NCBI GenBank assembly: GCA_958009085.1
Contig: OY253670.1
Location: 186,001-250,000, forward strand
Origin: Protoeuglena noctilucae
Lineage: Eukaryota
Direction: 5' to 3'
Length of the DNA: 64,000 nt
Shown: piece after piece, positions 1 through 64,000 of the stretch
Position numbering within the stretch: position 1 is the first letter of the stretch
How the letters are laid out: each line of letters starts with the position of its first letter
Position numbers and translations under genes: made by a program
Notes under the pieces: model-generated
Seen by the model: only the letters and a program-made list of their open reading frames with translations
What the model was told of the DNA's origin: nothing
Databases searched by the model: none

Positions 1-541
1 CGGCTGTCGCTGGTGAGCTGCTGGTAGATGGCGTCACGTTGCGCCTCGGAGAGAAGCTTCGAGTCGTTTAACTCATCGACTTGCACGTCCTCGGGGAGGA
101 TGCACGCCGCAGCCACGACGGGACCCGCCAGCGGACCACGCCCCGCCTCGTCCACGCCAGCGATCAACTTGTACCCGTCTGCCTCAAGCTTCCGCTCCAT
201 CTCCCTGGCCTTCCCCGCGCTGCTCGGGCCTGTTGACGCTCCCCGGCGCTGAGCTGGCTTGGGCTTGGGCTTGGGCGAGGAAACCGGCGATGCTTTCGCA
301 GCCTGCGAGCGCGCAGGCCCGGTTTTAAGCGCGGTTGTTGCAACGCCATGACGTCCTGCCCCTGGCCTGCGCTCGCCTGGCGCGACGTGGCCCGCGGGCG
401 GAGCACTCGCAAAGGCGCTCTCTCGCTCATCGCAGGCTCGGCTGCGCGCGACCGGCCCTTCGCCATCGACGCCACGCAGACCCTCCAGGCCCTGCGTGCC
501 TCACGCAGCAAAGGCCCAGCGAAATCCACACGACATGGCAA
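1..541 (-). CDS. rnhB: Ribonuclease HII, bacterial/organellar type; 3' end runs off the window
   Basis: Minus strand reads [36 protein letters not shown]...[10 protein letters not shown] (GVDEAGRG and DSKxL motifs). It joins an Arg/Ala-rich N-terminal exon through a phase-0 GC-AG intron at 303-376. The exact start is uncertain. Confidence 0.9.
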
Positions 542-927
542 GAACGATCACTTGCTTGCGCAGCGATCTCACCGCCGCGAGGATCGAGATCAGGTATGGA
601 CGTGCTCGGCGGGCAGACTGGCGGAGACGCGCCAGTGCAGCTGACCAGTGCGACGGCAGCGATGCGTGAAGGGGCCCGCGAAAGCACATGCGACATTTAA
701 TCGTGTCGGGGAGCATCCTCGGGGTGGGAGCTGGCGTCCTGGGTTTGGTTAGCGGGGGATCACTTCTTGCCGTTGCTGGGGAGCAGACTGCGCGCGCAGC
801 AGGGGTCGCGGCGATGGGCGCAGACGAGAATTGAGCTTTATCGGCATCAACAACGTATCCGACATCGTAGGGCGTTCAAGAACGGACTGCGCGACCTGAA
901 AGAGGCCCGTGCACGCTCATCGCCACG

Positions 928-3900
928 ATGGTGCCGGCGGCCGCCCCCAGGCCGGCTCGCGTCGATACGTACGACGCCGCCGACCCGTTGGAAGACGTAG
1001 AGGACGAACGGCTCCTCGGAGATGCCATGGGCGGTGAGGTTGCGAAAGAGGGCGTGCATGCAGTGGCGCCTCTGAGCAAACAGCGACCCCTGCGCCTCAG
1101 CCGCCGCGTCTGCAGACGGGCGCGCGCGTGACTTCGCGTCCCTGGATGGCAAGAAGTTTGCGCCGATTCCCGCCGACGCCAAGGGCCTGCCTTCGGTGCC
1201 GGAGCTCCCCGTGCTATCGACCGAAGACGAGGACAAGCTCTTTGCCAAGATATCCTGGCGGATCCTCCCTGTGCACTTCACGCTCGCCATGTGCTGCTTC
1301 ATCGACCGCACCAACCTGAGCTACGGCGCGCTGCAGCTCAACGAGGACCTCGGCTTTGGCCCAGAGGTCTACGGGCTGGGTGCTGGCATCTTCTTCATCT
1401 CATACACCGGTGCGCTACTACCGGTGGCTACGAGGGCGTGCGTGATCCACTGCTGTGAGCCACGTGCACGCACGGCCCCTCGCCTCTCTCTCCCTGCAGC
1501 CTTTCAAATCCCGTCCGACATGGTCATCGGCCGTGTCGGTGCCCCGCTGTGGCTGGCGCTCATCCTGTTTGTCTGGGGGGGGCTGGCTGCATGCATGGCC
1601 GGCATCCGGAGCCAGTCGGGCTTTTTCGTGCTGCGGCTCTTTCTCGGGTGAGCGCAGGGCCGTGAGCAAACCCAGCATGTCAGGGCAGGCGCAAGCACCA
1701 CACTGAGCATTGCCCTTTGCGCACCGCCACGCAGGGCCGCGGAGGCGGGGACGTTCCCGGGCATCTGGCACCACCTGGCGATGTTCTACTCTCCACGCAC
1801 GGTCGGCGAGGCCTACACGCGCGTCGCGACGGTCACGGCCTTCTCCTCGGTCGTTGGCGGCCCCTTAGCGGCCCTGCTGATGCAGCTGGACGGCGCCTGG
1901 GGCCTGCGGTGAGTGCCCTGCCTCTTGCAAGGAAGGGGTTGTGCGGCAGGGGGCGCAGCAAGGCGCTTCGCTCTGCCCATTCTGGCTAGCACCTAGGACA
2001 AGCGCATTTGATGCCTCTGCTACGCCAGAGCTCTCTTGTCTCCCAGGGGCTGGCAGTGGCTCTTCATGTTAGAGGGATCCCTGACGGCGCTAGCGTCCCT
2101 GGTGGTCCTCTTTGGGCTTCCCAAGAGCCCCGACGACACACCGTGGCTGACGGTGGACGAGAAGCGACACATCGCGGGCGTCGCAGGTGAGAGTTGGATG
2201 TAAACCTGGGCTTGGTGGCCGTGGGCCGTCCACGGCTAAGGATTGGCACTGGAGCCACCCCTGTGTGCGCGCGGGTCGCGGGTGTGTCCTCACGCAGCGG
2301 CCGAGTGAGGTGGGGGCCAGGCAGTGACAGCGCGCCCGCCTCCTGGCACACCGTAGCTGCCTCCAAGGGTACCCACCGCGGCCCCAGTTGCGCTGACCTG
2401 GCCACGGCGGTCAAGTCCCCCGCTCCGTGGCACCTGGGTGCCATTTGGGGCCTGTCCGAGTGCTCCATGTACGGCTGCACGTTCTGGATCCCTCTCATCG
2501 TCCGGGGCATCCTGGGCATTGGCAAGCACGCCAGGCGAGTGGCGGTGGGCACTTGCCAGCGAATGCCACACGCAAGGGGCAGCACTGGCACCATGCGCCA
2601 TGTGCCATGCACGTGCGTCTCCCATCCACACTCACGCGAGACGCCTCGTCCTCCGCAGCGGAAGAAGCCAAGCGCATGACATCATCGCGGTATCTCTCGT
2701 GTCGGCAGTGCCCTTCACGACTGCGACCGTCGCCATGCTCTACGTGGCGCACCTGTCTGCCGTGCGCGACGAGCGCAAGTGGCACATGATTGTGTCGCTC
2801 ATGGCCGGGGCCCTGTTTCTGGGCGTCCTCACCCCACTGCTGGGGAAGCTCAGGCGAGCCGCGGGTGTTTCATGGCAGCAAGCGCGCTCCCTCGGTGTCG
2901 GTGTCGTGTCGTTGTTGCTGTGTTAGTTTAGCGCTTGGTTAGGAGTAAGGCGAGGATGGGATGGGCAGTCTGTTGCGGTGACTTCATGACTCCCGTATCC
3001 CTGCCTTCGCAGCTCGGTCGCCGGCATCGCATCGCTCTCTGTCGCCACTGGCAGCGTCTGGGCCATCCATGGCCCCATCATGTCGCTCCCCGCCATTCTG
3101 CTTCCGTCCTCAGCGAGGTGAGGCAGGGACCGCACTCTCCAGCCAGCGAGTAGCACTCCCATGGACTAATGGGCAGTGACAGTGACAGCGACACGCGTGG
3201 CTTGCCCCCACTTGCGCTACACGCACTGACCACCCTGCCCTCCGTGCTGCAGGGCGGCGGGTGTCGCCTTGATGAACTCCCTCGGAGCTACGGGTGGCTT
3301 CGTGGGCCCTTATCTGATCGGAGTCCTCGCTGATGATGGGCGGGGATACGGCCTGGCGATGTTTGTGCTGGGCGTGCTACTGGTGGCCTCTGCCGCCCTC
3401 ACCTGGCTGGTCAAGGAGGATGGCGGCGCGGCTGGGGACGGGGGGGGATACGCCAGGTGTGCGGGGGGCCAGGAGGCCGACACGACAGCTGTGATGTATG
3501 TGCCTTGTGGACGCAGGCAGAGCCTGGCTTGGACTCCACCTCGCACCATGCGCCTCATCTGGGCAGCTACCACGTTAGCTGCTCGTGGTGCCAACAATTG
3601 CGACGTTCCCGCACTTCCCCCCCCGCAGCGTGGCCACGGCGGAGGGTGCGTCGTTTGAGTCTCACGGGCGCACCCGCCGCGACTCGGAGCTGGCCAACCG
3701 CGCCAGCCCCAGCGGTGGCAGCTCCCCCCTTGCGGCCAACTGGAGCTCGGGCATCGAGCGCCACTTGCTCAGGAGCTACTCGGGGACGAGGGGCGTGCGC
3801 GGGGGGAGGGCTGCCGGGGGAGAGGGGGCGTTGGAGGGTGGGTCGGGGGATGGAGTGGAGACGTGGGGTACAACGTGGGGAGGGGACGATGGGGGGGGTG

Positions 3901-4007
3901 GGGATGGTGGGAACGAGGGGCGGTGGGGGCGCAAGGTCCGGCTGAACGAGCTGTGGCGCAAGGACCGCAGGGGCGGGGATCCCGGTGGGGAATCGGGGCA
4001 CAGTTGA
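928..4007 (+). CDS. MFS transporter, anion:cation symporter family (TtuB/Dal5-like), about 10 exons
   Basis: KISWRILP...FIDRTNLSYGALQLNEDLG...YGLGAGIFFISY, FQIPSD, LRLFLG|AAEAGTFPG, LRGWQWLFMLEG, MYGCTFWIP, NSLGATGGFVGPYLIG. Ends in a Gly-rich tail with TGA at 4007. Confidence 0.9.
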
Positions 4008-4218
4008 CGGCTCTCTTAGGGTTGGTGCTGCAGATGTCGTGAATGTGAGCAGATCGGACGATTCATGGATGACTAGCGCCACGTCGCAGATTGAATTGCG
4101 ACCGGCAGAGCATGCAGGGGTAGAGTTGGGGCTGGAGCGGCCGGGAATGCTGGCCCGAAAGGACAAGGGCGGAGGCAGATGCGAATGTACAAGAGCGATC
4201 TATAAAAGAGCGATCCTG

Positions 4219-5208
4219 TCAACCCAACAACTCGAAGTCGTCCAGCTTGTCGTTGAAACGCTGGACCTTCCTGCGGATCTTCGAAGTATCCACCCACGTG
4301 ACAAAGTCCTCCATGGATCGCGTGACGTGGTATGCCGGGTCTGCAGCACATACAGGCAAGGCACGGAGCACCTCAGCAGGGTAGGCAGCAGAGGGCTTGC
4401 AGGGTCCTACCCTGTGCATGCACCTGATTACTGGCCCAGGCTGTGGCCCTCACCCGTGATTGTCTCGGGCCCCACCCGCACGTGGCCCTGCTCGACAAAG
4501 GTGCACGCCTCCTTCATCGTCTCCGCCATCTTAAGCCGCACCATCACCACCGCCAAGCGGCGCCTGCAAAGGGGGGAAGGGTGTGAGCGTCAAGCAAGCT
4601 CAAGCATCGAGTAGGCGAGGCCGCGCGCGTCGCTAGGTGCACATAGAGGTAGAGATATAGATAGCAAATAACTCAATAGCTTCCGCACCTGCAGAAAGAC
4701 GCGGTGCTGAGCTTCTCCGTCTGCGCCAAGCTCTTCTTGCTCGGCAGGACGCCCATGTTGTACAGCTTCTCAAGCAACTGGTCGGTAATCTGAATCCGCG
4801 TCTCGTCCTTTGCGTCGAGCTTCCTGCACGAGCGAGAGCGGGGCGGTGCTCGGCGGGGGCGCCACGACGAGGAGTCTGCGCAAAGCAAGGGGGCCCCGCG
4901 GCGCGCGCCTGAGCACGTTGGTGAGCTTGGTGATCATCCCCACGATTTTGTTGTACTTCTTGTAATCGTCCCGGTCCTGGATGTGGTACCGCCGCATCAC
5001 CTGCGGCCGCGGGAGGTCGGGCGGCTCTCGCACGGCCGCCAGGCCGTCCCGCGGTCGAGGACGGGGCGGGGCCCCTCAGAGTGGGTCGTGCTGCTTATTT
5101 AGATGGCGTGCGTCTTACCTGTAGCTCCCGCAAGTTGTGTTCTCGGTTCCATTGCAGAAAGTCGACCTTTTTCAGGAGCTTGTGCTCGTGGTACTTGAGT
5201 TTCCTCAT
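4219..5208 (-). CDS. IMP3: U3 snoRNP protein IMP3 (S4 domain), 5 exons
   Basis: MRKLKYHEHKLLKKVDFLQWK...VMRRYHIQDRDDYKKYNK...STASFCRRRLAVVMVRLKMAE...EQGHVRVGP...TRSMEDFVTWVDTSKIRRKV. Confidence 0.97.
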
Positions 5209-5609
5209 GGCTGGAGGAAAGGGCCCCCAGACGGCCCAGTCACGCGGATTTCGCCGCCAATATCACCAGGGTGGACTGGACAGGCGCAGGCGGGGGCAGC
5301 TGCGCAACAACGCTTCTCCTGAAGGGCTTAGGAAGCGGCTGCGTTCGCGTGAGCAATCTCCAGACCCGATGCCGGATGAACCGCACGAGACGTGATGGAC
5401 TGTCACGCATGCGCGCCACGACGCGCTGCTCCTGCTCCCCGGCGCTGCCCTGGGCTGAGTCGCTGCGCCAGATGAGAAATGTAGGGACGCGTTTGGAAGA
5501 ACTAATGCAAGCGAGGCCGAATCCTAGGCCGGGAGTTCCTCTGCGCGCGGCCCGTAGACGCGCGGAACGGAAAGGGGGCGCAGTCCCCGCAGCTCCGGCG
5601 CACGTCGTC

Positions 5610-7895
5610 ATGTCGGCCGCGCTCGTCGATGGCGTCTCGGGCGCCGCCGGCGGGATCGTCGCAACCGCCGTGACGTACCCGTTGATGACGATGTCGACGC
5701 GTCAGGCCGTCTCCTCGACCGGTGAGCCACCCCTCGATGCGCGGGCCTATCCCCTGCTGGTCTTGAAAGTCAACCTGCCCCCGCCGCCTCCCCGAGGCTC
5801 TGAGCGCCGCGGCCGCAGCCGATCCCCAACTGTTGCTTCCTCCTCTTTCCATTTCTCGTGCTGTCGCCCTTTGCATCCCGCGCCCTCGACGGCCTGCTCA
5901 AACGGGCGACGTTCTGCCCGTCCCTCCGCCGTCCCCGCGCGCCCTCCGGCCGCGCTTTGATCCCCCGAGACGCCTGGCTTATATGCCTCCGCAGAGGGTC
6001 AGAAGCCTGGGCTGCTCGCGGGCCTCCTGGCGGCCGCTCAGAAGGGCGAGCTGCGGACCCTGTACGACGGTCTTGGCCCCTCGCTCATTGGCACCGCTGC
6101 GTCCCAGGGAGTCTACTTCTACCTCTACGAGCTCATCCGCAGCATCTTCCTCAGCCGCGCCGCCGTCGACACCCTCGGGGACCTCCCGCAACTCTCGGGT
6201 GAGTGGTGGCATGCAGCACCGGCAGGGTGCAGGCCTCCCTGGGCGCGGGTGCGTGCATGGGTCGAGCGCCGCGAGCGCAGCACCCAACGCGCTCTTTCGA
6301 AGGGCCGTCTCTCGACCACTGTCGCGCAGTGGGCTCCTCCCTGGTCATCGCTGCGCTGGCTGGGTGCGGCAACGTCGTCATCACCAACCCCATCTGGGTG
6401 TTGGTCATCCGGATGCAGACGCAGCGCAGCCGGGCTGCCAAGCGAGACCCGAGTGAGTCATGCACGGCGTGGCAGATTGCACGCAGCGTGTTGCTCAGGG
6501 GTGATGGCACCCACGCAACCCTGTTGGTGCACCCCGTTCCTCTGTTCTGCAGCCCCGCCCGCGTCGTCCACTTCCACGGAAGAGAAAGTGGAGGGTGACA
6601 GCGTGCGGCCCCTGCCGGGTGCGTCAGTGCTGGGAGTGGGGTCGGGGGGGAAGGGCGATGGGGAGGGCGATGTGGAGGAGGGGCTGGCTGCGAAGGGGGC
6701 AAGGAGAGGCGGAGAGGGGCGGGGAGAGGGAGCGAAGGGGACTGAGGCGGGTGACAGAGGCTTGGAGGGAGGGGCAGCACCGAGGGAGGGGCAGGATGCA
6801 GCAACAGGCGGGGGGGAGGATGCGGGGGCTCAGAAAGGTGAAGGTGCACACAGTTAGGAGTGCTAGCAGAGTGCATGGTGCGCATGGCACGAGCGAGTTG
6901 AGCCCAACAACAGGGGCCGATGTGTTGGGTCACCTATCGTGTGGCAGCTGTCGCAAGGCACGCACCGCACGCTGACTGCTCGCTGTCTTGTCCTCGCGCA
7001 GGTGGGCTTCTGCAGGCTGCCCGTGAGCTCTGGCGCGAGGACGGCTTGGGCGGTTTCTGGCGCGGGGTCTTGCCCTCCCTGGTCATGGTCATCAACCCCA
7101 CCATTCAGTATGTGGTGCTTGAGGTGTGTGGTTGTACCGCTTTGACCAAGCGCGCTTGCGTCGCATACCGGCATGCCACTACACCGCCTCAAACACCCCT
7201 CTGTCTGAGCACGCAGTGGCTCATGGCCCGCTGGCGACGCGGCAAGCGTCGAGCGGCGCTGGACCGCCTGGCAGCGAGACTGGGCAACGGCGCGCCCCTG
7301 CAAGCGCCCCCGGGCGTGAGCCTGGCCCGGTTCCTGCTGAGCCGGGACCCCGCGTCCGCTCGTGTGCTGCACCGTGCCTCGGTGCTGGGCTCGGGAGAGA
7401 TCTTTGCCCTCAGCGCCCTGTCCAAGGCCTTTGCCACCGTGGCCACGTACCCAATGCTGGTGGTCAAGGCGCAACTGCAGGCGGCGCGCCGGGGCGACAA
7501 GCAGACTTACTCCGGCACGTTCGGGGCCGTCGCGGAGATCGCGCGGTCCGAGGGGCTCGTGGGGTTCTTTAAGGGAATGGGTGCCAAGGTGAGGAGAGGA
7601 TTGTGCGAGATGATTATACGTGGTTTTGGGAATAGCCCCATGGGTCCTGATGGGCGCTAGAGGTGCTTGGGTAGTCCATGCTTAGCACCGTGCGTCATTC
7701 AGTAAATTCGTCGCCTGCCATGCGTGGTCCACTGGCGGTCGCTGACTGATCAATGGCTAGCACCGCTGTGTGTCGCAGATGACCCAGTCGGTGCTGGCAG
7801 CGGCCCTGCTCTTCATGCTCAAGGAGGACATCAAGGGCCTCATCGCCAAGGGGCTCGTGCGCGTGGGGCTCCGGGAAGCGCAGGACGACAACTAA
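5610..7895 (+). CDS. Peroxisomal NAD/CoA/adenine nucleotide carrier (SLC25A17/PMP34/PXN-like)
   Basis: Carrier repeats TYPLMTMSTRQ, TNPIWVLVIRMQ and TYPMLVVKAQLQ, plus LYDGLGPSLIGTAASQGVYFYLYE, LVMVINPTIQY and GFFKGMGAKMTQSVL. Confidence 0.88.
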
Positions 7896-8046
7896 GACGA
7901 CGACTGAGACGATCACGTGGCATGGGTGTAGTCATATAAGTGGATGGGACGAGGCATGTGGCTTGCGATACCCCTTGCGAGGTGTTGTTTGGTCCGTTGC
8001 ATCCACTTGGCACCACTTCATACGGCTGCATGACGCGTGTCGCCTT

Positions 8047-11000
8047 TCAAGCTCCGCCCTCGCCCGCCCCGTCGTCCCCGCTCCCCCGCACAGCGTCTGC
8101 CACGAGGGCAGGCACCCCAGACACCACGCGCTCCGTGGCTACCGTCACCATCCCTGGGGGCGCGCCCTTGGGCTTGCGCACGTCCTTCCCTGCGAGCGAC
8201 GGGGGCTCATTGATCGCTATCGCAACTAGCAAAGACATGAAGTCGCGATCGTCGCTACTGCACGCGGCAAGCGTGGCAGAGGTCAGTCTGGCGCATGGTT
8301 CAGTGGTACTGGTGGTGACTTCACGACCCTCAGCACGCTCACCGTAGCACATGGTGACGTCGAAGCGGGGGCTGCTCTTGGCTTTGGAGAAATGCACTGC
8401 GAGCCCAGCCGCGAAGGCAATGTCGTCGTCCTGCACCTTCTGCCCGGGCTCGATTCTGGGGGGCGTCAGTAGAGGCGAACGGTGTCGTGAACATCGACTT
8501 CGGAACGAGCGAGCTACGGTGGAGCAAGAGCGCGCCGTGGTGCATCTACACCCCCCCGCACTCGTCTCTCCGTGCAACGCTACCGGCGCACTGCAACAAC
8601 CCCCCGCCGCAAGACCCACCTGAGCACGACGTGTGCGCCCGGCACATGTCGGGCGTGCATCCACACATCCTGCTCCCGCGCCACCTTAATCGACAGCTCG
8701 TCGTTCTGACGGTTGTTGCGGCCCACCAGCACCGGCAGCCCCGACGGAGTCGTGAAGCGTCGGAAGGGCGGGCCCTGCCGCCGCGCCGCCTTCTGCGTCG
8801 CCTGCACAAGCACAGAGGAATGCCAGAGCCAACTTAGATGAAAGCCACAAAGCCACAAACCCCTCTTCTCACCCTTGTTGCCGTCACCCCAACCCAACTC
8901 CCCTGCTCTCCTGAGCCATCTACACCCAACCCCACCCCACTCAGTCCGCCCTCCCTCAGGTCACCTTGCTCTCCTTCCCCGCCGCCTTCCTCGCCCGCGC
9001 CCCGTCCCCCGCTGGCATCGCCCCCGCCTCCTCCATCTCAGCCAGAATCTCACGCAGCACCTGCAGGTCGCCCGGACCCGAGTAAGGCCCCACCGCTGCC
9101 AGGGACATCTGGACCGACGACAGCCACTCGAGGCGAGACTGCGAGAGACAACCAGGGGAGGAGATGTGAGGAGTAGCACTAGTAGTAGCTATAATTGATT
9201 CCTGCAAATCGGAGACAGAGTGTGTCGTTCAACTCCCTTGCTCTTACGCAGCCTAGCCGCCTCTGTTCCCTGCCCTCAGCGGCGCTGTGGCAGTCATCCG
9301 AACATCATCCATGTTTCCCATCGCTCCTCACCTTGGCTTCTTCGATCAACGGCCCCAGGAACTCCGAGCCCCTCCGAGCCTTGCGTGCCTTCTTGAACCA
9401 CGCATCCACTTGCTCATGCGGCCTCAACGACGGGTCCAACTCCAACGTCACCTTCTCCCCGGTCGTCCAGTCGTCCACTGCGAGCCGTTTGATATCGACA
9501 CTCAACCTCCCTCAGCACCGCATCACATGCAACACCACCCGCGCAGCGTGGCAAGTTAGGGAAAGCGAGCTTTGCACTACAGCCCCAGCTGCCGCATCCC
9601 TCACCCTCGATGGACCGCATGCCCAGCTCCATGCGCCATATGTTGGCCGCCAGCAGCTCCCCGACGTGCGCCACGCTCTCGTGTTCCGCGGCCTGACTCA
9701 TCTGCCGCTCCACCGACCGCAGCTTGCCCTCGGCGCGACGCTGCGCCTCTCGCACCGCCCTGTCCAGCCGCGACTGCAGCTCCTCGTGCTGCCTGCGCTC
9801 CGCGGCCTGGCCCGAGACCAGCTGCAGCACGTTCAGCACCGAGCCGTCTGCACCCGGCACCTCCGCGAACCGGGGACGCGCATCGGGCCCTGCGGCGGCG
9901 GCGGCCCCTGCATGACACCACGCGAGAGAGGACACAGCTGAGCCGGCGCAGCACAGTCCACACAGCACAACCGCGCAGCACAGCCACAGAAGCGAGACCA
10001 GAGCGGGGCCTCGTGTCGCGTGTCGCGATGCCTGTCACCGTGGAGGAAGCCGAGGACGGTGAAACCCCCCTCCGGCACGAGCGCCCCTGCCAGGAAGTCC
10101 CCCGACGTGACCGCCACGCGCCACCTCTCTAGAGCCCCCGACAGCGCCTCCCATTCAGCCGGGCCCAGCGCGGCGGCCGTCGCAGCCGAGTCGACCCCAG
10201 CCGCCCAGCAGACCTCGCGAGCGACGCGGGGGGACATCCCGCAGAAAGCCCGCGTCAGCGCCGCCACCAGCGTCGGAGGCCGGCCCCGCGCCCCGCCGTC
10301 CCGCGCCTCCCCAGCGGCGGCGTTGCCATCGCTGCCAGTGCTGCCTGGGGGCGTCAGAGCGCCCCGCAGGCTGCCGGGCGCCAGTGACTCTGGCGTGGGC
10401 GTCAGGCCGGGCGGCGCCGGGGGTGGCACGTAGGGCTTGCCGAGCTCGAGGCCGCGCAGGGGTGACACGGCGCCGTGGTGCGCGATGGCGAGCACGTGGG
10501 ACGTGGCAGCGTCGAGGAGCGTCAGGTAGCTGCGCGAGGGAGAGGGAGAGGGCGAGACTAGCGCGGTGCAGCGCGGACAGAGGAGCGAACGCCAGCTGCT
10601 GAGGCGCAGCCAGATGTGAGCCAGTGCACTCTGCGCGGCTCATGCATGTGCCTGGGCCATCGCCCTCACCTCATGGCGCCCCTGGGCTCGAGGCAGAGGT
10701 GGTGCTGGGGTGGCTCGCCCTGGTGCGATGAGAAGCTGAGCCGCAGGACACGGTCGAAAGGGGCGGGGAGGTCGCAGGACGTCAGGATGGCGTTGCGGAG
10801 ACGGGCGTGGGCCATGGCGACCAGCGTAGAAGGCTCGACAGAGGGCGGGGTGTAGTTGCGAGGGGCCTGTGGGCAGTGGGCAACAGCACGGGTTGACTGA
10901 CCAACCGAGGTGATGCTGTGTTGCCACCCGACCAAGGGTGTGATGTATGCGTGAACTCACCAGCGACAGCGTCGGTCCCTCCGGGTCCCAGGACAGAACC

Positions 11001-11805
11001 AGGAAGCTCACACCCGACAATCCACGCAGTCGCAGACATGCTGCGGGCATCCCACACGTGGGTGTGAGGGTCGAAGCGACGGTGGAGGGCTAGTACAGCT
11101 GGGCAGCCAACGCTACTCGCCTGCCACGGGGCTGATCTGCAGGCATCCCTCGACCTTAGCGGGGCACAGCGTTTGATTGATCTCGCTCGACACGGCTCGC
11201 AGCGTTGTAAAGTCAATGGGCTCCCGGGACGCAATCGCCAGGCTCCGGGCCACGTCCCCAGGGAGAGACCCCTCCGTGTCTCCCTCAGCGTCGCCCCCAC
11301 CCGCGCCATCGACATCCAGATCTCCGATCAGCGCAAGCGCCGCACCGTATGGTTCCTGAGGCCCTGGCTGCGGAGGCGGGGCTAGTATGCCTGTCGAGAC
11401 GCAGCCACAGGCATTGGAAAAGCCCAAGCACGCTCGCAGGCCCAGGCCAGTCACCTTGGATTGCCGTAAAACACGCAGTGCATCTTTCTTGACTCCGCGC
11501 GCGATCAAGCCCGAGGCGCGGTCGCTTGGCGCGGCGCTACGCACTGGATATCCTGCGTGCACGGAAAAAGCCCCAGGCGCTTGACGATCCCCCCGCTCAG
11601 CTCAGCGCATGGTCATAGGCTGTGCGTGATGCCGCCGGCGTCGCTCTCTGAGTGGCGCACCTCGTACGCCTGCCCGGCCCGTTAGCAAAGTTCGCGAAGC
11701 AAAGCTCGTTCGCCATTGCGCAGCCGCGGCGGAGCTCCTCGTCGCTGCTTGGTATGACGTCGAGGGGGAGAAGCCAGGGATATCGAGCCCCCTCGCCGCT
11801 GCCAT
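8047..11805 (-). CDS. rqcH: Bacterial-type RqcH/Rqc2 (NFACT/FbpA family) with N-terminal transit-like extension, about 11 exons
   Basis: IDFTTLRAV, PFDRVLRLSF, HhH-like AFCGMSPRVAREV, GELLAANIW, LELDPSL...WFKKARKARR, and NFACT-R VGRNNRQNDEL...DVWMHARHVPGAHVVL...VRKPKGAPPGMVT. The start is inferred. Confidence 0.88.
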
Positions 11806-12322
11806 TGTCTGGGCAGGCCCCCCAAGCAACAAGACTCGCACGCGGCAGATCGCTCGACCGGAAGCCATCAAGAAGTGAGATCCAGGAACATCGCAGACAA
11901 ACATAACGATGCCCACCGGCACAGGCACACGCGCTCAGAAGGGCTCAGGAGGTGCGCGGCCGATGTCAGAGTGTGTCGCTGGCAGACGCTGTGGCGATGC
12001 ATGGTCAGGTGCACAGCATGACAAAGGCGGGTGAGGGTGTCACCATCGACCGGCTGCCATGCGCTTTCAAGCACTCTCAATGGAAAGGATGCATTTGCGT
12101 ATCACGGGCGCTGCAAGGCGATGGCGGCCTGTCACTCGCAGCCTCGCACCCGCACTGCACCAGCGTCGGTCCCTTGGTCACCTGCACTCAGCGGCGCAGT
12201 AAGTCAAGTCGCCGTCTAACCCGCGCTTGCGCTGCCCATGCCTGCTGCCCCTTAATCCACACAATGCACCACGCGGGGTCTGCGCCATTTCCCTCCCCAC
12301 GCCCTCACCTGGAAACCCGCGG

Positions 12323-13836
12323 TCAGCCGGGCTGACTGAGCCTGGCCCGTAGCTCCTCCACCCGACGCTCCACGGCACCCGGCTCTCCGCCCGTGTTGAC
12401 CAGGTCCGCGCCGCGGTCGGCCATCCGCAGCACAGCCTCGTGCCTCCCACGAGCCACGGCAATGCAGATGGGCGTCCTGCCCCCCCCGTCGCGCACCTCC
12501 AAATCTGCCCCGGCGTCCACCAGCAGGTCCACGCACGCGGCATGGTGGACCCAGTGCAGCGGCGTCTGGCCGTTGTCGTTGGCCGCATTGGCCTCCGCCC
12601 CCGCCGCCAGCAGCAGCCGCGTCATCTCCACGGCCTCGGCCTCACTCCCATGTCTCGCCACCGCGCAGTGGAGAGGCGTGTTAGCTGCCAAACCCCTGTA
12701 ACGGACGTCCGCGCCCAGGTCTATCAACGCGCGGACGGCGTCGACGCGACCTAAGACGCAAGTCATCTGGATGGGAGCGTTGCGGACCCCGCCGCCCTGG
12801 ACGTTCGCCCCGCGCGCCGCCAGCCACCGCACGACCTCCCCCGTCGCCGCGTAGTGCATCGCGGTCTCTCCACAGCCGTCGGTGGCAGTCACGTCGGCCT
12901 CCATCTCCTCCAGAACCTCCATCACAGCGAGGTCGCCTCTCCTGGCGGCTGTGAAGAGGGCCGAGGTGCCGCAGGGATGGACTGCGTCCACGTCCGCCCC
13001 CGCCTCCGCCAGCTGCCTCACGATGCCCGGCGTCGGCCGGCCCCCGCACACCGCAGCCAACATATAATCTTCGCCACTGCGCCCCAGCTTAACCGACGCC
13101 CCCGCCTCCAGCAGCGCCTCCACCACCGCCTCGTGACCCCCACGTCCGGCATGCACTACCGCCGTCCACCACGCCCTGCTGCAGTTGCCACTCCTTGCAT
13201 CCACCTCCGCCCCCGCCGCCAGGCACACCTTGACCGCCTCCAAGCAGCCCCGCCCCGCGCAGTACGTCATCAGCGGCCACGCTCTCTGCGTCCGCTCGTC
13301 GACGTCCGCACCCAACCCCACCGCCGCCCGCACCATTCGCGCCACCTCCCTGTCACCCAGCGCGTGCGCCCACTCCACCTTGCCGTCAGGCCCCCGCCCC
13401 ACCGGCCGCCGCGCCACCACGGCCACCATCAGCGGCGACTGGTCCATGTCCCGATTATTTCGCTCGGCCCATGGCATGGGGCGGGTATCCGACGCTCTCG
13501 CCACCAGCAGGGCCAGCCACCACAGCCCCAGGCTTGCCAGGTGGTGCGCGCGGGACCCCGAAAACACCCACACCGCCAGCGGACCGTAGTCAAGCATCGT
13601 TTCTCGCGCCCTTGATTTGAAACGGTTGCGTATATCCTCCCGCCTGTCCTCCGCTGTCGCCCGGATGCCCCACGCCCTCCACACCTCGTCCACCTCGTCG
13701 CGCGTCTCCCGCGACACCCCCCGCGCCGCCGTCGCGTCGCGCAGCGGGACCAGCCGCAGGATGTCGCGATGCATCTCCCCAGGCAGGTCATTCCACCCTG
13801 CGCGCGCGACCGGCCCACGCGGGGTGCCCTCACGAC
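12323..13836 (-). CDS. F-box-like + ankyrin-repeat protein, copy A
   Basis: Uninterrupted coding exon of about 1.5 kb. N-terminal [30 protein letters not shown], then about 8 ankyrin repeats ([42 protein letters not shown]). The start may lie in a small upstream exon (about 13900-14038). Confidence 0.88.
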
Positions 13837-14552
13837 CTGGCTAAAGCGTTGCGGGCAGGGGTGGTATCGCCGCAGGTGACCAGCCTACGTGTCGCTCACG
13901 CATACTGATCCCGGCTCCGTCGACCCGGGAACGTTGCGGCGCGGACGCCGTGGTGTCCAAGCTTCTCCAGCTCACTCCGCTCGCATGCTCGCGACCAACC
14001 AGGGCCAGGCTCGCATCCGGGGTTGCGATCGGGGACATTGACAGATGGCTCGGCCGACGCGCGCATCATCCCAGATGGCGGCGCAGCGGGGCAATCGCCG
14101 GCAGGCCTGGCGCGCACCCGACAAGGGGCCTCCCCCATGCGACCCGGGCACACTCGGACCCGGCGCAGTGCACATCTCGCGAGTTATCGGACGCGAGCCT
14201 GAGCCATCGGTCGCGAGCGCGCCGAGCGGAGTGAGCCGGAAGCCAGCTTGGACGTGACGCAGCTCGAGGCCTTGTCTGCGTCCGCGCCGCGACGTTCCGG
14301 GGCCGAGGGGCCCGAGTGCAAGGCGCGTGAGTGAAGCATGCAGCTGTTTGGCAGGACGGGGTCGGACGGGAGGCTTCCAACGCCGCGGCTGCGCTGGTTG
14401 GACGCGACGCGTGTTTGGGGGTTGTGACGTTGCGCAGCGGGCGTGTCCGCAGAGGAGGCCGCGATGCCGGGCGGTGCCAAGACCAAGCGAGCGTCGAGAA
14501 CCACGGGGAGGGGTCCGCACGTGGGTGAGGCGCGCAGAGGGAGGGCTTCGGG

Positions 14553-16112
14553 TTGCAAGGTCAGCAGCATCTGCCTCGTTGCGAACTTCTTGAGCCGGTC
14601 GCGCGCGCAGGGTGGAATGACCTGCCCGGGGATGTGCATCGCGACATCCTGCGGCTGGTCCCGCTGCGCGACGCGACGGCGGCGCGGGGGGTGTCGCGGG
14701 AGATGCGCGACGAGGTGGACGAGGTGTGGAGGGCGTGGGGCATCCGGGCGACGGCGCCGGTGGAGGGACCGCAAAAGTGCTTCTACGATCTCATTATGCG
14801 CAGGGAGCTCGATCATGAGCTCGACGGCGCCCCGCTGGTGGTGTACGCGCAGAACGAATCTCATGCGCACCACCTCGCGAGCCTGGGGCTGTGGTGGCTC
14901 GCGGTGCTGGTAACTGAGGCGGCCGACTTCAATGGCATGTCATGGGTCGTGCGTCCGGGTTGCGAGCGCGACCAGTCGCCGCTGACGCTGGCGGTGCTGG
15001 CGCGGCGGCCAGTGGAGCGGGGGGCGGATGGTGAGGTGGAGTGGGCGCACGCGCTGGGGGACGGGGAGGTGGCGCGAATGGTGCGGGCGGCGGTGGGGAT
15101 GGGGCCAGACGTCAACCGGCCTCTGCGTGGCGCATGGCCGCTGATGACGCACTGCGCGGGGCGGGGCTGCCTGGAGGCGGTCAAGGCGTGCCTGGCAGCG
15201 GGGGCAGAGGTGGATGCGCCGGGAAGTGATGGGTTCTGGGAGACGGTGCATGCCGGACGTGGGGGTCACAAGGCGGTGGTGGAGGCGCTGCTGGAGGCGG
15301 GGGCGTCGGCCCGCAGGGTCGTGCGCGATGTCGTGGACCGCACGTTGGCTGCGATGTGCGGGGGCCGACCGACGCCGGGGATCGTGAGGCGGCTGGCGGA
15401 GGCGGGGGCGGACGTGAATGCAGTGGATGACCGGGGTTATTCAGCCCTTCATTGTGCAGCTTTTCGGGGCAACGTGGCCGTAGTGGAGGCCCTGGTGGAT
15501 TTGGGGGCCGAGGTTGGTGTCACTATCATCATGGACGCCCATGGGCGCACCCCGATCCACGAGGCGGCGAATGGGGACGTGGTGCGGTTGCTGGCCGGGC
15601 GTGGGGCGAGCGTCCAGGGCAAAGAAAGAAACTTGTCCCCACTACAGATCGCATGCTTTGGTGGCCGCGTCGACGTCGTCCGCGCTCTGATCGAGCTGGG
15701 GGCGGACATTCATCACAGGAGCATAGGAGCTGAAACGGCTTTCCACGTGGCAGTGCGACATGACAATGTGGAGATGGTCGAGCAACAGGCTGTCGAGATG
15801 ACGAGGCTGCTGCTGGCGGCGGGGGCAGACCCCAAGGCTGCCAATGTGCATGGCTGCATGCCCCTACACGTTGCCAGCCACGCTGCATGCGTGGACCTGC
15901 TGCTCGACACCGGGGCAGTCCTGGAGGCGCGGGACATAGGGGGCAGGACGCCCATTTGCGTCGCTGCAACCACCTCGCCGCTCAAAGCCGAGGCGGTGCT
16001 GCGGATGGCCGACCGCGGCGCAGACCATGTCAACCCGGGCGGGGAGCCGGGGCTGGTGAAGCGCATAGTGGCGGGGCTGCAGGCCAAGCGCAGCGGCAGC
16101 CAGCTCGGATGA
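14553..16112 (+). CDS. F-box-like + ankyrin-repeat protein, copy B
   Basis: Paralog of copy [31 protein letters not shown]...GYSALHCAA, GRTPIHEAA, GCMPLHVA, GRTPICVAA. The true ATG is possibly at 14464 in a short first exon. Confidence 0.88.
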   Translation: MQGQQHLPRCELLEPVARAGWNDLPGDVHRDILRLVPLRDATAARGVSREMRDEVDEVWRAWGIRATAPVEGPQKCFYDLIMRRELDHELDGAPLVVYAQNESHAHHLASLGLWWLAVLVTEAADFNGMSWVVRPGCERDQSPLTLAVLARRPVERGADGEVEWAHALGDGEVARMVRAAVGMGPDVNRPLRGAWPLMTHCAGRGCLEAVKACLAAGAEVDAPGSDGFWETVHAGRGGHKAVVEALLEAGASARRVVRDVVDRTLAAMCGGRPTPGIVRRLAEAGADVNAVDDRGYSALHCAAFRGNVAVVEALVDLGAEVGVTIIMDAHGRTPIHEAANGDVVRLLAGRGASVQGKERNLSPLQIACFGGRVDVVRALIELGADIHHRSIGAETAFHVAVRHDNVEMVEQQAVEMTRLLLAAGADPKAANVHGCMPLHVASHAACVDLLLDTGAVLEARDIGGRTPICVAATTSPLKAEAVLRMADRGADHVNPGGEPGLVKRIVAGLQAKRSGSQLG

Positions 16113-16838
16113 CCAAGCATGCACGGTGAAGGCATGGAGTGGGGAAGGGGCAGAGTTGGAATGTGCTGCAGCGCTTGATGGATGCAGGAGGTGGCTGTGG
16201 TGGGCGGGCGCGTGCAAGTGGGTCTGACGGACTGCGCCGCTGAGTGCAGGTGGCCAACAGACCGGTGCCGGCGCAGGGTGGAGCAGGTCGAGTAGGCCGG
16301 GCATCCTGCAGAGGCGGCCCGCCCGGTGAGGCGGGCCGGCGCGTTCGGGCGGCGGTGCGGTGGGCTTGTGGTGCTGTGCCCGTATCGAGAGCATGCCGGG
16401 CACATCACGGGCAGTGCACAGGCGCAGCAACGTCTTCGACAGATGCCGATGCCGCTGCGTCTTTCTGTCTCGTCCTTTCCATCAGCTCAGACTGGGGCTG
16501 GCTGTGCTCTGTTGTCGAGAAACGGCTGTCGATGCCATTGGTCCGTCACAGATGACGCACGTTATCGTTCCTTTTCAATGAGGATTCGAGGAGAGGACGC
16601 GTAGGAATAGCTCAGGACCCTAACTGACAGAAGGAAGCCCCGCAAAGCAGGGCGAGCTAGTGGAAGAACAAGAGAAGAAGCAGATGGTCGCCGAGGTAGC
16701 GGCATTGGAGAGGAGTCTTGCCCCAACAAGCCCGCTTGGCCGGCTCAATGGGCGTGTGGATACTCTCAGCGCTTGGGGCGATTGCCTTGGCACGCAGCAA
16801 GCAGCTCCAGGTGCAGGTCCCAAAGGACGTGTCGTTTG

Positions 16839-17591
16839 TCATTCACCATCAGCTGCCATGCTGGATTCCATAAACACCTGAAGGCCACAACGGCAAAAGC
16901 TTGTGTGCTTGCAATGCACCACAGGGGTGTCCAGAGGTGTCCATGCTCGCAGCGGCCCTGTGATCCGCACCTGCATCACGTGGCTGTTGCCGTCATGCAG
17001 CAGCTCGATCGACCGGCCCCTCATCTTGTCCCACGAGAACTCCCCCTCGTTCGCGAGGTACGCCTTCCGCACCTGCGTGGTGTGGTGAGGGGCAGTGAAG
17101 GGCAGGGAGCGTCTCAATGGTCAGAAGTGCAGGCGCGGGGCGGGTCACCTCGAGTACTCGCAGGGCAACCTTGCGCAGCTCGGGGTCCTGGTCGCGGATG
17201 AGCTGGGACAACCACTCGGTTGGGCTCTCGATGGGGTGGTCCGCGATGTATGCCGACAGGGCTTTGTGCAGATGGCTGGACACCCCACCCTCGTTGTCCC
17301 ACCCCTCCTCCTGCGCCAGCACGATGCGCACGGCCACGAAGGTGGCCAGCCGCACCAATGCTGTCGCCGCCATGGTCTGCGGGCAGCGAGGTCGATGCTT
17401 CACCGTGATGGCCCCGTCCAGAGTTGCTGCTCATGATGCGGATGCGTCGTTCTTGCCTCCGGGTCTTTGCCCCCAAACGCATCCGTGGGGACCCTCATCG
17501 CTCCGGGTCTCTGAGCTCCTCTCCCTGAGCGCCACCATCTTGCAGCCATGTGTGCAGCATGAGCTGGACCACACGGGTTGACAATCCTCAT
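16839..17591 (-). CDS. RBCX: RbcX Rubisco assembly chaperone, plastid-targeted
   Basis: MRVPTDAFGGKDPE|TMAATALVRLATFVAVRIVLAQ...PTEWLSQLIR...VALRVLE|VRKAYL...EFSWDKM...NSHVM. This matches the green-algal RbcX pattern FxAxRxVLxQ / ALRxxEVRxAY. Confidence 0.85.
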
Positions 17592-17850
17592 GTCGAACGC
17601 AGGTCACCAACAATATTCACTGCAGGCCAGGCGGACCTCGAATCATCGCGAACTTGAAGTTTGGAACACGTTGCGCCGCCAGAGCAGTTCGTGCTCGCTC
17701 AGAAAGGCCTGTCGCACGAAGATTTGATAAAGACCAGAGTACTCATACCTTGAAATTCCACCTGCGAAGCTCGACCTTCCGCACTATTGCCTGCCCATCG
17801 TCCTATCACGCCCGGAGCCCTCGCGGCGCGGATACGTCCGTCGCTCTCAG

Positions 17851-19503
17851 CATGACGGCTGCTACCTCCTCCGGCTTCAGCCTCGGGTGCGACGTTATGT
17901 ACATCTGATCTCTGGTCATCACAGCTGGCCGCTTGAGCTCACACCGAGCTAACTGCGCCGATGCACGCAGAGGGGTGCAATTCGCGAACGCCAGCCAAGC
18001 CCAGAAAGTCCTTCTGACCATCCCCGATGCCATGATACAGCGTGTGTCCGGGGCGGAGCGTCACGTGCTCCACACGGGCCCCGTCGAGCTCTGCGAGGTC
18101 GCCGGGCCGGGCACGAACGGCGACCGCATCCGCGTCCAGAGCCCGAACGGCCTGGTCTCGTTCCCGGTGCATCCCGACACGCCTGCCCTCAAGGCAGCGG
18201 ACCTCGTCTACTCCTTCACCCCCGAGACGTCCTTCGACGACCCCGGCAACGCGAGGGGCGCCATCTTCGTCCTCGCGCTCTCGCAGACAACGAGCCGCGA
18301 CCTCGTCAAGGCCCTCGAGCTCGTCCTCGTCCAGTGCAGCGCCTTGGGAGCCGTAGCCGGCGTGGCGCTCCTCCTGTCCGACGCAGAGGTCGCAGAGGCC
18401 ACGTCCCGGCCAGGCATCCAGGTGAGCTTTGAGCTAACCCTAGCTGAGCTGTACGGCTGCGGCTCAGCTCGCCTCATCTCGCCCCCGCGTCCCCCCTCCA
18501 GGTGCCCCTGTCCTTCCGCCTCGTCAATGCTATCAGCTCCTTCTCCGACCGCCTGTCATCGGGGCTGGTGCAAGCTGGGGCCAAGGGCGCCGAGCTGCTG
18601 CGCCGCGCCTCGGAGCGGTACGCGGAGAGGGCCACGCCCAGCGAGAGACCCGCGCAGGCGAGTGGCGGCGATGGCTCATCCAGTAGGTGGGCTCATGGTG
18701 GGGTGTTCTTCGGCAACGGCTCATTCCTTTCATGCCAAAGTAGCCAGAGCTTTGGCCACATCGTGTTGCGCAGGTGCCGGAGGGCATTCGGGGAGCAGCT
18801 GCCACGATCAAGGCGGGGGCGCAAGTCGGGGTGGCCTTCACGGCAGCGGCGGGGGCTGCGGTGGCGGGGGCGGCGCGGGAGCTCGGCATGGTGGCGGCGA
18901 CGAAGATCAAGGAGTCGGAGATCACGCAGCGGCATTTACAGAACGAGCGGCTGCGGGGGGCCATCCGCGTGGGTGGCGCGACGCTGGCAGGGGTCGCAGA
19001 CGTCTACGCGGCGCTCGCCGAGGCCACGAGGCTCGTGCTCAGTGGCGCTGCCGACGCCGTATCGCAGGCGAGATGCGAGGGGTGCCGCCCCACCTGTTGC
19101 GCTGCACTGGGCTCCCGAGTCGGGTGGTTGATGGGAAGCTTCGTGGCTGCCAACGCAGGGTGTGACGCACAGGTACGGTCCAGCTGCTGGGACTGTCACT
19201 CGCGATGCGCTCGACTCGGCCCAGTCGCTGGCGACCATCGGGCGCAACGTCCGGGTCATTGCGGTGCGAGGCGTGGCCAAGCACGCTGCGGCGGGGATCG
19301 CCGCGGAGATCGCAGACGTACCCATCCAGCCGGGCACGTCCAACTCCAACGGGACCCCTCCGGCCGCGCTGCCGCTGCCATCGGGTCCGACGACTGCTTC
19401 GCCCGAGGGCACTTCGTCCCTGCCACGGGTGGAGGAGGAGCCTCGCCGGGAGGAGGAGCTTCAGGAGTCGGCCCCGCCCTTGCAAGAGCCGAAGGGAAAG
19501 TAG
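17851..19503 (+). CDS. Senescence/spartin-associated domain protein
   Basis: VLLTIPDA...SFPVHPDTPALK...YSF N-terminal module. C-terminal GLVQAGAKGAELLRRAS...VADVYAALAEATRLVL...VTHRYGPAAGTVTRDAL (spartin-C HRYG motif). Confidence 0.82.
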
Positions 19504-19777
19504 CCCGCACTTGCTAGCGTTCGTATCGGTGCGTTGCATTCTCTTTCCTACATCACGCCTTTCTGACGCACTTTCTGTAGCTCCTGTCGCTCTTTGAAAG
19601 GCTCTGCGGCTTTCATATCGTCAAGTTTAGGCATCTCTAGCTGCCGCCGTGACAGTGGCCAGCGTAGGCGGCGCCGTTGCGCGAGGACCCAGGCGCATCG
19701 CGTGTCTGCTTCAGCTTCCCGGCCCAGGAGGGGCCCCAGCGTTGTCGCGCTCGCTTGGGAGCTTTTTGGAGGTCAAG

Positions 19778-22700
19778 ATGGTTGAGCCGAAGATGAAAGG
19801 GGAGCTGGGTGACATCCGCACCCAGCTGCAGAACATCATGCGCGCGGGCAACAAGCCCGAGGTGCAGGGGAAGCGGCGCGAGGTGTTTCGCCGCATGATC
19901 AACTACATGAGGTGCGAAGCGCTCGAGGGGTACCGCAGCGAGCTTCGAAACGGGCGCTCGCGTCTGCGGGCGAGCCGAGAAGGGAGCGCGGCCCCGAGCA
20001 ATGCCCCGACCGCTTCCGGCCCCCGCAGCATGGGCATGGACATGTCGCCGCTGTTCATGGATTGCGTAAAGCATGCCGCGAGCACGAACGACCTGGTCAT
20101 CCGCAAGATGATGTACCTCTACCTCAGCAACTACGCCAAGAGGTGCGCGCGCAATGCCGCTCTTTCCGGACCCGAATCGCCCTTCTGCAGCTTGCTTGGG
20201 AACTATACTTCCGCATTCTGTTACCCGCTGGGCCGAATGCCCCGTTCCTCGCCCGCCATCGCCGCAGCAACCCGGAGCTGGCCCTGCTCACCATCAACAT
20301 CCTCCTCAAGGACTGCAACAACCCCGATCCGACCGTCCGGTCGCTCGCCCTGCGCTCTCTCACCAACCTCCGCGTCGCCAACCTTGCTCAGTACCTCGCC
20401 GTGCCCCTCCGGCAGGGCCTGCAGGACCAGTGAGTCGCGGGGGCGCTGGCCGCGCTGCGCCTCGTCTTGGCTCGCCCGTGGTTCTTTGCCGCGTTCTTTA
20501 CATCGTATAACATCCTCTGGGCTACTCGCGAGCGGCTGAGACCGTGCGTATGCGTGCAGGAGCCCGTTTGTGCGACGCACCGCCGTGCTGGGCGTGCTGA
20601 AGCTCGCGCGCCTGCGCCGGGAGGCCGTGCAGGACTACGGGCTGCTCGAGACGGTCAAGACCCTCCTGACGACGGATCCGGACGCGCAGGTCATCTCCAA
20701 CTGCCTGCTGGTGCTGCAGAGCATCCCCGGGTGTGCCCCCAAGCCCAACAAGTCGCTCGTCTACGCGCTTCTCAACCGCATTCGCGACTTCAGCGAGTGG
20801 TCCCAATGCCTCGCCCTCGATTTCGTCGCGCGGTGAGGCGGCCCAGGCCGTCCAGCGTCCCTCCTGTCGCAGACAGCAGCGGCTTCCTCGGCCGCTCATC
20901 ATCCCCTCCGCTCGTCTTTGATTTGCTCAGGTACACGCCCGAGTCCGAGAAGGAGGTCTTCGACATCCTCAACGCCCTGGAGGACCGCATGCAGCACGCC
21001 AACTCGGCCGTGGTCATGGCCGCCGCCAAGATCTTCCTCCTCCTCACGCTCCCCATGGTCTCGACGCACCAGGAGGTCCTCGAGCGAGTCAAGGCCCCGC
21101 TCCTCACGCATGCCACCTCCTCGACCCCGGAGGTGCGGACCAGCCGCGGTCACGCGTGCCCGATTGCCACTCAAACAGCATGCGCAACCCCTCACGCACA
21201 GCCGCCGTTCGCCGTGGCATGACTGCGTCCCGGGCCTGCGTCACTGCGCTTCGTGCTTCGCCCCTCTCGCAGACGGCCTACGCTGTGCTCTCCCACCTGC
21301 GCCTCCTGGCCCACCGTGCCCCGGTGCTCTTCTGCGGATCCTACAAGAGCTTCTTCTGCCGCTACAACGACCCCTCCTACGTCAAGTCCGTCAAGCTCGA
21401 CATCCTCTGCGCCATCGCCGACTCGTCCAACGCCTTCGACATCGTCACCGAAATCTGCGAGTACGTCGCGGACGTGAACGTCGGTGAGGGCCGGGGCGCA
21501 AGGGAACGGGGCTTAAGGTGTCTGCGCGTGGAGCCGTGCGTGACGCACGCAGCGTCTCGTTGCGGCGCTCGGATGGTCGGGTGTGGTCGCCCGCAACTGC
21601 GCTGAGCGAGAGCGCATAGGTTTGCTTGCCTGACGTGTACGCCTGTCGCCGCCCCCCATCTTCCCAGAGCTGTCCAAGGAGGGAGTGCGCGCAGTGGGCT
21701 TCATCGCCCAGTCGGTGCCAGACACCTCGGGCCTCGTGGAGCGCCTCCTCTCTTTCCTCGACATGGGAAGGCAGCACGTGGTGGCTGAGGTCATCAAGCA
21801 GCTCCCGGACATCGTCAGGCGAGCGCGGGCTCTTGCGGGGGCCGCAGCATGTGTGGGCTTGGGCCATGGGCATGTCATGTGTGACGGGCGACATCGGGCA
21901 CAGCGCCTGCAAAGGGCGAACCGCCTGCCAACTGCTTTGCCCTCTGTCCCAGGCGTTACCCGGAGTCGGTGGACCTGGTCGTCAACACGGCAGTCACCGT
22001 CGACCTCGCCCAGGTGTCGGACCCGGACGCACGGGCCGCCTTCATTTGGCTCCTGGGCACGCACGGCCAGGCACTGCGCAACACGCCGTACGTCCTCGAG
22101 GTGGCCGTCGAGCAGTTCGCATGTGAGCAGCGGGCCGTCTAATGGGGCGTACCTGCGGGGGCGCAGGACATGACATGTGCTGTTGCGTCTCATGACGCAC
22201 TGAGCGACTGCGTGGTTGCAAAGGCGGGGTGTATGACGTGGGCCGTGTTGAGATGTAATGACCCGTGCTCTGTCCACCCTGCAGCGGAGAGCATCTCTGG
22301 AAAGCTTGCGCTGCTCACGTCCTGCGCGCGCGTCTTCTTCCGCCGGCCCCACGAGATGAAGCCCACTTTGGGGGCCGCGCTGGCTGCGGGTGCCAGTGAC
22401 CCGAGCCGAGTTGTGGCGGAGAGGGCGGTCATGTACCACCGCCTGCTGCGGCAGGGAGTGGACGAGGCGGAGAAGGCGAGGGATGGAGGGATGCTGGGAG
22501 CATGGCTGTGGCATGGCTGCGTTGAGATTGCGAGGATACAGACACCCTTGCATCTGCTCCGCTGGACCAGAAGGGCTTCTCAGCCCTGGCGCACTTGGGT
22601 TGTAATGATTTGCTTCCCTGTCATTAATGTCATCGCCAGTCATCCTCCCTCTCGCTCGCAGATCATCGCTGCGGCGGTGCCCCAGGGATCCCACTTCCTG

Positions 22701-23831
22701 GACGAGGAGTCGGACGAGGTGCGGGACCGCATCTTCGCAGAGTTTAACACCCTCGCGGTGCCCTACGCGGCCCCGAGCTCCACCTTCGCTACGGAGGCGT
22801 TCGAAGCGCGGAGCGGAGCGGGGGCCGGGGGTGCGGGGAGTGCCGCGGGCGCGCCCCACGCCGCGCCGCGCACCGGCCCCGCGCATGGATACGACGAGGG
22901 TCCCGAGGAGGACCTTTTGGGCGCCAGCGACGACTTGCTTCTGTCAGACGCCGACCGGGCGGAGGCGGCGGGCACGGAGGTGCCGGCGGGACAGGGTGGG
23001 GCAGCCAAGGGCTCCAAGCTGGGTCCGATCGACCTGGAGGAGCTGCTGGGGGGCTTCGGGGGTGGCCCGGATGCGGGCGCGGGCGATGGCGGTGCAGCGG
23101 CACTCGCCGGGGGGATGGGCAACCCGGGGGGCGGCAGGCAAGCCTTCTTGGGTAGCTTGGACGACATGGAGCTGCTGCTGGGTGGGGGAGGGGCCGGGGG
23201 CGCGCCTGTGTCGATGGGCGTGCCTGCCGCTGCCCCAGCTGCGACGGGAGGCCTCGTGCCTGGGCCGGCGATGGGGCGAGAGGCGTTCCAGGCGGCGTGG
23301 GCGCAGGCGGCGGGTAGCGATGCGACGGTGGAGGTGGCCGTGGACCCCGTAGCGACGCTGGCGGTGGCGACGGAGCCGCAGCGGGTGCGACTGGCCCGCG
23401 ACTGGGCCGGGGATGCATGTGGACGGTCATCAGTCGCTCTCGACGCACTCCCCGCTCACACCTGCAGGTGTCTGCCGCGTGTGCTGCCAAGGGGCTGACC
23501 CTGGTCGAGCGTGGGGGCGACTTCCCGGTCTTCCGTCTCATGTTGCATTCCAGGGGCCAGGGAGGGTCGCAGGCCTACTGCGAGGTGAGTGGATGGAAGG
23601 CGCTTGCCAGCGCGACACAGGGCGACATGTGTGGAGCAGGGTTAAAGCGAACCAGTACCTTGCAACGGTGCACCTAAGCTGGCTTTCTTTTCCTGGTGAT
23701 CTCAGGCGTTAGTGGACGCCAACTACGGCACGGCAAAGGTCCACGTGCGCACGGTGCCGCCCGGGTCGCTCCCCACGGCGACGGTCGCGGCTGCGCTTAA
23801 GAACGCGTTTGCTGAGCTGGCGGCATCCTAA
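19778..23831 (+). CDS. AP4B1: AP-4 complex beta subunit (beta-adaptin-like A), about 12 exons
   Basis: KGELGDIRTQL...KRREVFRRMINYMSMGMDMS...RKMMYLYLSNYAKSNPELALLTIN...DPTVRSLALRSL...RIRDFSEWSQC...FFCRYNDPSYVK...FFRRPHEM...EFNTLAVPY. Confidence 0.9.
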
Positions 23832-23987
23832 CCCTAGTCCTGGTCTAGATGGGCTTGTTAGGGCTAAATGCTTGCTTCGCGCTGGCCACGGATGTTTGAG
23901 CGATAGGCTTGCTGAAGTTATGCACGGCTGGAGCGTGATGCGTGCCGGTGGGTTTAGTGCAAAAGCGCCGCTTGTGCGGTTCTGCGA

Positions 23988-26766
23988 TCACCGCAGTGCG
24001 TGGAGGCCGTACGAGTGGCGAGGCGCCACCACGCGGTCAGTGCCCTCCTCCTCTCGTGCGTAAGCCACCGCGGAGGTCGAGAGGATGAACGCCCTGTCGA
24101 TGCGCTCCTGCCGCTGACGCTCCAACTGAGGAACACAGGGAAGCAGGGGAGGGAACATAAGCGATGCCACCCTGCGCAGTGTGTCACTGCAGCGGCATCC
24201 CAGCCCCCACTCACCGCTGGCCGCCATTCCTCCCAAAACCACCGCCGCGATGCGTCCGCCACGTCCGCCCCGTCCGCTCCCTCTCGCTCTCCCTCCAACG
24301 CCGCGCACGCCGCGTCGAGCCAGGCCCCATACGCACTCTCCGCCTGGTCTCTGCCCCCACCCGGCGCCCCCCAGCTCTGCAGTACCTCCTTTGTCCTCGC
24401 CTCCAGCAGCGCCAGAGACCCCACGCCAGCCGCGGCCGCCGCTCGCGTCGACGCGAATTGCCGATCCGTCAGCTTGAGCGGCGTGTCGAGCTTGCGGGTG
24501 CGGATAGTGCGGTTTAGACTGCGGCCAAGTGGGACGAAGGTGCACTGGGTAAGGTGGCTGCGCAGAGCCCCGACTGTAGAAGCATCGGCGAGGGTTGCGA
24601 GAGAGTCTGCCGTGCCGACACAGCGGGCAACTGGTAAGACGTCAAACACACACATGAATGCTAGCTAAGAGCAGCTCACATGCCATCGCGGCAGAGTCGC
24701 GCGCATGTGCCTCACCTGTCCTTAGGGACCAGCGCCAGCCTTGCCAGGACGCGGACCGACCGTTTGAGCATAAACAGCGTCCACTCGGAGGGAGGCAGAC
24801 CCATCGATAGCAGCATGAGCATCTTCTCGCGGCCCGCCGACCCGGGGCGCACCGTGCATTGGCCGCCGAGCGCGGCCGGAGACTCAGCGATGCTCGCCAG
24901 CGGGACGCCGAGGGTGAGCAGGAGGCGGAAGCGGGGCACTGGGGGCGGGCGGGGATAAGTAGCGAGTCTGCTTGTGTGCCGAGGCCGAGATAGGTGCACC
25001 GTACGTGGGCGCTTGAGCGAGGGTGACCGGGGAGCCCTTCACGCGAACATGACCCAGTTTGGCAACTAACATGGCGCCTGCAGCGCTGTCACGGCGCCTG
25101 CGGAGGGCCTGGCCCACGCCGCTCGCTCACCGATGGTGCGCCAGAGGTTGTACCGCATTAGCTCCGGGTTGTTGGCCAGCTCGCCCCGGGCGGCTGCCTG
25201 GGGGAGGCCTGCGAGTGCAGCGACATGAGGATAGGTCCTCGCTTATGTCTCGTCGGCACTCCTCGTGTCGGGACGTGTCGCCAGCCACCCAGCGACGGCC
25301 ACTCTGTGGTTGTGTGATCGGCGCGACTGCTGACGCATCTGGCACCGCCGCGCTGGTCTCACCGATGCCCTGCAGGAACTCCATATACTCCTCCACGCGG
25401 TTCTCGAGCTTGACGAATGTGATGAGGTTCGGGGATCGTGCGATGAAATGCATCGAGCGGGGCTGGCTGAGGCCGACGCGAGAGAGCGCGTGAGTGCACT
25501 GCGCCATTCGATCCGCCACGGCCTCGGGTAATAGGAGCACCATGCGCGGGGACAAACGGAACATTCGCCGCGTACCCTGCGAACGCGGAAGAGACGCTGG
25601 AGATGGCATGGTGCACAGGCAGGGGCATGCAGGAAGGGTCACGAAGGCAGGCTGCAGTGATGCGAGCACATATGGTGGCCCAGGGCGCACCCACCTCGTA
25701 CCCTATCCTGTCCAGGAATGTCAGAGTCGTCTTGGCGCGCCGGAGGGTCACTTCCAACGTGGGCGCGAACACCAGCCCGGGGACCTCCCTCGCCAGCGCC
25801 ACCATATGTGCTGTGAAGTCCCTCCTGCCCTGGGCCTGGGCCACGCCACGCGACTCCGCCCCAAGTTCCTCGGAAACCGAGCCTGGGTCATTACCGGACT
25901 TGGTCTCTCGGTCTCTTTCCGCGCCGGCGCTCACCCACGCGTTGTACTGAGCCTGCAAAGCAGAGGTGCAGCGCCAGTGCAGGTGAGGTGCGCGCCCTGC
26001 GCGTCGGGCTCATGGCACAGGTGCATGAGCCCACTTTCACAGCTGTTTACGGCAAACGTGCTGCCCTGCCCACCTGCAGAAGGCTGAGGTCCTGGCAGTG
26101 CGCGAACGGGTGCCACAGGAACAGGAGGTTAGGTGGGCCGGAACGCTCGCTGGGCCTCGACAACTCCTTCCACGCTTGATCCTCGGTCATACCCATCGTC
26201 TCGCAAAGGAATGCAAGCCGAGCGTCCACGTCTTCTTGGCTCGGCGTCCACGTCACGGGCTACGTGTGGGGCCGAGGGACTGGATTGTCCATATAATCGC
26301 AGATCACGAACAAACATACCTCACCGCATGTTGTCCAACACTCGTGGCGGGATTATTCGGCCCAGCCGGCACGCTAGCGCAATGCCTCGCTCCACGCACC
26401 TTGCGATTCTTCACAAGACGTTGCGATGGGCGCACCAGCCACGTGCTCCCAGCAACTTCGTCAGCATTGGTCGAGAAACATGCTCGGCCACGCGTCAGAA
26501 ACCCAAAGAGCCTTTGAAATCTGTGTGGAAAGAGGTGGGAAGTTTTGGCGGCTGCTGTGAGCATGACGTCTTCATGATTGGGCCCACCCATCGCTTCCGA
26601 CGACTGACGTTCGTCACCTGGACGCATCGGGGCCCGTAGCTGCCGAAAGGGAGGACAGGTGGCGCCGCAACCACGTGGAGCATGCATAAGGCGGGCTGCC
26701 TGCGACGCTGGTGGCGAAGGCGGAGTGTGTCAGGACCGACGTGACGCTCGACACCCGGCGAAGCAT
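23988..26766 (-). CDS. mTERF-like organellar helical-repeat protein
   Basis: Presequence-like MLRRVSSVTSVL. Repeats ARLAFLCETMGM, RLSPRMVLLLPE, IARSPNLITFVKLENRVEEYMEFLQGIG, NNPELMRYNLWRTI|VPRFRLLLTLGV, then LTDRQF near the C-terminus. Confidence 0.62.
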
Positions 26767-27103
26767 GATGCCGATGCCGGCATCTGCCTGTGGTCGTGCG
26801 GGACGCAACAAACAAGGTAACGCAGAGTCGCAGGGGGGTGCAGAGCTGATGCTTGCGAAACGGGGAGCAGCTTTATGAGTGTGTGGAGCATAAACCAGGA
26901 CCGTCAAGTGGCTTGCAAAAACGCTTCAGTCCTGGCTTGGAAGTGCCAGCGGTCCTTGTCTGGCGACAAAACTCGCTTTCATCTTGCTCATCCGACCCTT
27001 TGCGCGCCCCTGCTCCACACGAAGCATTATGCCTTGATCGAATATATCGGAGCAGTGCCATATCCCGCGCTTTCAGCGTCGCGTTCCGCCCACGCTGACC
27101 GCC

Positions 27104-29948
27104 ATGGTGGCCCAGGACGCCCCGTCGCTCTACGTCGTCCTCGGCGTGAAGCCCAACGCCACCGAGAAGGAGGTAAGTTCCGCAAGCTATGACCGGGCTC
27201 TCAGCTCGCGGCGGTCGTCGGGGCATGCCGCGCGAGGCATACGGGAGACCAATGGACACGGCCGGCAAGGCGCGCCTTCTGCGACGCTCGTGCATCAAAC
27301 GCATCCCGCACTTATGCTACGATGCAGATCAGGCGTGCATACAAGAATTTGGCGACAAAGGAGCACCCGGACAAGGGCGGGAGCCAGGAGAAGTTCCAGC
27401 TGCTGCAGAAGGCCTACCAGGTCCTCTCCAACACAGGTACTGCCGTCTTGGGCCAGAGGAGCTCGCGCATGTGTATAACGTGTCACGCGTCTTCGTTTCC
27501 CGCGTGGACCTGACGCGCTCCCTGCCATTTCTTCGTGCAGAGACGCGCCACCGCTACGACACGACCGGGACCTTCGAAAAGACCGTGGACGAGGAATTCC
27601 TCAACAGTTTCGGAGGCGGAAGCTTCCGGTACGTGCACCAGCATCGGCATCCAGCGCCATCGGCAACTTGCGGGATCGGGACGGACCCGAGTGGACGGGC
27701 CGTCGCGTGCCTCGCGCCTTGCGTGACTCGACGCCGCTCTGGCTCCGCAGGGACACGGGGAAGGATGTCGGGACTCGTATGGAGGAGCAGCGCAACATGG
27801 CCGAGGCGCTCGTGGCCCGCCAGGCCGACCTGACCTCCCACACGGGTGAGATGGTGCTGCCCCCGCCGTTCCGCATCCCAGGACCTCAGTCGTCTTCCAC
27901 TATTGCAGCAAAAGCACCACTTTCCCATCGCCACCTACCCGCAGCGGGCTTTGAGGCGTTCATGCGCGCGCGAGGCGGCGGCCAGGGGATGCTCTTCACC
28001 GCCGACAACGTGATTGACATGTACGGCGTCACCAAGACGAGCTACGACGCGGTGCCGCTCCCGCAGCAGAAGACTCACGTCGTCACGTGCGTCAAGGCCG
28101 GCGGGACCGACGAGGTCGCGCAGAGCGTGTCGCTGTCAGCCGAGCCGCTCCCCACGCACCTGGAGTGGGGCGAGGTGCTCGTGGCGCTGCGGGCGGCGCC
28201 AGTCAACCCGGCGGACCTTTACAGCATCGCAACGGGAGGGGCATACGGCCTCGACTCCAGGCCGGTCCCCTTCGTCGCTGGCATGGACGGTGTGGCTGTG
28301 GTCAAGGCAGTGGGCCCCGGCGTCAAGAACCTGGCAGGTGGGCTGGTATGAGGAACCACACGTTCCTGGCTTTTAATCTAGCCATCCTGCAGCACGGAGC
28401 TGCCTGGCGTGCTCTGGGGAGGTTTGAGGTGCCGCAAGGTCCGCGCTGCCAGCCACGCCTTCCAAACCACAGGGCACGCCACAAAGTTCGAATAAAGGTC
28501 TCTATATACATCTGCACACCCCGCTTTATCGGTCCTTCTTCGCAGAGGGTGACTGGGTCATCCCTGGCAAGGCGTTCCTTGGGACGTGGCGCACGCTGGC
28601 GGTGTGGAAGGAGAAGGAGGTCGTCAAGGTGGAGAGGGAGCAAATGCCTTTGGAGTACTTCGCCATGGCGCGGGAGCTGTGCACTGCGTACAGGCGAGGG
28701 GCCCGTGGCGCACCGCAGGAACGGAGCATAGGCGTCCTTTTGTCAGTGCAGCGGCGCAGGGTGGAGCTATCCTTGCGCAGGGCATGTTAGGGCGTGTTCT
28801 TGACGCCTCACAATGTCGAGGAAGAGGATGGCGTTGCGTGCTTTGCAGGCTTTCCCATCAATATGCTTGCACCTCACATACACACACATACTCCTCGAGC
28901 TATGCGTGTCTGCAGGCTCCTGGAGGACCAGTCCCACTTGCGGCCGGGCGACGCCGTCATCCTCAACGCCGCCAATTCCACCGTCGGTCAGACCCTGGTG
29001 CAGCTCTGCAAGCTCCTCCGCCTCAGGTGCGCCGCTGCGGGCCGGGCGCAAACATGATGATGTGCTGGGGTGTGTGTGGAAAGACTGAAGCATTAAGAGC
29101 TCTCGCCCGCGCAGGAGCGTGGCGGTGGTGCGCGCGGCGGATGACGAGACGTTCAAGGAGACGGAGATGTGGCTCAAGAACCTTGGGGCAGACGGTGAGA
29201 CGGTGGTCGTGCGTATGCTGGTGATGGATGGGGGGAGTCCCTCACCCGGCACATTGCAATTCCGATTCCTCGATCTGTCCTGTTCGCGTGCAGAGGTGCT
29301 GCCTGACCAGGGCAGCCTCTCGCGCGAGCTCGAGACGCGTCGCTTCTTCGCCCGCCCCAAGGTCGCCTTTGACTCCGTCGGCGGGCACTCTGCCATGCGC
29401 ATCGCCGACGCTCTGGCCGAGGGCGGCACCATCATGATCTACGGGTGCAGCAGTGGCAAGGCGCCCACGTGGACCTGGCAGCAGTGGGTCTTCAAGAGGC
29501 TCAAGGCCGAGGGATTCAACATCCGCAGGCGCGCTTGCCATGCACAAGCAAAAGTGCTGAGCCGTGGTAGCACTCCAAGGCGCTGCGTGGGTGCTGAGGG
29601 CTTTCGTCCCAGGCAGGGGCTGCGTGTAAAGCATGGCAAGGGCAGTGGACGCCCAATGGCTAGGGCATGGGTAGGGCACAAAGCTGTTATCCCTGTGTGT
29701 CAGCATGCGCCGGCTGAGACTCGTACACGCTGTTGCCGCCACGCAGGTGGATGACGGAGAACGTGAGCAAGGTGCCGGGGATGCTGGAGTCGATTGCCAA
29801 GCTGGTCAAGGCCAGCAAGCTGACGGTCAACTTCACGGAATATCAGATGCCCGGCGAGTTCACCGAGGCGCTGGAGCACGCCGCGGAGCCCAGGAAGAAC
29901 ACCAAGGTCATCTTGCGGGCGGCAGAGGAGGTCGAGAGCGTGGTCTGA
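27104..29948 (+). CDS. DnaJ domain fused to trans-2-enoyl-thioester reductase (MECR/Etr1-like MDR), about 10 exons
   Basis: SLYVVLGV...IRRAYKNLATKEHPDKGG...AYQVLS...RHRYD, continuing in phase into EVLVALRAAPVNPADL...GAYG, EGDWVIP...GTWRT, CTAYRLL, LNAANSTVGQ, AFDSVGGHSA. Confidence 0.9.
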
Positions 29949-30237
29949 CGGCGGCTGTGACCGTGCCCGCGGAGTGCGCCTGCTTGGCCCAGGTCAGGCC
30001 CATGGCCGAGGTCAGCGGTACACGCGGCTGTTGACTCGTGCGCTCCGTGTCACTGTGAGTGTGTTGAAACAAAGACAGCCTTGGCATTACCGCAAACAAC
30101 GTCCTACGCGAGTCCTGTCCAACCCGACCATGCATCCGTCCACGCGCACATGCGCCTCTATCCACAGCAGAGCCCCCGGCGCTCCTCGTCACAACACCAG
30201 CGAAGTTTACTCGACTTCTCGCATCTCCTCTCGGTGC

Positions 30238-31418
30238 TCAGAGCACCTTCTTGGCCTTAAAGAATCTCCGCAGGTAGCAGATCTGGGCGGCCGTGAGCGT
30301 GATGGAGATGGCGAGCGTCGCCACGGAGAAGAAGACCACGCGGGTGTTGACGCGCTCGTTCAGGTCCCGCATCTCCTCCTCCTGCTTCCTGCAAGTGCCG
30401 GGTACTAGGGGGCGCGCCCTTGCACACGCGCGCCACCACGCTCGCCCCTCCGCACGGCGTCACTGCCGCAGTCGACGCGCCCTGCGCCTCACCGGTTTGC
30501 ATCGCCCACGTCGCCTCACCGGATCGTGCTCATCTCCTCGTACAGCGAGTTGGCCACGATCTCCAGCTTGCCCAGCTCCGCCACCAACGCGTCCATGTGC
30601 TCCTTGTCCACCAGCTTGTTCCAGTTCTCCATCTGCATCCCGACGTGCCACGTCAGGCCAATCTTTGTCTGCGAGGCCACCTGCGGCGGGGTGGGGAGGA
30701 ACAGAGCTACGGTACCGTTGCGCCCCTCCCAGGACCCTCCTGCTCGGCTTCTGCCGATCCTGCTGGCCGAACAACGATGCCGCGCTCACCCCCTGGGAGG
30801 GCGCGTTGAAGCACGCGCGATAGGTTCCCGCCGTTTCCGCATGGAAGGCAAAGAAGCCCTCTGTCTTGTCGGCCTGGTTGTACAGCACCTTGCCGTCGGG
30901 GGCTTCCACGGTCACAGTTAAAGCCACCGCTGCAGGGAGAGGGCAACGATGTTCGGTCGCGCTGGGACGGCGGGGCGCGGCGCGGGCGGGCAGGAGAGCG
31001 GGGCGCGACTCACGCTCCCCGTTCGTCCGGTTCTTCCCATTCCACGTGCCCAGCACCACGCTCTTCTCCGCAATGGCCTCCGTGAGACACCGTTGCTGCT
31101 CCGTCATTTCCACTTCAAACGCCCTGGGAGAGAGGGAGCGCACGGAGGGGTGGGACACTTGCCACGGGAGATCGTCGCCCTGGAGCCATGCCGTCGCATA
31201 ATGTCGTCCTTGCATGTACATATCGCTCAATTCTACACTGGGAAGTCCTCGGACCTGACTTTGGAAACCCCAGAGTGCGGCATCAGGTCTCTGAAGGTGC
31301 ATGCCGCGCACAGCACCGCCCTGCGCCGCGAGCAGCTGACCGATCCTCACCAGGCGCCGCCTGCCAGGACCACCAGCCCCAACAATGTCGCCAGGCGATT
31401 CCACCATCGCCCCGTCAT
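30238..31418 (-). CDS. p24/TMED cargo receptor, delta-like (GOLD domain)
   Basis: Signal peptide MTGRWWNRLATLLGLVVLAGGAW. GOLD cysteines in QRCLTE and FAFHAETAGTYRACF. Then MRDLNERVNTRV, a TM helix, and the tail YLRRFFKAKKVL* (FF + KKxx). Confidence 0.92.
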
Positions 31419-31674
31419 CTCTCCCAGCCCTTGGACCCGCCCAGCCCCGCGATCTGCGCCCCTTCGACGTCACCGATCGAATGCTGTACCTCAGCTCGAT
31501 CCAGCTGCTTGCTTTGCACGGGCGTTCGTCCGCGGTGGCTGCATCGTTGCCGCGAGGATCCGACTGACCATCGTCTGGCAAGTCACGCCAGGTGCCAGCT
31601 CGTCGTCCTCCACGCGTGGTTGCTCTCGCAGCTCGTGCATCATTCAGTGCCGCGGCGCGGACTCGTAGGATGTC

Positions 31675-33995
31675 ATGCGCGCGATGAGAGTAAACCAGAC
31701 TTTGGCAAAGAAGTCACACAAGAAAAGGCATGCGTTTGCTTCCAGGGCCATATAGAGAGCATCTTCCCTTCGTATTTTATGACGCTGACTATCTACTTGC
31801 CTCTGCAGGCCTCGGGAGCCTGAGCCATCGGCAGGACACGCAAATGGCAATGGGAACGTCCAGCCACCCCATCAGAGCGCGGCTAAGGCGATGAGGTGAG
31901 GAGATGAATGTAAACTTTGATTTGAGCGTGAGCGACGCGCCTCAGGATGCACCCCTGAGCGTCGCGGCAGGCAGGCCAGCACTGCGCCCACGCTGGGGGC
32001 CGGGACTGCACCGACAGGGCCCCAAGGCCCCGGTAGATTCCCAAGCTTTGTGCTTGTGATGCAGGTCAACAGAACATGTGGTACAGAGGTCCGCGCACTC
32101 GGCCCCACCGATCGTCCAGGCCCGTCCTGTGGAGCCCAGCGCGGACGCCAAAGAGAAGGACTACAAGCGCGACGTCCTGAAGGCGATGGTCGACGCTTTG
32201 GGTCAGGACCTCGACAAGAAAGCTGCGGAGGACGCGATGAGGCGAGGCTGGGCCTGCTGTTCGCGGCGCCATTCCCGTGCGTTCCTGCGAACCGATGATG
32301 CGCGTTTTCTGGCCCGCAGGATCGTTTTCGCGGAGATGGCCGACGCGTCTTCGGTCCCCGTGGATGAGATGGCCGACCGCGTGATGCTGCAGATGGGCAT
32401 GATGCAAGCGGAGGCGGAGGCCAATGAAGCCGGGCCCAACCGGGAGGCGGAAATTGACGAGGAGGAGGAGGAGGCGCGGGTGAGCGAGAAATAACGATGT
32501 TCGACTGGCATCTCGCTGCTGCGTCGGGTCACGACGCCAGACCATCCACCGAGGCACGCGTCTGCATGTGAACGTGATGTGGTGTCGTGCCCTCTGAGGC
32601 CCGGTCCGCGGCTTACAGTGGCGAGGCTGCTGCCGTCGACGCGGGGAGATGATCCGGAATCGCTTCTGCTCTGCGCTCTGGCGCGGCGGATGCAAATCAT
32701 TCCTGGCCCTTGCATCTCTGGCGTTTCGTGACGTGCTGCAGATGATGGACGAGGCAAGGAAGCTCAGCGAGCAGGAGTACGACCGACAGCGCGAGAGAGA
32801 CAAGGAGGTGCCGGAGTGGCTGCTGCCGGACGAGGACCTGCTCTCGCGGCTACGAAAGAGCACCGTGCTGGGGCCGATGTGCCGGGAGTGGTGGGCGAGG
32901 GAGGCGAGTGCTGCGGGACGCACTAGACCCACGCGCGCGTGTGCAGTTGTCAAGTAATCCTTTGGACACGAGACACTTTGCCTCTGATGAGAATGTCTCA
33001 TGATGGATTCCCGACTCGCTCGTGCATGGTGTGCTGGACTGACACCAGCGGAGCAGAGCTGCGTGTCGTGCATCGGTTGCCGAATGATGCCAGCCCACAT
33101 GAACGCAGGGGGACGCGCGGCCGGACGAGGGATGCAACGGGGCGGAGGAGGGTGGCAGAGGGGCGGCGGGGGCAGGGGAATCGGGCGGGGGCCGTGACAG
33201 GGGCGGGGAGGCGGGGCCGAGCGGCAGCAACGGGGACAGGTGCGGCGTCGCGTACTTGCGAGCGCACTTCCCTCGTCACTCGGGTCTGTCGGTGGTGGCG
33301 AGAGGACACCCAGTTGCGTTTCCTGCCTCCCTCGCAGCCCTCGGCTGCCCCGTGACGACACGTTGTCTCGCAAGCAACTGGTGTTGCTGGCGGGGATCGA
33401 GTGCAAGTGCGTCACTTGGTACCCCTCATATGCACCGCCATGGTTTGCCAAGCTCAGGTGACCCATCAAAGGGCTATCCTTCTGCCAGCCCCTCAAAGCT
33501 CCGCCCCTCTCAGCAATTTGCGCCCCCTGCGTCCACACCTTCTTCGCAGCAGCAAAGACAACGTCCATGTTTTTGCCTTTTCTCAGGGACGAGTTTGCGT
33601 CGTGGTGCGATGCGCAAGGGGCAGGGTCCGGGGAGCCGGGGGGCTTTGACAAGAAACTGGCAGAGTGGGCAGAAGCCAAGCACGATCTCTTGGGACGGGA
33701 AGTCTTGGTGGAAGTGCCAGAAGATGGCGGGGCTCCCATGGTGACCTTCTGCCGTCATGCATAGCTTTCAAAGCGCAGCGAGTTCGGATGCCACGACGGC
33801 ATCGCTTGTCAGGTTGAGTGGCTGACGATCAACCATAATCTCATCTGATCGTCGCAGATATTCAGGCAAGCCAGTGAGGCACGGGGGCCGATGCGCCACG
33901 GGACGGGTGACCCCGGCTCAGTGAAGCAGGGGGCGTGCGGGGCGAGGAGGGGCAGTGCGGGGGCGAGCGAGCAGCGAGTCATCGATATCGATTAA
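31675..33995 (+). CDS. Uncharacterised protein with UIM-like and C-terminal SIM-like motifs
   Basis: Phase-consistent exon chain: KRDVLKAMVDAL...EEEEEAR|MMDEARKLSEQEY...LAGIECKCVTWYP...PEDGGAPM|IFRQ...RVIDID*. The 5' exons are uncertain. Confidence 0.6.
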
Positions 33996-34762
33996 TGGCG
34001 CAGTCTGGCTAGCCGCCGGCGCTTCGCCGAGCATAGCTTGTCTCTGCTTCTTGTGGCGAGTGGCCAGCGCGGGCCACCGCCCTGTCGTTAATTGACCTTG
34101 GCACTATGCGCTACTATGTTCCAGCGAGCGGCTATCCGCTTCAACTTTTGCATGAGGACGAGCGCGAGTCGTGCACGGGCGCCCCTTGACATCGCAAACA
34201 GAGTGGGCCCCGAGAGGAGAGGAGAAGCGGCCAGCGCACGCCCGCTTCTCCAAAAGAAGCAAGCACGTCAGAAAACATCATGGATTCCAGGGGTGGAATA
34301 CACGCACGTGGTGTGCGTTGCGGGGCTGTTGTCCTGCTGTGCAAAGTCGCTGCCCTGCCCGCAATCTCAAAAAGTCTCATACCACGCACGCACCGCTCCT
34401 CAAGCGTGCAGGGCAACGCAAGCAGGGCACGAGCGGGCGCAGGAGCACGTTTCATCACCAAAGCGCTGCAGATTGCGACGAGGCTCGCAATCGAGGCATG
34501 GGATGAAACGCCCATTGTTGTCGTGCCGCGCAGTGCGGGTGCGAGCGGCAGTCGGCGGGAGGGCGGGTGTCAAGCACTGAAAGCAGCGCTGAACCCTGGT
34601 CTGCCAGATATCCGGTATCGGTACAGAGAGGGCGCAGAGGAAGGGCGGGTAGACACGTGGGAGTCTCATGGCGCGGTGGGGCAACACAGAGGGCATTGGA
34701 AAGGAAGCGAGGGCCAGGGAGTCGCCCGGATAGCGCAGGGCTATCCGGTGGGGATTGTCGGA

Positions 34763-37700
34763 CTATCCCGACTCGGGCCCCTGGCTGACGGCGGGTGCCT
34801 GGGTGATGGGTGCGAGGGAGGAGGTCTTGTTGGGTGAGGCGTTGGGCAGAGTCGTCAGGTGTTGGTTGGGAAGCGAGACGGGCCTGGGAGGCGGCACCAT
34901 CAGCGGCGTCAGGCGCTGGGCGCCCAGGTGGCCCACGGGGCCACGATTGGCGTCCCTGGCAGCGCGGCTCATCTGCGGGGGTGCAGGGGTGAAGAGGTTG
35001 GATGACCAAGGAATGCACCGACAGTGTCGCATGCGGTGTCCCATAACACGCACGGGGGGTCAGGTCGCGTCGCTGCTGCTGCGTCCCTCGGAATGCATGA
35101 GAGGGCTGTGTCTGGTGCCGCGGCATCCACGCACCCGGCTGGCCATGGTGGCGCGTCGGTTGGCCTTGCGGGCGAGCCGCAGTCGGCTGCACAGGAGCCA
35201 GCCGTTGCTGACGTAAGGGACGGCGCAGTGGTGGAGGCTCTCCAGGAGCGGTGACCGGAAGGGGTTGAGCTCGGGGGACTCGCCCCCGGGCACCGCGTCG
35301 GGCGCCAGGGTGGCCAGCGGGCCGTGCAGGACGGGCGGCCAGGTGGGCGCGGTGAAGAGGAGGGGCGCGCCGCAGGTGCGGGCGTGGCGCGTCTCCTGCA
35401 GTGCAGGAAGCACAGAAACAAATGGCTCGATAGCACATCATGATTTGCAACAGGGTGCTTGCCATGACAGGGCAGTCGCCACATCACTGCTTGCATCCAT
35501 CGACCCGCATGCGTGTCCCTGCCACCGCTGCCACAAGTAGGGTTCCTGCCCACCCCACCACCCCATCTCCTCACCTGCAGCCACCAGTTAAGCTCCTGCG
35601 CGCCCTCCTGCACCGTCTGTGCCCGCACTTGGAGGGCAGGCACCAGAGGGTCGAAGAGGTTAAACCCAGCAATCAAGTCAGGCATGGGGACCTCCTCCGC
35701 GGCGGACTTCCCGGGCACCCCGAAGGATGCGGAGTGGAGAGACGGATGCACCACGACGGTCAGGGTATGGCGGAGGAGGTGCTTGCCCATGGCTGCTGGC
35801 GGGGCGTGCGCGCAGAAGGCATGGATCTCCACGGGGATGCCTGGCAGGAGGACGGAGAGCTCGGTCCATAACTCTGGGCGCAGGAGGGGCTGCCACCGGG
35901 ACCCGATCTGTGGAGAGGACGAGAGAGCGTGAGGGGGTCGGTCGATGGCGCAGGCTCACCGCCACGCATCACATCACCATATCCAGACTCACCACATGAA
36001 CCACAAGTGCCTCTCCGTGGGCCCCTGGCTCCCCAATGGCTCGCGGAAGCTCCAAGGCCTTATGTGCCAGGCACTTGCTGCGGGCAGGGGCCGCGTCACA
36101 GCTGCTCGTGCAGGCATGGACAGCCACGTGCCTAGACAAATGAGCCCCTATCAGAGCAGGTGAGACGCTGTCATGTAGCGGGCAGGTACACGTGGCAGTG
36201 CTATCGTGTCTCTCACCGAATCATGTGGAATAGGGTCAGGCAGGGGGACATGGCGATGGCGATGGGCGACGACAACGGCACCTCCCGCATCGCATGCCAT
36301 TCGGCCCAATTGGATACCCCAGCCGCCTCGCCCTTGTCGCAGAGGGGTATCCTGGGCCAATCCTTGGGACAGAAACCCTTCCTCGACATCAGCACCTCGC
36401 CCCAGTCCGCGACGTAGGGGTCCGGGAACAAACCCGACGAGCTGCGGGGGCACCATGGCAACGCGGTCACGGCCTTGTCAACTGACGCCCCAGTCATGAA
36501 ACACGGCCCCTCATCAGCGCCCCCGGTTCGCATGCAGAGCCCCCCCAAAAGCTCTCTTTCAGTCCCTGCACAACTCCCCGCCCCTCACTTAAGTCCCCAA
36601 TCGCTCCCGTCTGTCCTCACCTGGTCCCTCGCCCCTCGCTCCCCTCCTCGCTCCCCGCCCCGTCCCCCTCCGCATCTCCCTCCACATTCCGCTCCTTCAC
36701 ACCTCCCCTCAGGAAACCCCCCACGTCCCCATCCACCCCAAACTCGTCGTCGTCCTCATCGCCGTCCATGGCAAAGAACAGCGGGCTGGCCATCTCCAGG
36801 TCCAGCTGCGTCGCGGTGTCGAGGGGCACGGCCGACAGGTCCAGCGCGGCCCAGGCGTTGTCCGGGCTGCAGAGCCCGTGGCGGTCCAGCCAGAAGTGCA
36901 GCGAGGGGACATCCCCCGCGAAGAACTCCCATCGGGGCATACCCTGGGGAGCAAAGGCAGAGACGGGGGTTGATGACACGATATCGAGATGAAGTGGACC
37001 GGATGTGACGAGATTGTATAGGGCAGGAGTGCGATTGGCAGTTGGCATGCTCACCTCTGTGGCCAGCGCCTTGGCATGCGCCGGCGATGTGGCCTTGAGC
37101 ATCGCCTGGCAGGCCGCGGGGGTGTGCAGGGACATGGCGTGCTGGTGCAGGCACTTCTCCGAGCAGTAGTTGGCGGACCGGCATGTGCCGCACTGGACAG
37201 CTTGAGACGCCAGCAGGCTCAGGGAGCAGTGGCAGCACGTGGCCACTCCCAGGTGGTAGCTGTTGGGCAGAGTCGTCGGCTTGTCCACGTTCATCGCCTG
37301 CGTGTCAGAGCGGCAGGGCGTGGGCGGAGGTGGGGCCACCGTGGCTTAGACTGATACCCATGGGTGGGGGCACAGGCGCATGGTGCAATTGAAGGCTAAG
37401 GCGGTAATGGAAAGGACCACGAACGTAGGGCTCACCTGCACGAGGATCCCCGACTCGTTGTCGTAGGCGATGCTCTGGGGCAGCGCCTGCAGCCCCACGG
37501 GTCTCTCTGTGTCGCGGAGGAGCGTGGCCAGGTAGCAGAGGTGCACGCGGGCCTCAGAGCCATCCCAGCGAGTCACTGCAGGGACAGCGCGGGGAAGGGT
37601 GAGGGACACGGGTGGACAAGGGTGTGACGGTGGTTGTGGGGGTATGAGTGGCATGGCGCACGGACAGCTGAGGAGGGACCAGGTCAAGCGCGGTGGCAGC

Positions 37701-40447
37701 GCGATAAACGCTCACCGGACACACACACGCGGAAAGGCTGCAGGTCCCCCCGTGCCACGAGGAGGGACGCGTGCTCCATGCCAGTGACCTCGACGTTACC
37801 GGAGGACGCGTGGGGTGTCGGGACGCCCGTTACGATGTTGAGCATGCCGGACGCCCTCTTGGCAAGGGTCACCTGGGGCGCACGCAAGCACGCAGCCCTT
37901 CAGGTCCATCCCACGTCGCTCTCTAAAGCACACCGTGTCATTCCCTGGCGTAGCGTATCATGCATGGAGTTTCTCTGCCTCTTCCATCGCAGCGCTCACC
38001 AGTGGGTTCTTGGGCCGTTCCGTGGGCCCCGTGCTTGCGGGCGGCTTCCCCAGTGCCCCGAGGCTGGACGGTTTGGGAGTCCCACCCGCCGCCCCGGCCC
38101 CACCCGCAGCGCCTGCAGCCCCGGCTGGCGGCAGGCTGACGGGCGCGGGGCGTGACCGCATAGATCCCATGGTCCCATCTGCGACGTCTCCGCTCACGCC
38201 CCGCGCGAGCTTGCTGGGCCTGGCAACGTGGTGGTGCTTGCCATGACCCGCGGGACTCGGGGCACGGGCGGGGGCTGACCCGAAGATGCCGGTGCTGAGG
38301 CGCGTGGTGATGGACGCCTTGTTCTCTTGGTTGGAGCGGAGGGCGTTGATGGCGTTCTGCTTGTGGCCCTCGATGGCCTGGGGAGGGACGCCGCAGCAAG
38401 GTTCGTGTTACAGCCTTGGTGTCTCTGCCAAGCACGACATGTGCAGTCCCTTTATCACTTGCCGATCCATCGAGCCCGCTCCCTGTCTCACCTTCCTCTC
38501 CCAGTACTTGTCTGCCGTGGCCGTGCTCGTCCCCAGAGACAGCTTGGGCGGGTCCAGCAGGTGCGGTGTGCGGGAGAGGCGCAGAAGGGACAGCAGCACG
38601 GCTTCCAGGAACGACAGGTCGCCGTGGGATGGCAGGTACACCTTGGGGATCGTGCTGCACATCTCGGTGGAGGTTCCGCCGGGGCCAGGGGCACGAGGGG
38701 GACGCTGGAAGTCGATGACGGGGACCTGGGTGGGCGTGAGGGTAGCGAGAGGTACATGCAGGGAGGCAGGGTGATGTGAATGGTGACTGGGACGTCTTTT
38801 CGGTGGCCACTGCCACGGCCTAGGGCCCCGGCGACCCCAGCCGACGCTGCCAGGAGCTGCACATGCAGAACACAAGTGGCTGCACGGCCCGTCATGCGCA
38901 TCTTGTCACCATGCCGGTCGCGTCTGATACCGAGACGCCCGCGCTCCGCAGGTCGTCGACCTCCCTGGGCCGCGTCTGCTCAAGCCACCCCATCTTGCGC
39001 CACGACAGCCGCAGCACGCCCTCGGGGGGCACCAGGGGGACGCCGAACGTGGCGCCGGCTCCCGAATGCCTCAAATCCTCGATCCTGCGGCGATGCTCGG
39101 CAGGGCTTGAGGATGACTGCCGCAGCTTGGATACATCAACGAGGCTGCCCAGCGCAAAGGAATCCTTGCCTCTTTGGCTCCGGGTTCTTCTTCAGTCGGT
39201 CCCCGAGCCTCTTGCGGAACGCCTCCGGCTTTTCAACCTCCTCCTGATACCGCCGCTGCGCCTCCTCCCGCGTCATGCGCGACACAACCTTGGCCCCGAC
39301 ATTCGCGTAGCCGCACGCCCGTCGCGTGCTGGAGGCCTCCGCGAGCACTCCGCCCCGAAGCTGCGCATCTGCAGGCGATGGAAGGCGGGCACCAAAGTCG
39401 GGAGGGCGCGCCAGGGGCCCTGGCAGGGCCGAGGCATCGGTGTGCATGACACTCGAGGCACAGCCAGCGCCGCTGGGTCGCATGGACTCACTCTTGACAT
39501 GCGTGCAGGCGTAGAGGACTCCATAGTACATAGAGGGACTGATATTGATGCCCGGAAGGAGCTCCTCGAGGAACACAGGGCCCTGGACGCGCTGCTCCGT
39601 TGTCGGGAAGCGGCCACGCTGCGGAAACGCACGGACGCAATCGTCGAGGGTGCCCTTGGCCATAAATAATGATTGCTGTGTGTGCAACTGGCATCAGCGG
39701 CCGACGGAGATGAGCAAAATTCGGACACATGCCGGGGGCGGCGTGCGCCGTCGGGAGCCTCGCGCAGGAGTGCGAGTCCGGCTGCGCAAGGCTGTCACCA
39801 GAATAAGCGTGCAGTATGGTGTCTCCGAATCCTCGACCATGACGCCCAGGTGGTGCAAAGGAGACAGCTTGGACCACGGATCGGTGCGTTCAAGCTCCGC
39901 GCAGGCGCCGTAGATCGATTCGAGCAGCTCCCGCGGGACGCCCTGCACGTCTGTTACGCTCACGCTCCTGCAGGCACGCGGGGGCTCGATCAGACGCGGC
40001 GATAGCGACGCTGGCCACGCGGCGCCCCCATCTCGACATGTATCCCTCCCGGCGGCTCACGGGATTGTCCCCCCGGCGTCCGCATCGTTGTCGTCCTTGT
40101 CTTCCCAGTTGCGGTTGGGCTCGTCGGCTTCAGCCGCCTTGGCAGGCCCCGGGGCGGATTCGGGGGCCTTCGGTGCCGCCGCAGCCTTCCCGAGGAATTT
40201 CTTGGGCGCTGCGGAGGAGAGGCACGCGGTGACGGGTCGTCGGTTCGGGTTCTTCTTTGCATCGCACAGCGGACTGGCCCGGGCGAGCTGCCGCGCCCGG
40301 CCTGCCGCTCGTGCGCCGAAAGCTGCTGCGCGCAGCACTATCGCGCACGAACGGGACACATCCTCGGTCCTGTCCTCACCCATCGCGCAATGCACGAAGC
40401 GTCCGGCCCCCCGGACGCTGCAGCGGCGGCCCCTGGCGCGTTGACAT
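34763..40447 (-). CDS. ZMYND15/MSS51-like protein (MYND zinc finger + MSS51-type C-terminal domain) with long N-terminal region
   Basis: CCHC...QCGTCRSANYCSEKCLHQHAMSLH...C (MYND), NWAEWHAMREVPLSSPIA...LTLFHM, PDLIAGFN, PLLFTA, LNPFRSP. Upstream exons (IYGACAELERTDPWSKL...CTLILG) link in phase. The start is inferred. Confidence 0.72.
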
Positions 40448-40883
40448 GCACAAGGGGCTCGGCACGGGTGCGGCGCGAGATAGAGGGCTCCCGGGCCTGC
40501 GATGCCAGGTTAGTCCCGCCAGTGGAGCGGACAAGACGCAACACGCTCTCTTGGGCACCCCAGCGGTTCAGTCACAAGCGCTGCTGAGCTTTGCTCTGCA
40601 CTCACAGAGCTGTGCGGGCTGTGGGATGCGCACAGTTTGCTCGTGATGGAACGGACAACGGCTCTCGGCGAAGAAGGCGTGGGGTATGCCCCTGCCACGA
40701 CACGATGTTAGTGACGCAGCTTGTCAGCCGCCACATACAGGCCCCAGACAACCCCCTGCCTGCCCAATCTCTCAAGCGCACTGCGAGACGGAAGCAAGTG
40801 TGTCGCAGTTACCACAGGCCAGTCATCTCCAGTGAGCGCCGGCGGGACACGCTGCACAGCCTTCCTCGTGGGACGAGGAGTGG

Positions 40884-42071
40884 ATGCAGCTTTGGCGAAA
40901 GCTCCCGGTTACAATCAAGTAAGCGTTGCGCTGGTTGCCGCCGCATTTGGCTGGCTTATCTCGTGACTAAGCACGCTCCCCGCGCTCACCTCACAGGGCC
41001 GCGCCATCTCGCGCAGTCAGCGTCAGCGCCGCCGAAAGCGCTCCCCACACCATGGTCACATTGGTGAGGACGTCGCGACTTTCGGCTTTGGGGCAAAAGG
41101 GCTGGCTTCGTCGCAGTAGCTTACCAAGTGCCCAGCCACGCCTTACTGAGCTGCCCAGCCGCGCCTTATAGAGCTGCCACGCCGCGCCTGACCGCAGCGT
41201 CATGTCCCGGAGAAGAGCCTCCACCTCAGCAAGCCGACCTCGTGGCTGACCTCACGGTTCCACTTCTCGTTCGCGGAGTACTTCGACCCAAGCAACGCGG
41301 AGTTCGGCGCCCTCCGCGTGATGAATGACGACCTGGTCAAGGGGAAGTCAGGTTTCCCGCCTCATCCCCACCGGGACTACGAAATCTTCAGCTACGTGGT
41401 CGACGGGAAGCTCTCGCACCAGGACAGCATGGGCAACAAGGAGGCCCTCGGGCGGGGATCGGTGCAGTACATGTCGGCCGGGCGTGGCGTGGTGCACAGC
41501 GAGATGAATGAGGAGCGGGAGACGTGCCGCTTCATCCAGGCAAGCAAGCAGGCCGCGCCTGAGATCGCTAGCGTGGGTTTCGCGCTATCTGCCATCGCGC
41601 AACGTGTGCTTGCTACCCCGTTGACTGCAGACGTGGATCAAGCCGGACCGCAGCGGGCACGACCCGCAGTACGGATCCCAGACCTTCGACGAGTCGGAGC
41701 GCAAGAACAAGCTTTTGCAGATTCTCGGTGGCACGGGCGCGGCGCCCCAGTGGGGCCAGGCCTCCAACAGCGGCATGGCGCGCCTGCACCAGGACGTCAA
41801 CGTCTTCGCGAGTGAGCTGGACGCGGACGCGGGCCTGTCGGTCAAGATGAGCGCCGACCGGCAGGCGTACCTGCTCTGCATCGAGGGGTCCCTCCGCGTG
41901 GCCACGTCCCGGGACGAGGTGCAGCTCAGCGAGCGGGACGCTGTGGAGATCGTGGGGAACAAGGCGGCCGAGCCGGTGGAAATCAAGGCCGGGGGCAGCG
42001 GGGCGCATCTGCTCATGGTCGAGATGAAGAAGACCGGGCACCAGCGGCGGGGTAGCGCGCGCGAGCTGTGA
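40884..42071 (+). CDS. Pirin-family cupin (YhhW-like) with short transit-like extension
   Basis: WLTSRFHFSFAEYFDP...FGALRVMNDDLV...GFPPHPHRDYEIFSYVVDGKLSHQDSMGN...VQYMSAGRGVVHSEMN...RFIQ|TWIKP. Confidence 0.93.
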
Positions 42072-42271
42072 ACGGCCTGGGGCTCTGAAAGGCTTTGTTG
42101 TTCAAACACATGGCAGACCGCGCGAGGTGCCACAAGCTGAGCTCGCGCGTGGCAGGGGTCAAACACTCACATAGCCAGGACGGCCCAATGCTGTGCAGCG
42201 CCCGCCGTCATGCGCCCTGCCAGCAGTGGCAGAGGAGCGCGACGCACGCAAAGGGGGCGCTCGGAAGCAGT

Positions 42272-43838
<1,567 letters not shown>

Positions 43839-46237
43839 ATGGCGATTAAGAACACAAAGCGGGCCCCCGAGCCCTCCAGCGAGGTGCGGCGGTGCAGCGT
43901 CCGCGTGCCGCTTCGTTGCGTTGCGAAATGTCGCACGGGTGCTTGGTCCGCCTCTGCTTTTGCCGCCGCCGGCGCGGCGAGGGGCAAGTTGCCGCGCGCC
44001 CTCGTGCGACGCGCCGGGCGCCTGCCTCGCCGCGCCGCTGCTGCCCCGCGGCCGGACCGAGCTCCAGAGCGGGCCGTTTGAGCCGGAGCCCTGGATACGG
44101 CGCCGCCTGGCCGCCCGGCCGTCTTGGCTGCTGGTACCGGAAGGGCTCCGGCATTGCCGCCAGGGGCCCCCTCGGGGACCCGCGCCTCTCCTGCGTGGGC
44201 CTCTTTGAGTTGACTTCATGACAGCGCGCCGGCGACTCCTCGCGACCCTCACCCGCCGCGCACGACCTCGTTTCCCTGTCCTGCCCTAAAGGCGCTCCCG
44301 CCGGGCGCGGACGGCGTGGGAGCGCGTGCTCCTGCGCCCTTTCGGCTCACCTGTTCGACGATACTCGCTCCCCACGCCCCTGGCACCGCCTTTCCCCGCC
44401 AGCCGCCCTCGCTCGGTGGCGTCTCCCCGCCCTAGCCCGCATGCGGCGCACCCAGCCGCTGCGGCGCCGCTTTTCCTCCTCAATGTCGCATGTTTGAGGA
44501 CCGGGGGACCTCGCGGGGCGTGTGCGCCGCGTCCCAACCGCTTTTGGGCGTTCGCCCGGAAGTGACCCCCTCCCGCCCCTCCTCGCGCCCGCAGTCCTCT
44601 TCCTCGTCTTCTTCGAGCATGTCGGACTCGGAGCAGGCCAAGCAGGCGGCGGAGGTGCGGCGGCTGGCGTGCACCGTGCGTCCTCGCCAGCTGCCCCTCG
44701 TGCGTGCCACACACAGCGTCCCCACGCCCGTTCCTCCCCGCAGTCCTCCGACTCGGAGACGAGCTCCGACTCGGGTGCCAAGGCCGCCCCCAAGGCCGCC
44801 GCCAAGCCGGCAGCCAAGCCGGCCGCCAAGAGCGACTCGTCCGACTCGTCCGAATCCTCTGACTCGGACTCCGAGGCCAAGGCGCCCCCGGCAAAGAAGG
44901 GCAAGACCGTCCCGGCCGCCAAGGCCGCTCCCGCCAAGGCCGAGTCGTCCGACTCGTCCAGCTCGGACAGCTCTGACGACGACGAGCCCGCCAAGCCCGC
45001 CGCCAAGGCCGCCCCCGCCAAGGCAGCTGCCAAGGCAGCGTCTTCGTCGGACGAGGAGTCCTCCGACGACTCTTCCTCGGAGGAGGAGGCGGCGGCGCCC
45101 AAGGTGCGGCGTCAGATGGCCCTCGACGTGACGTGGCTTGGCACGCGGCCTGCACTGGCCTGACGGAGGGCGCGTGCCTGAGGCGCCTCTTGGCCCGCGT
45201 GGCACGCTCGGCCGAACCGCCTTGTCCTCTCTTTCTTGCAGGGCAAGGCCGCCGCCAAGCCCGCCGCCGGCGACGACTCCTCGTCTGACGCGTCGGGGTC
45301 GACGTCGGACAGCGAGAGCGAGAAGGAGGCTCCCAAGGCGGCCAACGGGAAGAAGCGCGCCCGTGACGACGAGGACGAGGAGGAGGGTGAGGAGGAGGGC
45401 GAGGAGGAGGGTGACGAGGAGGAGGCGCAGGCCCACCCGAGGAAGCGCGTGGCCGTCGAGGGCGAGTGCCGGGGGGTGTTCGTGGGCAACCTGTCGTGGG
45501 GCGCGACGGAGGACGGCCTCCGCAAGTTCTTCAAGAAGTGCGGCGCCATCGAGAACGTGCGCATCGCCACGGACCGCGACACGGGCCGGTCCCGCGGCTT
45601 CGCCCACGTCGACTTCGCGGACCCCTCGGCGGTCGCCAAGGCCTGCGAGCTGGACGGGCAGGACCTGGACGGCCGCGCGCTCCGCGTCAACCCCGCGGAC
45701 CAGAAGCCCGCGGCGGGGGACCGCGGCGCGCGTCCCGCCGGCCGCGAGCGCGACGATAGCCGCACCGTCTTCGTCAAGGGCTTCGACAAGTACCAGGGGG
45801 AGGATGACGTGCGCAAGGCGCTCATGGAGGCGTTCGGAGCGTGCGGCAAGGTGGCCAACGTCCGGCTGCCGACGTCCCCCGACGACGGCAACCTAAAGGG
45901 GTTCGCCTTCATCGAGTTTGCCGACGCGGACGCCAAGAATAAGGCCGGCGAGCTGCACGAGACGGAGGTCGCGGGGGGCTACATCCACGTTGACCTGGAG
46001 CCGGGGAAGGGCAAGCCCGCGGGCGGCGGGTTCGGGGGGCGCGGCGGCCGGGGCGGCTTCGGGGGCGGCTTCGGGGGCCGGGGCGGGCGCGGGGGCCGCT
46101 TTGATGGCGGCCGGGGCGGGCGCGGGGGGCGCTTCGACGGCGGCCGGGGTGGCCGTGGGCGCGGCGGGCCCTCGGCCAAGGCAAAGGGCACGATCGACTT
46201 CAGCGCACCCAAGCAGAACAAGAAGGTCACGTTCTAG
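43839..46237 (+). CDS. NCL: Nucleolin (plant/Nsr1 type: acidic Ser-rich N-terminus, 2 RRMs, RGG/GAR tail)
   Basis: MAIKNTKRAPEPSSE|SSS..., alternating SSDS/KAAPAK blocks, RRM1 VFVGNLSW...RGFAHVDF, RRM2 VFVKGFD...KGFAFIEF, RGG repeats, and NKKVTF*. Confidence 0.93.
46020..46170 (+). repeat. GGC-rich tandem repeats encoding the nucleolin FGGRGGRGG (GAR) domain
   Basis: Repeated GGCGGC(TTC)GGGGGCCGGGGCGGGCGC-like units. Confidence 0.85.
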
Positions 46238-46411
46238 GCCCGCGAGGCCATGCCGAGGGATGGTGGCGGGCGCCGCCCACGTCCGGCGCGCCTGGGCTTC
46301 TCTGCCTCGGTTGCACGACCCCCTTTGCCAGGTCTAGCTAGCCTGTTGGCGTGTGCTCGTTTTGCCCAGGAACCTGTTCATTGTTTCTAGACGAAGAGGT
46401 CAGCCCGCCCT

Positions 46412-46416
46412 TGTAA
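46412..46416 (+). terminator. Possible chlorophyte-type TGTAA polyadenylation signal of nucleolin
   Basis: TGTAA lies 175 nt after the stop. It is not seen consistently behind other genes, so support is weak. Confidence 0.3.
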
Positions 46417-46688
46417 GCCGGGATACTTGAACGTAACTCCGACGGGCTGTCCGAGCACAGTTGTGCAATGGGCTGTGCCTAGATCCCGGTGATGGGTAAA
46501 GGAGGGGCACGGAGTTGGCGGCAATGCCTGGCCTAGTCCTATGTGCAAGTGCGGAGTGGTAAGCGCCTTTGCTGGCGTGGCATTGGCAGAGCTACAAAAG
46601 CTTTGAGAGAGGGTGCAAGACACGGTCGCGACGGCACCCAACACCGGGGCGCGCCTTCTGCGCCTAGTCGTTCCTGCTGGTACACCTT

Positions 46689-49600
46689 TTAGTGCCAGTG
46701 ATCGTCTGGCTTGCGGTCCTTGATGATGCGTCCCTTGGGCACCTTGGCAATCACCTGCCGCACATACGTGTTGCGGTTGAGGGACTTGGGGGCACAGACC
46801 TCCACAAAGTGGCCGGGACCCTCGGGGTCCAGCCCATGCTGCGAGGTGAGCGCGGAGCTGTCGATGAGGGCGAGCACAGGAGCTGAATCTCTAACCTAAG
46901 GTAACCAGCCCCCATTCCCGGCCAGTATCCGACAGGCAGGGCCTCGAGGCATGCGGCAGCTGCACCAGCACACGCTTGTTCATCGTCTCAGCCTCACCTG
47001 GGGTAGCTGCACCAGCACGCGCCCGCTCATCGTCTTGTGCACGTGCGGTCGTGGGCCATTCGCCTCCCTCTTGAACCCCTTCATGCCGCGGTCGGTCACC
47101 ATCGGAGCGGTGCCACTCGCACCCTGCCACTGCCTGCGTTCACGAAGCACGACTCGCGCCTCAGGCCCTGAACCTGTGTCAGGCCTCCCAAGCGCATCAA
47201 ACAGCCCCGCCTCGCTCCACTGGCTCCTGAGTAGCTCACGTGTGCACCGCCGCCCCTGCCTTTCCCCTGGCCCGCGCCGCGCTCCCTGGTCTCCCCGCCC
47301 CCAGCGCACCCGCCACGGTGTCATGCGGGTGAACCCCCCGCCAGTCCCCAGTCATGTCACCCCCCGTGATGTTCACCCCCGCGAGGTTCAGGGCCCGCGC
47401 GAACCCCGTGATCCCCAGCTGCTCTGGCGTGAAGCTCCCGACCTGGTCCGCCTTGAGCGTCAGTGGGGACCGCAAGATGGCGTGTGCCGCACGCAGGGCC
47501 TTGTGCTGCGACCCGCCCTGGGAGCTCGCCGAGTGCGCCAGCGTCTGCATGTTTCTCACGGACCCGAGGCCCATGAGCCGGGGCAGCCCGTCCAGCAGCC
47601 CTGCGCCGAACATGGTCGCCCCGCCCGGGCAGGACGCCGCCTCCGCCCCTCCCGCGCCCTCGGGCCCGACGCCGCTCTCCTCGAGCCGCCGCAGCTCCTC
47701 TTCCTGCTTCTTCATGAGCCGCATCGTCCGGTTGGCCTGCGTCGTGGTGCTGTCGCGCTCCCACCACCGACTGCGCTGCGTCGCCACTGCCTGCAGGCGG
47801 CCGCCGCCCTTGTCCGCCAAGTACCGCTGGCTCTTGCTGAACAGACCCGAGATGGCCGCGGAGTTGGCCATGGCTGCTGCCGTGTCCAACCGCATCTGGG
47901 GAACGCTGCAGGCAAGACGACACACGGAGCGCCGTGAGAGTCTAAAGCAACCCTGCCCATGGCTGCACGCGGCACACCCCGTACTTGCACATCACATCAT
48001 CAATACCCTTGCATCGCGGCTATGCCCAAATCTCTACCGCTTCGCTGCTCTGTCATCGCGCGCCCACTCACTTGCCGCCCCCGGCCACCGGCGCTGCCGA
48101 CCGTCGGTACTCCTCGACCTCTTTCAAGCGCTCCTTCGCCTCCTCTTCCGTCTTTGGCGGCGTCCGCGGCGCGGGCACCTCCCGCGGCCCACGCTCGCCC
48201 CGCCTCCCCGTCCGGCTGTGCCGAAGACCACGTGTGCTGCCTGGCAGCGACCGCGCCACGCCCGTCGCTTCGTCCGCCGCCGTCCCGCTCGATGCCGTGC
48301 TCGCGCGGCCCCTCGCAGAGCTCCTACGAGGCAACATCAGGACCGCTTGTCATCGCCCCGCCCATGGCATCATCCCTGCCTCCCCGATCCACCCACCCCC
48401 TCCTCACCGCATCATCGCCTCTTCGCGCAGGTCCCGGGCCCGTCCCCCGTCGGCCCCCACTTCTGGCGCAGCGTCCCACGACGACTGCGACCCTTCCCGC
48501 GCAGGCCCCTCGCCCGCCGTCGCCGCGTTCGCCCCGAACCCAGGCCCCTGTGACCCGTCCCCATCCCTGCGAAGGAGTTGCCAGGCGAGAGATGCACGCC
48601 AGCTAATCTGTAACTGCAGGCAGCGTCCAGAGTTCTACGCTCTGCTGAGAGCACAAGCACAAAGCCTCTCAGCTCCCTGCTCACCTTGCCGCGCCCTCCC
48701 CCGCCTCCTTGGCCGCCGCCTCGGCCCTCGCCCGCGACTCCCGCTCCCTGTCCCTCGCCGCGCTCTCCAGGCCGTGCCGCCCCCACTCCGGCGCCTCGGT
48801 CGGCTCGGTCGGCAGCGGCGACATGGCCAGCCCCACGCGCCGCGAGGCTTGGAGGCTCGCGCGGATGCCCGCGAGGGTGTGCACGGGGTCCTCCCGCCAC
48901 GCCATCCCCTGCCGCACCTTGTCCCGCACGGTACGCAGCACGTCCTTGAGCTCCCCCACCGTGAGGCCCTGCTTGCTGGGGTCGACCCAGGCCGGGTCCC
49001 GGAGGCCGATCGAGATGGCCAGCGGGCCCTCCTCCAGCAGCTGCTCCGCCACCGCCAGCATCGTCGACCGCCGCCTCTGCCGCACGGCCGCCCCCACCGT
49101 GCGCTCGCTCTCCGCGGGCGCGGCACCCGACTCGGCGAACACCGCCTTGCGGTGCTGCCGGAGCATCGGGACGTCCTCGGACAGCATCACGGACATGCCG
49201 TCGCGCTCGGCAGACAGGTTCTCGGAGTCCCCGCCCTCGGAACCGACCTCAAAGCCGTCCCAGACACCGTCGTCGGGCCGGGAGACGTGCAGGGCCGGGC
49301 GCGGGTGCGCGGCGGGCGCGGTGCGGCGCGCGTGCACGGCCTCGGCGCTGACGCGGTCCGCCGTGGTTCGCTCCAGCAGCGCGGCGCGGTTGCCGGCAGC
49401 ACGGGTGACAGCGTCAGATTTGAAAGCACGCGTCGCGTACTCGGAGATGGACACCTGCGAGCGTGCAATCGTGTCGTGGTGACTACAACGCAGCGCCAGG
49501 GGCTGAGGCAGGTGGGCAGGTCTTTGTTGGGGTTCGGGTTGCGAGCAGGCGGAGGTCGTGTCTCTTACACATGTGCCTCTGCGCCACTGGCGGTGTATCA

Positions 49601-52600
49601 GACCGCTCACCTCACTCTCTGCGTCCGAATCTGGGTCCCACTTGAGGAGGTGGTCGGCGGAGAGCTTGTTCTCTGCCACGCGTTGGCTGACCGACCGTCG
49701 CATGGTACGGGAGGTGGCCGCGGCCATGGAGCGGGCGAACTGCTGCTCCATCGTGGGCGGAGGAATCCTGCAAACGCGGACCGGGGCACGCAGGCATTGC
49801 TTCACGCATGGCTGCATGCACAGCGCAGCGGAAGGCGAGCCTGCGAAAGGCATGCTGGAGACTCCTACGCACCACGATCCCCGTCAAAGCCAGCCAGCCC
49901 GTGCGGTTGTCTGTACAACCACAAGCTGCTGACGAAGCGCGGCGATCTGCAGCGGCGTCGGCAGCCCATCACCTCCGCAGTAGGTTGGCGAGGTTGCCGG
50001 GATGGCTGCTGGTGACGGACGCCTGGGAGTCGGCGAGCTTGGCGATGCCGGAGATCTCGCTGAGGCTCGCGCGGTGCATGCCCGCCGCCACGCGGTGCTC
50101 GTTGACCACCCGCTGCATCCGCTTGGCGCGGCCCAGCATGTCCTCGGCCCTGCCCCTTGCCTCCTCCACCGCGGTCACTACGGAGCTGAGCTGGTGCTTG
50201 CGCCACGCCAGGATGGCGCGGCAGTGGTCGCGCATGCGCATCACGTCGCGTGGATGCACCAGCCTGCGGAGCGCGGGCGGGCGGGCGCGGGTGGGGCGGC
50301 ACGCATGTAGGGAAGGGAATGGTAGGGCGGCAACTCAGTCCCCGACCGGTGAAGAGCATCTGCTCTCACTTCTGGAGCACTTTTTGCTCGATCTGGAAGA
50401 CCGAGACGTCGGTCACCGCCACCACCGAGTGCGTGTGCGTGGCGCTCTGCCCCGCCACCGTGTCCTCCCCGCAGAAATCCTTGACGCCCAGCGTAGCCAC
50501 GGGCACCCGACGCGTCCGCTTCAGCTTCCCCGCCATGACGTCCTCTCTGCGAGTGCGCCACGGGAGCGAAAAGGACTCCACAAGCTGCAGCACCGTCACA
50601 GCACGTGCCTTCAGCAATGGCAGTCGCGCAGCTGTGTGCGCAGGGACCGCTGGGGTCACCTCAGCACGGTCGTCATGGACCTCCGTTCGTTCTTCAGGTC
50701 CGGCACGTCCTCGACAACGCAGCTCTCCACCATGCATGACCCCGTCTCGATCACATACACCGCATCGGCCGTCTGCCCCTCGTGGTACAGCGTCGACTTG
50801 GCTGGGAAGCGCAGGCGCTGGGCAGCAAATGCCAGAGCCCTGGGGACAGACACGAAGCCACGAGTTGGAGAAATGGACACAGGGGTGTCACAGCCTCAGC
50901 CACAGCGACACAGCCACGGCGGCCATTGCCAGACACGCTCCGCCCCATCGCGGCGTGTCACCTGAGGTCGGTGGAGTGGATGGTGCTCTGCACGATTGGA
51001 GCGGATGTCAAGAAACCGACCTTTTTCTTCAGCTCTCCGTCGAACCCCTCTGTCTGCGCGGGGCGTGCGAGCGGGAGCAGGGCGATGAGCAGCGCGCCCA
51101 GCGAGGTGCATGTGACGTGCTCGGGCTCCACGCGGCACTCAAGCTGCAGCTTCGTCGATCATCGATGCCGAATGCATTTCGCCATCTCATGGGCAGCGCA
51201 TCCCACTGCCCCCTCACCAGGATCGTGTGGTATTCGCTGCCGTCCAGGTACACCAGGTCCGACTCCTCGTTGGCCAAGACGGTGATCTTGTACTCGAAGT
51301 TCTCCAGAACCGACACTTCCCCGAAGAAATGCGACTCGAGATATTCCCTGCGAGACGAGGTGCGACATGAGTGCAGCGCCGCGTGCCACGGGCAAAAAAA
51401 CGCATTCCAAAGCGGGACATCAGTGGTGCGCTGCTTCGCGCTCTCAAATCCTGCCGCTTTGCGCTCCCGGTTTCTGCACCGTGACTCTGGTGCACGCTGC
51501 GAGTAGGTGGGCGCTGTACCCTCACCTCTCCCACAGGGACGGCCCGGTGCCCTGCGGGTCCTCCTTCATGACCCACTTGCGGTCGGGGGGCTTCCCGAGC
51601 TTCAGCTTGCTCGTCTGCGGGAAGCCAAGCACGTCTCGGTATCTCAGCATCCCATGCGCAGCGACGGGAGGCCGTGGGATGGGGGCGTCGCACACCACCG
51701 CAGCCCCTCGCCGCATAGCACCGACCACCATGGAAACCAGGCAACGCCAATCATCTCAGCATTGGGCAAATCGCTAGCTATAGGCCTCTCGCGACTCTCT
51801 CAGCCACTCCCTCACCAGGATTTCCACAAACTCCTCGAACTCCAGCTCCCCGCTCCCGTCGTCATCCACGCCCTCCAGCAGCTCCGCGATGTTCTCCTGC
51901 GACGCCAGAGGACAAGCAAGTGAGGGAGACATACTGCGATTTGCGCACGCAAGGAGCGCGAGGGCTGTAGAGGCGCCCAGAGCTGCGCCCAGGAGATGCA
52001 AGGACGCAACGCAGTCGCGCCCCTCGCCTCAGACAGCTGTATGCCCATCATTTCAAGGGCCGTCTGGAGCTCTTCCGCGTCGATGGCCCCGCTTCCGTCC
52101 GCGTCGATGGAGTTGAACAAATCGCGCATCTCCTGCTCCGACACTCCGCCCGCGCCCCCGGACGACCGCTCCTTCGCGCTGCCCTCCGCCTGCCGGTGCT
52201 GCTCATCCGACTTGTTCTTCAGCGGCGCGGGGTCCTCGGTCGTCACCGTCACCGACCCGCTGCGGGCCAGACGCGAGCCAGAGGTGGGCGCGACAGCCGG
52301 AGCAGCCCACCGCAGCGCCAGGCAGAGTGCTGCGAAGGCGGCAGACGCCCCGCCACGCGCGGAGTTTAGGCACCTCATGACGTAGAAGAACTGGCAGCCT
52401 TTGAGGATGACCGTCTCCCCCGCCCCGATGCGCTTGAGCTTGGCCACGTAACAGAGGTCCGTGTGCACCGCCTCGCCCTCTTGCGTGAACAGGGGCACCT
52501 CGGCCGTCTCCTCCCGGATGTGGCTGATGTCCAGGACGCTCCGGTTCTGCGCCTTGCGCTGCAGGGCCTTGCGAATGCGGCTGAGCTTGGAAATCCGCTC

Positions 52601-52603
52601 CAT
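46689..52603 (-). CDS. Large protein with two cyclic-nucleotide-binding (CNB)-like domains, an EF-hand pair and a long low-complexity C-terminus
   Basis: LCYVAKLKRIGAGETVIL...FFYVMSGSVTV, EF loops DADGSGAIDAEE and DDDGSGELEFEE, HFFGEVSVL, then LRFPAKSTLYHEGQTADAVYVIETGSC...FCGED. Exon phases are largely consistent to TAA at 46689. The 5' end is uncertain. Confidence 0.75.
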
Positions 52604-53484
52604 CTGCCTGCGTCGCGGGGGCGAGCAGGGCGCGACGTCGTCCTCACATTCACCCACATACACAACAACCCCGTCTCTAACGGAAACTGCATAAAGCAAG
52701 CCTGGGGAGGTCGCCGGCCCGGCCTGCAGCCCCGGCAGGCTGGAATACGCAGGTGCGTCCGCCGATGGGGGAACTATGGAGCTAATACAGCTCGAAACGC
52801 TTCTTTGTTGGCCACTGAAACTGGAGACGCTGCCGCGCTGCTAGAAAGCGCCTGGTCCGAACAGCGAACGTGGCGAGGAGGTCGGGAAGGAGGCACCCTC
52901 GATTCGCGAGCCGGGATGTGCATGGTGCTCCATGTCGTCCGAAATCGCTTTTCTAAGCAATACGAGGCACCCATCCGAGCACAGGCACGGTGGAAAGGGG
53001 GCGTACAGCGGTCGCGGTCGCAGGTCAGGGACCATCGCATGCCGTCTCACTTGTACAGCCCCGCAAGCAGATTGGAGCCCTTGTCCGCCATCCCCCCGCC
53101 CCTTGTTAGCTAAGGCCCGACAGGGCAACCACGAAACGGCCGGCGCCGTGCCGGGCCGAGGCCCGCGAGCCTCAGCAAGTGCGTCGCCCTAGTCCACGCT
53201 CGGCAGGGCGCCTGGAGGCCACGGCTCCAAAGAAAGGGATGTTGGAAACTGGTTTATTGGCTCGCTAAGAATTGCTGACGGCAGAAGCCTTCAGCGAAGG
53301 ATGTGCCGGTACGCCCCATGCCAGACCACCAGACAGGCATTTCCACATGCCTGTTCATGGCCATGGTCCACGAGTTGGCCAGCAGCAACTGGTTGAGATA
53401 AGTCTCGGTGGTGGCCCTTTAAAGGGCGGAGCAAAGTGCACGGCGTGCAATGATTTTCATACTGCTGAGGCTGATACGCTGCTG

Positions 53485-54011
53485 CGCTGGACCCCCTGGC
53501 GCCAGAGGAGGGCCTGACGGACCTCCGCCAGGTGGTGACCTAGGCGGGCCCCGACATCACCGCCGACTGCGTCGCAGGTTTTTTGGCCCCCGCGGACCCC
53601 CCGATGGGCCACTGCCAGTACCTGGGTGAGTTCTGCCTTGCAAAATCAGTAACACGATGCTGTATGACCGCACAATCGCTGCAGCGGAAGCAGCGGGGGC
53701 TTCAGCCTTTGCCCTCCTATGGCACGCAGTGAACGCATTTGAAGGCCTGCACGATCAAGGTGTGTCCTCAGTAACTCTTCTAACCGCAACAGGGTATGGT
53801 CAGCGACCCAATGAGCTCCCCCAGCGTGCTTGCCGAGTGTGCTTGTGTCGGTGGGCGCACGTCGCCCTTTCGAGCATGCAAGAGAGTGCGATCAAGGAAG
53901 GTAACACAACGGTTCACTCTGACCCCGCAGGCTGCCCACCGCCTGTTTGAGTCGGATGGGGCATTTGAGGAGACGCTGAGGTACAGGGATTTGGCTGTGG
54001 ACGTGACGTGA
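53485..54011 (+). pseudogene. Possible degraded spliced gene fragment
   Basis: Coding-like segments are bounded by GT..AG sites but contain an in-frame TAG (53541) and a phase mismatch between exons. No recognisable domain. Confidence 0.25.
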
Positions 54012-54530
54012 GGGGTGAGGTGCATGGGTCGTCGTGTGCAGGATCGCGTTGAACTGCAGAGGGAACATTGATTGCAGACCGCAAGAGCAAAAGCCCACGA
54101 AGGCAGTCGCGAGGTCCGGGCCAAAAAGGGCCTGCCGTAGGGGAGCGGCACTGTGCAGTGCCCGTGAAACGGAGCTAGGAGCAAAAAAGAGAGGCATTTG
54201 AGAATGAAACCCGGACGTGCCGCCCAGATTGTCTGGCCGGACTGCCGCAGACAGGTGTGCGCCCGGAGCGCGCCATTGCAGACCGTGACGTGGCAGCCAG
54301 TTGGTCGCAGCATCAGTGTGGTGTGGTGGCAAAGCGAGAGGAGTCGCTTCCTCTCCACGTCGAACATGCACGGAACTGGGGACAGCTGCGCCGCAAGCTT
54401 GCGCGTTACGTCAGCACGAGGTGTGATATTTTTGCATGCTGACCGACGAGCGCGTGCTGCGCTCGTGACCGGAGTAGGCTCCTCATGTGGGCGTGAAGTT
54501 GCACTTCCCCTATATGAGCATTCCGTTGCG

Positions 54531-57500
54531 TCAATTCCACCTCACGCCTTTCTCCGTGCCCTTGTCCGCGCCATCTTCACGCATCGACACGCGGGGCTTG
54601 GCCGGGCCCGCCATGTCGGCAGGCGCCACCTTCCCGCTCTTCACCGGCACGGGGGCCTTGGACTCCTCGCCGTGTGCCTTCACCACAGTGCCGTCCATGT
54701 CGTCCTTCTGCGAGAAGGTGGGCAATGCGTTTGGAGTCCCGGACAATCAAGCGACAGCAAACGCGTTCGCTCGTCATCAGGTGGACATAGGCATGAGTCA
54801 AAGCTGGCCCGCATGCCCCGCACCTCGGGCTGCACGCGGTCCTTCTTGGCCTGGTAGAAGCTGTCGATCTCGGCCCAGGCCTTGAAGGTGCCCCCGAGGA
54901 CCGGGCGGAGTGCCATGCGCTTGAGCCACCCGAAGGCGCGGGCGATGGCGCTGGGCGGCCTCTGCGTGGACCGACACACGCGCTCTCGGTCAGTCGTCCC
55001 GCGCGTCGCCGCACGACCTCGCCGGCTGCTGCGACAAGCTGCTCATGGCACGAGGCAGCCAGTCGCAGCCGAGTGGCGTCACCTCGGGCACCGGCAGACC
55101 GTTGGCCTACCTCCACGCCTTGTATTGCAGGTAACTCTGGTACTCATGGCCCAACGCCAGCTTCTGGAAAAAGGTCGTGATCCGCGCCCACACCACCCCG
55201 TACCACGACGTGCGCTGTTCCTGCGGGGCAGGACAGGCGAGCAGGGCGGGACCGATGAGGAGACTCTCGGAACGGACGCGAGCGCATGATATGAAACACA
55301 CGGCAGTGACTGCACACGAGACACGCAGCAGTGACTACTGCAGGTCCTTGCCTCATGCTGCTGGAAACTGTCGTCCATGATGTTGATGCCCAGTTTTCCG
55401 GGCAGCAGTTGCAGCGCGGAGAGGGCCTGCATGGGCGGGCGTGGACGTCCCAGGTGAGACCAGTCACATGCAGGCTTGCCAGACACCCACGGCGCCTGCA
55501 CCGTCCCGGCGCAGCCCACAGCCCAGCACGCGTTCGCCCCTCACCATCTTCTCCGGCAGCCGGCTGAACATCTGGGCGACCCACTTGATCTCGTCCACGC
55601 CGGCGCGCGCCTCGGGCCGCAGGAAGGAGAACATCCACACTTGGAAGAGGAAGATGGGCGCCAGCAGGCACCCCTCGATGAGGATGGCCGTGTTCATCGC
55701 GTTTTGGGCATAATGTCTCAGGAGGTTACCGATCACGTGGGTGCCCCACTCGACGTCGTTGCGGCCCACGTTCCAGATGAACTGGAAGCGCCCGTTGGCG
55801 ATGTCCGCGGGGCTCTGTCCGGAGAAGATGAGGCCCTGGACCACGTAGTTGCGGACCGTCTGGTTGAGGCCGTTGGACGTCGCGGGGTAGAGCGGGTCGG
55901 TGGGGGCGTAGCAGGTTGAGGGGTCCTCGTGGAGGCACTTGGCCTGGAACAGGTCGCACTGGATTTCCTTGGTCAGGTAGGCGATGCTGCTGTGCAACCC
56001 CCCTGATGCGCCGCTCGAGATCGTGGTTGACGTGGCCGTCGCATTCCCATTCCCGAAGAGGAAGAGCGACCACTGGGCGGAGAGCGTGTTGGCGATGGTG
56101 TTGACCTGCATCATGCTCTCTGGCAGGGTGTACCCCAGCGGGCTGACCTCCTCGTTTGTGCTGATCATGATGCCGACCTCGTTCACCCAGAAGCGCAGCT
56201 CGATGCTCCAGGCCTGCACGCGGTAGGCGTCCTCGAAGGCCGCCACGGGGTCCACGGCGAACTGGAGCAGCGAGTGGGCCCACAGGTGCGTGCCGATGCA
56301 GATGCCTGTCACGACGGCGAGGGGGATGGCGATGATCACCTGCGGGGTGGGCCACAGAGGCGCAGTGGGCGGTCGGAGTACCGCGTTGCCGGCAGGCACG
56401 CCCTAATATGTACTTTGCCTTCCACCAGCCCGAGAGCCACGCCTCACCTTGAGCCGCCACTCGTCGTTCCGCAGCGGCTTGGGCGCTTCGGTGAAGCGCA
56501 TGGCCTTGTCGACGCCGCGGCCACTGGACTTCTCCAGGCGCCGGACGATGCGCTTTTCCTGCGAGGTGCGGGCACGAGCGAGACCCGATCATTGACCCGG
56601 TCGACGGTCGCAGCGGCGCGCATGTCGCTGATCGCAGCCGGCAAGCCTTGCCACCCCACACACCTCGTCGGTGAGCACGGCCGAGAGGTCGAGGTTGTGG
56701 ATGTCCTGGGCCGCGGTGCCCTCCTCGCCGCGGGGCTTCCCGGCCGCCAGGTGGAAGAGCACCGGGCGTGGGATGGTGAGGAAGACCGAGAAGAGCGCTG
56801 CCTTCTCGCGCAAGAGGGACCGCATAACGAGGAAGGTGAGGAGGGAGCAGATGGGCATGACGACCACGCTTTGCACGAGGCCGAGGACGAGCTGGTTGGT
56901 GATGAGGTTGTGGAGCCGGTTGACCACGCGCTGGTACGCCTGGGCGAGGATGGTCGACTGGACGCCCAGGAAGGACACCTGCGGGCCCTCGACCGCGAAC
57001 AGCCACCTGCGGCTCGTGTCGGCCGCGGTCGCCAGCTCCTCCTGCGACATGAACTCGATGCTCTCGGCGTAGCTGGCCAGCAGGCTCGTGATCCGCAGCA
57101 GGCCGCTGGTGTCCTCCCCCTCGATGGTCACGTTCCGGGGCCCGAGGCCGTCGCCGTGGTCCTGGTCCGTGATGACCGGGAAGGTCACGCCGTACCGCAG
57201 CAGGTCGTGCAGCATCGGGTCCTGGGTCCTGCCCGTGTACTCGATGCGGTACTGCGTGAAGAGCTGCTCCACCTCCGTGGACAGGTCCTGTTGCAGCTGG
57301 TCCACCGTGGTCTGCGTGGCCCACCAGCCGCCCTTGGCAGCGTTCTGGAGGCGCCGCGCCAGTGGGGGGATGTTGACCGTTGCGAGCAGCACCTCGCCCG
57401 CCACGGAGGCCGAGCTAATCTCCGTCTGGGTCGTTCGCACGAGGCTCGCCATGATGACGAAGAGGATAACGTGAAGCACGAGGCCGGCGCTGAGGATGCC

Positions 57501-60500
57501 CTGGACGCTCAGCACCAGCCGGCTCAGCTGCCGCATCGCCCGGGACTTCTTGAGCAGCTCGTAGATGGCCTTGAAGTACTTCGATCTCCTGAAGTGCGAG
57601 CGGGTCACCCCCTGGCTCGACGCCCCGTCCTCCTCCTCCTCCGTGTTCGTGTGCACCAGCGACTCGTCCCCGCTGTCGTCCGAGTCCTCGGACCCCGCCG
57701 TCGACTCCTCCGCCTCGTCGCGGCCCTCGTCCTTGCCCAGCACCACCGCCCTGCCCTTCGCGGGCTCCTCCGCCACCCGCGCGCCCTCGCGGATCTCCCC
57801 GCCCGACACAGTCCCGCCCATCCGCACCACGTTCTTCACCAGCGCGGCCGCCGCGCCGAACGTGACCCCCGATCGCTCGCGCTTGGGCGTCGTCGCGTTG
57901 GCTTCCGTGGAGGACGACCCCATTTCGCCGGAGTCGCGCTTGGCGCCGCCCTGCTTCCCTCCCAGGCGCACGCGCGACGGCCCCTTGCCGGCATCGCGGT
58001 CCAGGATGACCTGCGGACAGGCGAGCAAAGAGAGTCGGTGTCCCGTTCTCAGCATGTGATCTGTTGCCGCAAGGCCTGGGCTACTGCTTGGCGGGGCTTG
58101 CAGACATGAGCGCAGGCTGCAAGGCAAGCAACAGGACCAAAGCAGGCACGACAGGGCGCTGCAGCGCGCACAGCCGCCCCCGCCTCGCCTGCATGCGGTG
58201 CAGGGCCTCCGTGGCCGGCTCGCACGCCTCCTGCACGGCCCGCACGACCAGCGTGACGCGCTTCTTGCCCGCCGACACCGTGTCGCCCGACCCCAGGAGC
58301 GAGACGCGGAGGGTCGAGTCGTCCGCGTGGCGCAGGTGGAGCTCCGCGGAGGGCTTGCGGCCCTCGAGCACGTCATCGACCTGCCCCGGCGTGTCCTCCA
58401 CGAACAGGCTCGACAGCGCGGAGCGCACGAGCCGCGAGGCGGGGCGGCCCGACAGGACCTCCATGCGCGGGCTGGCGGTGAGGATGACGCCGGCGGGGGA
58501 CACCTGCATCTCGCCCTGGAGCCAGTTGGCGCTCCAGACGTCGAGCACGAACCCGTCCCGCACCGCCTCGACGTCCGCCTCGCCGCGGAGCACGCCCAGC
58601 TTGCGCAGAGAGGGCAGGTTGACGCGCGTGGCGGCCACGCGCTGCACGGCCAAGCGCGCGGGGACGAGGTCCTCCGTGGCGTTGTAGGGCCCGGGGGGGC
58701 AGCGGAAGGCGGTGCGGAAGGAGGCGATGCCCGAGGTGGCCCCGACGCGGCTCAGCTGCTCGAGGGCCCCGGCCATGACGTCGCCGACGGGGATGGACGA
58801 GTTGAACTTGCGCGCGGCCGTGACGGTGGCGGAGAGCACCTCGATGAAGTCGGCGACGTTGGCGCCGGCCAGGGTCTCGGCGTTGATGCCGAAGACGCCC
58901 CCGGCGACGCCCTCCTTGACGAAGCCCGTGCCATGGCCGACGGTGACGACGGCGCCCTGCCGGTCGACAAGGATGCGCAGGCAGATCTGCTGCTCCACCT
59001 GCCCCTCGATGCTGCGGAATCCCCAGGGGGCCAGGGCCGCGTTGGGGCGGGTCTTGCGGGCCAGGCAGACGTACATGGGCGCGGAGGTGGCCGCGTCGCG
59101 CTGCGTCGTCCACGACAGGACCACGGGGACCTGGGCGCCCTGGTTGCCACGCAGGATGACGATCTGGCCCATCTGGCAGGGCACGTGCATGGCCGCGCGG
59201 TCCGAGCTGACCACGGCGCGGGGGAGTCTGGTCTGGTGGAAGCGCCCGAAGCCGCGGGGCATCAGGTGGCTCACGTTGGCGCCGGCGTCGATGAGGCTGC
59301 CGGCGGGGTAGCCCAGCGCCGACTCCAGGGGCGAGTTGACGTAGAGGATGCGGCCGTCGCGGCTGCACACCAGGATGCCGCCCGGCTCCTCGTCCAGCGC
59401 CACCGTCATGGCCACGATCGCGTCGTCCCTCCTCCCGACCAGCGAGAAGGACGCCTTGGAGGCCAGGCCTGTCTTGAGGTATTTGTGCCGGATCACCGCC
59501 GCCATCCCCGACACCACCTCGGCCTGCGCGAGCTCCCCAGCCTTGTCGGCCTGCGCCGCGTTCCCGGACCTGTGGAGCAGCAGGCTCCCGTTCTTGAACA
59601 GCTCCTTCCCGTTGCCCGGGGCCGCCCTGTCGGCGTTCGTCTCCGGGGCAGCCTCGCGCGGCGGCTCCGGCGCCACCCTGTTGCCGACGTCGCTCATCCG
59701 CACGCGTCGCATCTTGGTGCTGAACGCGGGGCCGAGGCTCTCGGCAAGCGAGGTGCGCTCCTTCTGGCTCTCGCGGAGCGACGGCTGCACGACCGGGCCA
59801 TTGAGCGACAGGGAGTCCTGCGACCGCCGCAAGGGATTGCTCGTCAGGGACCTCAGGATCGCGCCTGGAGCGCCGCAATCGAGACGCGGGCCGCCGGCGC
59901 GGCTGCCGACCTCGCACCGCGCGGGGTCACGCACCTTGATGGCCGTGAGGCCTTGCTCCAGGTCGAGCCCGTCCAGCGCGAGGCTGTTGATGCTTTGCCC
60001 AAATACCTCCTTGGACTCCCACCCGAGGAGGTTGGTGAGACCCTCGGACACGCACAGCACGCTCCCGTCCAGCGTCATGTAGAGGATGCCCTGGGCAGGG
60101 TCGACGTCCGCGGGGCGGATCGAGGCCATGAACTGGTCCTGCCCGTCCTGGACCACGTGCACGACGCGGATCTTGATGGGGAACGCCGAGCCTGCAGGGG
60201 CAGAGCGCGGGGGACCGAGTGACGTTCGCAGCAGCGAGTGGTGCCAGGTTGATGCTCAGTGCTGCGCGGGCTTTGACTCAAGACACGACTAGCAGCAGTA
60301 ATACAGTCTCAGTTCTCTTGTGGAACCGGCACGTCCCGCTCACCGTCCTTGTGCAGCCCGATCTGCAGGCGCTCCGTACCGATGATCCGGGGCTGCCGGG
60401 TCTGCTTGAAGGCAGCGATGTAGCCGTTGTGGTGCTGGCTGAAGGGCTTGGGCATGAGCACTGCGACGGGCACGGGTGGCGAGGTTACGTCATGCTGGCG

Positions 60501-63495
60501 AGAGACACAGCCCTGTCGCTTGTGCTTCGCTCTGAGAGTCGAAACGGCAATGGTTGCGGCGCTGCTTGCGGTATCCGAGCTCACCCGACACGTTGAGCCC
60601 CACGAGCTCGCCCATCGAGTACCCGAAGAGCCTGTTGAGGTTGCGGTTGGTGAATTGGATGATGCCGGCGTCGTTGCAGACCACGAGCCCATCCTTGGTT
60701 CCCGATGCCACGTTGACGTCGCCACCCTCTGCGGCGAGCGGTGAAAAGAGCCCAGGTAAGCGAGCATGCGGGGCATACCACACCAGAGTCACTTCACACC
60801 GGGCACATGACACGGGGCGCAGCGTCAAGCGCGTGAGCTGCCCGGCTTACCTCCACCCACGAGGTTCCCCTGCTTGGTCTCGGCCTGCGCGTCCTCGAGG
60901 CTGTCGGCCTTGGCGAACATGCGGAGGGCCTTGCCGGGCGCGCCCTTGACGCCGGTCAGGAAGGTCGCGTAGAGCCGCAGGAGGCTCACGTTGTCGTGGT
61001 ACCGCTCCAGCATGATGCGGTAGAGCCGGTGTGCCTTGCTCTCGAGCGCCGACAGGGAGCGCAGGGTCCCGGACAGCTGCGTCAGGGTCACCGAGTCTGC
61101 GCGGAGGAAAGCACGAAGCCCGTCGCGGTTCCTTGATCTGTTCTTGTTGAGTCCATGCCCGCGATCCCAGACCTTTGAGATACGCGCCGGGGGTCTATGC
61201 CACAAGAGACTCACCCGAGCCGAGGAGCTCGCCCCAGAACTGGCGGATGGCCATCAAAGCGCTGGCCTGCGTCTTTTGCACAGCGCGGAGGTTGTTGTTG
61301 AACTCGACGAACGACACGAGATCCATCGCACCCTCCGCGTTGTTCGACGATCCGCTGCTCTGCGCCTGCTGCCTGCGACGTCAGGGAGACCGCGGCCACG
61401 TTTGCCAGCAGCGGCCAGCGACTCTGTCGCACGCTGGCCATCTGCGAGCCGCACCTGCTCCGGCAGAAGCACTGGAACTGCAGGTCCATGTTGATGGGCA
61501 CTTTCCGCACCGCCGCGAACTGCTCCGACGCGACCTGGGTGTTTTGAATCACCTCCCACAGGAAGTGGCCCATAAGCATCCGCAGGCGCGCCACCTGCGG
61601 CCGGGCGGGTGTCGGGTGCGTCACTTGTCATCGCCCTGCGTGTGCCAGGTAGCCCTCGCCGGAGTCAGGTACTGCTCACGTTCGGGAACTGGCGCATGCC
61701 CTCGCGAAGCACGACCAGCGCCGTGACCAGCCAGTCCTCGACGAGGTTGCCGTACTCGTCCGTGATGCGCATGCAGCGAGAGACGTGCTCCACCTCCGTG
61801 GCGCACGCGAAGCGGATCCGGGGCATGATCTCGGCCAGGCGCTCGGCCTCCGTCGTCATCCGGTTGTTCACGGCCTTGACCGTCTCCACTGCGGCAGAGC
61901 AACAGTCGCGGTAACGTCATCACGCAGGCGACATCGGCGTGGACACCCCGTTGAATGCCGCCGCAGTGCTTACCGGGACTGCGGTACCCACGCGCGCTGT
62001 CGAAGCCGCGCGAGGAGCTCAGGACGTGCCCGCTGCTGTTCTGCACCGGCAAGATGATGCCGGCCGCGTGAAGCTCATCGCGGATCCACCTGGCTTTTCG
62101 CTTGGACGGGAGCAGCCTGCAGAACAGGCAAGACGTTTACGGTCACTTGTGATTGACTGAATGTTGAGCCCGCACCACGCGTCCCTGGCGACAGCATGAA
62201 GCGGCCCTCGCCTCAGCCACATGATGCCGGCGCAGACGACGAACGCGGGTACGATGCCGTTGGCCATGATGCGCGTGATGGGCTTGGCATGGGGCGAGAG
62301 GTTCTGCTCGCTGCCGACGACGAACTCCAGCGCCACCAGCACCACAGAGATCCAGGCCAGGATCCCGTTGAGCCCCGCCTCGAGCACGTTCGTGTACGTG
62401 GGCAGGTACGGGGCGTAGAACATTACCCCAATGGCGTTGTAGAGGTACAGTGCGCAGAGCAGCACTGCCAGGGTCGAGCGGCTGTTGGTGCCCCCAATGA
62501 AGATGTCCAGGGCGTCCTGGACCGAGTGCACGATGAAGTGCCGGAACATGAAGTGCGTGAAGGACACTGCGAGGGAGCGCGGGGGCGTGGGCATGGAGGC
62601 TGTGAGGAGCATAGGCCGCGTTTAGGGAGAAGGTGTGCAGTCCCACGGCAAGAGGCCTCACCGCCCTCGACCCGCCGCGAGAAGGGATTCAGCTCCGCCT
62701 CGGCCACGGCGATGAGGGCGCCGAGCGTCACGGTGACGAGCGCCGCCGGGATGGACGCGATGAGCGTCGCGAGGTGCGGGAGGCGCTTGCAGGACTGGTC
62801 CTGGTAGTAGTAGAAGGCCCCATTTTTGTCGCACCGGATGCTCATCATGAACACGGCGAGGGCAGCGATGTACAGCGTCCTCACGAAGACGCTCACTGCG
62901 AGCATGCCACAGGCGCCGCGTCTGAGTCCCGGCGGTCGGCGCCTGGATTGCGAGGCCCAGCGCGTGGCCCGGCCGTCTCGCTCGGAGCCACTCACCGACG
63001 AGGCGCACGAACTTGATGGGCCAGACGAAAGGGAACGTGCCCGTCTTGAAGTTGTAGGCGACCCACAAACAGATGGTGATGGACAAAACAATGATGGAGA
63101 ATTGGGACCAGAAGATCGCGGAGAAGGCTTTGTATCCGACCGCTTGCAGCAGGTTGGTGACGTCGGTCCATTGGATGGCCACAGACCACCAGGAATTCTC
63201 GAAGTCCCAGCTGAAGTGGCTCGTGATGAGTATGACCAACAGCTGGGGGGAGAGGTGCACGGGCGGGGGTTCGGGTGGGGTTGCGTGCATGCTTCCACCC
63301 AGGGCGGCTTGCTGGGTGCGGCTCTCCATCTCCTCTTGCCTGTAGGAAGCCGATGATCATCCCCAGCACCCCCCACTTCCACGACCCCTCCTCGTGCTCC
63401 TTGGTGATGGTGAAGAGCACGCCAAAGACCGCATCCTTCAGCGAGCCCTGCTTCCGGAGCAGGAAGCTCTCCTGGGCCAGGTCGTCCCCCTCCAT
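54531..63495 (-). CDS. TmcB/TmcC-like multi-pass membrane protein with about 5 PAS domains
   Basis: AVFGVLFTITK, VAYNFKTGTFPFVWPIKFVR, ELNPFSRR, N-terminal TM bundle, TPR-like YRIMLERYHDNVSLLRLYATFL, PAS1 DGLVVCNDAGIIQFTN...LFGY...LVGLNV..LMPKPFSQHHNGY, further PAS units, and C-terminal TM pairs with FLTIPR / MFSRLP. Confidence 0.85.
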
Positions 63496-64000
63496 CGCCA
63501 CCCTTACCACCTGTCAAACAGATCTGGCCGGAGCCCTTGCCCGCTCCGCCGCGACGTCTTCGGCGAGAACCCCCGTCGCGGCCTCGACCCCTCAGGTCCG
63601 CCGCTGCGACCCAAAGCGACGAGGCCGCTTGTGATCGTGCGCGTGCGCAACAAGACTCGAGGAGGATCGACGCGTGTGTGCGTGGCGCTTTGGAGGCCGC
63701 GGCGGGCCGGTTAAATGACGTTACTATGAGCGCAACCCTGCAGCGTTACGTGGTTGGCGAGGGACGACAACACAGCCCACGCTCGCTTCCAAGGCGATAA
63801 AAGAGGACGTCGCGGGAGGCTGGATCGCCATCCGCAGCCTGGCGCGCTGCAGCGGGCGTCCTCACATGCACACAAATCGGACTTTGCCCGGAACCTATCT
63901 GCGCCCGCTCAGCTCCCCGTATGACGTCTTTAGTAGATACTTCAGCGCATGCGCTGGACGGCGTTTTTAAAAGACTCTGGAACGAGCCGCGCCGCTCGCC

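Follow-up and report, generated by a model that had tools for sequence, protein, structure and literature searches.

GC-AG introns were found to be frequent in the window, that is, in the whole 64-kb stretch of DNA analyzed here (66.2% GC, a value for the window only), in which they make up roughly 13–20% of the introns. An earlier note had listed 17 introns with GC donors; 11 of them were fixed by RNA or by homology, none was refuted, and 303-376 stayed unverified. The 11 intervals are either spliced out of RNA or missing in orthologues. They are very probably ordinary U2-type introns that came to have GC-AG ends through GC pressure combined with compensating pairing to U1.

In the window sequence, all 17 claimed introns showed an exonic AG, followed by a GC donor, and an AG at the 3' end. 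The bases after the GC were GAG in 11 introns, AAG in four and GCG in two (GCGAG, GCAAG and GCGCG), and the donor form AG/GC(GAG/AAG/GCG), where the slash marks the cut, was thus correctly described for every listed intron. The U12-type sequence GCATCC (ATCC at +3 to +6) was seen in 0/17. Judged by donor and acceptor sequence, the claimed introns would be of the ordinary U2 type and would be removed by the major spliceosome. Three had exact RNA support, eight were fixed by homology, two were consistent with homology, three were recovered by the gene finder only and one was unverified (Table 1). The homology evidence came from Pfam profiles continuing across the junctions, from homologues over their full length and from L001, a syntenic relative with orthologues lacking these introns. 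Independent support was absent for four of the 17 (303-376, 39085-39169, 62117-62211 and 63243-63339).

Table 1. Claimed and additional GC-AG introns of the window and the main evidence for each.
Position	Strand	Gene	Status	Evidence
303..376	-	upstream of RNase HII domain	claimed, unverified	reads cag/GCGAGC..AG
2535..2658	+	MFS-type transporter	GC-AG intron	P0016 positions 325-328 then 330-333 continuous across junction
2854..3012	+	MFS-type transporter	GC-AG intron	P0009 451-454 and 456-459, P0016 392-395 and 397-400, continuous across junction
4824..4908	-	IMP3	GC-AG intron	continuity of Pfam profile Ribosomal_S4 (S4 N-terminal domain)
11041..11120	-	NFACT	GC-AG intron	L001 orthologue is a single uninterrupted 742-residue ORF
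17377..17456	-	RbcX-like (5' end)	GC-AG intron	joint 17376/17457 (runs X1, X3); only canonical-type placement
18658..18773	+	Senescence-domain	GC-AG intron	profile position 44 is last residue of upstream exon, 55 is residue 11 downstream
19068..19158	+	Senescence-domain	GC-AG intron	profile position 139 ends upstream exon, 140 starts next with claimed acceptor
21819..21952	+	AP-4 beta-type adaptin	GC-AG intron	P0003 residues 390-440 and 439-500 abut at junction
22476..22661	+	adaptin	GC-AG intron	186 nt, stop-free, in frame
28694..28915	+	alcohol-dehydrogenase-like	GC-AG intron	joint in X1 and X3: tacag/GCGAGG..GCAG
29529..29746	+	alcohol-dehydrogenase-like	GC-AG intron	joint in X1 and X3: cgcag/GCGCGC..GCAG
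29613..29746	+	alcohol-dehydrogenase-like	alternative GC donor	joint in X1 and X2: cccag/GCAGGG..GCAG
32242..32319	+		extra candidate, outside earlier list	AG/GCGAG; gene finder only
32904..33108	+		extra candidate, outside earlier list	AG/GCGAG; gene finder only
39085..39169	-		claimed	gene finder, with and without exonic part of donor matrix
41540..41630	+	pirin	claimed	consistent with homology, not decisive
51897..52027	-	EF-hand and cNMP-binding	claimed	approximate profile support; gene finder recovers it
55221..55351	-		extra candidate, outside earlier list	AG/GCAAG; gene finder only
58011..58188	-		extra candidate, outside earlier list	AG/GCGAG; gene finder only
62117..62211	-		claimed	gene finder, with and without exonic part of donor matrix
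63243..63339	-		claimed	gene finder, with and without exonic part of donor matrix

Spliced RNA contigs gave exact joints for three claimed introns, 17377-17456(-), 28694-28915(+) and 29529-29746(+), and at these joints GC-AG was the sole GT/GC-AG placement within the alignment ambiguity. Among the joints listed (15 of 41 were shown, and the other 26 were counted neither for nor against), 13 were supported by RNA, nine of them GT-AG and four GC-AG. Three of these four were exactly as claimed, all four resolved uniquely to GC-AG, and the acceptor was AG in 13/13. The fourth GC joint used a donor 84 nt downstream of the one at 29529, with an acceptor common to both, and was new with respect to the earlier list. 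The RNA evidence spanned 20 kb, picked for containing 8 of the 17 claims, and the uncovered parts were not counted either way. For the RbcX-like exon, the solved-structure search returned CrRbcX-IIa as a non-significant match (E=0.95). TGTAA is a poly(A) motif; this signal was absent at the single poly(A) site seen.

The comparison with the syntenic relative was used for the adaptin and NFACT genes. Residues 282-654 of the adaptin model matched L001 without gaps over 373 residues and across five junctions, including 21819-21952 and 22476-22661. At the latter, residues 697 and 707 of P0003 fell at 22475 and 22689, respectively, leaving 9 residues for 27 nt, and the flanking exons were contiguous in L001 at 11340/11341. 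Low-depth unspliced RNA contigs covered this intron too. When 11041-11120 was compared with the NFACT ORF of L001, the GC-AG placement scored 110, equal to the top score, and the best GT-AG placement 77. In the Atlas, NFACT clusters of a generic kind were the only result. Protein identity between L001 and the window was about 74% in one adaptin exon. The NFACT gene had no introns in L001 and about 10 in the window; the adaptin gene had at least 2 in L001 (one placed, and a second, unplaced, inferred from overlapping matches) and 10 in the window.

Furthermore, the transporter gene was modeled with and without GC donors. Against P0009, the model allowing GT and GC scored 1343 and the GT-only model 846, i.e., 497 units less, with exons skipped and 111 residues lost. 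Several other matches to this gene were set aside: P0004, which matched the exon 3254-3454, is an ORF predicted from a colinear contig of genomic DNA and is uninformative on splicing, and the bacterial-type MFS matches P0005-P0007 aligned too loosely for fixing junctions.

Conserved domains placed further junctions. At 4824-4908, the upstream exon carried position 51 of the Ribosomal_S4 profile at its residue 29/30 and the following exon opened with position 54, with 2 residues between them. At 18658-18773, 10 residues were present for the 10 Senescence profile positions between 44 and 55, and at 19068-19158 the gene finder took a wrong acceptor, 19224. For 51897-52027, the upstream exon matched positions 1-29 of the EF-hand_7 profile and the exon after it positions 42-65, with a residue count that agreed within 1–2 positions. 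The Pirin domain finished at the last residue of the exon upstream of 41540-41630, and Pirin_C_2 followed downstream in a different frame; the solved-structure match ended 8 residues short of the junction, and GT alternatives at -16/+23 and +33, all weak, might be used instead. The second pirin exon gave no match in the solved-structure search. The claimed intron 303-376 had negative flanking coding scores and was not recovered by the gene finder. Since an in-frame Met stands just before the conserved RNase HII domain, the interval could be an intron of the 5'UTR, or there may be no intron here at all. The ORFs upstream of NFACT and of RNase HII gave nothing useful in Pfam.

Among the introns recovered by the gene finder only, the frame read on into 39085-39169 would be closed by a stop after 31 nt, and the lone GT alternative of this intron scored -8.9 bits. 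The exon 62214-62564, which flanks 62117-62211, found no homologue in the protein search. The four extra candidates (32242, 32904, 55221 and 58011) were likewise recovered whether or not the donor matrix included its exonic part.

The gene finder, which was exact on 9 of the 13 RNA joints, predicted 125 introns in 20 gene models (about 6 per gene), 99 with GT and 26 with GC donors. Allowing GC donors gained 264 bits, compared with 4–116 bits for each of 14 other dinucleotides. A third dinucleotide allowed besides GT and GC was used 0–10 times for a gain of 0–24 bits (CC 8, CG 10 and GG 8 uses), and the GC count held steady at 25–28. With 4 uses and +8.8 bits, GA donors were rejected. Judged by the control dinucleotides, about 8–10 of the 26 GC introns possibly arose by chance; subtracting the control-dinucleotide usage left about 16–18 real GC-AG introns in the window. 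The share of 10–15% put forward earlier was about right. Among verified junctions the GC count was 8/34, a share that is biased upward because the RNA region was chosen for the claims and 15 of 41 joints were shown. The AG/GC[GA]AG k-mer was observed 40 times against 32 expected (1.26x), and this plain motif count is too weak when standing alone. Introner-like repeated introns were also considered and rejected, as the 125 predicted introns had no similarity to one another except where predictions on opposite strands overlapped.

The share was measured in a single 64-kb window, and to this extent the evidence would fit a local enrichment, in which the window or its genes are unusual and the share over the whole genome falls well under 10%. 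This reading is quite unlikely, as the independently backed GC-AG introns lie in eight unrelated genes, from 2.5 to 52 kb and on both strands, with the gene-finder-only claims extending to 63 kb, and the GC-donor enrichments in published algae are genome-wide.

The bases around the donors bear on how the GC introns may be recognized. AG occupied positions -2/-1 in 9/9 verified GC donors, which had been fixed without regard to motif, and in 10/26 verified GT donors (Fisher p=0.0013). An exonic AG was always present before a verified GC donor, in agreement with the earlier note, and the proposal made there of compensation through exonic pairing is supported. Position +3 was mostly G (GCGAG), in line with the GTGAG donor consensus of this genome. 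Mammalian GC donors prefer GCAAGT, unlike the GCGAG seen here. With a C at +2, pairing to the U1 snRNA 5' end would be short of one base pair, and this C would be tolerated solely by donors pairing well elsewhere, through (C)AG on the exon side and G/A-A-G at positions +3 to +5; such a restriction to otherwise well-paired donors would account for the exonic AG at every verified GC donor. GC-biased mutation or fixation would most likely convert GT to GC at donors that are strong enough, an origin that has been put forward for other GC-rich algae too. Judging from other species, GC pressure is the most likely cause, and we infer U1 pairing as the mechanism. According to Sheth et al. (2006; PMC1557818), GC 5' splice sites fit the remaining consensus better, offsetting the mismatch to U1. 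The stronger flanking consensus is known for U2-type GC-AG introns in general and is not peculiar to this genome, and the relaxed or modified 5' splice-site recognition that had been suggested is not required.

A spliceosome altered to treat GC and GT donors about equally, for example by a U1 5' end pairing with U and C at +2 or by changes in U6 or U1C, would be in keeping with a GC share 15–20 times that of model organisms and with two GC donors used alternatively in one gene. It is, nevertheless, very unlikely: an equivalent GC would need no extra exonic pairing, contrary to the distribution of AG at the donors, and GC donors are still the minority even though GC dinucleotides occur at 15548 sites of the window and GT at 6640 (taken as the AC count, both strands). 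No snRNA gene was recovered by an Rfam search of the window and of the related loci L001 and L002.

The earlier note had also stated, for several introns in conserved proteins (IMP3, RbcX, pirin, AP4B), that the frame could not be restored with a GT donor. This was overstated: 2535-2658 was the sole claimed intron without a frame-keeping GT alternative; for the other 16 of the 17, weak frame-keeping GT-AG alternatives were found within 45 nt, with donor flank scores of at most 2.2 bits against 4.3–7.9 bits for the claimed GC donors. These alternatives, a motif count 1.26x that expected and the use of control dinucleotides by the gene finder would suit the view that most GC-AG calls are annotation artefacts, with AGGCGAG frequent by chance and a true share of about 1–2%, but this is extremely unlikely and already contradicted for 11 introns, given three claimed introns and one alternative donor spliced in RNA with no possible GT placement, eight further introns matching homologues or an intron-free orthologue to the residue, and the losses of the GT-only transporter model.

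U2-type introns with GC-AG ends under GC pressure and compensating U1 pairing have counterparts elsewhere. In model eukaryotes such introns have the same GC..AG ends, U2-type donor and flanks stronger than those of GT introns as here; PMC1557818 puts them at 0.37–0.87% of the introns of five model species, so that about 13–20% here stands against 0.4–0.9% there. A high share has already been published for other GC-rich marine algae, and this genome is a further example. Emiliania huxleyi (Feldmesser et al. 2014; PMC4028052) has 56% GC and 4% GA donors, and the high GC-donor share was ascribed there to a genome of 65% GC; it is likewise a marine alga of about 65% GC with transcript-verified GC-AG introns, AG acceptors, common intron retention and GT-only models that are wrong. 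Unlike in that alga, GC donors are a minority here and GA is without signal. A word-based protein search, which gave few candidates, found no long protein 100% identical to one of the window; as annotated E. huxleyi proteins belong to the collection searched, this is a weak hint that the window comes from another genome. For the pelagophytes Aureococcus anophagefferens and Pelagomonas calceolata, which are also GC-rich marine algae, bioRxiv 10.1101/2024.10.30.620910 reports 14–17% predicted GC-AG introns, the same share as here, attributed to GC content, with 0.19–0.92 introns per gene compared with about 6 in the window. Dinoflagellates have G(C/A)-AG introns, in which, according to PMC5029490, GC donors are common and GA is used too, whereas no GA signal was present here. 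The window had, as found in enriched GC-rich algae, at least 63% GC, a GC-AG share of at least 10% and AG acceptors.

A GC-AG share of about 15% in a lineage so dense in introns might be tied to large-scale lineage-specific intron gain or to changed recognition of +2 by U1/U6, which is unlikely; if true, there would be tens of thousands of GC-AG introns and a natural system for studying how the spliceosome adapts to GC pressure. In an intron-rich genome, GC-AG introns could in any case be numerous in absolute terms. The significance is more practical than conceptual: a GT-only gene predictor would get about one intron in seven wrong in this genome. Additionally, the finding supports the idea that splice-site usage is shifted by base composition as far as U1 pairing allows.

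The 17 GC-donor introns proposed in the earlier note all began with GC after an exonic AG and ended in AG (17/17), the GC being followed by GAG in 11, by AAG in 4 and by GCG in 2. The introns are U2-type, and the U12-type motif GCATCC was found at 0/17 of these donors. RNA or homology fixed 11/17 of them and none was refuted (0/17). Two more, 41540-41630 and 51897-52027 (-), were consistent with homology, for three (39085-39169, 62117-62211 and 63243-63339, all -) the gene finder was the sole support, and the candidate intron 303-376 (-) may lie in a 5'UTR or be nonexistent. The earlier note went too far in denying any GT alternative that would restore the frame, since frame-keeping ones existed within 45 nt for 16/17 introns; nevertheless, their flanks scored poorly, and RNA or homology contradicted them wherever tested.

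The window has a GC content of 66.2% and holds about 20 intron-rich eukaryotic genes. Pfam matches to its ORFs and exons identified RNase HII, an MFS-type transporter, IMP3, a mitochondrial carrier, NFACT, an ankyrin-repeat region, a weak RbcX-like gene, a Senescence-domain gene, a beta-adaptin of AP-4 type, a DnaJ domain adjoining alcohol-dehydrogenase domains, an emp24 gene, pirin, EF-hand genes, an RRM protein and a large PAS / TmcB-TPR gene. No identical long protein was found when the window proteins were compared with the protein collection. All sampled words of one 10-kb stretch were present in DNA runs of one organism, and a fraction of about 0.4-0.5 of them in marine metatranscriptome runs. 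The ankyrin-repeat region (12326-16109), with two long ORFs on opposite strands and a contig depth in the DNA run about 10-35x that of its flanks (maximum about 8800 vs about 245), looks like a high-copy repeat family.

Pfam profile positions, read on exon-wise translations, were exactly continuous across three of the proposed introns (see table). Furthermore, segments of a plant beta-adaptin (P0003) abutted at 21819-21952 and bridged 22476-22661 with an exact residue count, and two homologues (P0009 and P0016) were continuous across 2535-2658 and 2854-3012 of the transporter gene. In this gene, the model restricted to GT donors skipped exons (score 846 vs 1343 with GC donors permitted).

GC-AG introns supported by profile continuity or by RNA joints
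Position	Strand	Gene	Evidence
4824-4908	-	IMP3	profile 51 to 54; one residue and one split codon between
18658-18773	+	Senescence	profile 44 to 55; 10 residues between
19068-19158	+	Senescence-domain gene	profile 139 to 140
17377-17456	-		RNA joint, exact match to proposed intron
28694-28915	+		RNA joint, exact match to proposed intron
29529-29746	+		RNA joint, exact match to proposed intron
alternative GC donor 29613, acceptor common with 29529-29746	+		RNA, fourth GC-AG joint

A metagenome contig of a syntenic relative (L001; 73% GC, 74% identity in one adaptin exon) shared the window's gene order for NFACT, the RbcX-like gene and adaptin. Its NFACT was a single uninterrupted ORF of 742 residues (L001:5198-7423), and the window NFACT (8047-11343) has about 10 introns. 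When this ORF was aligned to the window with all donors and acceptors permitted, 11041-11120 (-) reached the top score as a GC-AG intron (110; best GT-AG 77). Residues 282-654 of the spliced adaptin model matched the relative gap-free across three GT and both GC junctions. The relative's adaptin (9307-12189) has at least two introns vs 10 in the window (19778-23831), one being common to both (window 20430-20559, L001 9837-9981) with the same donor, cca/GTGAGT. Intron density differs very greatly between these relatives.

Three RNA runs and one DNA run were aligned to 11000-30999, a biased choice because this stretch contains 8/17 of the proposed introns. Among the 15 joints listed of 41, which include 3/8 of these introns and are silent on the other five, 13 were RNA-supported: 9 GT-AG and 4 GC-AG once alignment ambiguity was resolved. 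At all four GC-AG joints, the ambiguity left no room for a GT placement (4/4). Two GC donors in frame with each other, 29529 and 29613 (84 nt apart), were used alternatively in RNA contigs from different runs. At 22245-23190, low-depth unspliced RNA contigs crossed the in-frame, stop-free intron 22476-22661; they may reflect either a retained intron or DNA carry-over into the RNA libraries. Single RNA contigs at 23385-24214 and 29415-30787 combined introns from both strands (GT-AG at 23585-23705, +, and at 24126-24214, -, being one example), which suggests that convergent neighbour genes overlap at their 3' ends. At 30389-30519 the donor in RNA was 30492 and that chosen by the gene finder was 30519, 27 nt upstream with an identical printed context; the shorter exon fitted the emp24 profile better, and the site may hold a 27-nt repeat or a second, alternative donor.

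The share of GC-AG introns was estimated with a Viterbi gene finder; GT introns alone served to train its codon model and its splice matrices. It called 113 introns with GT donors and 125 (99 GT and 26 GC; +264 bits) when GC was permitted, recovering exactly 13/17 proposed introns and 9/13 RNA joints. Any other second dinucleotide in place of GC gained 4-116 bits, and in many cases it apparently served to bridge a genuine GC intron. On top of GC, a third dinucleotide was used 0-10 times (CC 8, CG 10, GG 8; +0-24 bits), leaving 25-28 GC introns. Hence, chance may account for some 8-10 of the 26 GC introns called, and about 16-18 of some 115 introns are real GC introns. This control-corrected share of about 14-15% (outer range 13-21%) agreed with the 10-15% estimated by hand in the earlier note. 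For the junctions that RNA or homology established it was 8/34, a set biased upward by region and gene choice; a plain motif count was weak (40 observed vs 32 expected). The carrier gene model is probably wrong at 6453-7015: the mitochondrial carrier match extends beyond the model donor 6452, to about 6490, which makes the predicted GC intron 6699-7015 (ggg/GCAAGG) doubtful.

Among junctions fixed regardless of motif (RNA, NFACT, adaptin and transporter), AG occupied -2/-1 at 9/9 GC donors vs 10/26 GT donors (one-sided Fisher p=0.0013). When the exonic positions were left out of the donor matrix, 38 GC donors were called, 18 with AG, and control dinucleotides were used 9-12 times, 0-2 with AG, so GC donors lacking AG were at noise level. 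The exonic AG claimed as invariable thus held at every motif-independent GC donor, but "always" is beyond proof.

A C at +2 would cost one U1 base pair, which other donor positions would offset. The compensation by exonic pairing that had been proposed is supported by the AG excess. Such compensation is published as a general feature of GC-AG sites, whose share of introns in five model species is 0.37-0.87% (PMC1557818). The excess argues that GC donors are still weaker than GT donors here. A literature search on GC-AG introns in haptophytes and green algae, covering few subscription journals, found no algal lineage with such shares other than those that follow. GC donors form 56% of 241 curated junctions in E. 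huxleyi, attributed to its 65% GC genome (PMC4028052), and GC-AG introns 14-17% in Aureococcus and Pelagomonas, with GC content given as the cause (bioRxiv 10.1101/2024.10.30.620910). The E. huxleyi share is far above that of the window, and these pelagophytes have <1 intron per gene vs about 6 in the window. A modified spliceosome is not needed to explain the GC-AG share. An Rfam scan of the window and of two related loci (L001 and L002) gave no snRNA gene. The phenomenon and its compensation are already known, and the window organism seems to add one more example of a high GC-AG share.

Follow-up and report, generated by a model that had tools for sequence, protein, structure and literature searches.

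Two head-to-head genes of a green alga belong to a large, lineage-restricted family of probable SCF receptors, in which a constant F-box is joined to a variable ankyrin face and near-identical blocks are homogenised by exchange between paralogs. The pair lies in a 64-kb stretch of DNA, referred to as the window, which was analysed as a whole; it comes from a marine core chlorophyte with GC-rich DNA and introns. The pair is probably a member of an already known class, the expanded F-box substrate-receptor families, and its role as a target receptor is predicted from sequence. A search of the full-text literature, with subscription journals outside its coverage, turned up no account of an F-box/ankyrin family in algae.

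Locus Layout and Gene Structure

The preliminary description reported a head-to-head pair of ORFs, and the ORF list and translations agree with it. Gene 1 (P0001) is read from 12323-13774 on the minus strand and encodes 483 aa, and gene 2 (P0002) is read from 14553-16112 on the plus strand and encodes 519 aa. The divergently oriented paralogs share 307 of 492 aligned residues (62%) with 17 gap positions (BLASTP), and P0001 and P0002 are the only two family copies inside the window (tblastn). The features of the locus are listed below.

12182..12308, minus strand: putative 3'UTR intron of gene 1 (GT..AG), proposed from homology to the gene 2 intron; donor GTGAGG and shared acceptor motif; no RNA contig bridges it
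12323..13797, minus strand: main coding exon of gene 1, stop codon at 12323-12325, from the ORF list and translation
13673..13797, minus strand: F-box segment of gene 1, homologous to P0002 residues 21-61; fold support comes from the gene 2 model
13708..13817, no strand: left inverted-repeat arm, 110 nt, 96% complementary to its partner; takes in the beginning of the F-box and the final ~20 nt of the intron upstream of it
14464..14524, plus strand: putative exon 1 of gene 2, coding for a basic peptide of 20 residues and ending in phase 1, with a single base of the following codon; from translation
14525..14610, plus strand: putative 5' intron of gene 2 (GT..AG), 86 nt, from sequence reading; its phase fits exon 2
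14591..14700, no strand: right inverted-repeat arm, partner of 13708..13817
14611..16112, plus strand: main coding exon of gene 2, stop codon at 16110-16112; RNA contigs span 15389-16124
14613..14735, plus strand: F-box of gene 2, three helices, P0002 residues 21-61
14736..14852, plus strand: variable linker of gene 2, residues 62-100, with one helix (residues 74-86); mean entropy 1.87 bits
14853..16013, plus strand: ankyrin array of gene 2, residues 101-487; supported by Pfam Ank matches (E 1e-34) and by modelled helix pairs
16125..16248, plus strand: 3'UTR intron of gene 2 (GT..AG), 124 nt, removed in RNA

The listed ORF of gene 1 begins at ATG 13774, within the F-box, and the F-box frame runs further upstream to a predicted acceptor at 13798; the upstream sequence reads as in-frame residues GWNDLPGE with a 'cag' acceptor, and an RNA contig (13860-14026) crosses the candidate donor unspliced. 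Exon 1 and the 5' intron of gene 2 are predicted from sequence, as RNA contigs leave 14054-14536 uncovered. A GTGAG donor is read at 14525, peptides resembling putative exon 1 are encoded by read-through ORFs of paralogs as well as by the spliced JGI model P0061, and the acceptor-proximal sequence of the putative 5' intron is also conserved in gene 1 and in L081, a further family locus considered below. At the 3' end the evidence is direct: the joint 16124>16249 is present in contigs of RNA runs X9 and X10, and DNA runs X1 and X2 read straight through. Field metatranscriptomes therefore contain spliced transcripts of gene 2.

The inverted-repeat arms reach past the coding sequence, and the spacer between the genes holds weaker inverted matches. 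This similarity beyond the coding sequence, together with the homology between the 3'UTR introns of the two genes, indicates that whole genes were duplicated here in inverted orientation. No strand-changing joint was found among the sequencing-run contigs aligned to the locus, and these contigs break at repeated blocks. Summed contig depth reaches up to 10663 in conserved blocks (run X1) compared with 112-147 in the flanks, values that were not read as copy number.

The N-Terminal F-Box

Pfam scores for the F-box are low. P0002 matches PF00646/PF12937 with E 0.005 and 17.1 bits, under the Pfam cut-off of 20.5, and the P0001 ORF has no Pfam F-box match; across the family, PF00646 is matched at E<=0.1 by 32 of 60 members, the best at 2.9e-5. 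Distant relatives collected with a profile of the N-terminal module score higher, and 6 of the 11 scanned exceed the Pfam F-box cut-off (24.1-33.8 bits), most of the relatives also carrying Ank. The gene 2 model places three helices at residues 26-35, 38-45 and 49-61, and they superpose on F-boxes that have been solved with Skp1. Model residues 1-45 were compared without filtering against the structures of 48161 chains, and the best eight matches were all F-box domains (Fbw7, FBXL17, FBXL5, FBH1, FBXO42, FBXL2, Skp2 and Legionella AnkB), with rmsd 1.4-2.6 over 40-46 residues and Z 5.7-6.9, a range common for small helical units, where Z under 8 can mean a common arrangement. Fbw7 reaches Z 6.9 with rmsd 1.4 over 43 residues. 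The F-box call, weak by Pfam score, is supported both by the predicted fold and by the distant relatives above the cut-off.

The three-helix motif could instead be a family-specific cap or localisation element, which would make the proteins plain ankyrin scaffolds. The sub-threshold Pfam scores of the window copies and the modest structural Z scores are in keeping with such a motif, as is the outcome of searching PDB sequences with the N-terminal-module profile, which gave two hits at E<=10, neither of them an F-box. Foldseek returned no match at E<=0.001 in the F-box fold search, and a model of the N-terminal part alone has a mean pLDDT of 56.9. However, the consistency of the eight best structural matches, the scores of the distant relatives and the fact that the motif is the best-conserved part of the protein make a non-F-box cap very unlikely.

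The Ankyrin Array and its Recognition Face

The Pfam families Ank_2, Ank and Ank_4 match both ORFs at E 1e-33 to 1e-37, and Ank families match all 60 family members, with about 11 repeats per protein. The full-length model (pLDDT 83.3, pTM 0.82) begins with three helices, after which comes a series of helix pairs. Within it, the array opens with a non-canonical N-cap containing a beta insertion and continues as nine canonical helix pairs, so that the multiple HMM matches are accompanied by stacked helix pairs joined by hairpins. The C-terminus of gene 2 forms one helix (residues 501-515) without an F-box hit. The proposed architecture of an N-terminal F-box followed by an ankyrin array is supported.

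Variable positions had been placed on the ankyrin binding surface, and the family alignment confirms that variability is non-random and concentrated there. Mean column entropy is 0.51 bits in the F-box, 0.83 in the GADVN turn, 1.10 in helix 2, 1.58 in helix 1 and 2.19 in the hairpin. The family thus combines many paralogs with variability focused on the binding surface and a constant F-box. In DARPins, hairpin and helix 1 positions are randomised. The variable algal columns fall in the same two elements, a match at the level of classes of position and not of position-by-position register; the algal family differs in being natural, and such variability is expected from absent structural constraint alone.

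The preliminary description went further and suggested diversifying selection, which the substitution rates of the three available DNA copies do not bear out. In the three pairs, overall dN/dS is 0.57-0.65, and the recognition face (0.48-0.53) is no higher than the framework (0.42-0.90); dN in the F-box is 0.03-0.06. For the window pair, pN/pS over the 43 most variable codons is 1.29 (bootstrap interval 0.92-1.88), compared with 0.91 (0.63-1.48) and 0.90 (0.68-1.25) in the other two pairs; all of these intervals include 1, and pS and pN at the 43-45 most variable codons are 0.55-0.71, near saturation.

These values bear on whether the family is an immune-like repertoire under diversifying selection, its ankyrin faces tracking changing viral or parasite proteins and passing them to the proteasome. 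A constant F-box beside a variable recognition face, a large lineage-specific expansion and the window-pair value of 1.29 would suit such a repertoire, and the reshuffled halves of mosaic proteins (described below) would multiply specificities. There is also a precedent in expanded F-box genes of C. elegans wild isolates, where positive selection is reported to map to the substrate-recognition domains (PMC8120010). Against it, face dN/dS is not raised in any of the three pairs, the other two pairs fall below 1 at the most variable codons, and the same positions are structurally unconstrained in any ankyrin family. GC3 of the family genes is 0.80-0.85 compared with 0.93-0.94 in neighbouring genes, which together with one pseudogene copy (L081) fits relaxed constraint. 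An immune-like repertoire under diversifying selection is therefore unlikely.

Exchange Between Paralogs

Near-identical blocks do alternate with divergent patches in the two paralogs, as was first noticed: the quoted blocks and patches are all present in the translations, and the pattern lies far beyond chance. The longest identical run is 69 nt over 1497 aligned nt with 379 differences, while shuffling the columns gave longest runs that averaged 21.7 and never exceeded 53 (0 of 5000 shuffles reached 69). The F-box lies in a run of 38 identical codons (p 0.0024), and the F-box segments of gene 1 and gene 2 differ by pS 0.03 and pN 0.03 over 41 codons. Where the encoded amino acid is the same, synonymous differences affect 9% of codons with conserved surroundings and 28-35% of those with variable surroundings (r 0.25, p 6e-6). 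Similarly, dS is 0.26-0.38 in the framework compared with 0.70-0.98 on the face, although the lower dS of conserved blocks could partly stem from chance-identical residues in poorly homologous variable patches.

The same pattern extends across the family. A perfectly identical run of 77-339 aa combined with a remainder only 49-70% identical is found in 23 protein pairs, involving 26 of the 60 proteins. Where N-halves are at least 95% identical, C-halves are less than 75% identical in 11 of 11 pairs, and where C-halves are at least 95% identical, N-halves are less than 75% identical in 5 of 5; these all-or-none counts arise partly by construction, because clustering at 90% drops pairs that are identical in both halves. 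Both low-dS blocks and incongruent halves, as expected of gene conversion or concerted evolution, are thus present, in proteins from public assemblies that could be chimeras switching at identical blocks. The blocks themselves are real, but they are not simply a product of purifying selection on the protein, since synonymous sites are conserved too and the family is mosaic. Synonymous conservation and mosaic proteins point to paralog exchange (gene conversion or recombination), or partly to assembly chimerism, as what shapes the block pattern. Recombination between paralogs also makes site models on unsegmented genes invalid.

One mosaic concerns the pair directly, as in P0003 the gene 1 N-half is followed by the gene 2 C-half. 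The reciprocal product (gene 2 N-half with gene 1 C-half) was absent from both homolog searches of public proteins, and inversion as the simplest origin of P0003 was rejected on this ground. A better fit is gene conversion from one arm into the other, or else chimerism in the assembly. It has been considered that swaps of half-gene and smaller cassettes among dozens of paralogs at framework blocks, including those in the head-to-head arms (e.g. P0003), could generate a combinatorial repertoire of SCF receptors serving as an antiviral recognition-and-degradation defence; taken as a whole, this is quite unlikely.

Family Size, Distribution and Origin

As the preliminary description had supposed, there are many paralogs and not just the two. 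Public data contain at least 58 further clusters at 90% identity, which show 45-87% identity, a number that does not give copies per genome. The N-terminal module was found in 45 proteins, all with Ank, by a word-based search, and in 44 of 1,835,955,588 representative proteins by an exhaustive profile search. These matches indicate that the family is large and lineage-restricted. Among metagenome contigs, a full-length alignment query recovered only generic ankyrin loci of 23-40% identity (80 kept of 98). A scan of genome contigs with the N-terminal alignment found one locus, L081, present as a single copy in its MAG. Horizontal transfer of L081 into a bacterium was rejected: GC along its contig runs from 36% to 62-70% and then to 43-56%, and these jumps indicate a chimeric assembly. 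Two in-frame stops interrupt L081, and some members of the family may thus lack function.

Such decay raises neutral birth-and-death evolution ('genomic drift'), under which copies would be duplicated, homogenised by gene conversion and lost, most of them having no specific target. Face sites do evolve at about the neutral rate, L081 is a pseudogene, codon adaptation is weaker than in neighbouring genes, and many database members of the family are fragments or shortened. Genomic drift has already been proposed for plant F-box genes (PMC3030570). However, the F-box and framework are clearly constrained (F-box entropy and dN as given above), both window copies keep long intact ORFs, and one of them is expressed and spliced in the field. 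The short database entries, moreover, mostly result from prokaryote-style ORF calling applied to a gene with introns. Drift as the main account of the family is accordingly rated somewhat unlikely.

Giant viruses are rich in F-box and ankyrin genes, and the pair could in principle be an endogenous viral element or a recent transfer. The genes are almost intronless, with long single coding exons among fragmented neighbours in an intron-rich genome, their GC3 is under that of neighbouring genes, and a Nucleocytoviricota ankyrin cluster stands at rank 19 among feature look-alikes. Nevertheless, a viral origin is extremely unlikely. A search of 2.9 million viral contigs gave 42 pattern matches, of which 0 were confirmed as relatives, GC content equals that of the surrounding window, and spliceosomal introns are predicted in the 5' region and confirmed by RNA in the 3'UTR. 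The flanks are single-copy and host-like with eukaryotic housekeeping domains, and the nearest feature clusters are Chlorophyta and Ascomycota.

Comparison with Known Systems

Expanded F-box families of nematodes and plants, for example the C. elegans F-box genes, are similar in organisation. They share with the algal family a constant N-terminal F-box with a variable C-terminal recognition domain, as well as large lineage-specific expansion in a context of high recombination (PMC8120010). The algal family differs in its ankyrin recognition domain and green-algal host, and in the prominence of segmental mosaicism between paralogs; positive selection is documented in the former families and is not shown in the algal one.

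Legionella pneumophila AnkB (PDB 5k35, with Skp1) likewise has an N-terminal F-box followed by ankyrin repeats, and the model F-box superposes on it with Z 5.7 and rmsd 2.2 over 45 residues. AnkB is an injected bacterial effector with a 164-residue chain and few repeats, whereas the algal gene is eukaryotic, contains introns, encodes ~11 repeats and is one of dozens in its family; a sequence relationship to AnkB was undetectable with the N-terminal-module profile against PDB sequences. ANK-PRANC proteins of poxviruses, Wolbachia/Orientia and Nasonia form multigene families with ankyrin domains and a C-terminal, F-box-like, Skp1-binding PRANC. They resemble the algal proteins in coupling ankyrin recognition to an F-box-like element in a multigene family, but PRANC is C-terminal and the algal F-box N-terminal (residues 21-61), and gene 2 gives no F-box hit C-terminal to its ankyrin repeats. 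Ascomycota F-box/ankyrin proteins show the same domain pairing in ESM Atlas look-alike clusters, with Ank in 100% of members, where 'F-box domain-containing protein' look-alikes reflect feature similarity only, without alignment. As only 44 proteins match the N-terminal module in the exhaustive search, the algal family is not part of these fungal proteins by sequence.

Proposed Model and Significance

The preferred reading remains a lineage-restricted receptor family with paralog exchange. Each protein would consist of a short basic NLS-like segment from the 5' exon (predicted for gene 2), the F-box, the variable linker helix, ~11 ankyrin repeats and the C-terminal helix. Such proteins are probably substrate receptors that can replace one another in SCF (Skp1-Cullin-F-box) ubiquitin ligases. 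Their constant F-box would dock Skp1, and each paralog would bind its own targets on the concave hairpin/helix-1 face of the ankyrin solenoid. Repeated exchange, by gene conversion or by recombination at conserved stretches, would produce the block pattern. It would keep the F-box and ankyrin framework nearly identical, synonymous sites included, while patches of the recognition face would retain old divergent sequence and evolve at or below the neutral rate. The mosaics would then be biological rather than products of assembly.

Expanded F-box receptor families are leading candidates for ubiquitin-based innate recognition where canonical immune receptors are absent, and to our knowledge nearly all work on them concerns nematodes and plants. 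The present locus could provide a green-algal example, with structurally predictable ankyrin binding positions and a clear footprint of paralog exchange. Should the mosaics be artefacts, they would serve as a warning for the annotation of repeat families in eukaryotic metagenome bins. Were the cassette-swapped antiviral repertoire true, a microbial eukaryote would possess a counterpart, linked to ubiquitin ligation, of the cassette-based diversification of antigen receptors or of var/VSG genes. With real mosaics, the family would offer a tractable case of gene conversion and selection shaping a recognition repertoire in a virus-exposed marine alga.

The head-to-head pair and its surroundings

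Gene 1 and gene 2 (proteins P0001 and P0002) are long ORFs in facing orientation, 62% identical (307/492), and are the only two copies of the F-box/ankyrin family in the window. The strings quoted in the preliminary description were all found in these ORFs, and the alternation of blocks and patches that it reported is real: the differences are clustered, and identical nucleotides continue for up to 69 nt, versus a mean longest run of 21.7 nt after shuffling, with 0 of 5000 shuffles reaching 69 nt.

Features of the pair and neighbouring gene pieces
12323-13774, minus strand: gene 1 long ORF
14553-16112, plus strand: gene 2 long ORF
13708-13817 and 14591-14700: inverted-repeat arms, 96% complementary
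ATG at 14464: putative first exon of gene 2, a 20-residue basic peptide followed by a GTGAG donor
16125-16248: 3'UTR intron of gene 2, GT..AG ends
12182-12308: putative 3'UTR intron of gene 1, homologous to 16125-16248
19649-22139: Adaptin_N/Cnd1-like HEAT
30460-31581: emp24/GOLD
41625-42068: pirin C-terminal cupin
45182-46234: two-RRM, nucleolin-like
51812-52699: EF-hand
58084-60255: PAS

The inverted similarity outruns the coding sequence by about 20 nt, into a common 'cag' acceptor context, and a homologous GT..AG intron lies right behind the stop codon in both genes. The pair thus arose by duplication of whole genes in inverted orientation.

The window has 62-72% GC all along. Its long ORFs carry eukaryotic domains, each only in fragments, which places the window in the nuclear genome of a eukaryote with introns. 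The neighbours are ordinary eukaryotic genes in pieces, and neither a further F-box/ankyrin copy nor a transposon-like domain was seen among the window ORFs scanned. The best named relatives of the RRM ORF are from Monoraphidium (53%), Volvox (52%), Polytomella (51%) and Coccomyxa (46%); Chlorophyta are in front among Atlas look-alikes, and the stretch is present in sequencing runs of one organism and in marine metagenomes and metatranscriptomes. The host is probably a marine core chlorophyte that lacks close relatives among named proteins. GC3 is 0.85 in gene 1 (12326-13798) and 0.80 in gene 2 (14610-16109), lower than the 0.93-0.94 of the long RRM and PAS exons, which means that the family is less codon-adapted.

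A third DNA copy with two in-frame stops (L081:3923-5494) comes from a record titled MAG Cyclobacteriaceae (L081:1-8501, contig of 303983 bases). It sits within a 4.2-kb segment of 62-70% GC; one flank (36% GC) holds a DNA-methyltransferase-like ORF and the other (43-56% GC) a ribosomal L25-like ORF, both tentatively named. The contig looks like a chimeric assembly rather than a case of gene transfer.

Transcription and gene structure

RNA confirms the 3'UTR intron of gene 2: in X9 and X10, two metatranscriptome runs from a single study, contigs join 16124 to 16249, and DNA contigs of runs X1 and X2 read through 16125-16248. The 3'UTR introns of both paralogs are GT..AG, begin 12-17 nt past the stop and have nearly identical acceptor contexts. 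At its 5' end, gene 2 has an open frame that continues upstream past the first plausible start, and splicing of the putative first exon to the acceptor at 14610/14611 would preserve the frame (phase 1). Similar peptides also stand at the start of the spliced JGI model P0061 and, in several paralogs, of read-through ORFs. This 5' intron, predicted from sequence, lies outside RNA-contig coverage.

Gene 1 is covered by one X10 RNA contig at 12404-13008 and seems to have lost the basic exon. A candidate donor (ATGC/GTGAGC, 13903-13894) would give back the full F-box; an RNA contig crosses it unspliced. On the gene 1 side of the spacer, 13860-14026 is covered by an X9 RNA contig, and 14054-14536 by none. 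The common spacer may be transcribed asymmetrically, with the caveat that the depth is low, at 4.5, and that carried-over DNA may contribute.

Domain architecture

Ankyrin families are found in both ORFs (Pfam, E 1e-33 to 1e-37). The F-box at P0002 residues 21-56 scores 17.1 bits, below the Pfam cut-off of 20.5, and three further lines of evidence favour it. PF00646 is matched at E<=0.1 in 32 of 60 family members. In the AlphaFold model the P0002 N-terminus forms helices at 26-35, 38-45 and 49-61, and the best eight structural matches to this segment among 48161 chains, in a search independent of Foldseek, are all F-box domains of SCF complexes (Z 5.7-6.9); the top Foldseek rows are weak and are F-box entries of the same kind. 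An exhaustive search with an N-terminal-module profile gave a few distant relatives, six of the 11 scanned passing the F-box cut-off (24.1-33.8 bits), most with Ank too. Against the F-box count the modest structural Z scores and the result that the profile found no F-box protein among PDB sequences.

A variable linker helix leads from the F-box to the ankyrin part, which opens with a non-canonical N-cap bearing a beta insertion at 131-166 and goes on with nine canonical helix pairs; a C-terminal helix closes the protein (full-length model: pLDDT 83.3, pTM 0.82). The insertion (window 14943-15050) lies in the second ankyrin-like repeat, is conserved, and has modelled strands at 131-134, 137-141, 150-156 and 162-166. 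It holds the near-invariant VEWA.ALGD block and, as an insertion, is without counterpart in canonical repeats.

Extent of the family

The earlier proposal of a family is borne out in its many paralogs: besides the pair, a full-length search gave 58 further clusters (45-87% identity), all without names and nearly all from ENA assemblies (contigs <=1.27 Mb). Below these, at about 30%, the hits are generic ankyrin proteins only. The N-terminal 175 residues gave 45 protein matches, every one in the family, an exhaustive search gave 44 in 1.84 billion representatives, and no relative was found in the viral contig collection. The family is large and lineage-restricted. In X1, 218 contigs fall on a 4.8-kb stretch, and 120 of these show 95-99% likeness to it. 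This fits many paralog pieces, the depth not being read as copy number. Acidic low-complexity insertions (rich in D, S, E and Q) occur in P0011, P0013, P0019, P0034 and P0036, in the variable loop matching P0002 residues 125-139. P0004, P0024 and P0044 have extra copies of a C-terminal repeat unit (TPLH...ACVD.L..AGADLEARD type); with repeat number varying, the array thus also grows by internal duplication.

Distribution of variation and selection

Mean column entropy over the 60 members is 0.51 bits in the F-box, 0.83 in the GADVN-type turn, 1.10 in helix 2, 1.58 in helix 1, 1.87 in the linker and 2.19 in the hairpin loops. The initial structural description, of a docking end that stays constant and a canonical binding face that varies, is thus correct; the same is to be expected of every ankyrin family, since the face positions are free of structural constraint. 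Selection was estimated from three DNA copies only, the pair and L081 (Nei-Gojobori), giving dN/dS of 0.57-0.65 for the whole gene, 0.48-0.53 for the recognition face and 0.42-0.90 for the framework. At the 43-45 most variable columns (entropy >=3 bits, computed without the pair and P0003), pN/pS is 1.29 (0.92-1.88), 0.91 (0.63-1.48) and 0.90 (0.68-1.25), with pS and pN both 0.55-0.71 and near saturation. The most variable sites change at a roughly neutral rate; positive selection on them is possible, all three intervals including 1.

Probable exchange between paralogs

The conserved blocks are also conserved synonymously: pS is 0.00 across 30 F-box codons and [15 protein letters not shown], versus 0.8-0.9 in variable patches. 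Codons for identical residues differ synonymously at 9% in conserved versus 28-35% in variable neighbourhoods (p 6e-6), and dS is 0.26-0.38 in the framework versus 0.70-0.98 on the face. Among database proteins, 23 pairs (26 of the 60) have in common 77-339 consecutive residues without a single difference, beside sequence of 49-70% identity; the switch points, near residues 167-222 and 273-289, fall within conserved blocks. P0003 combines the gene 1 N-half with the gene 2 C-half; P0009, P0012, P0014 and P0016 have one common N-half and four different C-halves; P0009, P0011 and P0013 have a C-half in common. The halves are incongruent in all informative pairs (11 plus 5), partly by construction because 90% clustering drops fully identical pairs. 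Assembly chimerism could produce such database mosaics; however, it cannot account for the synonymous-site pattern within the window's single contig. Recurrent gene conversion or recombination between paralogs at conserved stretches is the simplest reading of the blocks.

Relation to known systems

By architecture and likely mechanism, these proteins are probable SCF substrate receptors. The expanded F-box families of nematodes (PMC8120010) and of plants are analogous to the algal family. Legionella AnkB has the same domain order, whereas ANK-PRANC proteins carry the F-box-like element C-terminally. No algal F-box/ankyrin family of this sort was found described in the literature searched. An immune-like function may be hypothesised for the family; what makes the family interesting is the footprint that exchange between its paralogs has left.
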